Source: an uncultured delta proteobacterium
Lineage (GTDB): Bacteria; Desulfobacterota; Binatia; UBA9968
Direction of reading: 5' to 3'
DNA length: 64,000 bases
Assembly (NCBI GenBank): GCA_963737905.1
Contig: CAVTUQ010000027.1
Coordinates: forward strand, 1-64,000
Made by a program: the position numbers and the translations under genes. Shown piece after piece: positions 1 to 64,000 of this stretch; the first letter of the stretch is position 1, and each line of letters begins with the position of its first letter. The notes under the pieces are model-generated. The model did no database searches and was not told the origin of the DNA. It saw nothing but the letters and a program-made list of their open reading frames with translations.

Positions 1-253
1 GCAAGGCGCCAAAGAGCGGCTCAGAGAATTGATTGGAACATTCCCCAACTCATAATTTACCCTTCATCTCACCGGTCAATGTTCCCGCCGGAAGGCGGGT
101 GGAGACTAAAACTATCCTTTTTCTTTATGATATCCCCGGGCGGTTGCAACCCCCACACTCCCTCCACTCTGATCCAGAGAAATAGCGGTTTCGTTTTATC
201 GAGTTGCTTAGCCCACAAGGGTATGCGAAGCTTGGTTACATTGGAGACATGCG

Positions 254-508
254 ATGAGAGCACGTAAACGCAAAGAACTCGGACAATACATTGTCACTGA
301 CCCCGAAATCTGTGGCGGGCAGTTGACATTCAAGGGCACGCGCATCTTTGTCAAAGATGTCCTTGCGATGCTCGCTAAAGGCTATGATTGGAAACGCATC
401 TCCTCTGAATTCGATGGCCGCCTGAGTCACGAGGCCATCGCCGAAGCGATCGCCCTGGCTTCCAACGCTTTGATTGAAAAGACCGAGAAGCGACGGCACG
501 CGGCGTGA
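254..508 (+). CDS. DUF433 family antitoxin-like protein
   Basis: IVTDPEICGGQLTFKGTRIFVKDVL is the typical DUF433 motif. Confidence 0.85.
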   Translation: MRARKRKELGQYIVTDPEICGGQLTFKGTRIFVKDVLAMLAKGYDWKRISSEFDGRLSHEAIAEAIALASNALIEKTEKRRHAA

Positions 509-826
509 ATGTCCTTGATGAGAACATCGTCGCTACGCAACGCCAACTGCTCCGATCGTGGAAAATCCATTTTCGAAGTATTGGCCGAGAGGTCGGACGA
601 GTAGGGATGAAAGATCGCGGTGAGATTATTCCGCTCTTGCATACTTTGCGCCGACCAACTTTCTTCACCCGCGATCACGATTTCTACAAGGCTGATCTCG
701 CCACCCGGATACTGCCTGGTGTTTCTTGATGTCGCCTTTGACGAGGCTGAGTTTATCCGCCGTTTCTTCCACCTGCTTTTCCCCGCAGGCACAACATTAT
801 ATTGTCCCCTTCATCACACGGCGTGA
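505..826 (+). pseudogene. PIN-like toxin partner of DUF433 (DUF5615/VapC45-like), frameshifted
   Basis: N-terminal LDEN, FFTRDHDF motif, GTGA overlap with DUF433; continues in another frame near 700 (PGYCLVFLDV). Confidence 0.6.
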
Positions 827-917
827 TCAGCCGCGCTTCAAAAAAGAGGCTCTCTGGTGAAAAAGGGACATTCTCTTTTCTCCGTAAATTATTGTTCTCA
901 AAAGGCGTGCTTTGCGT

Positions 918-1043
918 CCCTTCGACTTTGCTCAGGGCATGCTTGGCGTGATGAGTTTATTTTTCTCTCCCCCTCTGCACGAACGGGGTGGCGTAATCGG
1001 TAATTCAACTATTTAGGCTTTCGTCCTGAGCCTGGTCGAAGGG
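918..1043. repeat. Inverted pair of REP-like elements
   Basis: cccttcgactttgctcagggc (918) and gtcctgagcctggtcgaaggg (1023); related copies at about 14546, 15643 and 22531-22620. Confidence 0.6.
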
Positions 1044-1622
1044 CGGACGGGGGTTTTTTCTCACGACCCGCGCTTCCGCAATGGTTCGACCCTCACCATT
1101 ATTCTTTTCAAAATGGTTCAATATTAGACAGCAATCCCTGCGCAGTCAGGGCATCGTTAGTCGGAGATCCGGCGCGCTGTCCAGTAAAGAGAAGGTGTAT
1201 CTGTTTTGCTACTCCCTGTGACTAATTAGATTCACCTTTCCTTCGTCATCGCGCTCACCAAGCTTTGAATGGCTGGGATTCCTCTATGAATTCAAAGTTA
1301 TTGATTTGCGAAATGAAGTACGGGTCGTGGCATCGTTCGTGCTCGTATAGTGGAGAACCGATAACCAGAAACTATTAAGCTTCGGAGGTGTGATCTTAGC
1401 ACGGCCACCGAGAGAGCCGATGCGTAGGCATCGGCACGTGGCCGCACATTAGAAACATTTGAATCCCTTCCGGCCGACTCTGCTCTGGCTGCAACTCTCA
1501 CACATTTTTTGGGGCCCGACTGGTTCTCACCGGTCGGGTCTTTGTGTTTTTGGGGATCGGAAAGTGGTGAACAATTCGACCAAACTGGTAGGCCGCGGGA
1601 CTGAATAACAGAGGAGGTTATC

Positions 1623-2546
1623 GTGAAACCGACTGGACTGTTTTTGTATATAATTCGCATCGTATTGTTGGCTCCATTAATGATTGCCGTGCTCCTCAGT
1701 CAGGACACAATCGCTGCGACACCAGAGAGCACCAGCTTGGCAGAGCTCGAGGCAAAGATGTTCTCAAAGAACGCCGAGTATGAGCGTTTCATGGGGCGGT
1801 GGAGTCGCCTCTTGGCGCCGGCGCACATCGCGTTTGCCGGTGTCAAGGATGGTGATCGCATCCTTGACGTCGGCGCCGGGACCGGAGCGCTCGCGTCGAC
1901 GCTAGAGGCAACCATGAGGTCGAGTGAGATCGTCGGCATCGACCCGTCCGAAGGCTTTCTCATCTACGCGAGGAAAAACGCAAAGTCTGATCGCCTGCGT
2001 TTCGAGGTCGGCGATGCCCAAGCGCTGCGGTACCAAGATGCATCGTTTGACAAGACGATGGCCCAGCTCGTCATGAATTTCATCCCAGATCATGACCAGG
2101 CCATCCGTGAGATGCGCCGTGTGACCCGTCCCGAGGGCGTCGTCAGCGCCTGCGTATGGGACTACAACGCTGGCATGGAGATGCTCAGATTTTTTTGGGA
2201 CGAGGTAGTCGTGCTGGATCCAGCGATGGCGCCCAAGGATGAGCGCAACATGAAGCTTTCCCGCGAAGGGCAACTCGGTGAGCTTTGGAAGAAAACGGGG
2301 CTAGTTAATGTCCAGGAAAAGCCTCTAGTGATCGACGAAGCGTTCGCGTCGTTTGACGACTATTGGGGGCCGTTTCTAAAGGGAGCCGGCCCGGGCGGTG
2401 CATATGTCGTGTCACTCACCGACGACCGCCGGAGCCAGCTCGAGGCGCGCATGCGAAAGCGCCTGCTCGGGAGCCGTGAAGACGGCGCATTTATCCTTAA
2501 AGCGCGAGCCTGGTGCGTGCGGGGGGAAGTTCCCAAAGCCCGTTAA
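1623..2546 (+). CDS. Class I SAM-dependent methyltransferase
   Basis: ILDVGAGTG motif I, YERFMGRWS; gaggagg RBS before the GTG. Confidence 0.9.
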   Translation: MKPTGLFLYIIRIVLLAPLMIAVLLSQDTIAATPESTSLAELEAKMFSKNAEYERFMGRWSRLLAPAHIAFAGVKDGDRILDVGAGTGALASTLEATMRSSEIVGIDPSEGFLIYARKNAKSDRLRFEVGDAQALRYQDASFDKTMAQLVMNFIPDHDQAIREMRRVTRPEGVVSACVWDYNAGMEMLRFFWDEVVVLDPAMAPKDERNMKLSREGQLGELWKKTGLVNVQEKPLVIDEAFASFDDYWGPFLKGAGPGGAYVVSLTDDRRSQLEARMRKRLLGSREDGAFILKARAWCVRGEVPKAR

Positions 2547-2551
2547 AGTCA

Positions 2552-2623
2552 GAAACAGCCAAGCAGATCGGCCTGACGATTCCGCCGGAGGTGCTGGCGC
2601 GGGCGGACAGGGTCATCCGATGA
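2552..2623 (+). pseudogene. Orphan 3' tail of an ABC_sub_bind SBP gene
   Basis: Translates as ETAKQIGLTIPPEVLARADRVIR* with no upstream gene body. Confidence 0.85.
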
Positions 2624-2723
2624 CAGAGAATCAGAGAGTCAGAAGTCAACGGAGATCAGGAAACAATCTGATAGTCGCTGCACCTGCGCTTGGCCGTGCA
2701 TTTGGCTCTTCGCTCTATGCTCC

Positions 2724-3662
2724 ATGCTCCTTGCTCCGTGCTCTACAGTCGACGCGCAGCAGACGGGGAAAATCTTCCGCATCGGTTTCCTGGATACAAG
2801 CAATGCTTCCGGTATGGCGGTGCTCGTGGACGCTTTCCGGCAAGAGCTGGGCAAGCTTGGATGGATTGAGGGGAAGAATATCACTTTCGAGTACCGGTTC
2901 AGCGAGCAAAACTCTGAGCGCCTGCCTGAGCTTGCGGCGGATCTGGTTCGCCTTAAGGTTGACCTGATTGTGGTCACAGGTGGACCGGTGCCATTAACGG
3001 CAAAGAAAGCGACTAGCACAATTCCCATCGTGATGGCGAGCGGCAGCGACCCCGTGGGTGCAGGTTTGGTTGCTAGTCTGGCGCGACCGGGAGGCAATGT
3101 CACCGGGCTCACGAGTTTGAATCAAGAACTAATTACCAAAAGGCTAGAGGTGCTCAAGGACGCCGTACCTAAGCTCGGCCGAGTTGGACTTTTGCGGCCG
3201 TCGACGAGTAGCCAATTGAAAGAGATCAGGCGTGCGGCGCTGGCACTAAAGCTAACCTTGGAAGAAATCGATACTCAACCCGACCCCAAAGGCTTAGAGC
3301 GTGCCTTTCAAACCGCAAAGCAGAAACAGGTGGGCGCGATTATGACGGCGACGACTCGTCCGTTTTTCGCCGAAAGAAAGCGGATCGTGGAGCTTGCTGG
3401 CAAATACCGGTTGCCGGCTATTTATCCAGAGAAGGGGTTTGTCGATGAGGGCGGCCTCATGTCTTATGGTGCGGACTTCGATGACCTCTATCGGCGCGCC
3501 GCTACATACGTGGACAAGATCTTGAAAGGTGCCAAACCGGCTGATTTGCCGGTGCAGCAGGCAACGAAGTTTGAATTCGTGATCAACTTGAAGGCAGCAA
3601 AACAGATCGGTCTGACGATTCCGCCTAACGTGCTGGCGCGAGCGAACAAGGTGATCCGATGA
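2724..3662 (+). CDS. ABC_sub_bind family SBP, array copy 1 (subfamily A)
   Basis: SLARPGGNVTG, GGLMSYG and KILKGAKPADLPV motifs; true start probably ATG 2620 with indels in the leader. Confidence 0.9.
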   Translation: MLLAPCSTVDAQQTGKIFRIGFLDTSNASGMAVLVDAFRQELGKLGWIEGKNITFEYRFSEQNSERLPELAADLVRLKVDLIVVTGGPVPLTAKKATSTIPIVMASGSDPVGAGLVASLARPGGNVTGLTSLNQELITKRLEVLKDAVPKLGRVGLLRPSTSSQLKEIRRAALALKLTLEEIDTQPDPKGLERAFQTAKQKQVGAIMTATTRPFFAERKRIVELAGKYRLPAIYPEKGFVDEGGLMSYGADFDDLYRRAATYVDKILKGAKPADLPVQQATKFEFVINLKAAKQIGLTIPPNVLARANKVIR

Positions 3663-4690
3663 CAAAAATCAGAGGTCAGAAGTCAGAGATCAGCAAAGCC
3701 ACTGCGCTTGGTGCCATGGTCTTCGCTCTATGCTCCCTGCTCCTTGCTCCGTGCTCTTCAGTTCAGGGGCAGCAGCCAGCGAAAGTCCCCCGCATAGGTT
3801 TTCTGGATGGAAGCACTGCTTCCGGCATGGCAGTCCTCATCGATGCATTCCGGCAGGACATGAGCAAGCTTGGATGGATTGAGGGAAAGAATATCACCAT
3901 CGAGTACCGGTTTGGCGAGCAAAAGTCGGAACGCCTGCCGGAGCTTGCAGCGGACTTGGTTCGTCTCAAGGTCGACCTAATTGTGGTCGCAGCGACGCCG
4001 CCAGCGTTGGCGGCGAAGAAAGCGACTACTACTATACCGATTGTGATGGCGAACGCTGGGGACCCTGTGGCTGCAGGATTAGTTGCCAGTCTGGCACGGC
4101 CGGGAGGCAATATCACCGGGCTCTCCGGCTTATCGACCCAATTAAATACTAAAAGGCTAGAGATCCTCAAGGACGCAGTGCCGAAGCTCACCCGAGTTGG
4201 GCTCCTGCGGCCGAAGGGAGATAGCATCGCAAACGAGCTGCAACTAAAAGAACTCGTCGCTGCGGCTGTGGCATTGAAGCTGAAATTGGAGGAGATCGAG
4301 ACTCAACCCGACGCCAAAGGTTTAGAGAGCGCCTTTCAAACCGCAAAGCAGAAAGAGATGGGCGGGATGATGACGACTACTACGCGGCCTTATTTCGCCG
4401 AACGAAAGCGGATCGTTGAGCTTGCCGGCAAATACCGGTTGCCTGCTATTTACTTCCAGAAGGAGTTTGTAGATGAGGGCGGTCTCATGTTTTACGGGGC
4501 AGACTTCGATGATCTCTTTCGGCGCGCGGCTGTTTACGTCGACAAGATCTTGAAAGGCGCCAAGCCGGCCGATTTGCCGGTCCAGCAGGCGACAAAGTTT
4601 GAGTTTGTGATCAACTTGAAGGCAGCGAAACAGATTGATTTGACAATTCCACCTGAGGTGCTCGCGCGGGCGAATAAAGTGATTCGGTGA
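3659..4690 (+). CDS. ABC_sub_bind family SBP, copy 2 (subfamily A)
   Basis: Same motifs, signal peptide, ATGA overlap with copy 1. Confidence 0.92.
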   Translation: MTKIRGQKSEISKATALGAMVFALCSLLLAPCSSVQGQQPAKVPRIGFLDGSTASGMAVLIDAFRQDMSKLGWIEGKNITIEYRFGEQKSERLPELAADLVRLKVDLIVVAATPPALAAKKATTTIPIVMANAGDPVAAGLVASLARPGGNITGLSGLSTQLNTKRLEILKDAVPKLTRVGLLRPKGDSIANELQLKELVAAAVALKLKLEEIETQPDAKGLESAFQTAKQKEMGGMMTTTTRPYFAERKRIVELAGKYRLPAIYFQKEFVDEGGLMFYGADFDDLFRRAAVYVDKILKGAKPADLPVQQATKFEFVINLKAAKQIDLTIPPEVLARANKVIR

Positions 4691-4779
4691 GGGATGAAGG
4701 GTAAGGGGTAAGGCGATAGGAAAAGACTATGGATCTGCGATTTTGGACAAGGGCAAATGAGAACTGACGAAACGATTAG

Positions 4780-5232
4780 TTATCGCTTTGCTTGGCGTGC
4801 GAGCCGGAGGAGAAACTGCCTCACAGAAACGACTCGGACTCGATTCCGCCGCGCCATTTTGATCAAATCGAGGTCGCGTTTAAGATCATCGTCTCTGGTA
4901 ACCAAGTATTGCGCTTTGCCGCCAATCGCGGCTTCGACGATCTGGTCGTCATCGGGATCGCGGCATATTTGGAGTTCGCCCGATGTCCGCACGACTGTCG
5001 CCCGAGCCGCGATCAATCGAACAAATGCCTCTGCGTCCCGCTGGGGATACCTGAACCGTCGGACCAGTCGCGGTCTGCTGAGAACTTCTGCGATTTCGCT
5101 GAGCTGTGAGAGCGACGTGACAATACTGAACTCATCATCCGCCCAGGCGGCAACGACTTGTCCAGGAGGTCCATTCGGCTTGAGGAAGGCGGAAACCCAG
5201 ACGTTGGTGTCAAGCAGAGCGGCGAGCGGCAC
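4780..5232 (-). CDS. PIN-domain toxin (TIGR00305-like)
   Basis: LLDTNVWVSA, CRDPDDD and LVTRDDDL motifs. Confidence 0.9.
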   Translation of the reverse strand: MPLAALLDTNVWVSAFLKPNGPPGQVVAAWADDEFSIVTSLSQLSEIAEVLSRPRLVRRFRYPQRDAEAFVRLIAARATVVRTSGELQICRDPDDDQIVEAAIGGKAQYLVTRDDDLKRDLDLIKMARRNRVRVVSVRQFLLRLARQAKR

Positions 5233-5488
5233 GGCGTTTGGCCTTGACCTCCGCTCTCGCTCGAGTCACTTCCGCTTCAATAGCGTTTTGCGGTGTCGCT
5301 TTAGTACGAGCTTTCATTCTCCCCAACACGCGGTCAAACTCGTTTCGCCACCGGCGCTCGGGGTAAAGCGTGATCAGGACGCGGGACTGCTCCTTCAGCC
5401 GAAGAGGTCGGAGCGGTTTCAGCACACCTTTCTCATACACGGCTCTAACCGTCTCTTCGACAGGATGAATTTTTTTTGGCAACGCCAT
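5210..5488 (-). CDS. DUF104/AF2212-like antitoxin
   Basis: VRAVYEKGVLKPLRPL motif; overlaps the toxin start; ATG at 5488. Confidence 0.8.
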   Translation of the reverse strand: MALPKKIHPVEETVRAVYEKGVLKPLRPLRLKEQSRVLITLYPERRWRNEFDRVLGRMKARTKATPQNAIEAEVTRARAEVKAKRRAARRSA

Positions 5489-5546
5489 AAAGCGGATTAT
5501 ACCGGCCCGTCCTAGCTCCGGCAAGCGGAGACGATGGTCAGAGTTC

Positions 5547-5579
5547 GTGCTGGCGCGGATGGGCAAAGTGATCAAGTGA
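5547..5579 (+). repeat. Orphan SBP 3' tail after the TA cargo
   Basis: gtgctggcgcggatgggcaaagtgatcaagtga = VLARMGKVIK*. Confidence 0.75.
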
Positions 5580-5582
5580 ATC

Positions 5583-5705
5583 GATTTTAGATTTTTCGAT
5601 TGCCGATTTTAGATTGGGGAGTCAGGAGAAAAACAGGAAGAAAAAAGTTGGGATGCGGGTCTTTGTCCGGGAATAATCCAAAATCTAAAATCCAAAATCG
5701 AAAAT
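5583..5705. repeat. Heptamer inverted-repeat leader, type L1
   Basis: gattttagatttttcgattgccgattttagatt ... aatccaaaatctaaaatccaaaatcgaaaat. Confidence 0.85.
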
Positions 5706-6679
5706 GGGGTGGGTTTGTCGCCATCGTTGTCACATTCGCAATATGCGGGGCGGAGGTGCTGGCGCAGCAGCCGAACGAAAGTCCCCCGGATAGGATATCT
5801 ACAGGTTACCCCTTCCTCAGCTAGTCACGGCCCGTACCGAGGCTTTCCGGCAGGGTCTGCGCGAGCTTGGTTACATGGAGGGGAAAAACATTGTCATTGA
5901 GTAGCGATATGCGGAGGGAAAGACTGATCGACTCCCGCGCTTGCGGCCGAGCTAGTGCGTCTCAAGGTAGAAGTCATCGTCACGAGCGGTCCGACAGTAA
6001 CCCGTGCTGCCAAGGAAGCAACTGTTACGGTTCCCATCGTCATGGCGTTCGATAATGATCCTGTTGGCAACGGGTTCGTCGTTAGCCTTGCGCGACCTGG
6101 CGGGAACATCACTGGCTTGTCCACACTTGCCCCGGAGATAAGCGGAAAACAAGTGGAGCTTCTGAAAGAGATCGTTCCCAAGCTCTCCCGCGTGGCCGTT
6201 CTCGGGACTTCAACGAACCCGGGCAACGCACAAGCGTTAAAAGAGATCGAACTCGCCGCCGGGGCGTTCAGGGTGCAGCTTCAGCACCTAGACGTACAAG
6301 GTGGGAAGGATATTGAGACGGCATTCCGAGCCGCGAGCAAGGGGCGTGCTGATGCAGTCCTGGTGCTGGCGGGCCCCGTCCTCGTTCTAACCGAAAACAA
6401 GTCATAGACCTCGCGGTAAAGAACCGGCTCCCTGCGATGTACTACAGGAGAGAATTTGTGGAAGACGGCGGGCTAATGAGCTACGGGGTGAACTTTGCGG
6501 ACTTGGACCGGCGCGCAGCCACGTATGTCGACAAAATCCTGAAAGGCGCCAAGCCTGCCGATCTGCCGGTAGAGCAGCCGACGAAGTTCGAGTTCATCAT
6601 CAATCTGAAAGCGGCCAAGCAAATCGGCCTGACGATTCCGCCGAATGTGCTGGTGCGGGCGGATCGGGTGATCAAGTGA
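5620..6679 (+). pseudogene. ABC_sub_bind SBP copy 3 (subfamily B), several frameshifts
   Basis: ORF pieces 5709, 5955 and 6437 are collinear with copy 13 (19874); start approximate. Confidence 0.8.
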
Positions 6680-6732
6680 CTGCGGTCGGCAGTCAGCGAT
6701 CAGTTGTCAGCAAAAACATCGGTGACAAATTC

Positions 6733-7718
6733 GTGACGAAAAATCCATTCTCTTCTGGTTACTGGCAACTGCCCTTCTAATTTCTGCTCCCGCCGCCGAA
6801 GCGCAGCAGGCGGCGAGAATTTCCCGGATAGGACTTCTGATCAACATCCCCGCGTCTGTCCAATCGACCCAGGTCGAAGCATTTCGCCGACGGCTGCGCG
6901 AGCTTGGCTATGTCGAAGGGAAAAACATTTTCATTGAGTACCGATATGCAGAAGGGAAACTCGAACGACTGCCTGACCTTGCAGCCGAGCTTGTCCGTCT
7001 GAAAGTTGACGTCATCGTCGCCTCCGCCCCTCGGGCTGTTTTCGCTGCTAAGAAAGCGAGCGCGACAATTCCCATCGTGTTCGCTGTTGCGACCGATCCA
7101 GTAGGACTTGGGCTTGTCTCCAGCCTGGCGCGTCCAGGCGGGAATATCACCGGACTTAGCCTCATGGCGCCGGATCTAGATGGCAAACGATTGGAATTGC
7201 TCAAGGAAGCTTTCCCCAAGGTTGCCCGGGTGGCCTTCCTCTGGTTCCCGGGTGCGCCGACGGGAAACCTAGTCCTCACAGAAATGGAAGCGGTGGCCAA
7301 GGCCTTAGGAGTCAAACTTCAATCGCTTGAGGTGCGAAGCCTTGACGATTTCGAGAGCGCATTCGCACGAGCGAAAAGGGAAGGCGCCCAGGCACTCATT
7401 ACGACCCCACATTCACTTATCACTAGTCAGCAACGCCAAGTGTTGGAGTTCGCGGCAAAGAACCGGTTGCCGGCGATGTACCACGCCCCTGAGTTTGTTG
7501 AGGCCGGCGGCTTGATGAGCTACGGGCCGAGCTTTACGGACTCATGGCGGCGCGCCGCCGACTTTGTCGACAAGATCTTGAAAGGCGCCAAGCCTTCCGA
7601 TCTTCCCGTGGAGCAGCCGAAGAAGTTCGAGTTCGTGATCAACCTCAAAGCGGCGAAGCAGATCGGCCTGACGATTCCGCCGAATGTACTGGCGCGGGCA
7701 GATCGGGTCATAAGATGA
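6733..7718 (+). pseudogene. ABC_sub_bind SBP copy 4, with a 1-nt indel in an A-run just after the start
   Basis: The 7077 frame stays open back through the signal peptide (KSILFWLLATALL); GTG 6733 is one base out of frame at aaaaa 6739-6743; likely a sequencing error. Confidence 0.8.
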
Positions 7719-7764
7719 CATTTTAGATTTTCGATTGCCGATTTTCGATTACGAAAGGAAATAC

Positions 7765-8163
7765 ATGGATGAAAACTTGTTTAAGCGACGGACGAAGCAG
7801 CTAGCACTGCGTGTTATCAAAGCTGTCGAAGTTCTGCCCAAGAACCGGACTGCGGATGTAATAGGTAGGCAGTTGATCCGATCTGGCACTTCGATCGGCG
7901 CTAACTATCGAGCAGCATGTCGCGGCAAGTCCACCGCGGATGTCATTGCCAAGCTTCGTATAGTTGAAGAAGAGGCAGATGAATCAGCTTACTGGATGGA
8001 ACTATTAATTGAATCGGGTCTCGTATCTGAGGCCCGGCTGTCGGAGTTGATGCAGGAAACCAACGAGATCGTCGCAATGACGGTGGCATCGATAAGGACT
8101 CTTCAGAAACGTAACGGAAATCCTCCGATCAATCGGCAATCTAAAATCGAAAATCTAAAATAG
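7765..8163 (+). CDS. Four helix bundle protein (TIGR02436 / 23S rRNA IVP family)
   Basis: GRQLIRSGTSIGANYRAA and EEEADESAYWMELL motifs; aaagga RBS before ATG 7765. Confidence 0.92.
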   Translation: MDENLFKRRTKQLALRVIKAVEVLPKNRTADVIGRQLIRSGTSIGANYRAACRGKSTADVIAKLRIVEEEADESAYWMELLIESGLVSEARLSELMQETNEIVAMTVASIRTLQKRNGNPPINRQSKIENLK

Positions 8164-8170
8164 GCGGGGT

Positions 8171-9158
8171 ATGAAACGCTTCGTTGGACTCTTTGCAATC
8201 TTTGTGACTCTGGCCCCTTGTGGGGCGGTGGCCGTGGCGCAGCCGCCGAAGAAAGTCCATCGAATAGGGTATCTATCGTCGGCCGATGCAGCTCGTGACT
8301 CCGCCCGTGCGGAGGCAATTAGGCTGGCTCTGCGCGAGCTTGGTTACATAGAAGGACAGAACATCGCCAGCGAGTACCGATATGCGGAGGGGAAGCGCGA
8401 TCGGGACCCTGAGCTTGCCGCCGAGCTGGTGCGTCTCAAGGTTGATATCATCGTGGTAGGAGGAGGGGACACGCCGGTCCGGGCGGCCAAGAATGCGACT
8501 AAGACGATTCCCATCGTTATGGTGGGTGCTGGGCTCGATCCTGTCAAGGCCGGACTGGTTGAAAGCCTTGCCCGTCCCGGCGGCAACGTCACCGGCATTA
8601 CTTGCCAGAGAACTAGGCGGGAAGCGGCTGGAGCTGCTCAAAGAAGCGGTTCCCAAACTTGCCCGTGTCGCGGTTTTCTACGATCCGGCCGCTCCGTCCC
8701 CTGTACACGAGGTGAAAGAGGTTCTCCCAGTGGCGGCGCGCGCGCTGGGGTTGACTATTCGGTCTTGGGAGATACGCGGTGCGGACGATTTCGAGAAAGT
8801 GTTCGCTGCGCTCAACAAGCAGCCCCCCGATGGACTCTACGTGACCGGAGGAACCCTGATGAATATTAACCGAAAACGGATCGTCGGCTTTGCGTTAAAG
8901 AGCCGGTTACCGTCGGTGTACGGCGACAGAAGAGCTGTAGAGGCTGGTGGACTCATGTCCTACGGCGCGGACCTAGTGGACAGCTACCGGCGCGTCGCAT
9001 ATTTCGTGGACAGGATCCTGAAGGGAGCCAAGCCTGCGGATCTGCCTGTGGAGCAGCCGACGAAGTTCGAGCTCGTGATCAATCTGAAAACTGCGAAACA
9101 GATCGGCCTGACGATTCCGCCGAATGTGTTGGCGCGGGCGGACAAGGTCACAAAATAG
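8171..9158 (+). pseudogene. ABC_sub_bind SBP copy 5 (subfamily C), frameshift near 8600
   Basis: ORFs 8171 and 8493 join after GGNVTGIT. Confidence 0.85.
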
Positions 9159-9305
9159 CAAGGAGCAGGAGTAAGGGATGGAGCCAGAAAACCACAGAAG
9201 AACAATGAGGAAACAATTCTTTGATATGTCGTTTGCACTCTACGCTTAGCTCGTAACATTTTCCCGCCATGGTCTTCGCTCTATGCTCCATGCTCCTTGC
9301 GCTTT
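9159..9305. repeat. Heptamer inverted-repeat leader, type L2
   Basis: caaggagcaggagtaagggatggagcc ... tcgctctatgctccatgctccttgc; near-identical at 11309 and 20858. Confidence 0.85.
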
Positions 9306-10257
9306 GCAGTTCCGTCGACGCGCAGCAGACAGGGAAAATCTTCCGCATAGGTTTTCTGGATGGAAGCACTGCTTCCGGCATGGCGGTCCTCATCGATGCA
9401 TTCCGGCAGGAGATGGGCAAGCTTGGATGGATTGAGGGAAAGAATATCACAATCGAATATCGATTTGGAGAGAACAAAGGCACTGAGCGCAGACCTGATC
9501 TTGCGGCGGAGTTGGTTCGACTTAAGGTTGATCTGATCGTGGTCACAGCGACGCCGGTGGCATTGGCGGTCAAGAAAGCGACTACTACAATCCCTATCGT
9601 GATGGCGAGCGGTTTGGACCCCGTTGCTGCAGGTCTGGTTGACAGTCTGGCGCGGCCGGGAGGCAATGTCACAGGGTTAACGAGTTTAGCAACCGAGCTT
9701 AACACCAAAAGGCTCGAGATACTCAAGGACGCAGTCCCCAAGCTCAGCCGCGTTGGGCTTCTGCGGCCTGCGGAGACGGGACGCGATAGATCAATAGCAT
9801 TAAACCTCCAACTGAAAGAGCTCAGGGCTGCGGCTCCGGCATTGAAGCTTAAATTGGAGGAGATCGGGACTCAATCCGACCCCAAGGTTTAGAGAGCGCT
9901 TTTCAAACCGCCAACCAGAAGCACGTCGGCGCAATGATGACGATCAGCTCTCCCCGATTTTTCGCCGAAAGAAAACGCATCGTCGCGCTTGCCGGCAAAT
10001 ACCGGTTGCCGGCTATTTACCACCAGAAGGGGTTTGTCGATGAGGGAGGTCTCATGTCCTACGGGGCGGACTACGATGACCAATATCGGCGCGCCGCTGT
10101 TTACGTAGACAAGATCTTGAAAGGCGCCAAACCCGCTGATTTGCCGGTGCAGCAGGCAACGAAGTTTGAATTCGTCATTAACCTTAAAGCGGCAAAACAG
10201 ATTGATTTGACAATTCCACCCGATGTGCTCGCGCGGGCGAACCGTGTGATTAAGTAG
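9269..10257 (+). pseudogene. ABC_sub_bind SBP copy 6 (subfamily A), frameshift near 9884
   Basis: cccaagg here versus cccaaagg in paralogs; ORFs 9269 and 9934. Confidence 0.85.
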
Positions 10258-10307
10258 CAGGGAGCATGGAGCAAAGAGCAGGGAGCTTTAAGAACACGAG
10301 GAAACTC

Positions 10308-11308
10308 ATGAAAAGAAAAGTCTATGGTCTTACCCTTTGCGTTTTGCTCTTTGCGCTAAGCGAATCCGCCCCGGCGCAGCAGCCGAAAAAAATCCCTCTG
10401 ATAGGGTATCTATCGTCGAATGTGCCAGCTAGAGCTAGTGATTCCACGCGTATCGAGACAATTCGGCTGGCGCTGCGCGAGCGTGGCTACATAGAAGGAC
10501 AGAACATCGGCTTCGAATACCGATATGCAGAGGGGAAGCGCGATCGGTATGCCGAGCTTGCGACCGAGCTGGTGCGTCTCAAGGCTGATATCATCGTGGT
10601 CGCAGGAGGGGCACCGCGGTTCGCGCAACCAGGAATGCGACCAAGACGATTCCCATCGTTATGACGGGCGCAGGGTCCGATCCTGTTAAGGCGGGCCTAG
10701 TTGAAAGTCTTGCGCGACCCGGCGGCAACGTCACCGGCCTGACAAACCTTGCCATAGACCTGGGCGGGAAGCGGCTGGAGCTGCTCAAAGAAGTGGTTCC
10801 CAAACTCGCCCGTGTCGCGGTTCTCTACGATGTGACCAACCCGGCCAATGTAATCGAGGTGAAAGAGGAGCTCTCAGTGACGGCGGGCGCGCTGCGGTTG
10901 ACTCTTCAGCCTTGGGAGGTGCGAACTGCCGACGATTTCGACCGGGTGTTCGCTGCGATAGGCAAGCAGCGCCCGGATGGACTCTATGTGTCCAGCGCGG
11001 GTCGGCTAATGCGTGGTAACAGGAAACGGATCGTCGGCTTTGCGTTAAATAGCCGGTTACCGTCATTGTACCAGAACAGAGACTTTGTAGATGCCGGTGG
11101 GCTGATGTCCTACGGGGCTGACTTCGCGGAAAGCCACCGGCGCGTCGCATATTACGTGGACAGAATTCTCAAGGGGGCCAAGCCGGCGGATCTGCCGGTG
11201 GAGCAGCCGACGAAATTCGAGTTTGTCATCAATCTGAAAACTGCCAAGCAGATCGGCCTTACGATTCCGCCGAACGTGGTGGCAAGAGCGGACAAGGTCA
11301 TAAAATAG
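10308..11308 (+). pseudogene. ABC_sub_bind SBP copy 7 (subfamily C), frameshift near 10610-10630
   Basis: ORFs 10266 and 10661 are collinear with copy 14. Confidence 0.85.
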
Positions 11309-11360
11309 CAGGGAGCAGGGAGCTAAGGGCAGGGAGCCAGAAAAATACACGGGAGAACCA

Positions 11361-12394
11361 ATGAGGAAACATTTCTTTGATATGTCGCTTGGCACTCTGC
11401 GCTTAGCTCGTAGCATTGTCGCTGCCATGGTCTTCGCTCCATGCTCCTTGCTCCGTGCTCTACAGTCGACGCGCAGCAGCCGGGAAAAATTCCGCGCATC
11501 GGTTTCGTGCCGGGAGCGGGCGACCCTGCCAATGCCGGGCCTGCTGTGGACGCATTCCGCCAAGCAATGCGCGAATTCGGTTACATCGAGGGGAAAAATA
11601 TTCAGGTCGAGTATCGCTATGATGAAGGAAAGGTGGACCATTTGCCCAGCATTGTCGCAGAGCTCATACAACTTAAGGTGGACGTCCTTATCCTCACAGC
11701 AATGACGGCGATCCGCGCTGCTAAGCAGGCAACCAAAACGATCCCCGTTGTTATGGTGACGACGCAAGATCCCGTCGCGGCTGGAATGATCAATAGCCTG
11801 GCTCGGCCAGGCGGGAACATCACAGGACTCACCACCCTTTCCAAAGAATTAAGCGGGAAACGCCTTGAGTTACTTAAGGAGGTGATACCAAACCTATCGC
11901 GAGTCGGGGTGCTATGGAATCCCGACGCCTCGGGATCGGTTACTGGGTTTCAAGAGTATGAGACTGTGTCACGGGCCTTAAAGATACAGCTTCAATCTCT
12001 AGCGGTCCACGCTCCGAAGCCTGATTTAGACAGCGCATTTAAAGCGGCAGTCAAGGGCCGTGCGCGTGCGCTCATCATGATTAGGCAGGGTCTTATCACC
12101 GGCTCTCAGAAGGCCATTGCGGATCTGGCGATAAAGAACCGACTGCCTTTAGCGGCCGAAGGAGCTGGCTTCGTAGAGTCGGGCAGTCTCATGTCCTATT
12201 CAGCCAGCGATACAGATCGCTACAAGCGCGCCGCTTACTACGTGGACCGAATTCTCAAAGGCGCCAAGCCCGCGGATCTTCCGGTTGAGCAGCCGACGAA
12301 GTTTGAACTGGTATTCAACCTAAATACTGCCAAGCAGATCGGCCTGGCGATTCCGCCAAATGTGCTGGTAAGGGCGGATAGAGTCATCAAGTAG
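11361..12394 (+). CDS. ABC_sub_bind SBP copy 8; leader out of frame by loss of one heptamer
   Basis: Mature domain intact from 11441; four repeat units versus five in paralogs. Confidence 0.85.
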
Positions 12395-12428
12395 GCAATA
12401 GGCATGAGCAACAATAGGAGAGAAATCC

Positions 12429-13397
12429 ATGAGTAAAAAAATTCCTGCCTGGCTACTGGCAACTTTCTTTCTGGCAACTGCTTCACCCGTCAAGGCGCAG
12501 CAGTCGAAAATTCCTCGCGTAGGTTTCTTGCGCCCAGTGGAAGCTGAAGAGTCTTATGTCGAGGCATTCCGGCAGGGGTTGAAGGAGCTTGGCTACGTTG
12601 AAGGGAAAAATATCGCTCTGGAGTACCGGTCGGGTAAGACCGATCAGTTCTCGAAGCTTGCCGCCGAACTAGTCGGCCTTCAGGTAGCTATCATTTTGGC
12701 AGATGGTACAGGGCTAGCCCTGGTTGCCAAGCAAGCAACCAGCAAGATCCCGATTGTTATGACGACCAGTACCGATCCTGTGGGGACCGGGCTCATTGCT
12801 AGCCTTGCGCGGCCGGGCGGAAACATTACGGGATTGGCCTCCAATAGCCAAGAGTTGGGTGGAAAAAACCTAGCTTTGCTTAAGGAGATCGTGCCGAGAC
12901 TCGCCCGCGTGGTCATCCCGACACCGGGTAGTTCAGCGGATGATATCTATGTAGAGGGAACAGAGGCTCCAGCGCGTGCGTTGGGAGTACAACTGATACC
13001 CGTGATCGTCCGAGGAGCGGAGGATTATGAAGGCGTATTTCGAGTCGCGACCCAAAAGCGGGCTAATGGTCTTCTCTCGCGATTACAGCCAAGAACTTCT
13101 TCTACTGCTCGCAAACAGTTCGTGGAGTTGGTAGCGAAGAGCCGTCTACCAGCCGTCTACGTGTCGACCAACTGGGTGGAGACCGGCGGCCTCATGTCAT
13201 ATGGACCAGACCGGATTGCTATGTACCGACGTGCTGCTACTTACGTCGACAAAATCCTGAAGGGTACCAAGCCGGCTGATCTGCCGGTGGAGCAGCCGAC
13301 GAAGTTTGAGTTGGTCATCAACCTCAAGACAGCCCAGCAGGTCGGCCTGATGATTCCACCCAATGTGTTGGCGAGAGCGGACCGAGTCATTAAATGA
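12429..13397 (+). CDS. ABC_sub_bind SBP copy 9
   Basis: Intact, signal peptide ending VKA-QQ, family motifs. Confidence 0.93.
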   Translation: MSKKIPAWLLATFFLATASPVKAQQSKIPRVGFLRPVEAEESYVEAFRQGLKELGYVEGKNIALEYRSGKTDQFSKLAAELVGLQVAIILADGTGLALVAKQATSKIPIVMTTSTDPVGTGLIASLARPGGNITGLASNSQELGGKNLALLKEIVPRLARVVIPTPGSSADDIYVEGTEAPARALGVQLIPVIVRGAEDYEGVFRVATQKRANGLLSRLQPRTSSTARKQFVELVAKSRLPAVYVSTNWVETGGLMSYGPDRIAMYRRAATYVDKILKGTKPADLPVEQPTKFELVINLKTAQQVGLMIPPNVLARADRVIK

Positions 13398-14494
13398 TTT
13401 TAGATTTTCGATTGCCGATTTTCGATTACGGAGAAAAACGAATGCAAAGGAAATTTCGAATTCGATTTTGTTTCTCTTGTTCCGACAATCGGATATCCAA
13501 AATCAAAAATCGAAAATCGGTGGGGATTTTTGCTCTCGTCGTCACTTTCGCGATGGGTGGCGCGGTGGTTCAGGCGCAGCAGCCGAAGAAAATCCCCCGG
13601 ATAGGATTCCTCACTGCGAACTCCCCTTCCACTATCCAGGCTCGCATTGAGGCCTTTCGCCAAGGGTTGCGCCAGCTCGGGTACGAGGAGGGGAAGAACA
13701 TTGTCGTTGAGTGGCGTTCTGCCGAAGGAAAACTAGATCGTCTCCCCGCGCTCGCGGCCGAACTGGTCCGCAACAAAGTTGACATCCTGGTTGTGCGCAA
13801 TAACGAGGGTGCCCGGGCCGCCAAGAATGCGACTAAAACGATCCCCATCATCATGGTGGGTGTTGGGATCGACCCTGTGGAGACTGGCCTACTTGAAAGC
13901 TTTGCCCGTCCTGGCGGTAACATCACAGGATTTACAGACTTTGGCGTGGAGACAGCCGGTAAACGCCTGGAGCTTTTCAAAGAGACCGTTCCAAACGCTG
14001 TCCGGGTCGCCATCCTCTACGATGCAACCAATCGAAGCAACTTCCTCACTGTGAAAGAGGTTCAGACGGCGGCGCGCCCGCTGAGTGTGACTGTTCAGCC
14101 TTGGGAGGTACGAGGTACAGAAGGTTTTGAGACGGTATTCGCTGCCCTAGGTAGGGAGCACCCGGATGGCCTCTTTATTACCGGGGGCCCACTCATGCGT
14201 GCTAACGAGAAACGCACGGCGAACTTTGCCTTAAAGCATCGGTTGCCGTCGATTTACAACAGCACCGAAGCTGTAGAGGCCGGCGCGCTCATGTCCTACG
14301 CGGCTGATGTCGTGGCCCCGTACCGGCGCGCTGCCAATTATGTCGACAAAATTCTGAAGGGTGCCAAGCCAGCCGATCTGCCGGTCGAACAACCGACCAA
14401 ATTTGAATTCATCATCAACTTGAAAACCGCTAAGCATATCGGATTGACGATCCCGCCCAATGTGCTGGTGCGGGCGGATAGGGTCATAAGATGA
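13394..14494 (+). CDS. ABC_sub_bind SBP copy 10 (B/C mosaic)
   Basis: Family motifs; N-terminus encoded by an L1 leader; start may be ATG 13442. Confidence 0.9.
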   Translation: MILDFRLPIFDYGEKRMQRKFRIRFCFSCSDNRISKIKNRKSVGIFALVVTFAMGGAVVQAQQPKKIPRIGFLTANSPSTIQARIEAFRQGLRQLGYEEGKNIVVEWRSAEGKLDRLPALAAELVRNKVDILVVRNNEGARAAKNATKTIPIIMVGVGIDPVETGLLESFARPGGNITGFTDFGVETAGKRLELFKETVPNAVRVAILYDATNRSNFLTVKEVQTAARPLSVTVQPWEVRGTEGFETVFAALGREHPDGLFITGGPLMRANEKRTANFALKHRLPSIYNSTEAVEAGALMSYAADVVAPYRRAANYVDKILKGAKPADLPVEQPTKFEFIINLKTAKHIGLTIPPNVLVRADRVIR

Positions 14495-14679
14495 GGCGTA
14501 AAGGGTAAAGGACAAGGAGCGAGGCGAGCAATGATGGAACTGAGATCCTTCGCTTTTGTTCAGGACAAGTTTTGGATTGGGAGAACCAAGCCCGTGGAGA
14601 GAACATCTTGCTCCAGAGTTTTGAATATTCACTGCGGCAATCGAGTAGGCTCAGCGGAAAAACAAAAGGGGAACCGATT

Positions 14680-15636
14680 ATGAGACGTCTAGTTTACGCT
14701 TCGCTGTTGCTATCGCTTTCTGGTTTAGTTCTGTGCGTACCGGTTCGGGCGGCGGATAAGATTCGAATCGGTTTACCTGCGGACGCCGGGCACTTCACTT
14801 TCCCTTTGGCGCAGAAAAGAGGGTTCCTAAAAGAGGAAGGATTTGACGCCGAGCTCATTACGATCACGGGCCCTGTGGCGAATATTGCCCTAAGTAACGG
14901 AGGCATTGACTACTATATGGGCTTTGGCTCCGGCATGCGGTCGATGCTTCAGGGATTGCCGGCCCGGATCGTCGCCTGCTACCGGCCCTTGCCGCATTTT
15001 GTGCTGCTGGGTCGGCCGGAGCTTAAATCAGTCAAAGATCTCAAGGGGAAGATCATCGGGGTCAACATTGGCGGAGGTCCCGATCTAGTGGCTCGATTGA
15101 TAATCAAACACTTTGGCCTAGATCCGGATAAGGACATGAAGTTTGTTGCCAGCGGTGGGAACGAAGGCGCTTTTGCTAGAATGAAGCAGGGCCTGATCGA
15201 TGCTACGTCGGCGCCTGTCCCTTGGGATTACCGCGCCAAGAAGATGGGCTTTATTGTCCTTGCCAGAGCCGAAGAACTCTTTACCTACCCGATCAGTGGC
15301 GTGGTAGCTCACACCAAAAAGATCAAAGACAAGCCGGATGAGATCAAGCGGCTCATCAGGGCGGGAATCAAAGCCAACCGCTACATGCGCGAGAATCGCG
15401 AGGGAACCATCCCGATTCTAATGAGCACCTATAGACTCGATCAAGAGGCCGGCACCGCGCTCTATGACTCTTTCGTGAAGGGATTCAATAACGACGGCAG
15501 CTTGCCGGAGGACGGATTCCGCAGACTCATTGAGGATACGAAGAGGGTGACGAAGGTAGATCGCGAGGTTGCCATAAGCGAAGTTGCCGATCTCTCGATT
15601 CTTAGAGAGGCCCAGAAGGAGCTAGGAATCAAATGA
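14680..15636 (+). CDS. NitT/TauT (SsuA/THI5-like) ABC SBP
   Basis: AQKRGFLKEEG and SVKDLKGK motifs, signal peptide. Confidence 0.88.
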   Translation: MRRLVYASLLLSLSGLVLCVPVRAADKIRIGLPADAGHFTFPLAQKRGFLKEEGFDAELITITGPVANIALSNGGIDYYMGFGSGMRSMLQGLPARIVACYRPLPHFVLLGRPELKSVKDLKGKIIGVNIGGGPDLVARLIIKHFGLDPDKDMKFVASGGNEGAFARMKQGLIDATSAPVPWDYRAKKMGFIVLARAEELFTYPISGVVAHTKKIKDKPDEIKRLIRAGIKANRYMRENREGTIPILMSTYRLDQEAGTALYDSFVKGFNNDGSLPEDGFRRLIEDTKRVTKVDREVAISEVADLSILREAQKELGIK

Positions 15637-15715
15637 TTTTCGATCCTTCGGCGGAGTTTATTGTGAGTACAAGCGGAAGGGCTCGGGACAGGTTTTGGAT
15701 TGGGAGTAACAAAAA

Positions 15716-16669
15716 ATGAATAAGATATTTGTGGCGTTGCTGACGATTTTTCTTACTCAAACCTCGGTTCAAGCGACGGACAAGATCAGGATCAGCACGC
15801 CCGGCGACGCCGCCCACTTCACCATACATTTAGCGCAGAAGAGAGGGTTTCTAAAAGAAGAAGGATTCGACGCCGAGGTGATTGTAATCTCAGGTCCGGT
15901 GGCGAACGTGGCCCTTAGTAACGGCGACACCGATTACTTCAGCGGTTTTGGCTCTGCGCTACGTTCCATCCTGCAAGGTTTGCCGCTTCGGATCGTTGCC
16001 TGCTATCGACCGACCCCACATTTCATGTTGCAGAGCCGTCCCGAGTTCAAATCCGTCAAGGATCTTAAGGGGAAGACCATCGGCATCACTGCATACGGCA
16101 GCGGCACCGAACTGGTCGGACGCATGATGATCAAGCACTTCGGCCTCGATCCGGACAAGGATGTGAAGTTTGTTCCCGGAGGTTCGGGCGAAGGTCGTTA
16201 TATAAGAATGCAGCAGGGTTTGCTCGATGCCACGATCGCGACTGTCCCAACGGAATATATTGGCAGGAAGATGGGCTTTCCGGTCATTGTACGGTCGGAA
16301 GAACTCTTTACCTATCCCTTCAGCGGGCTGACGACTTCGATCAGGAAGATCAAAGCGAAGCCCGACGAGGTCAAGCGCGTAATTCGCGCCGGCATCAAAG
16401 CCAATCGTTACATGCGCGCAAACCGCGACGGCACCATACCGGTACTGCTGAGCACGTATAGGATCGACAAAGAGGTTGCCGCAGCGGCCTATGATTCTTT
16501 CACTAAGGGCTTCAACCTCGACGGCAGCATGCCGGAGGACGGTTTCCGGCGGCTCCTCGACGACACCAAGAGAATTATGAAAATAGATCGAGAGGTTGCG
16601 TTGAGTGAAGTAGAGGATCTTTCGATTCTCCGGGAAGCACAGAAGGAGCTTGGGATAAAGGAAAAATAG
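15716..16669 (+). CDS. NitT/TauT ABC SBP paralog
   Basis: Closely similar to 14680. Confidence 0.9.
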   Translation: MNKIFVALLTIFLTQTSVQATDKIRISTPGDAAHFTIHLAQKRGFLKEEGFDAEVIVISGPVANVALSNGDTDYFSGFGSALRSILQGLPLRIVACYRPTPHFMLQSRPEFKSVKDLKGKTIGITAYGSGTELVGRMMIKHFGLDPDKDVKFVPGGSGEGRYIRMQQGLLDATIATVPTEYIGRKMGFPVIVRSEELFTYPFSGLTTSIRKIKAKPDEVKRVIRAGIKANRYMRANRDGTIPVLLSTYRIDKEVAAAAYDSFTKGFNLDGSMPEDGFRRLLDDTKRIMKIDREVALSEVEDLSILREAQKELGIKEK

Positions 16670-16710
16670 ACGAAAACTTCTTCAAACAGAATTCGGCAAG
16701 GAGATGCCCT

Positions 16711-17658
16711 ATGAACAAGTGTCTTGTGGCGTTACTCACGGTTTTTCTCCCCTACACGTCAGTGAATGCGGCGGACAAGGTCCGAATCAGTATTTCTAAC
16801 TTGAGTGGTCAGTTTATGACTTTCCCTCTGGCACACAAACGAGGCTTCCTCAAAGAAGAGGGAATCGAGACCGAGATAATCCGTGTTACCGGAGGGGCAG
16901 GCAGTGCGGCGTTGAGCAGTGGAGATCTGGATTACGGTACCGGGATGGCGGTTGGGGGCGCGATAACGGGGGCATTACCCGTCAAGGTAGTTGCCTGCTT
17001 CGTGCCGGCTCCAGTTTTCGCACTGGTTGCGCGCCCCGAGGTCAAAACAGTCCAAGAGCTTAAAGGCAAAACCGTCGGAATTTCTACGTTTGGTGGTCTA
17101 TCCATCTTTGGAGCGCGGGTTATAGCCAAGCACTTTGGTCTTGACCCCGATAAGGATGTGAAGTTCGTCGCCATTGGCGCAGTCGAGGCTCGTTTTATCA
17201 GGCTCACCCAGGGCTTGGTCGATGCGACCATGCTTGCTCCCCCCTTGGACTCCGAGGCGAAGAAGAAGGGGTTCAATATTCTTGCCAGAGCCGAGGATAT
17301 CCTCATCTTCCCCGAGACGGGTTTAGTAACCGGTGTGAAGAAAATCCAAGAGAAGGCCGATGAAATCAAACGCGTCATCAAGGCGGGTATTAGAGCCAAT
17401 CGCTATATTCGCACAGATCGCGACGGTACCATTCAGTTCATCATGGAATGGCTGAAGGTCAATCGAGAGGTTGCCACGGCCACTTACGACGGCGTGTTCA
17501 GGGTCTACAACGAAGATCCAGCCATCTGCGAAAAGGGGCTGCGCGTGATGATTGAAGAGAGAAAGCAGACTTTGAAAATTACCCGCGATGTACCGCTGAG
17601 CGAAGTGGCGGATCTATCCCTCCTCAGAGAGGTACAGAGGGAGATGGGGATTAAATAA
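16711..17658 (+). CDS. NitT/TauT ABC SBP paralog
   Basis: Same motifs (HFGLDPDKDVKFV). Confidence 0.9.
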   Translation: MNKCLVALLTVFLPYTSVNAADKVRISISNLSGQFMTFPLAHKRGFLKEEGIETEIIRVTGGAGSAALSSGDLDYGTGMAVGGAITGALPVKVVACFVPAPVFALVARPEVKTVQELKGKTVGISTFGGLSIFGARVIAKHFGLDPDKDVKFVAIGAVEARFIRLTQGLVDATMLAPPLDSEAKKKGFNILARAEDILIFPETGLVTGVKKIQEKADEIKRVIKAGIRANRYIRTDRDGTIQFIMEWLKVNREVATATYDGVFRVYNEDPAICEKGLRVMIEERKQTLKITRDVPLSEVADLSLLREVQREMGIK

Positions 17659-17694
17659 GTTCGACGTCGGTTTCCAACCGCACATTAGCGAATC

Positions 17695-17721
17695 GCGCGG
17701 ATAGATCGGGTCATCAGATGA
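17695..17721 (+). repeat. Orphan SBP 3' tail after the NitT/TauT cargo
   Basis: gcgcggatagatcgggtcatcagatga = ARIDRVIR*. Confidence 0.7.
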
Positions 17722-18737
17722 CAGAAGTCAGATGTCAACAAAGATCGAAAAAAACCATGAGCAAGAAAATCATTGGTTTTGCTATATGCTCCCTGCTCCT
17801 TGCTCCCTGCTTTCCATCACCGGCGCAGCCGCAGGCAAAGGTATCTAAGATCGGCCTTCTCAGGGCTCGGCTCTCCGCTTCAGGCACCTCGCTGGACGCA
17901 TTGGTTCGAGAACTCCGCGCAATCGGCTATGTCGAGGGCAAGAACATAGCGTTCGACTCTCGATCCGCTGAAAACAAACTCAACCGGCTCCCCGCCCTAG
18001 CTGACGAGTTGGTCCGTCTCAAAGTCGATGTACTGATCGCACCCGCGATGGAGGAAGCTTTAGCCGCTAAGAGCGTTACTAGGACAATTCCCGTCGTTTT
18101 TTTAAGCGGGGGCGATCCTGTTGCATCGGGACTAGTTGACAGCCTCGCGCGACCTGGGGGAAACATTACAGGGTTCACCTCAATTTCGACGGTGTTATCT
18201 GGCAAACGATTGGAGATACTCAAGGAAACCATTCCCAAGCTCTCCCGCGTTGCGGTGTTGTGGGATCCATTGGTTTCAAGTACTGCGCAACAATGGAAAG
18301 AAAGCCAGCTGCCGGCACGAGAACTGGGCTTGCAGCTCTATTCCATGGAAATCAGCAGCGTCGACAAATTTGAAAGCGCGTTTAAGGAGGCGATTAAAGC
18401 AGGGAGCACTGCTCTCGTCGTGGTCGGGGGTCCGTTGATCACTTCTAACCGAAAACGGATCGCGGAGCTGGCGATAAAAAGCCGGCTACCGACAATGTAC
18501 CCAGATATCCGCTATGCAAACGCTGGTGGCTTGATGTCCTACGGGGCTGATCGGACCGAACCCTATAGGCGCATAGCGTCGATGGTTGATAAGATTCTAA
18601 AAGGCACCAAGCCCGCCGATATTCCGGTCGAGCAGCCGACGAAGTTTGAGCTGATCATCAATCTCAAAGCCGCCAAGCAGATCGGCCTGACGATACCGCC
18701 GAATGTGCTTGTGAGAGCAGATAAGGTCATTAGGTGA
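17718..18737 (+). CDS. ABC_sub_bind SBP copy 11
   Basis: Intact, family motifs; alternative start ATG 17757. Confidence 0.92.
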   Translation: MTEVRCQQRSKKTMSKKIIGFAICSLLLAPCFPSPAQPQAKVSKIGLLRARLSASGTSLDALVRELRAIGYVEGKNIAFDSRSAENKLNRLPALADELVRLKVDVLIAPAMEEALAAKSVTRTIPVVFLSGGDPVASGLVDSLARPGGNITGFTSISTVLSGKRLEILKETIPKLSRVAVLWDPLVSSTAQQWKESQLPARELGLQLYSMEISSVDKFESAFKEAIKAGSTALVVVGGPLITSNRKRIAELAIKSRLPTMYPDIRYANAGGLMSYGADRTEPYRRIASMVDKILKGTKPADIPVEQPTKFELIINLKAAKQIGLTIPPNVLVRADKVIR

Positions 18738-18774
18738 TTCGAGATTTTCGATTTTAGAGTGGGGAGAAAAACAA

Positions 18775-19829
18775 ATGCACAAGAAATTTCGAATTCGGTT
18801 TGGTTTCTCTCGCTCCGACAATCGGAAATTTAAAATCGAAAATCTAAAATGGGCGGTGGTTGTTGGAATCCAGGTCTTGATTTTTGGGTGTGTGGGAATG
18901 GCTCAGGCGCAGCAGCCAGCGAAAGTCGCCCGCATTGGTTTCCTGGATCCAGGCACTGCTTCCGGTAGCGCGAGTCTCTTGGAGGCGATGCGGCAGGAGA
19001 TGAGCAAGCTTGGATGGATCGAGGGAAAGAATATCACCATCGAGTTCCGGTTTGCGGATCAAAAAATTGAGCGCCTACCTGACCTTGCGGCAGACCTAGT
19101 GCGTCTGAAGGTAGACGTGATCGTTACGGGTGGTTCGGGACCAACGCGTTCCGCTAAGGAAGCAACTGTGACGATTCCCATTGTCATGGCGCAGGATCCC
19201 GATCCTGTGGGCAATGGGTTCGTCACCAGCCTTGCGCGGCCGGGAGGCAATGTCACCGGGCTGTCAGGTTTAACGAACGAGCTAAGTACCAAAAGGCTAG
19301 AGATACTCAAGGACACGGTGCCCAAGCTCGCCCGAGTTGGACTTTTGCTTGCACCGGGAAACAGCATAACAAGAGAACTTGAACTGAAAGATCTCAGGCC
19401 CGCGGCGCTGGCACTGAAGCTCAAATTGGAGGAAATCGAGACTCAATCCGACGCCAAAGGTTTAGAGAGCGCCTTTCAAACCGCAAAGCGGAAGCAGGTC
19501 AATGCGATTATGACGTCCTCCAGTCGCTCCATTTTCGGCGAAAGAAAACGGATCGTCGAGCTTGCCGGCAAACATCGGTTGCCAGCCATTTACTTGCAGA
19601 AGGAGTTTGTCGATGAGGGCGGCCTCATGTTCTACGGGGCGGACTATACTGACCTCTTTCGGCGCGCGGCTGTTTACGTGGACAAGATTTTGAAAGGTGC
19701 CAAACCGGCTGATTTGCCGGTGAGCAGGCAACGAAGTTTGAGTTCATCATCAACTTGAAGGCAGCGAAACAGATTGATTTGACAATTCCACCTGAGGTGC
19801 TAGCCCGGGCGAATCGGGTCATTAAATGA
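18775..19829 (+). pseudogene. ABC_sub_bind SBP copy 12 (A/B/A mosaic), 1-nt frameshift near 19722
   Basis: ccggtgagcagg here versus ccggtgcagcagg; conserved tail ends at TGA 19829. Confidence 0.85.
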
Positions 19830-19873
19830 CAGTGAGCGGTGGGCAGTGAGCAGCAAAAACGGGAGCAAAGCGC

Positions 19874-20857
19874 ATGATCAAACAAATTCCTATCTGTTTA
19901 CTGCTAACTGTCTTGCTGATAACCGTCTCTTCCACTGAGGCGCAGCAGGCAACGAAAGTCCCGCGAATTGGTTATCTAACTGGTGCCACGCGTGACGGTC
20001 AATCGGCCCGCATCGAGTCTTTCCGGCAGGGTCTGCGCGAGCTTGGGTACCTAGAGGGAAAAAACATTGTCATTGAGTATCGATACGCGGAAGAAAAACA
20101 AGATCGCCTCTCCGCACTGGCGGCCGAGTTAGTGCGTTTAAAGGTTGATGTAATCGTTACGGGTGGGGGTGGAAATACTCGTGCTGCTAAAGAAGCAACC
20201 AATACGATTCCCATTGTCATGGCGCAGGATAGCGATCCTGTCGGCAATGGGTTCGTAGGCAGCCTGGCGCGGCCTGGAGGAAACATCACGGGACTGTCCA
20301 ACCTTTCCCCGGAGATAAGTGGCAAACAACTAGAGCTTCTGAAGGAGATCGTTCCTAAACTCTCACGCGTGGCCGTCCTCGGGACTTCAACCAACCCCGC
20401 TAACTCGCCACAGCTAAGAGAGCTTGAACTCGCTGCCGGGGCGCTCAACGTGAAGCTTCAATACCTGGGCGTACTAGGTCCTAAGGATATTGAAACTGCA
20501 TTTCGAGCCTTAACCAAAGGGAGTGCCGACGCAGTCCTTGTGCTGCCAGGCCCCATCTTCAATTCTAATCGATCACAAATTGCCAAACTTGCAGTAAAGA
20601 GCCGGCTCCCGGCGATTTATAGCCATTCACGGTACGTCATAGACGGGGGACTTATGACATACGGCGTGAACCAGGCCGACTTGGACCGGCGCGCTGCAAC
20701 CTATGTGGACAAGATCCTGAAAGGCGCCAAGCCTGCCGATCTACCGGTGGAGCAGCCCAAGAAGTTCGAGTTCGTCATCAATCTCAAAGCGGCGAAGCAA
20801 ATCGGCCTGACGATTCCGCCGAATGTGCTCGCGCGGGCTGATCGGGTCATAAAATAG
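19874..20857 (+). CDS. ABC_sub_bind SBP copy 13 (subfamily B)
   Basis: Intact, family motifs. Confidence 0.93.
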   Translation: MIKQIPICLLLTVLLITVSSTEAQQATKVPRIGYLTGATRDGQSARIESFRQGLRELGYLEGKNIVIEYRYAEEKQDRLSALAAELVRLKVDVIVTGGGGNTRAAKEATNTIPIVMAQDSDPVGNGFVGSLARPGGNITGLSNLSPEISGKQLELLKEIVPKLSRVAVLGTSTNPANSPQLRELELAAGALNVKLQYLGVLGPKDIETAFRALTKGSADAVLVLPGPIFNSNRSQIAKLAVKSRLPAIYSHSRYVIDGGLMTYGVNQADLDRRAATYVDKILKGAKPADLPVEQPKKFEFVINLKAAKQIGLTIPPNVLARADRVIK

Positions 20858-20909
20858 CAGGGAGCAGGGAGCTAGGGGCAGGGAGCCAGAAAAACACACG
20901 GGAGAACTA

Positions 20910-21953
20910 ATGGGGAAACAATTCTCTGATATGTCGCTTGGCACTCTGCGGTTAGCCCTTAGCATTCTTGCCGCCACGTTCTTCGCTCTTTGCTCCCTGC
21001 TCCTCGCTTCATGCTCTACAGTCGCCGCACAGCAGCCGAAGAAAGTCTCGCGGATAGGGTATCTATCAAATGCCGATCCAGCTACTGAGTCCACCCGTTC
21101 CGAGGCAATTCAGCAAGCTCTGCGCAAGCTTGGCTACATAGAAGGACAGAACATCGCCACCGAGTACCGATATCTGGAGGGGAAGAATGAGCGGGCTCCT
21201 GAGCTTCTGGCCGAGCTGGTGCGTCTCAAGGTTGATATCATCGTGGCAGCAGGAGGGCGCATTCCGGTCCGCGCGGCCATGAATGCGACCAAGACGATTC
21301 CCATCGTTATGATGGGCGCTGGGCTCGACCCTGTCGAGGCAGGCGTAGTGGAAAGCCTTGCCCGTCCCGGCGGAAACGTCACCGGAATTACAAACCTTAC
21401 CGGAGAACTGGGCGGCAAGCGGCTGGAGCTGCTCAAAGAAGCCGTTCCCAAACTTGCCCGTATCGCGGTTCTGACCGATCCGGCCACTCCGGTCAATGTA
21501 CACGAGGTGAAAGAAGTTCTCCCAGTCGCGGCGCGCGCGCTGAAGTTGACTATTCAGCCGTGGGAGGTACGAGATTCGGACGGTTTCGAGAAGGTATTCG
21601 CTGCGCTGAGTAAGGAGCGCCCGGATGGACTCTACGTGCCTGGGAGCCCGCTAATGGGTGCTAACCGAAAACGGATCGTGGGCTTTGCGTTAAAGAGCCG
21701 GATACCGTCGATGTACAGCCTCAGAGGATATGTAGAGGCCGGCGGGCTCATGTCCTACGGGGCGGACCTCGCGGACAGCTACCGGCGCGTCGTATATTTC
21801 GTGGACAGAATCCTGAAGGGTGCCAAGCCTGCTGATCTGCCGGTGGAGCAACCGACTAAGTTTGAGCTGGTGATAAATCTAAAGACGGCGAAGCAGATCG
21901 GCGTGACAATTCCGCCGAACGTGCTGGCGCGGGCGGATAGAGTCATTCGGTGA
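20910..21953 (+). CDS. ABC_sub_bind SBP copy 14 (subfamily C)
   Basis: Intact, L2 leader in frame. Confidence 0.93.
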   Translation: MGKQFSDMSLGTLRLALSILAATFFALCSLLLASCSTVAAQQPKKVSRIGYLSNADPATESTRSEAIQQALRKLGYIEGQNIATEYRYLEGKNERAPELLAELVRLKVDIIVAAGGRIPVRAAMNATKTIPIVMMGAGLDPVEAGVVESLARPGGNVTGITNLTGELGGKRLELLKEAVPKLARIAVLTDPATPVNVHEVKEVLPVAARALKLTIQPWEVRDSDGFEKVFAALSKERPDGLYVPGSPLMGANRKRIVGFALKSRIPSMYSLRGYVEAGGLMSYGADLADSYRRVVYFVDRILKGAKPADLPVEQPTKFELVINLKTAKQIGVTIPPNVLARADRVIR

Positions 21954-21999
21954 AGAGAATGCAACAGTAGGGATTTCAAGTCGCCGTGCCGATCCACTG

Positions 22000-22350
22000 C
22001 TAACCGACAAACCCGTCCACCGGGATCAAGCGTTTGCCGACGGGATCGACGGCGAGGAAAAGACTTTCGAGAGCGACGGCGCCGAGCAAGGCTGGACCCT
22101 CCGGCGCAATAAAGCATGGAGTCGTGATTGCATCGCCATTCAGAGCCAACCGTGCTTCGGCTATGGGCCAGACCTCTCGCTGTCCGCCCGCGATCACGAC
22201 GCGTTGGGAGCGAGTGGCTTTCAGCTCAAGCCTTTCCGCTAGCGATCGTGGCACCACGCTAAGCGTAGCGCCAGTGTCCACAAGAAGCTCAACTTCTTCA
22301 ACACGTCCCGTCGGACCGGTCAGATGGCCCTTTACGTGGAACAGTCCCAT
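22000..22350 (-). CDS. Clan AA (retropepsin-like) aspartyl protease, AF_0612-like
   Basis: LVDTGAT catalytic motif and ALLGAVALE. Confidence 0.88.
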   Translation of the reverse strand: MGLFHVKGHLTGPTGRVEEVELLVDTGATLSVVPRSLAERLELKATRSQRVVIAGGQREVWPIAEARLALNGDAITTPCFIAPEGPALLGAVALESLFLAVDPVGKRLIPVDGFVG

Positions 22351-22430
22351 ATCCAAAGCCTGCTCAAAAACATGGCCATTGTAGCGCAGCCAACAAACAA
22401 CGCAACAACACTGACAGAGGGAAAATCATG

Positions 22431-22455
22431 GTGAGCGGACAAGGTCGTCAAATGA
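22431..22455 (+). repeat. Orphan SBP 3' tail after the protease cargo
   Basis: gtgagcggacaaggtcgtcaaatga = ..ADKVVK*. Confidence 0.7.
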
Positions 22456-22640
22456 TTTTCGATTGAGGAGTAAAGAATGAATAGAAGATCTTGGGTGCGA
22501 TGGCTGGATTCTTTTTCCGACAATCGGAAACCTGTCCTGCCTTCGATAAACTCGGGCCCCGAGCCTGTCGAGGGGAGCCACAGCGAAGGATCGGAAACCT
22601 GTCCTGGGCGAAGCCGAAGGATCGAAAATCCAAAATTTAA
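22454..22640. repeat. Terminal empty L1 leader with nested REP-like insertions
   Basis: gattttcgatt ... ccgacaatcggaaa[insert]atcgaaaatccaaaat; no SBP body follows. Confidence 0.7.
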
Positions 22641-22789
22641 GCGAAGGTGCGGAATTCTCGATTCTGAGGGGCTGGATTAGCACGAGGCGGGGAATTTCCC
22701 TCGGTCGGCTCACTTGCTTCTACATTGACATTAGCTGGAATTTCTAATATTTTTGAAGAAAATCTTGCATTTACGGGTGCTTAACTTTT

Positions 22790-22975
22790 ATGGAAGAAGT
22801 CACTGGTTGGCATAACTTTTTGGAGATCTTGACCAAACCGGACAATATCCCGATTGTTGCGATGCTTATTCTCGTCGTTTTCTTTACCTGGGTGGGGCTG
22901 CGCGAGGCCTTCAAGCACGACAAGCTCATCGAAGAGGGTAAAGAGGACGAGATCCCCAATGAAATGTGGAAATAG
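22790..22975 (+). CDS. Small single-TM membrane protein (KPDNIPIV motif)
   Basis: Hydrophobic helix; abuts the TPR gene. Confidence 0.7.
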   Translation: MEEVTGWHNFLEILTKPDNIPIVAMLILVVFFTWVGLREAFKHDKLIEEGKEDEIPNEMWK

Positions 22976-23803
22976 GTGATGCTGAGAGGTTGGCTGGTGT
23001 TATTAGCCGTCCTCGCGGGCATAGGGGTTTCTTTCGCTGCTGATCCAAGCTCTCCTTTAATCAACGACCATCGGTGGCAGGAAGCACGAAAATCTTTAGC
23101 GGACGGTAAGGCGGCCGAGGCAAGGGCGGCTTTCGAAGAACTGCTAAAGCAATACCCCCAAGAAGCGGATCTTCATCTCTTCCTGGGGATTTCATTGCTG
23201 CGATTGCGCGAACCTCACGCCGCTGAAGCCGCCGTCAAAAAAGCCCTGAGCATTGACCCGAATCATGTCGAGGCCAGAACACTGCTGGGCTGGATCGATT
23301 CAGAAATCCGTGGGGACTTTGACGCGGCGATCAAAGAATATTCAAGAGTGGTGGAGTTGCGCCCTGATTTGCCTGAAGCTTATAACAATCTCGGCGTGGC
23401 CCAAAAGCGGAAGGGAGATTTAGCGAAGGCGGCGGAGAGCTTTGGCAAGGCGCTGAAGCTCAAGCCCGATTACAGCGCAGCCATCAGCAATCGTGGCTGG
23501 GTTCTCGCGGAACAGGACCAATGGAGCGATGCGCGCCGGGAATTCGAGAGAGCGCTAAAAATAAATTCCGGTGACGATGGCGCGCTTTACGGGTTATCCC
23601 AAGCATTGCGCGAGGAGCGGGATTATGCGGGCGCGCAAAAAGTCTTGAGCCAGCTGATCGCGCGGTCGCCCAATTTTGTTTACTGGCTCGAGTGGGGACG
23701 GATCGGATTAATCCGCTACTGGTGGGTATTGCTATTAACTGCCATAATGTTGTTTCTGAAGGGACGTTTCAAGAAAGCGAGGAGCCAATCTAATGGCGGA
23801 TGA
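22976..23803 (+). CDS. TPR repeat protein
   Basis: Repeats such as EAYNNLGVA; signal peptide and C-terminal TM. Confidence 0.88.
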   Translation: MMLRGWLVLLAVLAGIGVSFAADPSSPLINDHRWQEARKSLADGKAAEARAAFEELLKQYPQEADLHLFLGISLLRLREPHAAEAAVKKALSIDPNHVEARTLLGWIDSEIRGDFDAAIKEYSRVVELRPDLPEAYNNLGVAQKRKGDLAKAAESFGKALKLKPDYSAAISNRGWVLAEQDQWSDARREFERALKINSGDDGALYGLSQALREERDYAGAQKVLSQLIARSPNFVYWLEWGRIGLIRYWWVLLLTAIMLFLKGRFKKARSQSNGG

Positions 23804-24347
23804 AACGACAAAAAAGCCCCGCAAAGGAACGGCGCTCTTGGCGGTGATGGACGAGAACTGCTCGAGCTGCGCCGGTTCGCCGATATGCGAAGCCCATTGT
23901 CCGGTGGATGATTGCATCAATCTGGTCTACGAAGAGCTGCCCCAAGGAGGGCTCAAGCCCTATCGCGTGTTTGTGGACAACGACAAGTGCATCGGGTGCC
24001 AAATGTGCTACAGCGATGATCTCACGAAAATCCATCAGCACAAAGAGACCGGCGCGATCTACTACGAATACGCGAACCGGTTCTATGACAGTAATAAAGA
24101 GCCCGTCCCGCCCGATGCGATGCCAAAGAAAATCCAACTTCAGCTGATCGGGACTGAGTCCGAAGATCGACTGGACAAGAAAATCTGCCCGTGGGACGCC
24201 ATCAAGATGTACGAATTCGAGGACGGCCTCGAAGTTTCGGAGTTTTTTTATAACAAGGCGAAGATTAAACAGGTCAACGGCCTGTTCGTCATCGATGCAA
24301 AGGAAAAAGAACGCTTAGAAGAGAAGCAGGCAGAGTTGTTTGAATAA
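23793..24347 (+). CDS. 4Fe-4S dicluster-like protein
   Basis: CSSCAGSPICEAHCP, CIGCQMC and ICPWDAI. Confidence 0.8.
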   Translation: MADETTKKPRKGTALLAVMDENCSSCAGSPICEAHCPVDDCINLVYEELPQGGLKPYRVFVDNDKCIGCQMCYSDDLTKIHQHKETGAIYYEYANRFYDSNKEPVPPDAMPKKIQLQLIGTESEDRLDKKICPWDAIKMYEFEDGLEVSEFFYNKAKIKQVNGLFVIDAKEKERLEEKQAELFE

Positions 24348-24373
24348 TCAATTCATCGCCGGCAAGGATTAAC

Positions 24374-25843
24374 ATGGAAAACAAAGTCGAGATAACGGAG
24401 ACGGTCTTGCGTGACGCCCACCAGTCGTTGCTCGCGACTCGGATGCGTACCGAGGATATGCTGCCCATCGCGGAGAAACTGGACGATGTGGGCTATTGGT
24501 CCCTGGAGACTTGGGGCGGGGCGACGTTTGATGCCTGTCTACGATACTTGAAAGAAAGCCCGTGGGAACGTCTAAGAAAGCTGCGCGCGGCAATGCCCAA
24601 GACGCGTTTCCAAATGCTCCTGCGCGGGCAGAATGTCGTGGGTTACCACAATTATCCGGACGATATCGTGGAGGCATTTGTCCAGCGCGCCGCTGACACG
24701 GGTATCGATGTTTTTCGCATCTTCGATGCGATGAACGATGTCCGGAACATGAAGACCGCCATCGAAGCCGCGCTGAAAACAGGCAAGCTCGTCGAAGGAA
24801 CGATCTGCTATACGATCAGCCCCGTGCACTCCGTGGACTATTTTCTGCGGGTGGCCGAAAAATTGGCGGCCATGGGCGTGCAGATTATCTGCCTGAAAGA
24901 CATGGGCGGGCTACTGGCGCCTTATGTCGCCGGGGATCTGGTGGGCAAACTCAAGGCGCGAATCCCCCTGCCGCTGCACCTCCATTCTCATTGCACCGCG
25001 GGGTTGGCCCCAATGAGCTACATGATGGCCATCGAAGCCGGGGTCGATATTATCGACACGGCGCTGGCGCCACTGTCCCAGGGTACTTCCCAGCCGGCCA
25101 CCGAGCAGATGGTCGCCGCCTTGAAGGAAACTCCCCGCGATACGGGACTTAATCTCGCATTGCTGGATGATATTGCCAGCTATTTCTATGAAGTACGGCG
25201 CAAATACGCCGAGTTCGAAAGCCCGGTCAACAATCAAATCAAAACGGATGTGCTCGTGTCACAAATTCCCGGCGGGATGCTGTCGAATCTCGTCGCTCAG
25301 TTGCGCCAGCAAAATGCCGAAGACAAACTCGAGGCCGTGCTGGCTGAGATGCCCCACGTGCGCAAGGACTTGGGGTATCCGCCCTTGGTGACGCCGACGA
25401 GCCAGATTTGCGGTTCCCAGGCGGCGCTCAATGTCATGACGGGAAAGCGCTATTCCGTCGTGGCGATGGAGACGAAAAACTATGTCATGGGCCTGTATGG
25501 CGAACCACCAGGTCCGATCAGTGATGAGATCAAAAACAAAGTCCTGGGAAAGAAGCAGCCGATCACTTGCCGTCCGGCAGATCTCCTGAAGCCAGGCCTC
25601 GACCAGGCCCGGAAAGAGATCGACGGTCTCGCAACCAGCGACGAGGATATTCTTTCCTATGCGTTGTTTCCGGAAATCGCCAGGGATTATTTTCTCGCGC
25701 GGGATGGAAAGTCCGAGAAGCATGAGGCAGCGGTTTCCGATAGTTCTACTCGATGTATGAGGCTGAAGTCAACCCTGAAAGAGCATATGGCTGATAGCTT
25801 ATGGCATATAGTCTATGGTTCCAACTATAGCCATATGCTATAA
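24374..25843 (+). CDS. Pyruvate/oxaloacetate carboxyltransferase (PycB/OadA/5S-like), no biotinyl domain
   Basis: LRDAHQSLLATRM, WGGATFD, IPGGMLSN and LVTPTSQI; no AMKM. Confidence 0.9.
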   Translation: MENKVEITETVLRDAHQSLLATRMRTEDMLPIAEKLDDVGYWSLETWGGATFDACLRYLKESPWERLRKLRAAMPKTRFQMLLRGQNVVGYHNYPDDIVEAFVQRAADTGIDVFRIFDAMNDVRNMKTAIEAALKTGKLVEGTICYTISPVHSVDYFLRVAEKLAAMGVQIICLKDMGGLLAPYVAGDLVGKLKARIPLPLHLHSHCTAGLAPMSYMMAIEAGVDIIDTALAPLSQGTSQPATEQMVAALKETPRDTGLNLALLDDIASYFYEVRRKYAEFESPVNNQIKTDVLVSQIPGGMLSNLVAQLRQQNAEDKLEAVLAEMPHVRKDLGYPPLVTPTSQICGSQAALNVMTGKRYSVVAMETKNYVMGLYGEPPGPISDEIKNKVLGKKQPITCRPADLLKPGLDQARKEIDGLATSDEDILSYALFPEIARDYFLARDGKSEKHEAAVSDSSTRCMRLKSTLKEHMADSLWHIVYGSNYSHML

Positions 25844-25850
25844 GCCATAG
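25782..25850. repeat. Heptamer-periodic inverted repeat at a convergent gene junction
   Basis: catatggctgatagcttatggc ... ctatagccatatgctataagccatag. Confidence 0.7.
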
Positions 25851-25855
25851 GCCTA

Positions 25856-26746
25856 TTAGATGATTTTATTCAGCGGATACTCGATAATCCCCACTGCGCC
25901 GTTTTGAATCAGCTTCGGAATCAGATCCCGCACCACGTTTTCCGCGATTACACTCTCCACCGAGTACCACTTGACGCCCTTGAGCGCGGCGGATTGATAC
26001 AAGGTTGCAATGGTTGGGGCGGTAATGCTCGGAATCAGTTGGATGACCTTATCGAGATCGGCCTCGGGGACATTCAACTTGATGCCGACTTTGTTCTCCG
26101 CGGAAAGAGCCCCTTGAAGTAGCAGCTGGATCTGCTCGATCTTCGCTCTCTTCCAAGGGTCCTGCCAGGCTGCTTTATTGGCGATGAGTTGAGGACAAGA
26201 TTCCATCAATTCGTGGATGATTTTCAACCCGTGTGCGCGAATCGTGCTGCCGGTTTCTGTCACTTCGACGATGGCGTCGACCAATCCTTCAGCTGCTTTA
26301 GCCTCCGTCGCACCCCAGGAGAATTCCACTTCAACAGGGATCTGTCGCTCGGCAAAGTAACGCTTGGTGAAATTGACCATTTCCGTGGAAACTCTTTTGC
26401 CGCAGAGATCTTCGATTCTCTTGACGGGAGAATCTTGGGGCACTGCCAATACCCATCGCGTCGGCCGAAAACTGGTTTTGGAATAAACCATCTCACAGAC
26501 CACGTGGACATCCGACTTGTTTTCTTGAGTCCAGTCTTTGCCGGTGATGCCCGCATCCAACGTCCCGGATTCTACGTAGCGCGACATCTCTTGAGGGCGA
26601 GCCAAACTACAGCGTATCGTCTCGTCATCGATCGATGGAAAATAGCTGCGGCTTGTGGTCGAGATTTTCCAACCGGACTTCTTGAAGATCTCAATGGTCA
26701 TCTCTTCGAGACTGCCCTTGGGGATCCCAAGCTTTAGTTCGCTCAC
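25856..26746 (-). CDS. hisG: ATP phosphoribosyltransferase
   Basis: [14 protein letters not shown] and [11 protein letters not shown]; start overlaps the hisI stop. Confidence 0.95.
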
Positions 26747-27120
26747 TTTTTGTAAACCTCCTTGGGATCGAAGACTCGTTTGGCGATAGTCTTCCAATTG
26801 CCGTTAGATTTTTTGCGATAAAAGCAGCTGCGAAATCCTTCGTGACAAGCGGCGCCGCCGATCTGCCGCACTTGAAGTAGCAGGGTATCGTTGTCGCAAT
26901 CGATGAAAGCGTCTTTCACTTCCTGAAAATTGCCCGACTCCTCGCCCTTTTGCCACAGGCCCTTGCGGGAGCGGCTATAATAGTGGGCTCGGCCGGTTTT
27001 TTTGGTTTTTTCCCAAGCCTGTTTGTTCATGTAGGCGACCATCAAAACTTCGCGGGACCGATAGTCCTGGACAATGACCGGGACAAGGCCGTCGCCTTTC
27101 TCGAAATCGATTTTTTGCAT
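26743..27120 (-). CDS. hisI: Phosphoribosyl-AMP cyclohydrolase
   Basis: [15 protein letters not shown] and [10 protein letters not shown]. Confidence 0.95.
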
Positions 27121-27212
27121 AACACCCGAATTCCTCAGAGGAATTCTAAAGTAAATTGAGTTAACATACCTCCAACGTGGATTCAATACAGACCACAGTG
27201 AGTGAGGTTAGG

Positions 27213-27926
27213 TTAAAATTTTATTCGTCCTTTTTGGAGTACGGGAATGGCCATTATCTTTTCCGGCGGTAGCATGTCCCAATAGATCCCTTTCGGTCTC
27301 GGCAGGGCTGATTCAATCTCGATGATTTCATTCGGCGTAACGATCGCGCTCAGCGGGATGTCGTGGTCGGTCATGGGAATTTTTTCCTCCACGATCTGCA
27401 GAGGATGAACCGAGGTTATAATGGGCGTATTCCTACCGATCTTCTTTTGTTCCGTTAAAAGCGCAAACTCCAGGTCGGAGTAGCCGCCGCCTTTGCCGAC
27501 GCGGGCGCCATTTCGGTTGACGGCTACAGAGCCGCAAATGATAAGGTCGATTTTCCCGACGTCTCCCAAATTCACGGGCCGGCCAAATTTTGCGGCGCCC
27601 TTGATCGACGAGGCGACGTAGGCCGAGCATGTGAGCTTCCTGGGATCCAACTCAATGAACGGTTTGTCGCTGTGGAGTCGAGGAACGGCCATGTAGATGA
27701 TCTTGCCTTCCTCTAAGGCCTTCTGGCGGATGGCTCTCTGCGGCGAGTCGGGATTGACCTTGAGAGTCTTTGCTTTCTTCCAAAACTTGATCTCCGACAG
27801 AACTCGTGCACAGGCTTCGGCGCCGACAAAGTTGGGAATCCGGCCTTCTGCGCCAGGAAACCGCGCAACTTTTTGTTCCTGCAGCCGCGACCAGACCTTT
27901 TGCCGTATCTCGTCCTTGCTTCTCAT
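27213..27926 (-). CDS. 5-formyltetrahydrofolate cyclo-ligase family (MTHFSD-like)
   Basis: GRIPNFVGA, KVNPDSPQ and RVGKGGGYSDLE. Confidence 0.9.
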   Translation of the reverse strand: MRSKDEIRQKVWSRLQEQKVARFPGAEGRIPNFVGAEACARVLSEIKFWKKAKTLKVNPDSPQRAIRQKALEEGKIIYMAVPRLHSDKPFIELDPRKLTCSAYVASSIKGAAKFGRPVNLGDVGKIDLIICGSVAVNRNGARVGKGGGYSDLEFALLTEQKKIGRNTPIITSVHPLQIVEEKIPMTDHDIPLSAIVTPNEIIEIESALPRPKGIYWDMLPPEKIMAIPVLQKGRIKF

Positions 27927-28012
27927 CTTGGCCGAGAATGCTTTTGGGCTTTCCATACTTTCCTATATCTTTTCTTGCGGCTTTTGCTCAAGACGTTGTA
28001 AGATTGACTGCA

Positions 28013-28342
28013 ATGCAGGAATTTATCGTCGTTTATGTCACCGCCGGATCCCCAGCCGAAGGAGATCGTTTGGCGCGGGCTCTCGTGGAGGAACGGCTTG
28101 CGGCCTGTGTTAATCGCATTGCGCCCGTGCAATCGGTTTATCGTTGGGAAGGCAAGCTTGAACAGAGCGAAGAGCAACTTTTGATCATCAAAACCCAAAG
28201 GCATCTTTTTGCCGCTCTGGAGAAGCGGGTGCGCGAGCTGCACAGCTATTCTGTGCCCGAAATCATTGCGTTGCCGATCATCGACGGGAGTCAAGACTAT
28301 TTCCGTTGGTTGAGCGACCAGACGAGCGGCGGCGCGGCTTAG
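28013..28342 (+). CDS. cutA: Divalent cation tolerance protein
   Basis: LVEERLAACVN, SVYRWEG and HSYSVPEII. Confidence 0.95.
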   Translation: MQEFIVVYVTAGSPAEGDRLARALVEERLAACVNRIAPVQSVYRWEGKLEQSEEQLLIIKTQRHLFAALEKRVRELHSYSVPEIIALPIIDGSQDYFRWLSDQTSGGAA

Positions 28343-28353
28343 CGTGAGCGGCC

Positions 28354-28785
28354 ATGCGGACGGTGCGAGAAGTGTCGGCCGGCGGCGTGATCTACCGGAA
28401 GCACGCCGGTGTGATCGAGGTCGCGTTGATCCATGTGCGCCATCGCTGGGGACTGCCCAAAGGGCACGTTGAAAAAGGCGAGAGCATCAACGAGACGGCG
28501 GTCCGGGAGGTGCGGGAAGAGACCGGCTTGGAAGGTCGAGTGCGAAAGAGGCTCGGCGACATTCGCTACTCCTACCGCGACAAGCGGAGTGGTCGGGAGC
28601 CGATCCGGATTTACAAACGGGTTTACTTTTATCTTTTGCGCTATTTACGAGGCAATGTGCGCGACCATGACCATGAAGTAGATGAGGCTCGTTGGTTCCC
28701 CATCGAAGAGGCGATCCATACTCTCAAGTTCGCCACGGAACGAAGGATGGTGCAAAGAGCGCTTGGCCTTGCTTACCGCTCGTGA
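28354..28785 (+). CDS. NUDIX hydrolase
   Basis: Nudix box [22 protein letters not shown]. Confidence 0.93.
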
Positions 28786-28894
28786 TACACAGCCCTCGCG
28801 GGTCGAAATCGCAAGAGAAACTTGATGCGAAAACTCAGTCGAAGTTTTAACCTTGACGCTTGTAGTTTCCGCAATGGACCGATGAAAGGGTTAA

Positions 28895-30265
28895 ATGAAA
28901 GATAGCTCTTCGGGTTTCCTTTTCTCCATCCCTTATGAGATCGCGGTGGTGCGACCTTTGAGACAGACAACTTTGCGAGAACGAGAAAACGCACTCCAAG
29001 CCGCTTATTACAATACCGAGCTTGTCCCCCAAGAAATGATCTACGTGGACTTGAGGACGGACAGTGGCGTAAGTTCGCTCAGCACGGCCCAACTGTCAAA
29101 ACTTACAGGGTTAGGGCCCATGGAATCAGGGATGGAAATGGCGCCGGAGGGGAACAAGGCTTTCGTTTCGCTGTCTGAAAAATTTCAGAAGATCTTCGGT
29201 TTCCCTTACATGGTCCCGGTCGCCCAGGGCCGGGCTGCGGAACGCATCTGGGCAAAATTGCATGTCAAAGAAGGGTCCGTGGTGGCCGGCAACATGCTTT
29301 TCCCTTCGACCCGATTTCACATCGAATCCAACGGCGGAAAAGTAGTCGATGTGATCGAAGGGTCTGCCCACGACCTCTACTCCTCGCAACTTTTCAAGGG
29401 CGACGTCGATCCAAAGAAGCTGGTGGCTGTTTTCAAGGAGCACGGTGCGCAGGTCTGTTGCGTTTACGTCGAGCTCTGCGTGAACTCTTGCGGGGGCCAA
29501 CCCATCTCTTTGGGCAACCTCAAAGAGGTCAAAGGCATCGCCGCCGACCATAAGGTTCCGCTGTTTCTCGACGCTTGCCGTATTCTGGAAAATAGCTATC
29601 TGATCAAACAGCGGGAGCCGGGCTATCAGGATCGTTCCCTCCAGGAGATTGTTAACGAGACCTGTTCTCTGGCCGATGGTTGCACGATGAGTGCGCTCAA
29701 AGATTTTCTGGTGCCGCTGGGCGGCATCATCGCCATGCGCGACGAAGCGAGCTATCAGAAGGCTTCGGTGCAGAATTTTCTCGATGGCAGCCAACCCCCC
29801 AGCGTGGCTATGGAAGCGATGGGAGTCGCCCTGCAGGAAATTTTTGCCAGCGATTCTTACGTGACCAGCCGCGTGGAGCAGGTAAACTACCTCTGGCGGA
29901 GGCTCAAAGACGGCATTCCGATTCTCACTCCTCCCGGCGGCCATGGGGTTTTTATCGATGTTAAGAGGTTTCTGCCCCACGTACCCGCAGAACATCATCC
30001 GGCAGAGGCGCTGGCGGCTTTTATTTATCATATGTCCGGCATACGAGTGACCAAAGGACCGCCGCTGGCTCCAAGCCAAACGGCTCGCGGTGTTGAACTC
30101 CTGCGCCTCGCTGTACCCGCACGGCGATATGTGCAAGGTCATATGGATGACGTGGCGGAGGCAGTCCAATATGCCTATTCACGGCGTGAGGAGATCAAGG
30201 GGTTGAAAAAAATCGAAAAACCAGGCAGATCCAGGTTCGAACCGGCGCTTTTCGCTGCGTTATAA
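28895..30265 (+). CDS. Tryptophanase/tyrosine phenol-lyase-like PLP beta-eliminating lyase
   Basis: DLRTDSG, QGRAAE, DACRILEN, MSALKD and LRLAVPARRY. Confidence 0.85.
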   Translation: MKDSSSGFLFSIPYEIAVVRPLRQTTLRERENALQAAYYNTELVPQEMIYVDLRTDSGVSSLSTAQLSKLTGLGPMESGMEMAPEGNKAFVSLSEKFQKIFGFPYMVPVAQGRAAERIWAKLHVKEGSVVAGNMLFPSTRFHIESNGGKVVDVIEGSAHDLYSSQLFKGDVDPKKLVAVFKEHGAQVCCVYVELCVNSCGGQPISLGNLKEVKGIAADHKVPLFLDACRILENSYLIKQREPGYQDRSLQEIVNETCSLADGCTMSALKDFLVPLGGIIAMRDEASYQKASVQNFLDGSQPPSVAMEAMGVALQEIFASDSYVTSRVEQVNYLWRRLKDGIPILTPPGGHGVFIDVKRFLPHVPAEHHPAEALAAFIYHMSGIRVTKGPPLAPSQTARGVELLRLAVPARRYVQGHMDDVAEAVQYAYSRREEIKGLKKIEKPGRSRFEPALFAAL

Positions 30266-30268
30266 GGG

Positions 30269-32050
30269 ATGGAACCAGCAGAAGATCCTCCGTATACCAA
30301 TGACCGCCATCTCGGGGCGATTTTTTTTCGCCGAGTGGCGGAATTGGGTGATCGACCTTTCGTCAAGTTGCAGCGGGATAAACGCTTCGAGGAAATCTCA
30401 TGGCGCGACTTCGGCGCCATGGTGCAAAACGTGATCCTGGCGCTCTATGGCATTGGCCTAGCGCCGGGCGAGAGGATTGCGATTGTCGGTGAAAACAGTC
30501 TCGAATGGCTGTGCGCCGATCTAGCGACTCTCGCGGGCGGGCTGCCCAATGTCATCGTCTCGCCGGCGCTATCGGACGTGATGCTCCTTAAAATCCTGGG
30601 CCATTCTCGCTGTCGTGCGGCCTTTGTGCAAAACACCACGGGCGTCGGTCGGCTGCTCAATCTCAAAAGCCAGCTTCCCGCGCTTTCTCATGTCGTCGTT
30701 ATGGAGGGGGCTGAGTCAAACCTACCGGACACGCTATCCTTCGCTCACTTGGTCGAACGAGGAGTTCGCGTCGATAGGGGGCGTCTTTTCGAGATTCTCG
30801 AATCGGTGCATGGAAACGATCTGGCGACGATCATGTATACCTCCGGTTCCACAGGCGAGCCGAAGGGGGTCATGAGAACTCAAGACAATCTTCTTTCGAA
30901 CATTTCCAATGGCGGGGCGATCGTGCGTGCTGCGCCGGAGGAGCTTTTCATCATCGTTCTCAGCCTCAATCATCTTTTTGGCCGATTCGGCTTTCTTAAG
31001 AGTGCCGTCACCGGTCGGACGACGGCGATTATCGAGGCGACCGAATTGGAGTTGAACGTCAAACTGCTGGAGTGCCTCGCCGGGACCTCCCTGGCAGTGG
31101 TGCCCCGAGTCATGGAGCGGATTTGGCGGAGCATGCTGGAGGAAGACAGCAATGGCGAGCTTTGGGAGCAGCTAGAAGCGCTCGACCGCAAAAAAACAGC
31201 GCGAGCTCAGCTCGACGGCGATGAGAGGCGGCAGTTCGATGAGTTGAGAGCAACGCTCAAAAATATCGTCCAAAAATCTCTGGGCGGCCGGATCAAGTAT
31301 ATGTCCTATGCCGGTGCCGCCATGCCGCCGAGGATAATGAGATTCTTCGAGCTGATCGGTATTCCGCTCATCGGCTCCTATGGTTCCACCGAATGTGGCG
31401 GCGTCACTCTCAGCGGGATCGGCGAGACGAAGCCCGGCAGTCTGGGGAAACCTTTTCCCAATTGTGAACTGCGCATCGCCGAAGATGGAGAACTTCTCGT
31501 CCGCGGGCCCACCGTCACGCCCGGATACTTTGAAAACCCCGAAGCGACCCGCGAAGCCATCGACCCCGAGGGCTGGTTTCACACCGGTGACCTCGGCACG
31601 ATCGATGCGGATGGCTGTCTTTTCATCACCGGGCGGAAGAAAGATATATTCAATTGCTCCGACGGTTCCAATATTTATCCCGGCTTCATCGAGATTCTCC
31701 TGGAGAACGATCCCTTCGTGCGGCAGGCGATACTGCTGGGCGACCGGCGGCCCTTTATCGCCGCGTTGATCGTGCCGGAGAGAAAGAAAATCGCCGCAGA
31801 GCTGCGCAAAGAGGAATCAGCGCTAACCGAAAATGAGGTTACGATTGCGCTCCAGTCCCGCATCGATCAGATCAACGGGCGCCTGGAGCAGGTTGAAAAG
31901 ATTCGTCAATTCGCAGTGATGGAGAACGACTTTTCAGAGCAGGTAAGGACCATCACTGTCTTTCAGAAAGTCAAAATCGATCGTAAGGCCGCGGAAGAGC
32001 TGTATAAAAAAGAGATTGGCGCAATTTACCGGCCCGGGGTAGAAACATAA
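30269..32050 (+). CDS. Long-chain acyl-CoA ligase (AMP-binding)
   Basis: YTSGSTGEPKG, YGSTE and GWFHTGDLG. Confidence 0.92.
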   Translation: MEPAEDPPYTNDRHLGAIFFRRVAELGDRPFVKLQRDKRFEEISWRDFGAMVQNVILALYGIGLAPGERIAIVGENSLEWLCADLATLAGGLPNVIVSPALSDVMLLKILGHSRCRAAFVQNTTGVGRLLNLKSQLPALSHVVVMEGAESNLPDTLSFAHLVERGVRVDRGRLFEILESVHGNDLATIMYTSGSTGEPKGVMRTQDNLLSNISNGGAIVRAAPEELFIIVLSLNHLFGRFGFLKSAVTGRTTAIIEATELELNVKLLECLAGTSLAVVPRVMERIWRSMLEEDSNGELWEQLEALDRKKTARAQLDGDERRQFDELRATLKNIVQKSLGGRIKYMSYAGAAMPPRIMRFFELIGIPLIGSYGSTECGGVTLSGIGETKPGSLGKPFPNCELRIAEDGELLVRGPTVTPGYFENPEATREAIDPEGWFHTGDLGTIDADGCLFITGRKKDIFNCSDGSNIYPGFIEILLENDPFVRQAILLGDRRPFIAALIVPERKKIAAELRKEESALTENEVTIALQSRIDQINGRLEQVEKIRQFAVMENDFSEQVRTITVFQKVKIDRKAAEELYKKEIGAIYRPGVET

Positions 32051-32055
32051 GCGGT

Positions 32056-32796
32056 ATGGACCAGGTAGCGTTAATCACGGGAGGGGGAGGCGGCATTGGC
32101 GGCGCCGTAGCTCGGAGAATGGCGGCCGCCGGGATCACGGTTGTTGTCGCCGATTATGACCACGACGCTGCCGAAAAAGTTCGCGGAGAGATCGCCTCAG
32201 CCGGTGGGAAGGCGGAGGCGCTTTCGGTAGACGTCACGCAGGCACGCGAGGTCAAAGCGGTGGTGACCGACGTCGAGAAACGATTTGGCCGCATCGATAT
32301 CCTGGCGAATATCGCCGGCGGGAGCTTCTATACCAAGCGCATCGAGGAATTTACGTGGGCGGAATGGAAGGAAGTCATTGACGTGAATTTAAAAGGCACG
32401 TTTCTCATGTGTCGCGAGGCGGCCCCCGTCATGCAGAAGCAAAAGAGCGGGCGCATTCTCAATACCGCGTCGAACTACGGGGTGACAGGATCGGCGCTGC
32501 GCACGCCGTATTCGGCGGCGAAAGCGGGCATCATCGCCTTTACAAAAACGCTCGCGCAGGAGCTTGCCCCGGACGGGATTCTGGTCAACACCGTCGCGCC
32601 CGGTCCGACGGATACGCCGCGAGTGATGGGCAAAGAATCTCCCGAGGCTCGCAAGCAGCGGTGGTCGCATATCCCAATGGGCCGAACGGGACAGCCGGAA
32701 GATCTTGCTGAAGCCTTCTACTTTCTCACGACCCCGGAAAGCAATTGGATCACGGGCCAGACCTTTCATGTGAACGGAGGCCTGGTGACGCCATGA
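32056..32796 (+). CDS. SDR oxidoreductase
   Basis: TGGGGGIG and YSAAK. Confidence 0.93.
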   Translation: MDQVALITGGGGGIGGAVARRMAAAGITVVVADYDHDAAEKVRGEIASAGGKAEALSVDVTQAREVKAVVTDVEKRFGRIDILANIAGGSFYTKRIEEFTWAEWKEVIDVNLKGTFLMCREAAPVMQKQKSGRILNTASNYGVTGSALRTPYSAAKAGIIAFTKTLAQELAPDGILVNTVAPGPTDTPRVMGKESPEARKQRWSHIPMGRTGQPEDLAEAFYFLTTPESNWITGQTFHVNGGLVTP

Positions 32797-33539
32797 GACT
32801 CAAAGGGAAAGTCGCTGTCGTAACGGGTGGCGCGCAGGGAATCGGCCGCGCCATCGCCCTCGGCTTCGGTCGCGAGGGAGCCAAAATTGTGATTGCCGAC
32901 CTCCAGGCGGACAAGGCCAAAAGCGTTGCCGACGAGCTTCATGCATTGGGTACGGAGGGCCATCCCGTGGAGGTGAATGTTGCCAACGAGTCCTCGGTAA
33001 AACGGCTGGCGAGCGCAGCATTCGACCGTTTTGGTAGAGTGGACATTCTTGTCAACGACGCGGGGGTGTATCTCAAATCTCTTGTCGTCGAGATGAGCGA
33101 AGAACTGTGGGACCGCACCCTCAACGTCAACCTGGGAGGCAATTTTCTATGCTCGCGGGCTTTTATCCCGTCCATGCGGAAACAAAAGAGCGGGCGGATC
33201 ATCAGCATCGCCTCGGGCATTGCGCATTACGGAGCAAAAGAATTCGCTCCTTACGCCGCGTCGAAGGCGGCGATTATCGGCTTCGTCAAGGCCCTCGCCC
33301 GCGAAGTGGGCGAGGACGGTATCACCGTGAACGCCATCTGTCCGGGCGCTGCGAATACCGCAATGCCGCGCACTCACCGGACCGAAGAGGAGTTAATGGC
33401 GCGGCTCCGCTCCAACCCGCTGGGTCATGTTCTTGAGCCGGAGGATTTCGTTGGCCCGATTCTGTTTCTCGCCAGCGACGCGGCTTCCTACATCACCGGC
33501 CAGTCGATTAACGTCAACTGCGGCAGCTATATGATTTAA
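32793..33539 (+). CDS. SDR oxidoreductase
   Basis: TGGAQGIG and YAASK; ATGA overlap. Confidence 0.93.
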   Translation: MRLKGKVAVVTGGAQGIGRAIALGFGREGAKIVIADLQADKAKSVADELHALGTEGHPVEVNVANESSVKRLASAAFDRFGRVDILVNDAGVYLKSLVVEMSEELWDRTLNVNLGGNFLCSRAFIPSMRKQKSGRIISIASGIAHYGAKEFAPYAASKAAIIGFVKALAREVGEDGITVNAICPGAANTAMPRTHRTEEELMARLRSNPLGHVLEPEDFVGPILFLASDAASYITGQSINVNCGSYMI

Positions 33540-33589
33540 GAGACGTCGGGCTTTCGTGTGGGTAATTGCGACAACGTTATTCCAGTTCG

Positions 33590-33724
33590 TGGTGAAGAAG
33601 GACTCGGAGTTTGCACCGCGGAGGCGCTGAGGGCACAGAGTAGGAAAAATTCGAATTGTGAAATTCGAATTGCGAAATTTTACTCTGCGAACTCCGCGTC
33701 TCTGCGGTGAATATTTCTTCACGG
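33590..33724. repeat. Long palindromic REP/MITE-like element
   Basis: caccgcggaggcgctgag ... ctctgcgaactccgcgtctctgcggtg; related element at 63180-63243. Confidence 0.7.
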
Positions 33725-33813
33725 CAAACCCGGAAGAACCTGATTTAATAATCAGAGACCGAAAGAACGGAGTTTATCATCGGCAAAGATCGGCGATTCG
33801 AATCGAGGAGGGG

Positions 33814-34380
33814 ATGACGATGAGGGCTAAGAAATCCGCATTCGGTTTTGAGGAATGCGCGGATCTAATCAGCGATCAGAGGTACGGTTATGCGCTGCAA
33901 ACTTTCAAGCAGGCCGTGGGCAGGCTTGTCGAATCAAAAAGCTTCCCCAAGCGAAGCGAAGTCGCCCGGCAGTTACTTGAGGTTGCAACGGCGTTGGAGG
34001 AAAGCCTCAAGAAGGCTTACGGTGATGGATGGGACGCCGATATTCCTAAATTTGTTGAAGAGTCCCAACTATCTTCCTGTTCCTTTTGCGGCAAGGAACA
34101 GCACGAAGTAAAAAAGCTCATCGCCGGTCTTGCTGTTTTCATCTGTGATGAGTGCGTAGAGCTTTGTCGCGGTATCCTCGCTGAGGAGCATGAACGTGAT
34201 GTGAACGGTGTCGCAGGCTCCACGGTATCCAATGGAAACCCCAAAGCGGAGCGTCTCTGCGGCATCTGTATGGAGCCCCGCGAAACCGACGAATTAGTCT
34301 TCTTGCCCCACGCCGCCTACCTCTGCGCGACATGCCTGGACGAAATTCAAACCGTTAGAGATAAGCAAACCGGAAAATAG
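33814..34380 (+). CDS. ClpX-type C4 zinc-finger protein with a second CxxC..CxxC
   Basis: CSFCGK..KKLIAG..FICDECV and CGIC..CATC. Confidence 0.8.
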
Positions 34381-34456
34381 GTGCGCACCGGATGCCGTGA
34401 CACAAACCTCTGTCTGTGAAGTTTAAATCAGCGCTAATACGAGACCAAAGCCTTCG

Positions 34457-34675
34457 TCAGTCCGCGGGGTATAGCTTCTTCCCCGTACCCTCTTCTTCGA
34501 GGCTGATCGCTTTGGTCGGGCAGATTTTGGCAGCGAGGAGTATTTTTTCATCGCTGTCGCCCTTGGGATCGATCACTTCGGCGATCATTTTTGCGTCCAG
34601 CTTGAACACCTTGGGCGTAGCCTGAATGCACTTGGCGTAACCTTCGCACTTGGTTCGGTCCACGGTGATTTTCAT
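34457..34675 (-). CDS. Single-cluster ferredoxin (probably 3Fe-4S)
   Basis: CEGYAKC ... CPTKAI. Confidence 0.88.
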   Translation of the reverse strand: MKITVDRTKCEGYAKCIQATPKVFKLDAKMIAEVIDPKGDSDEKILLAAKICPTKAISLEEEGTGKKLYPAD

Positions 34676-34706
34676 CTTGCCTCCTGGTATTGAGTTCGAA
34701 ATCCCT

Positions 34707-35883
34707 CTATCGCTCGCTCAAGCCGTAGAGCTTTGCTGTGTTTGCGCGATTGATCTTTAGCTTGATCGCCGGATCGATGCCCGCGCAGTTGCGATCGACC
34801 GTTTCTTTGGAGTAGGGCCATGTGGTGACGCCATGCGGGTAGTCGCTGGCCCAAAGGAAATTTTCCGCGCCGTACACGGGCGTCGTAAGCACGCCGGCGC
34901 GATCGTCTTGATACGTAAAGAAAATATTATTCTTGAAGTATTCACTGGGCGGCAGCTTGTTGATGTTCCGGTCGGCGTCGAAAGTGCTCTGGCGACCAAA
35001 CCAGTAATCGACCTGCTGCACCAGGTTGGCGACCCAACCGATGTCGAACTCCGCGCAGACAACTTTTAGTTTTCGGGTGCCGGTCGAAGACGCCGGATAG
35101 AATAAGATTACCGAGAAACTGCTGGGCGGGCGCCTGCTTGCTGGCGAAGCCAAGGCTTTGCTTCTTGGGCTCTACCGGCCGCGGTCCCTCATAGTGAGTG
35201 CGTGCGACCCCCTGGGTGGCGCTGGTGTGCACGTTTACGACCATCCCGGTTTCCTCTAAAGCCGCCCACATAGGCTCATACTTCGGCTCGTAATAGCCGC
35301 TGTCTTTGATGCGCGTCGGAATCTGCACGCCGCGAAATCCCAGTTTGGCGTAGCGGAAAATATCTGCGACCGTATGGCCAATATCGAGGATTGATATCGT
35401 GGCCAGGCCGATCAGTCTCTTGGGATTGTAGCTGCAGAATTCGTGCAACCACTCATTGTATGAATTGAAAATGGCGCGTTGAAACGGTTCTTCGATGATG
35501 CTGTACAGCTGCCGCGTGGGGCTGGAGAAAAGCACCTCGGCCTCGATGCCGTCGATATCCTGGTCCTTCAGTCGTGCTGCCGGATCCCAACCGCCGGGAT
35601 AATCTTCGTAGCGGAATTGCTCGTTAAATCGAATGGTCTCGAAGTGCTTCTCCTGTTCGACCTCGGAGATACCTTTGTCTTTGCCTACTATTTGGCCCTT
35701 CGAATAGTGGGACAAACCGACGGGTGGGATGCCTTCGATGAGCAGCCAGATACCTCCGGGGACGCCGGTTGGGTCCTTCACGACTTTGGGTGCCCGCTCG
35801 CCGTATTCCTTTTGCACCCGCTCCCATGCCGCGGGAGGCTCGTTGACGTGACTATCTGCGGAGATGAGTTTGAATTCCGGCAT
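34707..35883 (-). pseudogene. Amidohydrolase_2 family protein, frameshift near 35070
   Basis: ISADSHVNEP and WASDYPH lie in two frames joined at FDRHP/KLKVV. Confidence 0.85.
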
Positions 35884-36068
35884 CGGCTTTCCAGTAGTAC
35901 GTTATGCAGTTCGAGTGAGCGTCGGCTCTTCGGCAAACGATATGGGACCCGCGGCGGAGTTGTCAAGTTGCACGTAGGAGAAATGATTGTCCCGCAAAAT
36001 CTTGTTGACATAGGCAACACCGCAGTGGTTATCTCTGGCCAAGCGAAATAGGCACAGAGGAGTCTTAT

Positions 36069-37121
36069 ATGGCGCCGCGATCAACGATGTGGCGAGTGGT
36101 CCGCAGGTTTATCTGCTTATTGCTATGGGTTGTGCTTTGGTTTTGGCCCCCGCTTGCCATCGGGGGTTCTCCGGATCGCGAGCAGGTTTTCGAGGGAGCA
36201 AGAAAAGAAGGAAAATTGGTTTTATACACCGGAATGGATGTGGAAGAGGCGAATCAATATACCAAGGAATTTACCAAGAAGTATCCTTTTATTAAGACCG
36301 AGGTATTTCGTGCCAGTGGCGAGAAAGTGCAAGCCAGGTTCCTGGTCGAACATCGGGCCAACGTCCACAACGCCGATATTTTTCAAGCCAGCATCGTCCA
36401 AGTTTATCAACTGAAAAACGCGGGCTTGCTGGCAAAATATATCTCCGAACAGAGTGCTGCTTACCCGGAGGGCTTCAAAGACCCGCTGGGACACTGGACG
36501 GCTTTTTATCTGATTCCTTACGTGATCGGCTACAACACGAAGCTGGTCTCGCCCAAAGACGCGCCGAACCGTTATGAAGATCTCTTAAATCCCAAGTGGA
36601 AAGGCCAGATCGGCTTGGAGACCGAAGAGTATCAGTGGTTTTATCATCTGGTTCAGATTCTGGGCAAAGAGAAGGGTCTCGACTATATGAGACGGCTCGC
36701 CGGGCAAGACCTGCAAATGCGCAAAGGCCATACGCTTCTCGCACAGCTCGTGGCCGCGGGTGAAACGCCGATCGCGGTGGTCGTTTACTCCAATCGGGTG
36801 GAGCGAATGAAGAGCAGCGGCGCGCCGATTGATTGGGTGAGGTTCAAAGGGCCGACGATTACCGCCATCAACGCGATTTCGATTCCGGAAAAGGCTCCTC
36901 ATCCAAATGCGGCAAAGCTTTTCGTCGATTTTGTCTTGTCGAGGGATGGGCAGAATCTCCTGAGAGGGCTACGGAGAATTCCCGCCCGGCCCGATGTTTT
37001 GCCGGATCCGCCGAGCCTCACGAAGGGACTGAACTTATACGCGGCACGGCCCGAAGGCATGATCGAGAACTACAACGATACTGTGGCGCGCTTCGACGAG
37101 ATCTTCAATAAGACGAAGTGA
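36069..37121 (+). CDS. Fe3+/thiamine-type ABC SBP
   Basis: ARKEGKLVLY, DLLNPKWKG and APHPNAAKLF. Confidence 0.88.
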   Translation: MAPRSTMWRVVRRFICLLLWVVLWFWPPLAIGGSPDREQVFEGARKEGKLVLYTGMDVEEANQYTKEFTKKYPFIKTEVFRASGEKVQARFLVEHRANVHNADIFQASIVQVYQLKNAGLLAKYISEQSAAYPEGFKDPLGHWTAFYLIPYVIGYNTKLVSPKDAPNRYEDLLNPKWKGQIGLETEEYQWFYHLVQILGKEKGLDYMRRLAGQDLQMRKGHTLLAQLVAAGETPIAVVVYSNRVERMKSSGAPIDWVRFKGPTITAINAISIPEKAPHPNAAKLFVDFVLSRDGQNLLRGLRRIPARPDVLPDPPSLTKGLNLYAARPEGMIENYNDTVARFDEIFNKTK

Positions 37122-37171
37122 CTTTGCCTCAGATATCCGGATGAGGATCCGCCAAGAGATTCTTGCCGCCT

Positions 37172-38197
37172 CTACTTGAGAATTTCCTTCAGCTTGACGA
37201 TCAGGTTTGGGTCGAGCTTGAAGATGTTTTTGACGTTTTGCTCCAGCTCCGCGCCATCGTCAGGATTGATATCCAGATTGGCCTTTTTCGCCTCGGCCAA
37301 TAACGCCGGATCTTTCATCGTGTCCGTGAACGCCTTGCGGAGGATCTCGACGCGATCTTTTGGCGTGCCCGGGGGAACAACATAGGGGCGCACCGAGGCG
37401 CCGTGAACCCGGGCTACGGTTTCGATGAGCTTTTTGGCTTCATCGGTCTTCGCAAAGCTGATCGCCAAAGCAACCTTAGCCAATTCGGGGTGGGGTTTGC
37501 TGTCGGTCTGCAGGACGGGGATCAAGTCGCCGCTTTCCAATTCTCTCTTCCAAGTCGACTTGGTCGACTCCCAGGAATTGCTGAGCCCGGCGACCTCACC
37601 GCTGTTGAAAGCCAGGCGGACATCAGCGGTGCCTTTGTAGCCCGAAACCATCTGGATCGGCAGATTAATCGTTGCCTTGAGAATGTTCGGAAAATCGTCC
37701 GTTCCGGAACCCGTTGCCACCCCGCCGAACTTGACGACCTGCTTGGATGCGATCCATTTTCCCGGGTCGGTGATACCGGTGGATTTGGCTACCCCGAGGA
37801 TAAAATGGTCTTGCGCCGGGACGCCGATGTACTCGAATTTGAGAGAGTCGAACTCGATACCTGCCTTGCCCAGAAGCTGCTGCAGGAAGAGGCCACCGAT
37901 AAAGTGGCCGATGGTGAGCCCGTCCGGCTTAGCGACCTTGTAAACGTAATTGGCTGAGATCATACTCCCGGCTCCAGCCATATTGTCGACGACAAAGACG
38001 GGATTGCCGGGAACATGTTTGCCCATATGGCGGCCGATCAGGCGCGTATAAGTGTCGTAACCACCGCCCGCCGAGAAGCCCACGATGAAACGGATTGTCT
38101 TGCCCTCATAAAAATTTGTTTGTGCGAGGACCTGTTGAGCACTGTTGATTAGAAGAAGACCAAGAAGAATCACTATCAATTTAGCTCCACTTTTCAT
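37172..38197 (-). CDS. Tripartite tricarboxylate transporter SBP (TctC/Bug)
   Basis: VGFSAGGGYD, NMAGAG and GYKGTAD. Confidence 0.9.
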   Translation of the reverse strand: MKSGAKLIVILLGLLLINSAQQVLAQTNFYEGKTIRFIVGFSAGGGYDTYTRLIGRHMGKHVPGNPVFVVDNMAGAGSMISANYVYKVAKPDGLTIGHFIGGLFLQQLLGKAGIEFDSLKFEYIGVPAQDHFILGVAKSTGITDPGKWIASKQVVKFGGVATGSGTDDFPNILKATINLPIQMVSGYKGTADVRLAFNSGEVAGLSNSWESTKSTWKRELESGDLIPVLQTDSKPHPELAKVALAISFAKTDEAKKLIETVARVHGASVRPYVVPPGTPKDRVEILRKAFTDTMKDPALLAEAKKANLDINPDDGAELEQNVKNIFKLDPNLIVKLKEILK

Positions 38198-38485
38198 GAT
38201 TTTCCTTTCTGGAGACGCTAGGTTGCCGGGAATATACTTGAAAGTTTAAGTTTCTTGGCCTAGAAGATTCTGCTCGCAAGAAGGACGCACCAAGATTGCG
38301 ATCGATACAATGGACAAGGACCTGTGAAACGTTGTTCATTCCCTCCTTGCGGAGACAATTGCCGGAAAGATCTCATAGGCAATCGCGGCGCTCATGTCAA
38401 GTTAGATCTTCTGCATATAGTTGACACCCAGGCGGAGCCGCAGTAGATATTGAGCCATAATACGGTGAGTTAGAGGAGAAGGATC

Positions 38486-39337
38486 ATGATCAAGCCGATT
38501 GCGTTGTCCGCGACTCACATGGAGTGCCAGAGCTTGAAAGAGAGCGTGCCGGTGCTCACGGATCTCTTGGCTTTGGAGAAGCTCGCGGAGAAACCGGGGG
38601 AGGTGAAACTTAAACACCCCAATACCGACTGGGTGCTGTATGTGCACGAGACGGGCGGCGAAGCGCCGCCCAAGCAGATGCACAATCACTGGGGCGTCCG
38701 GGTGGCGACGACGGGAGAGGTTGATGCGGCTTACGAATATCTCAAAGCTAATAAGGAAAAATACGGGATCAAACAGATTGCCCAGCCCCTATTTAACCAC
38801 GGTTCTTACTCGCTCTATTTCCTCGAGCCGGGAACCAACGGTTGGGAAATCGAGTGTTACGAGTCGGCGCTGCGCAAAGAGTCCATGGCTCGGAAAGCCG
38901 GCGGTGTCTACGCGCCGCATTGGACCACGCCCTATCCGGCGGAGCGATTTCCCGGTCGCGGGTACGTTCCCCAGGCTTTTACCCACGGAACATTGGCATG
39001 CGAGGATATGGAAGCGTCGCGAAAGTTCTACACGGATACCCTCGGGCTGGAAACCCACCAAGCCAATCCAAACGTCTTCTACATCAAGCATCCAAATACG
39101 AAGTGTTACGTGGTTTGCGCAAGACGGCAGGATTTCAAACGGTTCTCACCCAACTTTCGCTTCACGATCACGGTGGGTTCTCAGGATGAAGTAGCGACGG
39201 CGCATGACTGGCTGAAAGCCTCGGTAAAAGAGCGCGGCGTTAGCGAGCTGGCCGACGTGCAAACCAGCGCGTCCGCAACTTCTTTTTTGCTGGCTGATCC
39301 CGACAACAATTGGTGGGAAGTTACCTCGCCGAACTGA
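38486..39337 (+). CDS. Two-domain VOC/glyoxalase family protein
   Basis: HWGVRV, YFLEPGTNGWEI and DPDNNWWEV. Confidence 0.85.
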   Translation: MIKPIALSATHMECQSLKESVPVLTDLLALEKLAEKPGEVKLKHPNTDWVLYVHETGGEAPPKQMHNHWGVRVATTGEVDAAYEYLKANKEKYGIKQIAQPLFNHGSYSLYFLEPGTNGWEIECYESALRKESMARKAGGVYAPHWTTPYPAERFPGRGYVPQAFTHGTLACEDMEASRKFYTDTLGLETHQANPNVFYIKHPNTKCYVVCARRQDFKRFSPNFRFTITVGSQDEVATAHDWLKASVKERGVSELADVQTSASATSFLLADPDNNWWEVTSPN

Positions 39338-39344
39338 AATTTTT

Positions 39345-40355
39345 ATGACGGAAAAACCACTGGAACAGATGGGGCTTCGAGAACTGCGGGCGATCGCACG
39401 CCGGCAGATGCCGGCCGAGGCGTGGCACCACTTCAACGGCGCGGCGGAGACCAAGGCGACGTTTCACAGAAATCCGCGATCTTTTCAAAGATATCTCTTC
39501 CGGCAGCGAGTGTTCCACGACATCGCCGATCCGGATATCACCACCGAGCTCTTCGGCTACAAGCTGCCTATCCCGGCTGCCGTCGCGCCGGTGGGAAGTT
39601 TCAGCCTGATCGGCGATCAGAAGGAACGGGAAGTGGCCGAGGGCGCAGGTCGCGTCGGGGCGATGGTGTTTTGCAGTCAGGCAGCCAAATTCAATCCGAA
39701 GAATTGGCGCGACGCAACGAAGTCGCCGCTGGTTTTTATGGCCTATATGAACCGTGGGCGAGAAGAGGTTTCTGCCTATGCAAAGCTCTCCCAAGACTTG
39801 GGCTTTGCTGCGGTCGGCATAACCATGGACACGGTGCGGCCGGTAAAGATCGGCGATGAGGTTCCGCTCTCAACCAAAGACGGTAAACCCCGGCGAGGCC
39901 ACGCCGCGTCGCCGAAGGACATCGAGTGGATGAAGCAACAAGTTTCGTTGCCGGTGGTGATTAAAGGAATGATGAGCGCTGAGGACGCTCGCACGGCCGT
40001 CAATGCCGGTGCCGATGCCGTATTGGTCTCCAATCACGGCGGGAGGATTCTCGATTTCAATCGTGCCGCTCTGGAAGCCCTTCCTGAGGTCGTCGATGCC
40101 GTGGGCGCCAAGGTCCCGGTGCTGCTGGACAGCGGCATACGCAGCGGCGGCGACATCGTCAAAGCTCTGGCCTTGGGCGCGAAGGCCGTGCTTGCGGGCC
40201 GCCCGGTTGCGTGGGGCGTCAGCGCCTTCGGTCCCCGCGGCGTCGAGCGCGTGTTTGCCATTTTCAGTGAAGAGATGAAACGGGTACTCTGTATGACCGG
40301 TGTGCCGAACGTCGGCGCCATCACCCAATCGATTTTGATTCGGGACGAAAATTAA
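39345..40355 (+). CDS. FMN-dependent alpha-hydroxy acid dehydrogenase
   Basis: SNHGGR and DSGIRSGGDIVKALALGA. Confidence 0.92.
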   Translation: MTEKPLEQMGLRELRAIARRQMPAEAWHHFNGAAETKATFHRNPRSFQRYLFRQRVFHDIADPDITTELFGYKLPIPAAVAPVGSFSLIGDQKEREVAEGAGRVGAMVFCSQAAKFNPKNWRDATKSPLVFMAYMNRGREEVSAYAKLSQDLGFAAVGITMDTVRPVKIGDEVPLSTKDGKPRRGHAASPKDIEWMKQQVSLPVVIKGMMSAEDARTAVNAGADAVLVSNHGGRILDFNRAALEALPEVVDAVGAKVPVLLDSGIRSGGDIVKALALGAKAVLAGRPVAWGVSAFGPRGVERVFAIFSEEMKRVLCMTGVPNVGAITQSILIRDEN

Positions 40356-40356
40356 C

Positions 40357-40385
40357 AGCAGGGGCGACCGGCCGGTCGCCCCTAC
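40357..40385. repeat. GTAG-type REP palindrome between convergent genes; possible terminator
   Basis: aggggcgaccggccggtcgcccct is a perfect palindrome; reads GTAG.. on the minus strand. Confidence 0.75.
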
Positions 40386-40387
40386 GC

Positions 40388-40768
40388 TTACATGAGAGCC
40401 ACCAAATCGATCTCGATCAGAGCGCCCCGAGGCAGTTCAGCAACCGCGACTGTGGAGCGTGCCGGCTTGGCGCCGCCGAGATATTGAGCGTAGACATCGT
40501 TCATCGGTGCGAAGTCTGCCATATTCTTTAGAAACACGGTCGCTTTGACGACGCGGTCGAGGGATGATCCTGCGGCTTCCAAGACGGCCTTGAGATTCTC
40601 CAGCACCTGTCGGGTTTGGGCGGCAATGCCGCCCTCGACGAAGTTGCCGGTTTTCGGGTCGATGGGTATCTGTCCCGCCGTGTAGACGAAGCCGTTGGCT
40701 TTGATGGCCTGTTGATACGGCCCGATGGCTTTCGGTGCGCTATCGGTTTGCACTGGCTCTCTGTTCAT
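40388..40768 (-). CDS. ridA: RidA family enamine deaminase
   Basis: [11 protein letters not shown] and [12 protein letters not shown]. Confidence 0.92.
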
Positions 40769-40901
40769 CTTGTAATCTCCTTAGTTGATAGAATCTGTTC
40801 GCGCGGATTCTACATCACGAGTCCAGGACTCACAACGTATCCTAAGTTTCTTGCGCTGAAAGGTTTGTCTATGATTGACTAACAGCATAGACAAATTACT
40901 T

Positions 40902-41093
40902 ATGAAACTGTTAACCGCGCACAAGATTTTGATATCCACGGCCACGATCTTTTTTTTCTTCTTTGGACTGTGGGAACTGCGGAACTATTTCGATACCGGG
41001 GAGGCGTGGGCAGTGTTTCGGGCTGCGCTCTATCTATTGGTTGCGGTGGGATTCGGGGTCTATTTTAAAAAACTGGATCGGCTGTACAAATAA
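40902..41093 (+). CDS. Small two-TM membrane protein
   Basis: Two hydrophobic helices, upstream of the HNH gene. Confidence 0.6.
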   Translation: MKLLTAHKILISTATIFFFFFGLWELRNYFDTGEAWAVFRAALYLLVAVGFGVYFKKLDRLYK

Positions 41094-41105
41094 GCGAAGC
41101 CGAAA

Positions 41106-41378
41106 ATGGAATCCATCCCTTTTCTCGTAGAAGTTAGCGAGGAGGAAGTTCGCCGGGAGCGGCGAAAGGCGCGGGAGCTGCGCGCCAGCCAATGGTGGAA
41201 GCGCAAGCTTGCTATCGGCACATGCCATCACTGCGGCGGAAAATTTCCGCCACGGGAGTTGTCGATGGACCACCTGGTTCCGATCATTCGCGGTGGCAAG
41301 TCGACAAAAGGAAATCTAGTGCCGAGCTGCAAGAAATGCAATTCGGAGCGAAAATATCGACTGCCGTTCGAAAAGTGA
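41106..41378 (+). CDS. HNH endonuclease family protein
   Basis: CHHC..MDHLVP..GGKS..NLVPSCKKCN. Confidence 0.9.
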   Translation: MESIPFLVEVSEEEVRRERRKARELRASQWWKRKLAIGTCHHCGGKFPPRELSMDHLVPIIRGGKSTKGNLVPSCKKCNSERKYRLPFEK

Positions 41379-41382
41379 AGCT

Positions 41383-41428
41383 GTTCAAGTCGTTCAATAC
41401 GTTCAAACAGTTCAAAACGTTGGAAAAC
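41383..41428. repeat. 9-nt periodic GTTCAA repeat
   Basis: gttcaagtc gttcaatac gttcaaaca gttcaaaac. Confidence 0.75.
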
Positions 41429-41567
41429 GGCACCAAAATGGAGGCGTGGCGCGATGCAATAATGTGTTTAAGACCCAATACTCCATACTCCGCTACTCCA
41501 TATTCCCAGAGCAGCTATTGCCCCAGGCTCGTCGTTTGAAATAATATCGTTATGTCAGGAGGTGGCC

Positions 41568-42299
41568 ATGTCTATCGAGACTTTTCTGGTTCGGACCATG
41601 TCCGATACGGTCGAAACCGATATCCAAAGAGTCTTTACGATCGCCAACGAAATTCTGCCACGCTATGAGATGCCGCCACTTTCGTTCGCGGAGCTGCGGA
41701 AAATCGCCGACGGTCCATTCGATTTGTTTCTTATTCCGCTGATCTTTGCCAAGGAATATCAGAAGGACCGCAATCTGCCTTTCAATGAAGCGAAGCGGGT
41801 GGAGATCAGAACCCACGCTTTGGAGATCGCGCGCAAGCATGGCTTCGATGTGAATCCGCCGGATTTCATTTCTGGCATCGAGCATTCCCTGAAATCGACC
41901 AAAGACGCCGGTCTCCGCAACGTGCTCATGACCACCGGCGGCAGGCGCTACAAACATCAGGCGATGGAAAAGGCCGGCCTCGGGGGTTACTTCGACGAAA
42001 TCGTCGATCGGGATGAAACCTATTACGCCAAAGAGCAGGGACTCTATTATCTTTACCGCAAGCACAAGGCGAGACTCCGCATCATCCTTCTCTCCGGCAC
42101 GGCCACCTACATCCGGGCCGGCAACAACGCCCACGGCTGCAAAGTCGGCGGCACAGACCTAGAGGTCGTCACCGTCGCTCTCTCCACGGAACATTCTTAC
42201 AATGACGAGGAGACCCTACGGGCTGCCCAACCGAAAATTCTCGTTCGCAGCTTCAACGAGCTCTCGCCCGCACTGAAGGAACAGGGCCTGGTCGATTAA
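41568..42299 (+). CDS. Degenerate HAD-like protein
   Basis: GLGGYFDEIV and LRAAQPKILV resemble HAD; the DxD and GD motifs are absent. Confidence 0.6.
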   Translation: MSIETFLVRTMSDTVETDIQRVFTIANEILPRYEMPPLSFAELRKIADGPFDLFLIPLIFAKEYQKDRNLPFNEAKRVEIRTHALEIARKHGFDVNPPDFISGIEHSLKSTKDAGLRNVLMTTGGRRYKHQAMEKAGLGGYFDEIVDRDETYYAKEQGLYYLYRKHKARLRIILLSGTATYIRAGNNAHGCKVGGTDLEVVTVALSTEHSYNDEETLRAAQPKILVRSFNELSPALKEQGLVD

Positions 42300-42311
42300 T
42301 CCGTAAGGCGA

Positions 42312-42815
42312 TCAAGGCTCAACTCTTGCGTACTGGGAAATCGTATTGACGAAGTCGTCCGGTCGTTCGGGGGAGATCACTATCACGGAGGATGGAAAAC
42401 GTAGCACCACCGCGCGACGTCGATCGGTCATGAACGCGCGGTAGGAGCCCAAGTCTTTATTGCGAAAATAACCGGTGAAAGAAAAAAAACCGCCGTTGCC
42501 GAACGTGCGAATGCTCCGATGGGTAGCGGCGGGATCGAATTTGACGGAGCGGAGTTCGCGGAGCGAGACGCGCGTTTTCCAGAACAGCCGGTCGATTAAA
42601 AGGGTGCCGTTTGCAATCGAGTAGCCACGAACCGTAAATAACGCGCAGGTCAAAATGACCGCCAACGGTAGTAGGCCGAGCCAAAAACGCAACGGCTTCA
42701 AAGCACCGTCCATAGGAAGGGTCCACATACCGTAGGTTACGCCCAGGCATACAAGCGCGGCAAATGTAGAAGCCACGATCAGCGATTTGCTCCAGGGTGC
42801 GCGATAATAGTTCAT
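42312..42815 (-). CDS. Bacterial PH-domain membrane protein
   Basis: Two TMs followed by RTFGNGGFFSFTGYF. Confidence 0.8.
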   Translation of the reverse strand: MNYYRAPWSKSLIVASTFAALVCLGVTYGMWTLPMDGALKPLRFWLGLLPLAVILTCALFTVRGYSIANGTLLIDRLFWKTRVSLRELRSVKFDPAATHRSIRTFGNGGFFSFTGYFRNKDLGSYRAFMTDRRRAVVLRFPSSVIVISPERPDDFVNTISQYARVEP

Positions 42816-42953
42816 GGGGCGGAACAAAAGGAAATTTAAGTTTTGGCACTAAGTCGCGACGATTTCACGGTACGACAGGGATCGCGACAATGTGTGAACG
42901 CAAAGCTTGCCCAACTTGACGACGTTCGCAGGCGAGGTTGTTTAGCCGTCGTA

Positions 42954-43187
42954 TCAAGACGCTTTTAATAACGCCTGCTGAACAGAAGGTGGAAAATCTA
43001 CGAATACAAAGTAGTTGGTGGGATAGAGATAATCTTCGCCCTCGTTGTCGACAACTCGAACATAGCGCGATTTGGCAGCACTCTCGTCTGGCAGGACTTC
43101 GTAGACGCGGCGAGGTGTCAGCAAATCAACATCGTCACTCCGAATGCAAATAGCAAACTGTCGTTTGGGTTTCGGTCGGGTTGGCAT
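42954..43187 (-). CDS. Small conserved protein (DxxGEDYLYP motif)
   Basis: YEVLPD..RVVDNEGEDYLYP. Confidence 0.75.
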   Translation of the reverse strand: MPTRPKPKRQFAICIRSDDVDLLTPRRVYEVLPDESAAKSRYVRVVDNEGEDYLYPTNYFVFVDFPPSVQQALLKAS

Positions 43188-43192
43188 AACAT

Positions 43193-43426
43193 TCAATCCA
43201 GGAATTGTTTTATGCGGATTTTCCTTTTTCCTATTCCATGTGCTTCAAATCAGTGTGCCTCGGCTCTCCGCATCGTTCCATCAAAAAGGCGTACTGTTGC
43301 TCTTCCTTTTAGTTTCCGCCATCGTCCTCTTCCGTACCGCTTCCGCAGAACGGGCAAGATTCGAATTTGGGTGCCGATCGCAATGGGTTCAATGTCGGTA
43401 ATCTTACCGACAATCTCGAAGTGCAT
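43193..43426 (-). pseudogene. Small basic protein (WRKxKG..H*FEAHGIG) with an internal TGA
   Basis: Manual translation: MHFEIVGKITDIEPIAIG...RWRKLKG...AEAH*FEAHGIGK; TGA at 43250-43252. Confidence 0.75.
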
Positions 43427-43632
43427 CCGAGCGACACTATGTCAAACATCGGCAAAGAAACCAAGCCTCCAACGGCATGTCCCTCAGTTGGTCGTCCTTG
43501 ATCAAACCGGTCATCACGCCGTTGTCAATTCCGAATTGATCCGCCGGACCAACTTCTCTTCCGTCTTGAGTCGAAGGTTTCAATAAGTTTGTGCTTTGCT
43601 ATAGACTGATTATAGAGGAATTCGGAGAATTT

Positions 43633-44190
43633 ATGGACGTGCCGAAATCGTTTCTAACGGGGACTGTTGTTGTAAAAATCGGCGATATCACCAAGGAAGC
43701 TGTGGACGCCATTGTCAACGCGGCGAATGGAACTTTAATGGGTGGAGGCGGCGTGGACGGGGCGATTCATCGGGCGGGAGGGCCGGAAATATTGAAAGAG
43801 TGCAAAGAGATTCGGCGGGTTCAGTATCCCGATGGTTTACCGACGGGACAGGCGGTGATCACGACGGCGGGGAGGATGCCGGCCAAGCACGTCATTCATA
43901 CCGTGGGACCTGTGTATGGGACGCGGAGGAAACGATAAGGCGGAGCTTTTAGGTGCTTGTTACCACAACTCGTTGACTCTCGCTGCAGACAAAGGGCTCA
44001 GAACGATCGCCTTCCCGGCGATCTCGACCGGCATATATGGTTATCCGTTGCATGAAGCGGCGCAGGTATCATCGCAAGCGATTCAAAAATTTGTCAGTTT
44101 CGAATGCTGTTGCTTCAGGAGATCCGACTGGTCTTTTTCAGTCCGACCGACGCCGACACCTTCTTGAAAAACCACGTCTTCACAGAGTAA
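43633..44190 (+). pseudogene. Macro domain O-acetyl-ADP-ribose deacetylase (YmdB-like), frameshifted
   Basis: [15 protein letters not shown] and AFPAISTGIYGYP lie in different frames. Confidence 0.88.
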
Positions 44191-44224
44191 GGATAATGAT
44201 AGGAACTCATTAACGCTTCTCGTT

Positions 44225-45646
44225 ATGACTGATTCATCAAAGGCAGTGCGTGTTGGTATCGAAGGCGTTTTCTATTCCTTGACGCATGTGCCTGATCTCG
44301 TCCGTTATGGTTCCAAACCATCGACGCGAGCTTCAGGGCCAATCGCGACACTCGAACAACAGTTAAAAACCAGCTCAGGAGTTTCAACGCGGCCACGGCT
44401 TATGCGCCCCATCAAGTTTACATCGGCAACATTACGCCCTCCGAGCTGAGCAATCTTCCGAAGCCCTGGTACGACAAACTCATCGAAGGGGCTACTAGCG
44501 ATGGGCGTTTTGGCGACCTGGTGGATCAGGACCGGTTTTACGGCCAGCTTGCGGGAGCCGATCAGTTCAATCTCGTCACCCTCGAAGAAAAATGGTTTAA
44601 GGAGCATGCGGCAAAGCATGCCCACGGGAAACCGCCACGCGTGCGGCCGTTGATGGAAATCAAAGCGCTCTGCGAGAAGGGTGCGCTGGCGCTTTATTCC
44701 AGTGAGAGATTGGTGGGTGCTTTCGAGCCGGGTCATGCCGAAGACGCGAGTCTTACCGCCGATGTTTTGCTGGAAAATCTCGCCGCGAAGGTTACCGCGG
44801 CTCATTCGCTTGGTTCCTTGCTGAATGCTCTCAAGCTGGGTCCGGAAGAAATCGATTTCGTCATTAGTTGCTCGGAAGAAGCGGTGGGCGACCGTTATAA
44901 TCGCGGTGGAGGGAATCTTGCCAAGGCTGTCGCTGAAGACGTCGGCTGCGCGAACGCCTCCGGTTCGGACGTCAAAGCCTTCTGCGCCGGGCCGATGTAC
45001 GGGATAGTTCACGGCGCCAGTCTGATCCAGTCGGGCATTTGTAAAAAGGTTGCCGTGGTGGCCGGCGGATCGCTGGCCAAGCTTGGCATGAAGTTCGAGT
45101 CGCATCTCAAGAAAGGCATGCCGGTTTTAGAAGATGTGCTGGGGAGTTTTGCCGTGATCTTAAGCGCGGCGAAGACGGGCGCGCCTTGTGTGCGATTGGA
45201 TTCTGCGGCCTTTCACCCGGTTCGGGCAGGCGCGTCGCCGCAGGCGATGGCGGAATGTCTTGCCGAAAAACCGCTTGCAAAGCTGGGAATGAAACTCACC
45301 GACGTGGACCGCTACGCCGTCGAGTTGCACAATCCTGAAATCACCGTGCCCTCGGGCAGTGGCGACGTGCCCAGGACGAATTATCTGACATTAGCCGCGC
45401 TGGCAGTCATGCGTGGACAGATCAAGAAGGATCAGATGGAGGATTTTGTCCGGACGCGCGGCATGGTAGGCTATGCGCCGACGCAGGGGCATATTCCCTC
45501 GGCGATTGTTTACTTGGGGCACGCGCTGGATGCGCTGCAGAAACAATGAGATCAAGAATGCGCTATTTATTTCCAAAGGAAGTCTCTTTCTCGGCCGCAT
45601 GACGCAGCTCTCCGACGGCTGCTCGTTTTTAGTCGAAAAGAGTTAG
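44225..45646 (+). pseudogene. grdC: Glycine/sarcosine/betaine reductase component C beta subunit, frameshifted
   Basis: HVPDLVRYGS, CSEEAVGD, GGGNLAKA, FCAGP, PTQGHIPS; C-terminal KGSLFLGRMTQLSDG is in a shifted frame ending at TAG 45646. Confidence 0.85.
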
Positions 45647-45662
45647 AAACAACGGAGGTCGA

Positions 45663-46118
45663 ATGCTCAACGGGAAGAAAGTCATCGCCATCGGCGAGCG
45701 GGACGGCGTGCCCGGACCGGTAATCGCCGAGTGTCTCGAAGGGGCCGGCATAGAGGTCGTCTTTCAAGTCACAGAGTGTTTTGTTTGAACTGCCGCGGGC
45801 GCGATGAACTTCGAGAATCAGGGAGTCATCAAACGCCTGGCGGACCAGTATGGTCCGGAAAATCTAGCGGTGGTTTTGGGCAACGGTGAAGCCAGCGGCG
45901 TCGAAGTTTTCGCTGAGACGGTGACCGAAGGGGACCCGAGCTATGCCGGGCCGCTTGCAGGGGTGTCTTTGAAGATTCCGGTCTACCATGTTCTGGAGGA
46001 GGAGGTGATGGCAGTGGTGCCGGAAGCGATGCGGGAGGAAAAGTTGCAGCTTTCGTCGCTGGTCATCGACGTGGAGCCGATGCGGCAGGTTTTACAGGCG
46101 GCGAGAGAAAAGCTCTAA
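45663..46118 (+). CDS. grdA: Glycine/sarcosine/betaine reductase selenoprotein A (Sec at TGA 45786-45788)
   Basis: GERDGVPGP...[17 protein letters not shown] and [17 protein letters not shown]. Confidence 0.93.
45798..45837 (+). promoter_or_regulatory. Candidate bacterial SECIS hairpin
   Basis: gatga(a)cttc ... ggagtcatc stem with outer ggcg/cgcc, just 3' of the UGA. Confidence 0.5.
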
Positions 46119-46131
46119 CCACGCGAAAACC

Positions 46132-46221
46132 CGTTCAAGCCGTTCAAAACGTTCCAGGCGTTCAAGTCGACGGATTCCTTTACGATTTGAACGAATTGAA
46201 CTGCTTGAACGATTTGAACTA
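46132..46221. repeat. 9-nt periodic inverted repeat between convergent genes
   Basis: Four cgttcaa-like units, then four ttgaac units. Confidence 0.75.
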
Positions 46222-47208
46222 CTTTCGATACAGCCCTTTGATAAATCCTGAGTCTTCGAGCTCCTTCACGAACCGCAAATCCACATAGTCTTTGACGTTT
46301 GCCTGTGCCGCCTTGGGGTTCGTTGCAGCCATGTCCTGCAAAACGAGCTGATAACCTTCAGGCGGCGGATAGGGCGCTTCCGGGATGAAGCGCGCGTGCC
46401 AGTCCCAAGCTTCCTCCAGGACTTTGCGATCATCCAGGCGAGAATATTTTCTCATGATCTTCATCGTCTCTTCTTTATGGGTTTTGTAGTAGTGGATCGC
46501 CTCGGTGTAAGCACGCATATAACGCCGGACCATATCCGGATTTTCTCGGATCAGCTTGGTCGAAGTGTAGACTCCGTTCTGGGGAAAAGGAATTTGCAGG
46601 CTGGCCATGTCGACGACCATGGGATATCCGAGCTTTTCAGCCTGCGCCTTGCCTGCTTCGGTCACTACCGTGAATTGAACGATGCCTTTTTGCAACGCCA
46701 CCATGCGCTCGGTGCTGCCGCCGATCACCCGTAGGGTAACGTCCTTGTTCGGTTCGAGGCCGATTTTTTTGAGGCCCACTTTGAGTGCGAATTCAGCCGT
46801 GGTTCCGGCGATATGGGTTCCGCCAATCTTCCCACGCAGATCTTCTGCTCTTTTGATGCTCGGGTTTGCAACCAGATAATAAGGCAACACATTGACATTC
46901 CCGGCAATGGCGACGACGTCGCCCCCGGCAAGCCGTGCGCTCGTCAGGCCCGGTCCTCCGCCTTCACCAATGGGAATCTCTCCAGCGAGGATGGCCTGAA
47001 TGCCGCGAACACTGCCCGATATGAAAATGACCGTTGCATCAAGGCCATGCTTGTCGAAGATTCGCGTCTCTTTGGCGACCTGAATCACGGTCGATGAGCC
47101 GGGGCTGGTGGAGATGTAAGCGGTATTGATTCTATCTGCCGCGGCCAGAAGCGTTGTTGCGGAAAAGATAACGATCAGCAAAGTCAATGCATTGGCGATC
47201 CATTTCAT
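46219..47208 (-). CDS. NitT/TauT ABC SBP
   Basis: FDKHGLD and EDLRGK; signal peptide. Confidence 0.88.
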   Translation of the reverse strand: MKWIANALTLLIVIFSATTLLAAADRINTAYISTSPGSSTVIQVAKETRIFDKHGLDATVIFISGSVRGIQAILAGEIPIGEGGGPGLTSARLAGGDVVAIAGNVNVLPYYLVANPSIKRAEDLRGKIGGTHIAGTTAEFALKVGLKKIGLEPNKDVTLRVIGGSTERMVALQKGIVQFTVVTEAGKAQAEKLGYPMVVDMASLQIPFPQNGVYTSTKLIRENPDMVRRYMRAYTEAIHYYKTHKEETMKIMRKYSRLDDRKVLEEAWDWHARFIPEAPYPPPEGYQLVLQDMAATNPKAAQANVKDYVDLRFVKELEDSGFIKGLYRK

Positions 47209-47362
47209 AGGCTAACCTCCCAAATCGAGGGCGAAGATAACGATTAACGTCGCATCAGCCTATACCATTTTCATCAAGGCGGGGAAAGCATAATTGACAG
47301 GGAGGGGTCTGAAGTCTATCTTTTAGCAGAGTGCCGACAAACACTGCTGGAGAGATCGAAGG

Positions 47363-48013
47363 TTGACGAAACGACCCATTGATCTGGTGATGTTCGATTT
47401 GGACGGTACGCTCGCCGATACCGGGCAGGATTTAGCCGATTCGGTCAATCACACGCGGGATTACTTCAATCTCGGGCCATTGCCGGAAGCACTGGTCTAT
47501 ACGCACGTGGGCCGCGGCGTAGAACATCTCCTAAGACACTCGCTGCCCGAGGATAGTGTCGATCACTTTCAAGAGGTCATGCGGGTTTTTCTCGCGCGCT
47601 ATGAAAACCACCTTCTTGACAAGACGATTTTGTATCCCGGCGTTCATGAGGTCCTCGATTACTTTCGAGCCAAGCGCAGGGTCGTCGTGAGCAACAAAAT
47701 GCATCGACTCACGGTGGCGGTGCTGCGTGGTTTGGGTGTCGAGAAGAAATTCGACGCGATTTTGGGGGGCGACAGCGCGGCGGAGAAAAAACCCCATCCC
47801 GCCTTGATTCATGACGTGCTCAGCCGTTTTCAAATAGCACCTGCTCATGGTTTGATCGTTGGAGACGGCGACACGGACGTGGAGGCGGGTAAGAGGGCCG
47901 GAGTTGTTACCTGTGGCGTCACTTACGGCCTAGGGAGTAAGGAAGACCTGGTCGCGGCGAAACCCGATATCCTCATCGACGATCTTGCGGACCTGCCGCG
48001 TCACTTCTGTTAA
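47363..48013 (+). CDS. HAD phosphatase (phosphoglycolate phosphatase-like)
   Basis: FDLDGTL, KKPHP and VGDGDTD. Confidence 0.9.
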   Translation: MTKRPIDLVMFDLDGTLADTGQDLADSVNHTRDYFNLGPLPEALVYTHVGRGVEHLLRHSLPEDSVDHFQEVMRVFLARYENHLLDKTILYPGVHEVLDYFRAKRRVVVSNKMHRLTVAVLRGLGVEKKFDAILGGDSAAEKKPHPALIHDVLSRFQIAPAHGLIVGDGDTDVEAGKRAGVVTCGVTYGLGSKEDLVAAKPDILIDDLADLPRHFC

Positions 48014-48047
48014 GCAAGAGGATTTGATATCGAAGGAGGTTATTCTT

Positions 48048-48446
48048 ATGGCAGCTACGATTCCAGACAAGTACAAAGATCTGTTCAACAAAGTTGCGTT
48101 TGCGCATCTTGCGACTTTGATGTCGGATGGGCGTCCTCAGGTTTCGCCGGTTTGGTTTGATCTTGACGGATCTCATATCAGAGTCAACTCGGCCAAAGGG
48201 CGGGTGAAGGACAAAAACATGCGGCGAAACAAGAAAGTCGCCCTCTCCATCGTCGATCCGGATAATCCCTATCGCCATCTGGACGTGCAAGGTGAGGTGG
48301 TGGACATTACCGAGCAGGGCGCGGACGAGCACATTAATGCGCTCGCCAAAAAATATTTGGGGAAGGATCAATATCCCTTTCGTCAGCCGGGAGAAGTGCG
48401 AGTGATTTACAAGATCCGGCCGGACCGCGTTACTCAAATGGGCTAA
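48048..48446 (+). CDS. PPOX-class putative F420-dependent oxidoreductase
   Basis: LATLMSDGRPQVSPVW and KDKNMRRN. Confidence 0.88.
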   Translation: MAATIPDKYKDLFNKVAFAHLATLMSDGRPQVSPVWFDLDGSHIRVNSAKGRVKDKNMRRNKKVALSIVDPDNPYRHLDVQGEVVDITEQGADEHINALAKKYLGKDQYPFRQPGEVRVIYKIRPDRVTQMG

Positions 48447-48478
48447 GAAACGGCTCCTCCGCTGGGGCGCGGGAGACC

Positions 48479-49909
48479 CTAAGGCGTATCGGGATGGCCG
48501 GCGGTCAGAGTTTCTGGGAGATTGCTCTGCGGAAAACGGTTGAGCGCGGCCAACGCCGCGACCTTGTAGCATTCGGCCAAGGTCGGATAGTTGAAAACGT
48601 TATCGACGAAGTAATCCAGCTTGCCGCCGTGGGCCATGACGGCTTGGCCAATATGCACCAATTCCGTCGCTCCTTCGCCGATCACATGCACGCCGAGGAG
48701 CTGCCGCGTCTCCGTGTGAAACAGTAACTTGAGCATGCCTACGGTATCGCCGATAATTTGGCCGCGGGCAATCTCACGGTAGCGGGCGACGCCGATCTCA
48801 TACGGTATCCCATCCCGGGTCAGTTCATCCTCATTGCGTCCGACCATTGAGATTTCCGGGATCGTATAGATGCCATAGGGCAAAAGATGGGATGATGTTT
48901 CACAGACGAGACCGAAAGCGTGACAGGCGGCATGCCGCCCTTGCTGCATGGACGTCGAGGCGAGAGCGGGGAAACCTACCACGTCGCCTACAGCGTAAAT
49001 GTGCGGTACGGAGGTCTGAAAGGCTTCGTTGACCTGCAACCGGCCCCGTTCGTCTGGTTGAATCCCGATGCTTTCCAGGTTCAAGCCTGCGGTGGCACCC
49101 ACACGTCCGATGGAGTACATCAGAAGAGGCGCGCTGATTTTCTTGCCGCTTTTTAGATGGATCGCTACAGAGTTGTCCGGTGACCTTTCAAGACGGACGA
49201 CTTCCTCGTTGAAACGAAGCGTCACGCCGATGCTGCGCATCTGATACTGGAGGGCTTCAATAAGCTCGCTATCAACGAACTCGAGCAAACGCGGGCGTCG
49301 TTCGACCAAGACAACGGGGATGCCGAGGGTGGCCAGAATCGATGCGTACTCGCATCCGATCACTCCACCGCCTACGATGGTTAAGGATGTCGGCAACTGC
49401 TTCAGGGACAGTAGGCCATCGCTGTCAATAATCGATTCCGAGTCGAAAGCGATCTCCGGAGGGCGCGCCGTCTCAGTGCCCACGGCAACCACGATAAAAT
49501 CCGCGGTATGTTCGTTGGTTTCTGAATCTTGCTTGATGGAGAGCCGGTGCGGGTCGAGAAACGCTGCGGTCCCGACGATAAAATCCACGTGATTACGAAT
49601 CAGTTGGTTCTGGATGACTTCCTGCTCGGCCTTTACCACGTGGTCGCAGCGCATGGCGAGATCTTCAAAAGTAATGTCCTTTTTGACCCTGTAGCTGGCC
49701 CCGTACAGATTGCGTTGGCGGAAGCCGGAGAGGAACAGGACGGCCTCCCGCAAGGATTTGCTGGGAATCGTCCCGGTATTGATGCAGATACCGCCGGCGA
49801 CTTTCTTGCGTTCCACAATGCCCACTTTCTTACCGACTTTGGCGGCCTGGATGGCAGCCTTCTGGCCGGCAGGGCCGGAGCCGATCACCAGCATGTCATA
49901 GTGAGCCAT
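48479..49909 (-). CDS. sthA: Soluble pyridine nucleotide transhydrogenase
   Basis: GSGPAG, GTIPSKSLRE, GIYTIPEIS and FNYPTLAE. Confidence 0.93.
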   Translation of the reverse strand: MAHYDMLVIGSGPAGQKAAIQAAKVGKKVGIVERKKVAGGICINTGTIPSKSLREAVLFLSGFRQRNLYGASYRVKKDITFEDLAMRCDHVVKAEQEVIQNQLIRNHVDFIVGTAAFLDPHRLSIKQDSETNEHTADFIVVAVGTETARPPEIAFDSESIIDSDGLLSLKQLPTSLTIVGGGVIGCEYASILATLGIPVVLVERRPRLLEFVDSELIEALQYQMRSIGVTLRFNEEVVRLERSPDNSVAIHLKSGKKISAPLLMYSIGRVGATAGLNLESIGIQPDERGRLQVNEAFQTSVPHIYAVGDVVGFPALASTSMQQGRHAACHAFGLVCETSSHLLPYGIYTIPEISMVGRNEDELTRDGIPYEIGVARYREIARGQIIGDTVGMLKLLFHTETRQLLGVHVIGEGATELVHIGQAVMAHGGKLDYFVDNVFNYPTLAECYKVAALAALNRFPQSNLPETLTAGHPDTP

Positions 49910-49936
49910 CTTGGTCTCCGCGGACTAATGCACCCA

Positions 49937-50887
49937 TCACAATCGCGTTACGACGTCGCCGTCCTTGATTTTTTCGTACGCTCTAAAACCGACAGCAACG
50001 TCCATGATTCCGATTCCTTGGAGCTTATAGAGCGTTATCTGCTTGTCGTCTGTTCGCCCGGTCACCTTCCCAAGTAGGAGACTCGATATCTCGTGTACGC
50101 TGTCCCAGGAGGTGACCTTGTCGCGAAGCGCGCGAAAGATATCACTCTCGTTCACGCACACGGTCTCTTTCGAGGTAATGAAAATCGCAGCGGCCCTGCG
50201 GAGCGTAGTTTCATCGATCTCTTGCCGCGTGCGAGTCCTGTCGCCGTTTGCAATCGAAGTGATGTGAGTTCCTTCCTTCAGCCACTTGCCGTCGAAAACC
50301 GGTGTCCGGGAATTGGTTGCCGTAATAACGATATCGGCACCCTCCAAGGCTTCTTCAGGGCTCGATGCCGCGCTGGCCTCGATTGCCAATTCGCGGTTCA
50401 TCTTTTCAGCGAAAGCGTGACGGTGAGCCTCGGTAGGACTGAAGATTTTTACTTGCGTCAAAGTTCTGACGACGGCAGCCGCCTTGAGTTGCGTCTCCGC
50501 ATGGACGCTACTGCCAAGAACTGCAACCCGGCTGGAGGTCTTTCGGGCCAGGTACTTGGCGCCGATCCCGCCTGCGGCACCGGTTCTGAATTCGTTGATA
50601 GAACAATCCTGAAACAGTATGAGAGGCTCGCCCGTCTCTGCACTGTAGAGGATAACCGTTTCGTGGTGCAACCGGCGATCCAAATCCGTCTGAAGATAGG
50701 CACCCATGACGCCATGGACCGAACCGGGCAAGAGGCCGAAAATCATCCGGTTCGGGTGATGGATTCTCCGGCGCGGCAGATCGAAACCGCGACCGAGAGC
50801 CATTTCTTTCAAAGCCTCTTCAATGGCCGCGATCATCTCGTCGATGGAGACGATCTGGTCGATGGGAGTGTCTTTGAGGAAGAGCAT
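49937..50887 (-). CDS. Ornithine cyclodeaminase/mu-crystallin family protein
   Basis: RTGAAGGIGAKYLA and ITATNSRTPVF. Confidence 0.88.
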   Translation of the reverse strand: MLFLKDTPIDQIVSIDEMIAAIEEALKEMALGRGFDLPRRRIHHPNRMIFGLLPGSVHGVMGAYLQTDLDRRLHHETVILYSAETGEPLILFQDCSINEFRTGAAGGIGAKYLARKTSSRVAVLGSSVHAETQLKAAAVVRTLTQVKIFSPTEAHRHAFAEKMNRELAIEASAASSPEEALEGADIVITATNSRTPVFDGKWLKEGTHITSIANGDRTRTRQEIDETTLRRAAAIFITSKETVCVNESDIFRALRDKVTSWDSVHEISSLLLGKVTGRTDDKQITLYKLQGIGIMDVAVGFRAYEKIKDGDVVTRL

Positions 50888-51051
50888 GTTACTCGAAACT
50901 AAAGGAAGCTTCTCGATTTCCTGAGCCTGCAATAACCGGATGCGTCTTAAAGGTCTTAACCCGAAGTTTAACGCAGTCGGATAAAACCCGTCAATGGAAA
51001 TGCCGGGCGGGTCGGCTGATCTTAACAAAACCCTATGGAAGCGCCGAGCGC

Positions 51052-51738
51052 CTACACCGGGTTGACCGCCAGTTGCCGCTCAAGGCGCCGGGCGTAGCGG
51101 GACATTCCGTAACTACACAGCCAGTAGATCACCGCGATGAACAGGTAGAGCTCGAAGGGTCGAATTTCACGGTTGTTCACAATTTGCGCCGCCTTGGTCA
51201 AATCGACATAGCCGATGATCGACGCCAGAGAAGTGTCCTTGAGCAACACGATGGATTGCGTGACTAGAGCAGGGATCATGTTGCGTAGGGCTTGGGGCAA
51301 AATGACGTGGCGCATCATTTGTACCCGGTTCAGTCCGGTCGCGGTGGCCGCTTCCGCCTGGCCGCGGGGAACGGATTGGATGCCCGCCCTGACAATCTCG
51401 CCGAAATAAGCCGCTTCGAAAATTACGAAGGCCGCTAGAGCCACGCTGTATTCCGGTAGGGATTTCCCGACCACAACCGGGATGATGAACCAGAACCAGA
51501 AGATCACCATTACCAACGGCACGCCACGAAAAAATTCCACGTACAGGGTTGCCGGCACATGTACCCAAGGCGAACGGGCCAGGCGGCCCATACCGATGAA
51601 AATACCCAGAAGAAACCCGAGGATGATAGCAGGGACAGCCAAGCGCAAAGTCCCCCCGGTAAAATGGCCAAGGCCAAGAAAGCCCTGGAAGATCAGAAAC
51701 CGAGCGTTGTTGATGACGACCGTGAAATCCACCCTCAA
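51052..51738 (-). CDS. Polar amino acid ABC permease
   Basis: FRGVPL and AYFGEIVRAGI. Confidence 0.93.
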   Translation of the reverse strand: MRVDFTVVINNARFLIFQGFLGLGHFTGGTLRLAVPAIILGFLLGIFIGMGRLARSPWVHVPATLYVEFFRGVPLVMVIFWFWFIIPVVVGKSLPEYSVALAAFVIFEAAYFGEIVRAGIQSVPRGQAEAATATGLNRVQMMRHVILPQALRNMIPALVTQSIVLLKDTSLASIIGYVDLTKAAQIVNNREIRPFELYLFIAVIYWLCSYGMSRYARRLERQLAVNPV

Positions 51739-52460
51739 AATTCTCCCGTCTGCCTTTTAGCGATCATCCCTGGGATCGCGAATCTTTTCTCCAACTGTGA
51801 CATGGCGGTGGCGAGGGTGAGGCAGAGCACGAGATAGATCAAAGTCCCGGCGGTCAAAGCTTCGAGGGCCTTCGCCGTATAGGTCTCGATCTGGCGCGTC
51901 TGAAATGTTAATTCGGCAACCCCGATCGTCAGCGCAACCGAGGAGTTTTTGATCAGGTTCAGCGACTCGTTGGTGGCGGGGGGAAGGATCAGCCTCAAAG
52001 CGATGGGGATGATGATCAAACGATAAGCTTGAGCCATCGTGAGGCCGGTAGAGACCGCGGCTTCGAACTGCGTTTTCGGAATGGACTGAATTCCGGAGCG
52101 GATCACCTCGGAAAAACGCGCGCCGTGATACACTCCCAGCGCGACAACACCCGCCCAGAACTCAGCGCCATGGTCGAATAGCCACTCCTGCACCGGTTGT
52201 GGCAATAGGGGCGGCACGGCGAAATACCAGAAGAACATCCAGACGAGGAGCGGCACATTTCTAAAAAATTCGACGTAAAAACTGGCAACCCAGCGCAGTG
52301 GCGTAATGGCGACGGTTCGAAGCGCACCGGACAATATCCCGAGGGTGAAAGCGAGCACCCATGCAATAACAGAAATTTCGATGGTCGTGATTAAACCTTG
52401 AAGCAGCCACAGGGCGGATTGGCCGGTCCAAAGCACACTCCAGTCGAGATTGTAGGTCAT
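51735..52460 (-). CDS. Polar amino acid ABC permease
   Basis: FRNVPLL and EVIRSGI. Confidence 0.93.
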   Translation of the reverse strand: MTYNLDWSVLWTGQSALWLLQGLITTIEISVIAWVLAFTLGILSGALRTVAITPLRWVASFYVEFFRNVPLLVWMFFWYFAVPPLLPQPVQEWLFDHGAEFWAGVVALGVYHGARFSEVIRSGIQSIPKTQFEAAVSTGLTMAQAYRLIIIPIALRLILPPATNESLNLIKNSSVALTIGVAELTFQTRQIETYTAKALEALTAGTLIYLVLCLTLATAMSQLEKRFAIPGMIAKRQTGEF

Positions 52461-52470
52461 TGATTAAGAA

Positions 52471-52522
52471 GGTTTCGAGTTTCGGGTCTCGAGTGAAAAC
52501 TCGGAACTCGAAACCCGAAACT
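52471..52522. repeat. Heptamer inverted repeat within the ABC operon
   Basis: gtttcgagtttcgggtctcgag ... ctcggaactcgaaacccgaaac. Confidence 0.75.
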
Positions 52523-53380
52523 TCACTTCGGTACGACCTGCATCTGTAGAAAACGCTTGGCCTCCGGCGTCAACGGATAGGGCACTTCGCCCTTCGGGCC
52601 AAACCACTTGTCGTATATCTCGAAGTAGCTGCCAGACGCGATAGCGTCCATCAGGCCAATGTTTACCGCCTGGCGAAAGTCCGAGTCGTTCTTTCTCATG
52701 GCCATCCCATACGGCTCATAGGAAAAGAATTCGCCGACCACGACCCACTCGTCCGGCTTGGGCGCTTTGGCTTTCAAGCCTGCGAGTTGAATTCCATCGT
52801 TCGTATAGGCCTGCACCTGTCCCTGGACGAGGGCCTGAAATGCGGCCGGCTGATCTGGAAACTCCAACAGCTTGGCACTGGACACGCGCTCGCGGATAAT
52901 CCGTGCGTTGGTGGATCCTTGTTGGGCGGCGATTCGTTTGCCGCCAATGGATTGGATCCCTTTGATGGGGCTTCCCTTCTTCACCAGGAACTGTGCGCCG
53001 GTGACGAAGAACGTCAGGCTAAAGTCGACGCTATCTCGGCGTGATTGAGTATCGGTCATTGTTTCCGCGATCAAATCTACAGCGTTGGACGTGAGCAACG
53101 GAATTCTGGTCTGCGGGGTGGACTCTTTTTTTTCAACTTTGATTTCCTTACCGACTTTTTTCGAAATGGCACGCACAATCGCCTTCTCCACCAGGTCGAT
53201 GGAGAATCCGACCCATTCGTTGTTCTTGTTCACAAACGCGAACGGCGGCGAGCCGGTGCGCGTGCCAATGGTCAATATCCCGGTCTGGCTGATTCTTTCC
53301 AGTGTAGTTTCGGCTCGCGAAACCGCGAGGCTTCCCGCAACCGCGCTAAAGGTAGCGAGGAAGAGTAGCAATCGTTTCAT
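52523..53380 (-). CDS. Polar amino acid (GltI-like) ABC SBP
   Basis: SPPFAF, TRIPLL and EPYGMAMRKND. Confidence 0.92.
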   Translation of the reverse strand: MKRLLLFLATFSAVAGSLAVSRAETTLERISQTGILTIGTRTGSPPFAFVNKNNEWVGFSIDLVEKAIVRAISKKVGKEIKVEKKESTPQTRIPLLTSNAVDLIAETMTDTQSRRDSVDFSLTFFVTGAQFLVKKGSPIKGIQSIGGKRIAAQQGSTNARIIRERVSSAKLLEFPDQPAAFQALVQGQVQAYTNDGIQLAGLKAKAPKPDEWVVVGEFFSYEPYGMAMRKNDSDFRQAVNIGLMDAIASGSYFEIYDKWFGPKGEVPYPLTPEAKRFLQMQVVPK

Positions 53381-53390
53381 ACCATTCTCC

Positions 53391-54119
53391 TTAATGCGAA
53401 AGAATTTTCCCCAAAAACTGCTTGGCTCTGGGTGACTGCGGCGCGCCAAAAAAAGGTTCCGGTTTGCCTTCTTCGATGATCTGCCCTTCATCCATGAAAA
53501 CAACCCTGTGCGCGACGCGTCGGGCAAAACCCATCTCATGGGTGACCACGACCATAGTCATCCCGTCGTGCGCGAGATCCGTCATGACTTCTAAAACTTC
53601 GTTGATCATTTCCGGATCCAAAGCGGAAGTGGGCTCATCAAAGAGCATGATCTTCGGCTTCATCGCTAGGGCACGAGCAATGGCCACTCTCTGCTGTTGC
53701 CCGCCGGAAAGATTCGCCGGGTAGACGCTGGCTTTGTCTGGAATTCCCACGCGGTCCAGCAGCTCTTTGGCAATTTTTTCGGCTTCCCCTCCGGCCAATC
53801 CCTTTACCCTGGTCGGTGCGAGAGTGATGTTCTGCAGCACGGTCATGTGGGGATAAAGATTGAAGGACTGAAACACCATGCCCACATGGGTTCGAAGTTT
53901 CGACGCATCGAACTTGGGATCCGATAGAGATTGGCCATCGACGATGATTTCGCCCGACTGAGTAGATTCCAGCCGATTAATGCAGCGGATGAGCGTGCTC
54001 TTGCCGCTGCCACTGGGTCCGCACACCACCACGACTTCTCCCGCACTGATCTTTAGGTTTATGCTTTTTAGGACGTGGAGTGAGCCAAACCACTTGTTTA
54101 CATCGCGAAACTCGATCAC
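53391..54119 (-). CDS. Polar amino acid ABC ATPase
   Basis: [16 protein letters not shown] and DEPTSALD. Confidence 0.95.
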
Positions 54120-54321
54120 GGCAAGAAGATTAATTTTCGACCGTCAAGATTGCAAAATATCGGTTCGCATACTATATGAACAAGGGCATTTTGCAACAGA
54201 CACGAACGCATCCTCTGTAGAAATACCTCGCCTGGACAGGCAGAATTTCGTCTGGCCGGCAACTTTTTATCAAGGTAAACATTTCGCAGAAGAAAAGACA
54301 TAGAAGGGGGCGTAGTCCGGC

Positions 54322-54780
54322 GTGAACATCTACATCGTGCGGCACGGTGAGGCGGTGTCGGAAAGACTGGATCCGGAAAGACCGCTCACTTCGTTGGGGA
54401 GGGAAGAGGTCGAGCGCGTGAGCCGTATGGCGGCGGCCAAAAATATTCAGGTCTCCGGCCTGTTCCATTCCGGAATTCTTCGCGCAAAACAAACCGCGGA
54501 GATCCTGGCGGAGCATGTCCAATTCACCGTTGGCGTACAACAACTTTCCGGCTTGATGCCGCAAGACGATCCCGCCATCGCCAAAGCCGAGCTTGAAGCG
54601 GCGGAGAGTCCCATCATGCTGGTGGGCCATCTTCCCCATCTGAACCGGCTGATAGGATTGTTGGTCGGTGGTGACGCGGAATCGGAAGTGATGGGGTTTC
54701 CTCCCGCGACCATGGTGTGCTGTAGCAATGACGCGTCGAAATGGAAGATCGCTTGGACGCTGACACCGCGGTCTTTGTAA
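54322..54780 (+). CDS. sixA: Phosphohistidine phosphatase
   Basis: RHGEA, RAKQTA and VGHLP. Confidence 0.9.
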   Translation: MNIYIVRHGEAVSERLDPERPLTSLGREEVERVSRMAAAKNIQVSGLFHSGILRAKQTAEILAEHVQFTVGVQQLSGLMPQDDPAIAKAELEAAESPIMLVGHLPHLNRLIGLLVGGDAESEVMGFPPATMVCCSNDASKWKIAWTLTPRSL

Positions 54781-54844
54781 AGCGCGGTTGACCGACGGAT
54801 AGGGATAGTCTAAAAAGGAAAGGTACAATCGAAAGGCATATGCA

Positions 54845-56131
54845 ATGGCTGCAGAGACATTGACAATTATCGACAACCGGACAGGCAAGAAATACGAAGT
54901 TCCCATTCGCAACGGCGCGATTAAGGCCACAGACCTGTTTCAAATCAAGGTTGCCGAGGACGACGGCCTGGTCAGTTACGATCCGGGCTTCATGAACACC
55001 GCTTCCTGCCAGAGCAAAATAACCTACATTGATGGCGACAAGGGCATCCTGCGCTATCGGGGCTACCCCATAGAGCAGATCGCGGAAAAAAGCAATTATT
55101 TGGAAACCGCTTACCTCATTCTTCACGGTGAGCTGCCGACCCAGTCGCAATTGGCCGAATGGACACATAACATCACTTATCACTCCATCATTCATGAAAA
55201 CATCAAGAAACTTATTGACGGATTTCATCATGACGCCCACCCCATGGGCATTTTGGTCAGTACGGTAGCGGCCTTATCGACTTTTTATCCCGGAGCCAAA
55301 AAAATTTTCGACCCACAGTCCCGGAGAGATCAAACCTATCGCCTGATCAGCAAGATGCCAACCTTGGCTGGCTTCGCCTATCGCCATAGCCTGGGCCTGC
55401 CCTATTCTTACCCGGACAACGACCTGAGTTATACCGGTAACTTTCTCAACATGCTCTTCAAAATGACGGAGCTTAAGTACAAACCGAATCCGGTGCTTGA
55501 GAGGGCCCTGGACATCCTTTTTATTCTGCACGCGGATCACGAGCAAAATTGCAGCACCAATGCCATGCGCGGTGTCGGCAGTTCCCAGGTCGATCCTTAC
55601 TCCGCCGTCGCGGCGGCAGCGGCGGCTCTATATGGCCCGCTCCACGGGGGCGCCAACGAGGCGGTTCTAAGGATGCTTATGGAGATCGGGTCGAAAGACA
55701 AAGTCCCCGAGTTCATCAAGAAGGTCAAAGGCGGCGAGGGGCGATTGATGGGCTTTGGCCATCGGGTTTACAAGAATTACGATCCGCGCGCCAAGATCAT
55801 CAAGCAGATTGCTGACCAGGTCTTCGAGGTCAAAGGACGCAATCCGCTGCTTGATATCGCTCTTGAACTCGAACGTATCGCTCTCGAGGACGGGTATTTT
55901 ATCCAGCGCAAGCTCTATCCCAACGTCGATTTTTATTCCGGCCTGATCTATCAGTCGATGGGCTTACCGATGGATATGTTTCCCGTCTTGTTTGCGATTC
56001 CAAGGACCTCGGGATGGATTGCTCAATGGGAAGAAATGCTCACCGATGCGGAGCAAAAATTGGCGCGCCCGAAGCAAGTCTATCTTGGCGCTGAGACGCG
56101 CGACTATGTGCCGATGGAAAAGCGAAAATAG
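54845..56131 (+). CDS. gltA: Citrate synthase
   Basis: HADHEQN, LHGGAN, GFGHRVY and YPNVDFY. Confidence 0.96.
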   Translation: MAAETLTIIDNRTGKKYEVPIRNGAIKATDLFQIKVAEDDGLVSYDPGFMNTASCQSKITYIDGDKGILRYRGYPIEQIAEKSNYLETAYLILHGELPTQSQLAEWTHNITYHSIIHENIKKLIDGFHHDAHPMGILVSTVAALSTFYPGAKKIFDPQSRRDQTYRLISKMPTLAGFAYRHSLGLPYSYPDNDLSYTGNFLNMLFKMTELKYKPNPVLERALDILFILHADHEQNCSTNAMRGVGSSQVDPYSAVAAAAAALYGPLHGGANEAVLRMLMEIGSKDKVPEFIKKVKGGEGRLMGFGHRVYKNYDPRAKIIKQIADQVFEVKGRNPLLDIALELERIALEDGYFIQRKLYPNVDFYSGLIYQSMGLPMDMFPVLFAIPRTSGWIAQWEEMLTDAEQKLARPKQVYLGAETRDYVPMEKRK

Positions 56132-56144
56132 GAAAAAGCCCGGT

Positions 56145-57545
56145 CTACCTTATTCCGCCGCCAAATCCGTTAATGATTATTACTTTCAGCAGCTGACCCA
56201 CCCGAAGGCTCGGGTTTGAAAGGCCGTTGAGTTTCATCAAAGATCTAACGTGTTGACCGTAGCGGCGGGCGATCGCAAAGAGCGTTTCTCCTTTTTTGAC
56301 CTCGTGGGTGAGGAACTGAGCTGGTTTCGTTTCTTGCTCCTGGTAGCTTTGGGCGAATATCGTTGCATGGCCCGCGGGAAGCTTCACGCGGAACGCATTC
56401 TCCTCCGGCGGGGTCTCGCTCCGCAGCAATTGCGGGTTTAGTTCGCGGATCGTTTCGGGGTCGGTGCCCGCCATTTCGGCCAACGATACCAAGCGCAAAT
56501 TTCCCTGGACTTCCATTTCTTCGTAGTCCATCGGGGTTTCATACGCTACGTCAATGAAACCATATTTTTGCGGATCGCTTGCGATCAGTGACGCCGCCAC
56601 GAACTTGGGAACAAAGTTGCGCGTTTCATCGTTTAACTTTGCTTTCGCGCTTAGCGTCCAAAAATCCTTTGCTCCAGAACTCTGCATGGCTTTATCAATG
56701 GCTCCTTGTCCTGCGTTGTAGGCCGCTATAGCCAGATACCATCGACCAAAGTAGTTGTGCAGATCCTTCAGATAGGCTGCGGCAGCCCGGGTTGATTTTA
56801 CCGGATCTCGCCGCTCGTCCACCCACGAATCAATTTTCAAACCGTACCTACGTGCAGTGCCGGCAACAAATTGCCAAAGACCGACGGCCCCTGAAGAGGA
56901 TGAGCTGTGGGTGATAAAACCGCTTTCGATGAGCGCCAGATAGGCCAGTTCTTCCGGGACTCCTTCCTCGTGAAGCACCTGTGCGATCACCGGCATATAC
57001 TTTCCGGATCGGGCCAAGGCCTTTTCGAGATCGTTTTTACCGCTTTTGGAAAATTGGTTGATAAAGTAACGGACCCTTGGGTTTTCAATCACCGCTTTAG
57101 AAAACTCCAATCGACTCCGCTCGACCGGTTGGTCTATTGTTTTGTTAAGATCTTTCTCCAGCGAGTTCAGGAAACGATCTTCTAGACGCGGTCCCGAGAC
57201 CTTTCTCCAGGGCGAAGACTCGTTGGGAGCCGATGCCGTTGTGGCGTTTGCTTCTTGCTGATCCGGATTGAGTGTCGGTTCTATAACGATCGTTGAGCTG
57301 GTGTCGAGTGTGGAAGGCGCCAGCAGGTTTTCTTCCTGCATATCGAGCGGCTGTCCAAGGGCCGTTGCTATGGCTTCATCCCCGATAACGAGTGACGGTT
57401 GGGAAGAGGGGCTGGCAACTTGGTTTTCCGGTGCTGATCCCGCGGAAGCTGGCGTACTGCGCACGAGGGTCATTTGGAAGTGTGCGCAGCCCTGTAAGAG
57501 GCCAACCGCCAAGCCGAGGACTAGAATTTGAGTTCGCGTCGACAT
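56145..57545 (-). CDS. MltD-like lytic transglycosylase with LysM, lipoprotein
   Basis: LIESG, AVGLWQF, AAYNAG; C-terminal LysM; LLQGC lipobox. Confidence 0.9.
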   Translation of the reverse strand: MSTRTQILVLGLAVGLLQGCAHFQMTLVRSTPASAGSAPENQVASPSSQPSLVIGDEAIATALGQPLDMQEENLLAPSTLDTSSTIVIEPTLNPDQQEANATTASAPNESSPWRKVSGPRLEDRFLNSLEKDLNKTIDQPVERSRLEFSKAVIENPRVRYFINQFSKSGKNDLEKALARSGKYMPVIAQVLHEEGVPEELAYLALIESGFITHSSSSSGAVGLWQFVAGTARRYGLKIDSWVDERRDPVKSTRAAAAYLKDLHNYFGRWYLAIAAYNAGQGAIDKAMQSSGAKDFWTLSAKAKLNDETRNFVPKFVAASLIASDPQKYGFIDVAYETPMDYEEMEVQGNLRLVSLAEMAGTDPETIRELNPQLLRSETPPEENAFRVKLPAGHATIFAQSYQEQETKPAQFLTHEVKKGETLFAIARRYGQHVRSLMKLNGLSNPSLRVGQLLKVIIINGFGGGIR

Positions 57546-57788
57546 CGCTTGGTCACCGACAAACTCGCGGAGGGTACTAGAATCGTCGCGGTCGCGCAAC
57601 CCAAAAATGCTTGACAATCACTCGACAGAGTCTCACGATTCCTCAGCGATGCCAAAAAGTTGAAACGAATTGACAGATGGGAGCAAAAAAAAATAAAAAA
57701 TATCTGGTGGATTTAAGTCTGAGCTATGTTTTGACAGGCTCGGTTCATGGTGATAGCTGAAATGATGTTTTTGGCTAATTCGGTAGAC

Positions 57789-58034
57789 ATGTATATCCCA
57801 TCAATCCAGAGAGCATTCTGGCTTGGCCTGGCGTTCTGTTGGCTCATCTTCACTGGGATTGTCTTCGGTGAAGAGATCACAGTTTCTTACGCGGCGCTCA
57901 CGGCTGCTTATATGGTGACAAGAGGAGAGCTGATCAAGGTGGCTAAATTGCCTGAACCCGGGCAGCTGTTTGATTACAGCATCATCAAAAAAGTATATAC
58001 CGAGCTCAAAAAGAGCTGGAAACCGAAGCCTTGA
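57789..58034 (+). pseudogene. Internally deleted NitT/TauT-type SBP remnant
   Basis: Signal peptide plus EEITVSYAALTAAY fused to an SBP-like C-terminus (QLFDYSIIKKVYTEL). Confidence 0.55.
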
Positions 58035-58108
58035 TCTTTAGCGACGAAACGAATGCCTATTTTGACTCCAAGGACGCAGGCTATGGTGGACCAAAGGAAA
58101 GTTGGCGG

Positions 58109-59227
58109 ATGAAACTATCCAACCGGATTGCTCTCGGGTCAAGTGTCCTCGCAGCGTTATGTCTGCCCTGGGTTCTTTTGGCCGCAGACGGACAGACGGA
58201 ATGGGAGCGAACTCTGGCTGCGGCGAAGAAAGAAGGGCCACCCGTTATCGGTATCCCCGCTAGCAGTGAATTGCGAAAAGCCATCGGCACAAGTTTTAAA
58301 GAGAAGTTCAGTATCGATATAGAGCTCTTTCCCAGCCGAGGGCCAGAGAATGTCACGCGCATTATAAAAGAATATAGCGCGGGTGTGCGTTACTTTGATG
58401 TGCTTGTCGCCGGAGGGGCGACACCGCTTGCCATGGTAGCGGCAGGAGCGGCGGACGATTTCCAGCCTTACATGATCCTGCCGGAGGTCAAGGATCCGAA
58501 AAACTGGTGGGGCGGGCATATCTGGGAGGACAATGTCAGCACAAGACGTTACGTCTACGCATTTCTTTGCTACACCAGCGAGACCTTCTGGCAGAACACC
58601 AGTCAGGTCGAACCGCAGGACATGCGCTCCTTCGATGATCTTCTAAATCCGAAGTGGAAGGGCCGGGTCGGTTTTCTCGACCCGCGGAATCCCGGTTCTG
58701 GGCAAAACACTTGGACTTTTCTCTGGAAAGTAAAAGGAGAAGAATTCCTCGGCAAGCTCGTGCAGCAAGATCTCCTGATCACTCAAAACCAACGCCAGCT
58801 TGCCGAAAGTCTGGCCAAGGGCAAGCTCGCCTTTACGATCGGTCTCAGTCATTACAGCTACGAGCCATTCATAAAAGCGGGGCTGCCGGTCAAACCTGTG
58901 CCTGGGATCAAAGAGGGAGCTCATGCCAACAACGGGAGCGGTGTCGTGGCGGTGGTGAAAAATCCTCCGCATCCAAATTCTACCAAAGTATTTATTAATT
59001 GGTTGCTCGGGAAAGAGGGACAGGAACTATACGGCAAGGCGATGCTCCAGGGGACACGCCGGCTCGACGTGGATACGCAATGGCTCAAGGAATCAGGCAT
59101 CGAGGGCTGCAAGGATATCATGGCCGTGGAGGATTATTATCGCCGGGAAACCCACCTGGAATCTTCCGTCAACAAACTCAGAAAGCCGGCGACGGCCCTG
59201 GCTGAAAAACTCTTGAGCAGGAATTGA
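58109..59227 (+). CDS. Fe3+/thiamine-type ABC SBP
   Basis: WERTLAAAKKEG, DLLNPKWKG and PPHPN. Confidence 0.88.
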   Translation: MKLSNRIALGSSVLAALCLPWVLLAADGQTEWERTLAAAKKEGPPVIGIPASSELRKAIGTSFKEKFSIDIELFPSRGPENVTRIIKEYSAGVRYFDVLVAGGATPLAMVAAGAADDFQPYMILPEVKDPKNWWGGHIWEDNVSTRRYVYAFLCYTSETFWQNTSQVEPQDMRSFDDLLNPKWKGRVGFLDPRNPGSGQNTWTFLWKVKGEEFLGKLVQQDLLITQNQRQLAESLAKGKLAFTIGLSHYSYEPFIKAGLPVKPVPGIKEGAHANNGSGVVAVVKNPPHPNSTKVFINWLLGKEGQELYGKAMLQGTRRLDVDTQWLKESGIEGCKDIMAVEDYYRRETHLESSVNKLRKPATALAEKLLSRN

Positions 59228-59280
59228 AGCTAGAGAAGTGAGTGGCTTCAATGTGGACGATGGCTCGGATTGTAAATCGT

Positions 59281-59592
59281 TTATGTTTTAAAATCAGGAT
59301 AGCCGGCCTGGGCGGCTTTTTCTTTGTAATCTTTGACTAACTCTTCTCTCGGCTTCTCGTGGATCCAAACCGCTTCGGTGAAACTCCAGAGCGTGAACGG
59401 ATGGGCGCCCAGGGCATAAAGCTTGCCATAGTCCTTGGTCGCCAGCGCTTCGCGCTCTTCGGGTGTAAACTTTAGCTTCTGGCCTTTCTCCCATTTCTCA
59501 ACAAACCCGCGCGGGTGACTCACGTATTCATCCTCTGCCGACTCGTTCATGTTGACGTGGTGGATGAGTTTGTTCATCAGGTATTTGCTCAT
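59281..59592 (-). CDS. LigA-like extradiol dioxygenase small subunit
   Basis: MSKYLMNKL..TPEEREAL..LYALGAHP. Confidence 0.75.
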   Translation of the reverse strand: MSKYLMNKLIHHVNMNESAEDEYVSHPRGFVEKWEKGQKLKFTPEEREALATKDYGKLYALGAHPFTLWSFTEAVWIHEKPREELVKDYKEKAAQAGYPDFKT

Positions 59593-59605
59593 GGCAACTC
59601 CTCGT

Positions 59606-59878
59606 TTAGGCCTTGATCAAGGTCCAAATGCCGATGGCGATGAACCCGATTCCCGCCAGATAATGCAAAGTTCTTTCGCTCACGTAATGCGACATGGCAG
59701 AACCCGCAGCGACGCCGATGGCGGATGTTACAACCAACGCCAAGGCCGCCCCGGCGAAAACAGTGAGTTTGCTGGCATTTTTGTCCGACGCAAATAGCAT
59801 CGTGGCCAGCTGCGTTTTGTCGCCAAGCTCTGCGATAAAGACCGACGTGAAAACCGTCGATAGTATTTTCCAGTCCAT
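59606..59878 (-). CDS. Half-size UPF0016 (TMEM165/GDT1) Mn/Ca transporter
   Basis: AELGDKTQ motif, three TMs. Confidence 0.9.
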   Translation of the reverse strand: MDWKILSTVFTSVFIAELGDKTQLATMLFASDKNASKLTVFAGAALALVVTSAIGVAAGSAMSHYVSERTLHYLAGIGFIAIGIWTLIKA

Positions 59879-59885
59879 AGAAGGT

Positions 59886-60737
59886 CTAACCGGTTTCTTG
59901 CTGATCCCAACTGAAGAAGGGGATCGCGGGAAATCCGGCATCGAGTCCTTCTGCGTACGACGGTGACGTTAGATTCGCTACGCCCATCATCATAAGGAAG
60001 TTCAAATAGCCAGTGGTCATATTCCCGGCTTTCATCATTCGAACTGGGCTGCAGCCCTCCGCCGCGCTTTTGATATCGCCGTGCTCGATCCAACCCACGG
60101 CGTCGGCGTCGAATTGCGGGTCCATCAGGTGACGCTCGAATTGCCGCGGGCCGCCAATCTCAAGCGACAGGTGGCCGCTGACGAGCACACCGACTCGTCG
60201 ATCGCCCGGGATGCTGTCAATGGCCTTACGTATGGCGACGCCGACTTCGTAGAAGCGTTTGGGCCGCGGCATCGGCGGCGCAATACAATTGGTCAGGATG
60301 GGAACGATCGGTATATCCATCTCCGGCCGGACGAACATCATCGGCACAATGATGGAATGATCGATCGTCAATTCATTGGAGTATGAGAAATCCACTCCCT
60401 CATCCAAGGCGCGTTCAAGAATGTGATCGGATAGATCCGGGTCGCCGGGCAGTTTGCAGGCCGGCAGGCCGAATTCGCGAGTCTCGTCATAGAATGTCCC
60501 ATCATAGCTTTCCATTTTACCGATCATGAAAGGCGGCATGTTGTCCATGAAAAACTGGTGCAGGTGGTCGTTACCGATCGTAATCAGCACGTCCGGCTTG
60601 GCCTCGGCCAGCTTCCTGCGCATCATGGCGATTCGCTCTTTGACCTTGGCGGCGCCTGGCGGCTGTTGCGGCTGTTGAAAGAGGCGCGGCATAAATGGGT
60701 TGTGGGTGATGCCGATAATCGTCACCAGTTTAGCCAT
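59886..60737 (-). CDS. LigB-family (class III) extradiol dioxygenase
   Basis: THNP, NDHLHQFF, IDHS and SGHLS. Confidence 0.85.
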   Translation of the reverse strand: MAKLVTIIGITHNPFMPRLFQQPQQPPGAAKVKERIAMMRRKLAEAKPDVLITIGNDHLHQFFMDNMPPFMIGKMESYDGTFYDETREFGLPACKLPGDPDLSDHILERALDEGVDFSYSNELTIDHSIIVPMMFVRPEMDIPIVPILTNCIAPPMPRPKRFYEVGVAIRKAIDSIPGDRRVGVLVSGHLSLEIGGPRQFERHLMDPQFDADAVGWIEHGDIKSAAEGCSPVRMMKAGNMTTGYLNFLMMMGVANLTSPSYAEGLDAGFPAIPFFSWDQQETG

Positions 60738-60808
60738 GGGCGACCTCCTGGAGATTGTAGGGTTGATCTTTAGCGCAACAAGCTCGGCGAACTTTCGACG
60801 ATTTCAAT

Positions 60809-61789
60809 CTACTGACCCAAAGACTTGAAGTAGCCATTCTTTTCCAACTCGTTGTAGATGCTGGGGTCCAGGAACTCATCGGCTTTTCGCCCCCTCGCCC
60901 TGGGGTCTGTTTCCGCTGCTTGCGCCAGAATGGTCTCGATGGCCTTATACGGCAACCGCGGCGGTCTTTCGATGAAGTTGGTGGCGTATTCGTAAGACGA
61001 TTCCAAGGCTTCACGGTCCTGAGTACGGGTCCACTTTCCAATTACTTTCATGGCCAGCTCTTTATCACGAAACAAGAGATCTACAGCTTCGCTATACGCC
61101 ATCAAGAATCGCTTTACCGTTTCACGGTCCTTTTTAATCGTGGAACGAGTGGAAACAAGACTCGTGGTGGGGTAGTCGAGCCCTACCTTGGCAAAGTTCG
61201 CGAACAGAGAAAAACCTGTCTTCTTTGCTTTGAAATCTCCTGGTGAAGACAGGACCCCTCCCTGAATTACGCCGGCCTGCATCCCGGCGAGAATTTCCGG
61301 CTGCCCGCCCATTTGGATGACTTTTACGTCACGATCAGGCTCAAGTCCCCACTTTTTTAGCAAAAAGCGCAAAGTGAAATCTGTCGAGGCGCCGTAGCGT
61401 GTAATCCCCAAAGTCTTGCCTCGCAAGTCCTCTTGGGTCTTGATCGCTGGCTGGACGTAAAGGTAGAAAGACGGCACATTCACCACGCCGCCAAAGGTCA
61501 CGATATCGCCGCCGGCAAGATCAGCAAAGACGATATTGCCACCCGCCAGGGCCACCGTGAATTCTCCGGCGATGATCGCCTGAGACACCCTGCTGCCCCC
61601 GGCGACGTAAACCGGATCGACATAAAGCCCATGCTTGTCAAAGATCTTGGCGTCCTTGGCAAGATAGAAACCGGACTGCGTCGCGCTGATGGCACTATAG
61701 GCGACAGCGATGCGTTTGGTTTGCGCCTGGAGTGTCCCGTGAATCAACCACGCCAGCAACAGAACGGAAACCATAAGATATTTGTTCAT
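60809..61789 (-). CDS. NitT/TauT ABC SBP
   Basis: FDKHGL and DLRGKTLGITRYG. Confidence 0.9.
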   Translation of the reverse strand: MNKYLMVSVLLLAWLIHGTLQAQTKRIAVAYSAISATQSGFYLAKDAKIFDKHGLYVDPVYVAGGSRVSQAIIAGEFTVALAGGNIVFADLAGGDIVTFGGVVNVPSFYLYVQPAIKTQEDLRGKTLGITRYGASTDFTLRFLLKKWGLEPDRDVKVIQMGGQPEILAGMQAGVIQGGVLSSPGDFKAKKTGFSLFANFAKVGLDYPTTSLVSTRSTIKKDRETVKRFLMAYSEAVDLLFRDKELAMKVIGKWTRTQDREALESSYEYATNFIERPPRLPYKAIETILAQAAETDPRARGRKADEFLDPSIYNELEKNGYFKSLGQ

Positions 61790-61966
61790 TCGTCACCCCT
61801 TCCTTTGGGTCGTTGCCATATTCACCGCCTGCGACGGTCTTAATACCATATGCCTTGGCCACTCGCTACTGAGCCGGCAGCCGTTGACAACATGCCACCT
61901 GCGACATTATATGGACGCAGCCTTTGCGCCATGGCTGCAGGGAGCATACTTTAAACGGGGGCAATT

Positions 61967-63166
61967 ATGCGAGGAGAGATCGAAGCGATCCAAGCCAAAA
62001 GCGAGAGTCGAAATGTCCGGTTAGTCGGTCACAACGATCTCAACGGTCACGGCGACGGGATGCAGCTACTCAAGAACGGCCGATACGTTTATCTTGCGCA
62101 TCTTGGCACCTCGCCGATGGCGCTCACGATCTTGGACGCGAGCGACCCGTCGGATCCTAAAGTCGTGCGCCAGATGCCACATCCCAATAATACCCACGCG
62201 CACAAAGTGCAAATCGCGGGCGATATCATGATTCAAAATCAGGAGCGTCCCTATTTCGACAAATCGATCTCTGCGAGTGTGCCGAACGAAGCTGGCATTC
62301 GGATCTATAGCATTGGTAATCCAACGGAGCCCCGCGAGATCGGCTACATGAAGATCCCGGGTAAAGGCGTGCACCGCATGTGGTTTACCGATGGCAAGTA
62401 CGCCCACGTCGGCGCGATGATTCCGGGGATCAAAGAGCGGGCTTATTTGATTGCGGATCTATCCGACCCGTCCAACCCGAAGCAGGCGGGTGTTTGGTGG
62501 ATTCCCGGAACCAAGGAAGGCGAGGAGACGCCGCCGGACTGGACGCCCTTTCCGGGCGAGCACTTTCACGTGCACGGAATCATTCCCCAGGGTGACCGCG
62601 CCTATGCCGCGCTGGTGGATGCCGGCATGGCGATCATCGACATTACCGATGTAAGCAAGCCGAAAACCATCAGCCGTATCGACTGGAGCCCGCCCTACGG
62701 CGGCTACGCGCATACGACTCTGCCGCTTCCGGGTAGAAAGCTCGTGGTAGCCGTCGATGAGTCGGTGAAATACGACTGTCAGGAAGGTGAAAAGCGAGTG
62801 TGGCTGATTGATATCCGGGAAGAAAAAAACCCGGTGATCGTCAGCACTTGCCCGGTCCCGGAGGGCGACTTCTGCAAGCGGGGCCTGCGGTTCGGTCCCC
62901 ACAACGTCCACGAGAACCGACCCGGATCATTCCAGAGCGAGAATTTGATTTTTGTTACTTACTATAATGCCGGCCTTCGGGTTTTTGACATAAGAAACAA
63001 GTTCCGCCCGGAGGAAGTAGGTTACTTCATTCCACCAGCGCCTGAAGGACAAAAGGCGCCCATGTTCAACGACCTTTATGTCGATACGGACGGTTTGATT
63101 TACGTGACGGACCGCATCAAAGGCGGACTCTACGTTCTGGAATACACGGGACCAAAAATTCAATGA
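61967..63166 (+). CDS. LVIVD-repeat beta-propeller protein
   Basis: Repeated IID/ISDPxxP motifs, FGPHN and YYNAGLRVFD. Confidence 0.85.
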   Translation: MRGEIEAIQAKSESRNVRLVGHNDLNGHGDGMQLLKNGRYVYLAHLGTSPMALTILDASDPSDPKVVRQMPHPNNTHAHKVQIAGDIMIQNQERPYFDKSISASVPNEAGIRIYSIGNPTEPREIGYMKIPGKGVHRMWFTDGKYAHVGAMIPGIKERAYLIADLSDPSNPKQAGVWWIPGTKEGEETPPDWTPFPGEHFHVHGIIPQGDRAYAALVDAGMAIIDITDVSKPKTISRIDWSPPYGGYAHTTLPLPGRKLVVAVDESVKYDCQEGEKRVWLIDIREEKNPVIVSTCPVPEGDFCKRGLRFGPHNVHENRPGSFQSENLIFVTYYNAGLRVFDIRNKFRPEEVGYFIPPAPEGQKAPMFNDLYVDTDGLIYVTDRIKGGLYVLEYTGPKIQ

Positions 63167-63269
63167 GATCATGTTTACTAACCGCAAAGAACGCATAGAA
63201 CTCAAAGAAGATTTGCTCTGCGAACTTTGCGTTCTCTGCGGTTGAAATGTTGCGGGAGGAAAGTCAGGC

Positions 63270-64000
63270 GTGGCTACCGATCGTCTGGTTGTGAACGTCT
63301 TCAACGTTGATGCGGCGTTAAATGTCGCTCGCGGGAGAGGACTCTTCACTGCGGAGGGAATCGACGTTGAGCTGCTGGTCACGCCGAATTCGACGGATCA
63401 AATGCGCGGCCTCGGCAAGGGCTCTTGGCAGGTCGTTTCGACGGCATTCGACAACGTGCTCGGATGGTCGGGTCGCGAGGGCGCGGAGATTGTCGCCGTC
63501 GCCCAAATATCCCAAGGAATGACTTTGCCGGTTTACGTCAGGCCGGAAATTAAAAGCTGGAACGATCTTCGCGGCAAGAAGCTTGCGGTGGATGCCGTGG
63601 ACACGGCCTACGCGCTGGTCTTGCGGCGAATTATCCTGGAGCACGGCCTCGATTTCGATCGGGGCGATTATGAACTGGTCCCGCTGGGGACAACGGGAGC
63701 CCGCTTGGAATCGATGACGCGGGGTGAGACGTTTGCCGGTGTTCTTAATCCGCCGTGGGACAAGCAAGCTGAGGCCGCTGGACACAAGCGCTTCGCGGAT
63801 CACCGAGAGGTCTTGCCTAACTATCCCGGAGGAGTCTTTGCCGTCAGTCGTAATTGGGCGCGTGAAAATCGCCGGTTGCTGGTCAAGTTTTTACGCATTT
63901 GGAACAACGCGCTTCGTTGGTGTCATGACGACAGAAATCGCAGCGACGTGCTCAGGGTCATCGCGGCGGAGGAAAAAGTCGATGAAACCGCGGCGGAGCG
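63270..64000 (+). CDS. NitT/TauT ABC SBP, runs off the window end
   Basis: ggagga RBS then GTG 63270: VATDRLVVNVF..GLFTAEGIDV..DLRGKKLAVDA. Confidence 0.8.
   Translation, partial: MATDRLVVNVFNVDAALNVARGRGLFTAEGIDVELLVTPNSTDQMRGLGKGSWQVVSTAFDNVLGWSGREGAEIVAVAQISQGMTLPVYVRPEIKSWNDLRGKKLAVDAVDTAYALVLRRIILEHGLDFDRGDYELVPLGTTGARLESMTRGETFAGVLNPPWDKQAEAAGHKRFADHREVLPNYPGGVFAVSRNWARENRRLLVKFLRIWNNALRWCHDDRNRSDVLRVIAAEEKVDETAAE

Follow-up and report, generated by a model that had tools for sequence, protein, structure and literature searches.

Sedentary chromosomal integrons hold long same-strand arrays of cassettes separated by a repeated boundary element, with interspersed and often inverted toxin-antitoxin (TA) modules and with cargo that varies between relatives. 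In Neisseria, minimal mobile elements exchange cassettes through homologous recombination within the conserved genes that flank them. Islands that target tRNA genes, as well as e14 and phage 21 in icd, enter the 3' end of a gene, bring a replacement end, carry their own integrase gene and recombine at a fixed core. Large orphan families of solute-binding proteins (SBPs), such as Bug/TctC in Bordetella, number from dozens to over 100 genes and are accompanied by few cognate transporters. To our knowledge, neither cargo slots nor orphan gene tails have been described in such families, and a full-text literature search on PF04392, judged by title and the start of the abstract, returned nothing relevant.

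How TA modules and tiny recombinase-less genes are transferred between chromosomes is poorly understood. Parts of one study (PMC13617665) describe TA modules as selfish, eroding elements that cluster in high-turnover regions and whose acquisition is tied to transposases and integrases. Compared with the hot spots covered in those parts, the spot described here is an array of paralogues, and pieces of the array's own genes delimit its units. Together with its relatives, this locus provides a concrete, testable case.

We analysed a 64,000-nt stretch of DNA from an uncultured delta proteobacterium of soil (the window). The locus is best explained as an array of orphan PF04392 genes, one of many such arrays with fast turnover, that has slots for non-SBP cargo. 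Each slot is bounded on the left by the 3' end of an SBP gene and on the right by the orphan 3' remnant (tail) of another SBP gene, and its cargo is mostly TA pairs, plus small genes such as that for an aspartyl protease. Related bacteria appear to exchange these foreign-gene slots through recombination within the remaining gene ends, and to do so without integron machinery.

Like chromosomal integrons, the locus combines a long same-strand array, heterogeneous cargo between repeated elements, interspersed and often inverted TA modules, and cargo that varies between relatives. Unlike them, it has no integrase beside the array, no attC-like fold and remnants of variable length; what repeats here is the 3' end of the coding sequence in a resident gene family, and most units are paralogues of one gene. 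It resembles the Neisseria elements in that recombinase-less cargo is apparently exchanged through conserved-flank homology, and different cargos may lie between similar flanks. Here, however, the flanks are short pieces of a paralogue family of more than 100 copies, exchange crosses genera, and natural transformation is not known for the organism. With so large a family supplying the flanks, a given cargo has a wide choice of slots, and arrays accumulate. As with elements that target 3' ends, the unit supplies a new 3' end (a chimeric left tail), and the displaced end persists beyond the unit as an orphan copy, but no integrase is present, units measure 0.5-1 kb and junctions vary. As in Bug/TctC, some 120 PF04392 copies accompany few transporter matches. 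Flank-homology cassette exchange through the tails of an array's own paralogues would be a new version of a known type of exchange.

A same-strand array of SBP genes

Pfam searches identified 14 PF04392 (ABC_sub_bind) SBP gene copies at 2724-21953, all on the plus strand. PF04392 matched 20 of the 29 plus-strand ORFs scanned, and the pieces were assembled into the 14 copies, which whole or in pieces passed the Pfam cut-off with E values of 1e-14 to 1e-57. Frameshifts or stops had broken five copies (5761-6679, 8171-9158, 9269-10257, 10266-11308 and 18775-19828), and the copy at 6741-7718 had an open frame without an obvious start. At the left lay two intact genes (2724-3662 and 3659-4690; E = 4e-51 and 5e-49), the second of which formed the left flank of a TA unit. 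Nine copies with heptamer-repeat leaders, four of them broken, occupied 5580-14494, and four copies, including the frameshifted 18775-19828, occupied 17718-21953. At the right edge of the array (22456-22640, plus strand), repeats resembling leaders, read in the sequence and compared with other leaders, were followed by no SBP gene. Some array genes overlapped and some were merely 35 nt apart; several SBP stops overlapped an ATG (ATGA), and the ORFs at 3659, 13394 and 17718 began there. The initial annotation had described 14 same-strand paralogues without permease or ATPase, and Pfam agreed: no ABC ATPase or BPD_transp_2 permease was matched in 1-22700, the sole ABC_tran match in the window being at 53625-54071.

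The genome held about 123 SBP copies: 56 intact, 25 broken, 21 with only a 3' end, 15 with only a 5' end (33-295 aa long), three with only an internal part and three internally deleted. Against about 120 PF04392 copies stood nine BPD_transp_2 matches at four loci.

Orphan tails of unequal length

The 3' end is the most conserved part of these genes. Among 52 intact paralogues, identity per column was 0.68-0.73 in the last ~150 nt, 0.36-0.68 in the rest of the gene and 0.35-0.46 past the stop. Exact runs of at least 20 nt numbered 242 over 1326 paralogue pairs, and 99 of them (41%) fell in the last 100 nt. Since the last ~150 nt code for the conserved C-terminus, they are by far the longest near-identical DNA among the more than 100 paralogues. 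The conserved tail that the initial annotation had noted exists, but its block is about 150 nt long and not about 33 nt.

A 90-nt nucleotide profile of the tails, searched genome-wide with nhmmer, matched the 14 full tails and an orphan at 2546-2622 (E = 8e-17). Two further orphans scored weakly in this search (17693-17720, E = 22; 5546-5578, E = 53), and that at 22431-22455 was absent from the genome-wide matches at E<=100. We then scored the stretch immediately before a leader against the tail with a PSSM. In this anchored test, each of the four orphan tails was among the best-scoring ~1e-5 of the genome's 13.4 million positions, so all four are real, as had been claimed; 12 to 164 positions scored equally high per tail, roughly 100 true tails among these. 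A recognisable type of leader followed all four, again as first described.

The orphan tails, all on the plus strand, differed in length (about 77, 33-47, 28-61 and 23 nt). The first (2546-2623, ~77 nt; nhmmer E = 7.9e-17, profile positions 13-89; aa 305-327 of the protein HMM) marked the left edge of the array. The second (5533-5579; anchored rank ~1e-5) had a 33-nt core (5547-5579) and reached ~47 nt with its decayed 5' part. The third (17661-17721, by anchored PSSM) was a decayed remnant of 61 nt that began at 17661, had lost 26 nt internally and contained a 28-nt core (17695-17721); the same decayed remnant lay 3' of the protease gene in the related genomes G005, G051 and G068. The fourth (22431-22455, ~23 nt) had an anchored score of 23.8 over 21 nt, equalled at 90 of 13.4 million positions.

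The tail HMM scan that the initial annotation had suggested revealed orphan tails beside non-SBP genes throughout the genome and in the arrays of relatives from other genera. The genome contained at least 26 3' remnants (tails at E<=0.01). In 22 of the 26, the remnant ended at profile position 88-89, the stop codon. Remnant starts were scattered over positions 1-62. Every remnant retained the stop-proximal end and directly abutted a leader, and internal deletions also occurred.

Small genes and TA pairs beside tails

PIN genes were about ten-fold enriched near tails, with 5 out of 30 lying within 500 nt of one against 0.46 expected (p = 9e-5). The ORFs immediately 5' of the genome's orphan tails included PIN, PIN_3, DarT with NADAR, PIN with RHH, and DUF6883. 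Cargo in relatives' arrays comprised PIN, PIN_3, three MazF, a DUF6036 nucleotidyltransferase, His_Phos_1 and rhodanese. Orphan tails closed five of the six cargo blocks in G098:C283, and three TA units stood in succession in the unpublished G060:C322, each with a closing tail; relatives' loci were picked via their cargo and share ancestry, so such counts are not independent. The G060 and G012 genomes are unpublished, and the comparisons with G038 and G035 do not depend on them. The SBP arrays of other genera contained the same TA and aspartyl-protease cargos, with trailing remnants of 0 to ~250 nt.

The PIN_3 toxin-antitoxin unit

Two minus-strand genes followed the second SBP gene: a PIN_3 (VapC-like) toxin gene (4780-5232; E = 1e-20) and an AF2212-like antitoxin gene (5210-5488; E = 2e-12 on ORF 5210-5575), the probable ATG of which, at 5488, was read from the sequence. 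The pair is a predicted type II TA module (VapBC-like), with a PIN-domain toxin after a small overlapping antitoxin gene. A plus-strand heptamer-repeat leader of the gggtaag type (4691-4779), 82-93% identical between the window's genome (G000) and G038 and alignable in four genomes, moves with the unit.

The toxin gene was present in 16 out of 90 family genomes, in 11 of 23 genera, and was not found in the same-genus genomes G001 or G002. Its product was 95%, 93% and 91% identical to those of G038, G060 and G035, respectively, against a baseline, taken from a single housekeeping gene (a carboxylase gene of the window), of 82-83% for these three genomes and 95% for G001; the nearest genomes compared were ~85% identical in nucleotides. 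The toxin dS was 0.18 relative to G038 (0.18-0.23 overall), compared with 0.65-1.07 for the adjoining SBP gene, and SBP gene 3659-4690 was 76% identical in nucleotides to its G038 counterpart.

Identity between G000 and G038 was ~0.95 from 4683 to ~5545, ~0.70 in both tails and 0.3-0.4 past the orphan-tail stop. The block shared by G000, G038, G035 and G060 began 12-21 nt before the end of the left tail and extended about 15 nt into the orphan tail, placing its left and right junctions in one narrow zone, about -21 to -13 from the stop; the leaders past the orphan-tail stop were unrelated. At the left tail, the final 12 nt were identical in all six pairs of the four genomes, and this 12-mer ended only 5 out of 113 tails in G000. 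Across the four genomes, the second orphan tail was 0.74 identical in its first ~15 nt and 0.59 in its last 21 nt. The TA unit is thus accompanied by a direct duplication of the target 3' end with chimeric left and right copies. Judged by dS and the identity profile, the common ancestor of the TA block is much younger than that of its flanks, and its boundaries lie inside them. With its patchy distribution, low dS and ~95% identity ending in chimeric tails, the block looks horizontally exchanged.

After TA homologues elsewhere, the remnant extended from aa 246-252 to the end (G042, G082 and G036), then measured 117, ~95, 55, 47 and 33 nt, and was missing at four loci. Genes resembling SBP gene 3659 (flank orthology, at 80-82% nucleotide identity, is insecure among paralogues) were followed by the PIN_3 TA pair in G000 and G038, by a DUF5678 ORF and a 38-nt tail in G002, directly by an SBP gene in G001, and by an SBP head, protease and tail in G005. 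Among the signs that the initial annotation had named against itself, variable tail lengths were found and a fixed order of units was not.

The youngest TA units carry ~33-47 nt of homology at 60-75% identity. Being so short, this is a poor substrate for classical RecA recombination, which speaks against the reading that we prefer below.

The aspartyl-protease unit

A small minus-strand gene for a retropepsin-like aspartyl protease (22000-22356; Asp_protease_2, E = 2e-10) formed a second mobile cargo. It was present in 16 out of 90 genomes, was not found in the same genus, and its product was 96% identical to that of G036. The remnants after its homologues extended from aa 283-291 to the end, then measured 59, 28 and 23 nt, or were missing. 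The left arm was common from about -130 to -150. Since the right boundary (22394-22410) lies 5' of the orphan tail, not all junctions are in tails, and junction coordinates differed between the TA and protease units.

Proposed exchange at tails and its alternatives

Homology-driven exchange at the tails, combined with erosion of the remnants, is our best reading of the locus, with a probability of roughly 0.55. The tails would serve as portable homology arms for homology-dependent recombination, either of the RecA type or by short-homology break repair templated by ectopic or incoming DNA. An excised circle could enter by a single crossover, or incoming DNA could be exchanged by a double one, and cargo would be transferred with its two tail pieces between arrays and genera. 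Once formed, an orphan remnant would be non-functional and erode from its 5' side. TA modules may build up because the redundancy of the array tolerates them, and perhaps also because they resist loss. Within this scheme, we infer the pathway of recombination, its intermediate and any advantage for the cell; neither an excised circle nor an empty slot was seen in the short metagenome contigs of public runs.

In this hugely expanded family, the conserved 3' end of the coding sequence would thus appear to act as multi-copy homology arms, and redundant gene arrays would then be capture-and-exchange platforms without integron machinery. If confirmed, such exchange would be a further way for genes to flow among uncultured soil bacteria, give a reason for the pile-up of TA modules in these arrays and warn annotators that short orphan gene ends beside small genes may mark exchanged units and not noise.

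A more specific scheme, which we hold only tentatively, is a gene-capture platform that lacks an integrase and has the conserved SBP tail as its attachment site. TA and small-gene units with a short tail copy would integrate in Campbell fashion at any one of the more than 100 SBP tails, restoring the C-terminus of the gene there and leaving behind an orphan tail, and the -21 to -13 zone would be the true crossover core for some enzyme or short-homology pathway. In all four genomes the left junction lies within 12-21 nt of the stop although a full left SBP gene has ~150 nt of homology on offer. Such tight clustering counts against our preferred reading and fits a fixed site or a circle with only a short tail copy; the protease junctions lie elsewhere. 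If this scheme were true, a whole family of soil bacteria would possess integron-like arrays that trade cargo across genera.

Passive decay by itself is a doubtful explanation. Cargo would have reached a permissive, redundant array by unrelated means, tails would be deletion scars with no role in mobility, and differences between flanks would reflect turnover of neighbours. Several findings favour it: 25 of 123 copies are broken, alongside the 15 5'-only and three internally deleted copies, an IS110-type element interrupts an SBP gene on contig C19, and remnant lengths range widely. The order in G005:C137, an SBP head (aa 3-68), the protease gene and a 28-nt tail, is what replacement of a gene body by cargo should leave. 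The tail is also the most information-rich part of the gene, and very short remnants are hence detectable only there, an ascertainment bias; moreover, TA systems are reported, in the parts of PMC13617665 cited above, to integrate preferentially in permissive, high-turnover regions. Yet random breaks in a ~1-kb gene should leave mostly long remnants, whereas 21 out of 26 here (all <= 225 nt) and 27 out of 27 at the relatives' loci were <= 250 nt. Decay also does not account for a ~95% TA block that has a tail at either end and a far more recent origin than its flank, for chimeric left tails with an identical last 12-mer, or for the three consecutive tail-closed TA units of G060.

A dedicated site-specific system with an attachment core in the tail, whether integron-like, Xer-like or served by a recombinase encoded elsewhere, is unlikely. 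It would suit the cassette-like array, the often inverted TA modules, which recall chromosomal integrons, and the carried homology, which is too short for RecA to recombine efficiently; the position of both PIN_3 junctions, at about -21 to -13, is also what one reciprocal crossover at a core would produce. However, none of the 12 genome matches to the PF00589 tyrosine-recombinase model lay on this contig, in keeping with the earlier statement that the window holds no recombinase, or within an SBP array, the nearest being 7-12 kb away. The TA unit encoded only toxin and antitoxin ORFs and no integrase. Single-stranded DNA folding showed that seven of eight tail-leader junctions folded no better than shuffles (z -1.27 to +1.94; the other, z -2.63), giving no consistent attC-like hairpin. 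Synonymous codon identity was only slightly raised (0.47 in the tail versus 0.39 in the body), with no invariant core. The scattered remnant starts, the differing protease junctions and the tail lengths (23-77 nt in the window, 0 to ~250 nt after homologous cargo) indicated no fixed crossover point. A dedicated integron-like system is therefore unsupported. As for a diversity-generating retroelement, no reverse transcriptase was present among the scanned window ORFs, and adenine-specific differences between paired tails were not evident by eye. The initial annotation had proposed a unit of leader, gene and tail with the tail as a recombination site; tail-bounded cargo units with junctions in tails bear this out, its integron or site-specific side does not stand, and the alternative that it mentioned, RecA-type exchange in the conserved C-terminus, is the better fit.

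It is quite improbable that tails are kept by selection as functional DNA for the next gene, as a promoter or for translational coupling at ATGA. The retention of stop-proximal ends next to leaders and the ORFs that start at ATGA overlaps agree with such a role, but the last codons vary freely (K/R, TGA/TAG), the fourth orphan tail and two tails on contig C12 have no SBP gene behind them, and the young tail-bounded TA block would be left unexplained.

Misjoining of contigs at repeated tails is hardly credible even for a 46-contig assembly with 6.7% estimated contamination, since misjoins at repeats would give complete tails and not partial tails fused to non-SBP DNA, the cargo-plus-remnant layout recurs in independent assemblies of other genera, and a 668-nt contig from run X1, which may be the source sample, covers 5054-5619 (TA, orphan tail and leader) with four differences.

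Other genes in and beside the array

Four unrelated cargo blocks had originally been described as each closed by a tail. The four tails stand, but the block before the first, a plus-strand gene for a SAM-dependent methyltransferase (1623-2546; Methyltransf_11/25/31), is simply the upstream neighbour of the array. We rejected it as mobile cargo: homologues in G069 and G064 (82-84% nucleotide identity) had no SBP gene or tail nearby, and the homology stopped at the stop codon. Before the third tail lay three plus-strand NMT1/THI5-type SBP genes (14572-17658; Pfam NMT1), and NMT1-type paralogues adjoined PF04392 genes on C19 and in G002:C260. A fifth cargo had no orphan tail: a plus-strand 23S_rRNA_IVP gene (7765-8163; E = 1e-17) situated inside an inverted repeat of the gattttc-type leader (7722-8163), with a paralogue of 82% nucleotide identity on contig C7 at 408464-408035.

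An SBP array with orphan gene tails

The window is the first 64 kb of contig C27 in a genome (G000) that comprises 6.7 Mb in 46 contigs at 54.5% G+C; sequence related to it came mainly from soil metagenomes. Pfam scanning of 29 plus-strand ORFs between positions 1623 and 25843 matched PF04392 (ABC_sub_bind; hereafter SBP genes) in 20, from which we assembled 14 SBP gene copies spanning 2724 to 21953. Eight of the 14 were plainly intact; the copy at 6741-7718 had an open reading frame with no obvious start, and those at 5761-6679, 8171-9158, 9269-10257, 10266-11308 and 18775-19828 were broken by frameshifts or stop codons (all on the plus strand). Neither an ABC ATPase nor a BPD_transp_2 permease was found by Pfam in the SBP interval, the sole ABC_tran match of the window lying at 53625-54071; the initial annotation had thus correctly described an SBP array without transporter partners.

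Using a protein HMM made from the intact SBP copies of the window, we counted 123 copies in G000: 56 intact, 25 full-length but broken, 21 3'-only, 15 5'-only, 3 internal-only and 3 with internal deletions. Against these roughly 120 copies, a third of them broken or fragmentary, the genome had only nine BPD_transp_2 matches, at four loci, one of which lay 3 kb from the array on contig C7. SBP matches were present in all 18 family genomes of the first search and in none of the seven genomes of a sister family. Judged by title or abstract opening, no paper matching PF04392 in a full-text search describes such arrays.

The initial annotation had also reported four orphan tails, that is, copies of the conserved SBP 3' end without a gene body, each behind a block of non-SBP cargo genes. 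With a 90-nt nucleotide profile of the tail we retrieved 14 full tails as well as the orphan at 2546-2622 (E 8e-17). When the whole genome was searched, two of the three shorter orphans scored E 22 and E 53, and the third was not among the matches listed at E<=100. We therefore turn to an anchored test, which asks whether the stretch directly before a leader (an intergenic run of heptamer repeats preceding the next gene) matches the tail. Each of the four orphans ranked in the top ~1e-5 of 13.4 million positions, and about 100 of the equally high-scoring positions were true tails; for these reasons, all four orphan tails are real. The first measured about 77 nt; the second had a 33-nt core, or about 47 nt with its decayed 5' part; the third had 28 nt, or 61 nt when taken as a remnant starting at 17661 with a 26-nt internal deletion; and the fourth had about 23 nt.

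Orphan tails across the genome and the family

At E<=0.01, a threshold that leaves out the three short window tails, G000 carried 116 tails: 88 with a body of at least 700 nt (including a few orphans close behind a complete gene), 2 cut by contig ends and 26 remnants. Most of the remnants were short (21 of 26 at most 225 nt) and 22 ran through to the stop codon (profile position 88-89); 5'-only SBP remnants, by contrast, spanned 33-295 aa. We scanned 31 ORFs directly upstream of the other G000 orphan tails, 11 of which had no family. Toxin-antitoxin (TA)-type ORFs comprised PIN (contigs C2 and C29), DarT with NADAR (C2), PIN_3 (C12 and C28), and DUF6883 and PIN with RHH (C31), and others encoded an FGE-sulfatase, a phosphoglucomutase-type enzyme and an amidohydrolase. 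PIN-domain genes lay within 500 nt of a tail in 5 of 30 cases, against 0.46 expected (binomial p 9e-5). Orphan tails behind non-SBP genes occur well beyond the window.

Three G000 loci had further features. On C12 (104100-105000), a PIN_3 TA pair sits between two orphan tails of 31 and 45 nt, with a small ORF before the first tail and no SBP gene body within 3 kb, making it a tail-bounded unit outside any array. On C2 (479105-480366), the minus strand carries a DarT/NADAR (DarTG-type) pair immediately before a 78-nt orphan tail, which is followed by an SBP 5' fragment. One of the seven IS110-type transposases in G000 breaks an SBP gene on C19 (96139-98697): the frameshifted transposase gene, on the opposite strand, divides it at about aa 270, and an NMT1-type SBP gene stands behind the displaced 3' part.

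Arrays in three relatives (G098:C283, G051:C188 and G060:C322, the last unpublished), whose loci are not independent of one another, contained PIN, PIN_3 and three MazF genes as cargo, together with a DUF6036 nucleotidyltransferase, His_Phos_1 and rhodanese genes. In G098, orphan tails of 44-80 nt closed 5 of 6 such blocks. The tail-bounded cargo pattern is a family-wide organisation, as seen among genomes of which the nearest to G000 are only about 85% identical in nucleotide sequence, none being at strain level. Beside the G051 array (contig C188), a 546-aa reverse transcriptase ORF (RVT_1; 9513-11153 of the extracted locus) is group II intron-like by size.

One block of the window did not hold up as cargo. 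Methyltransferase homologues in G069 and G064 (82-84% nucleotide identity) had no SBP gene or tail nearby, and the methyltransferase is a mere neighbour of the array. The G069 locus shared no neighbours with the window and therefore gives no hint as to whether the array was inserted as a whole. In G075 (contig C218) and G036 (contig C415), homologues of the methyltransferase and of the window's aspartyl protease lie 1-2 kb or less apart, which suggests small-gene islands recurring in varying combinations.

A TA unit with junctions inside tails

The second cargo block is a VapBC-like pair on the minus strand, consisting of a PIN_3 toxin (4780..5232) and an AF2212-like antitoxin (5210..5488). 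We found the toxin in 16 of 90 family genomes, representing 11 of 23 genera, and not in the same-genus genomes G001 and G002 (93% and 89% complete). Amino acid identity to the G000 toxin was 95% in G038, 93% in G060 and 91% in G035, all of other genera; a carboxylase gene of the window, used as a single-gene baseline, was 82-83% identical to these three genomes and 95% to G001. An orphan tail followed the TA unit in the same relative orientation in 11 of 15 other loci, and none was detected behind it in G070, G003, G010 and G075. The remnants ran from aa 246-252 to the end in G042, G082 and G036 and otherwise measured 117, ~95, 55, 47 and 33 nt, the ~95-nt remnant and parts of the four-genome comparison resting on the unpublished G060 and G012.

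Between G000 and G038, dS was 0.18 for the toxin and 1.07, 0.76, 0.65 and 0.88 along the adjacent SBP gene, the last value being that of its final 30 codons. Identity between the two was ~0.95 from 4683 to about 5545 and ~0.70 in both flanking tails, and it fell to 0.3-0.4 directly past the stop of the orphan tail. All six pairs among G000, G038, G035 and G060 agreed exactly over the final 12 nt of the left tail, a 12-mer that ends only 5 of 113 G000 tails, and positions -60 to -22 were 0.55 identical in the four genomes. In the orphan tail, identity was 0.74 over the first 15 nt and 0.59 over the last 21 nt, and the leaders beyond were 0.26 identical. This pattern places one end of the common unit within the left tail and the other within the orphan tail, and what remains of each tail outside the unit belongs to the local context. 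Sequence comparison thus points to exchange of the TA unit with junctions in tails, which supports the earlier proposal that tails are recombination boundaries of cargo units.

A protease unit and a re-paired remnant

The retropepsin-like aspartyl protease of the fourth block (minus strand) was present in 16 of the 90 genomes, which represent 10 of the 23 genera; it was not found in the genus of G000 and was 96% identical at the amino acid level in G036. Of 17 other loci, 8 have it inside an SBP array and in the same orientation, and 6 of these 8 had an orphan tail behind it. The remnants measured 59 or 28 nt or reached from aa 283-291 to the end, and two loci had none. In G005 (contig C137), an SBP head (aa 3-68) precedes the protease and a 28-nt tail follows. 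The common left arm of the protease unit begins ~130-150 nt before the stop (G051 and G068), and its right boundary, at 22394-22410, is ahead of the orphan tail. The protease unit therefore behaves similarly, not identically, to the TA unit, and the two cargo families have different junction coordinates. In the window the decayed 61-nt remnant stands behind NMT1 genes, and in G005, G051 and G068 behind the protease gene, which means that the pairing of remnant and preceding cargo has changed.

Possible mechanisms

We favour homology-driven exchange, with a probability of roughly 0.55: exchange would act at the tails of SBP genes, and the orphan remnant would then erode. The same chimeric-tail signature would result if a circle with a short copy of the tail integrated by one crossover, or if the two tail pieces served as arms in break repair or a double crossover. 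The final ~150 nt formed the best-conserved stretch of the gene in 52 intact paralogues, with per-column pairwise identity of 0.68-0.73, against 0.36-0.68 in the rest and 0.35-0.46 past the stop. Comparison of 1326 paralogue pairs of at most 90% identity gave 242 exact runs of at least 20 nt, of which 99 were centred in the last 100 nt and 123 in the last 200 nt. At conserved residues, the identity of synonymous codons was 0.47 in the last 30 codons vs 0.39 in the body (p 0.02), and the tail had no invariant core; its conservation is mainly at the protein level. Passive decay only seems to us rather improbable.

Site-specific activity by a hypothetical enzyme is less probable still. This bolder reading stays alive because the youngest TA units carry very short homology and their left junctions are tightly clustered. 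The dedicated integron-like mechanism put forward initially found no backing: of 12 PF00589 tyrosine recombinase matches in G000, none lay on the window's contig or inside an array, folding at 7 of 8 tail-leader junctions was no better than that of shuffles, and remnant starts were scattered over profile positions 1-62. Read runs with window sequence consisted of short soil-metagenome contigs with at most 0.43 of sampled words. Four of them, compared with the window, showed neither circles nor a clean empty slot, a result that weighs neither way; the joints listed had sides of <30 nt and probably stem from paralogues or from other organisms. Comparison systems are integrons, minimal mobile elements, icd-targeting prophages and Bug proteins.

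Retention of the tail as functional for the downstream gene is very unlikely. An assembly artefact is scarcely credible as the source of the orphan tails.

Leaders and additional arrangements

Three other ideas were set aside. For a DGR with the orphan tail as template repeat, no reverse transcriptase was nearby and differences between paired tails were, by eye, not adenine-specific; for a promoter in the tail, the last codons were, on sequence inspection, too variable for a conserved -10 box; and for heptamer leaders as array-specific sites, only 17 of 82 gattttcgatt-type matches followed a tail, the motifs lying mostly elsewhere.

Heptamers of four types (cagaagt, cagggag, gattttc with its complement, and gggtaag), repeated in tandem, make up the leaders, exemplified in the window at 2624-2660, 5580-5710, 4691-4720 and 20858-20890, and the motifs occur throughout G000, mostly away from SBP tails. 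At 7722-8163, a 23S_rRNA_IVP (four-helix-bundle) gene occupies the loop of a leader's heptamer inverted repeat, its stop codon falling within the right arm. This gene (7765-8163) is a fifth cargo, without an orphan tail, that the initial annotation had not counted. The layout is reminiscent of intervening sequences flanked by stem-forming repeats, and a paralogue with 82% nucleotide identity lies directly behind another SBP tail on C7 (408464-408035).

A further arrangement recurred in G000 and G036, in which one particular variant of the SBP tail is followed by a non-coding element of 30-70 nt, similar to the right arm of a gattttc-type leader, and then by a second orphan tail of ~47 nt. It was present in G000 on C7 (403615-403818 and 406931-407134), C29 (92938-93115 and 46161-46336), C2 (486356-486521), C42 (912-1082) and C37 (142377-142448), and in G036 on C415 (about 1324-1449 of locus L046). 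The arrangement may represent a slot without cargo, or else a small unit that spread with its gene.
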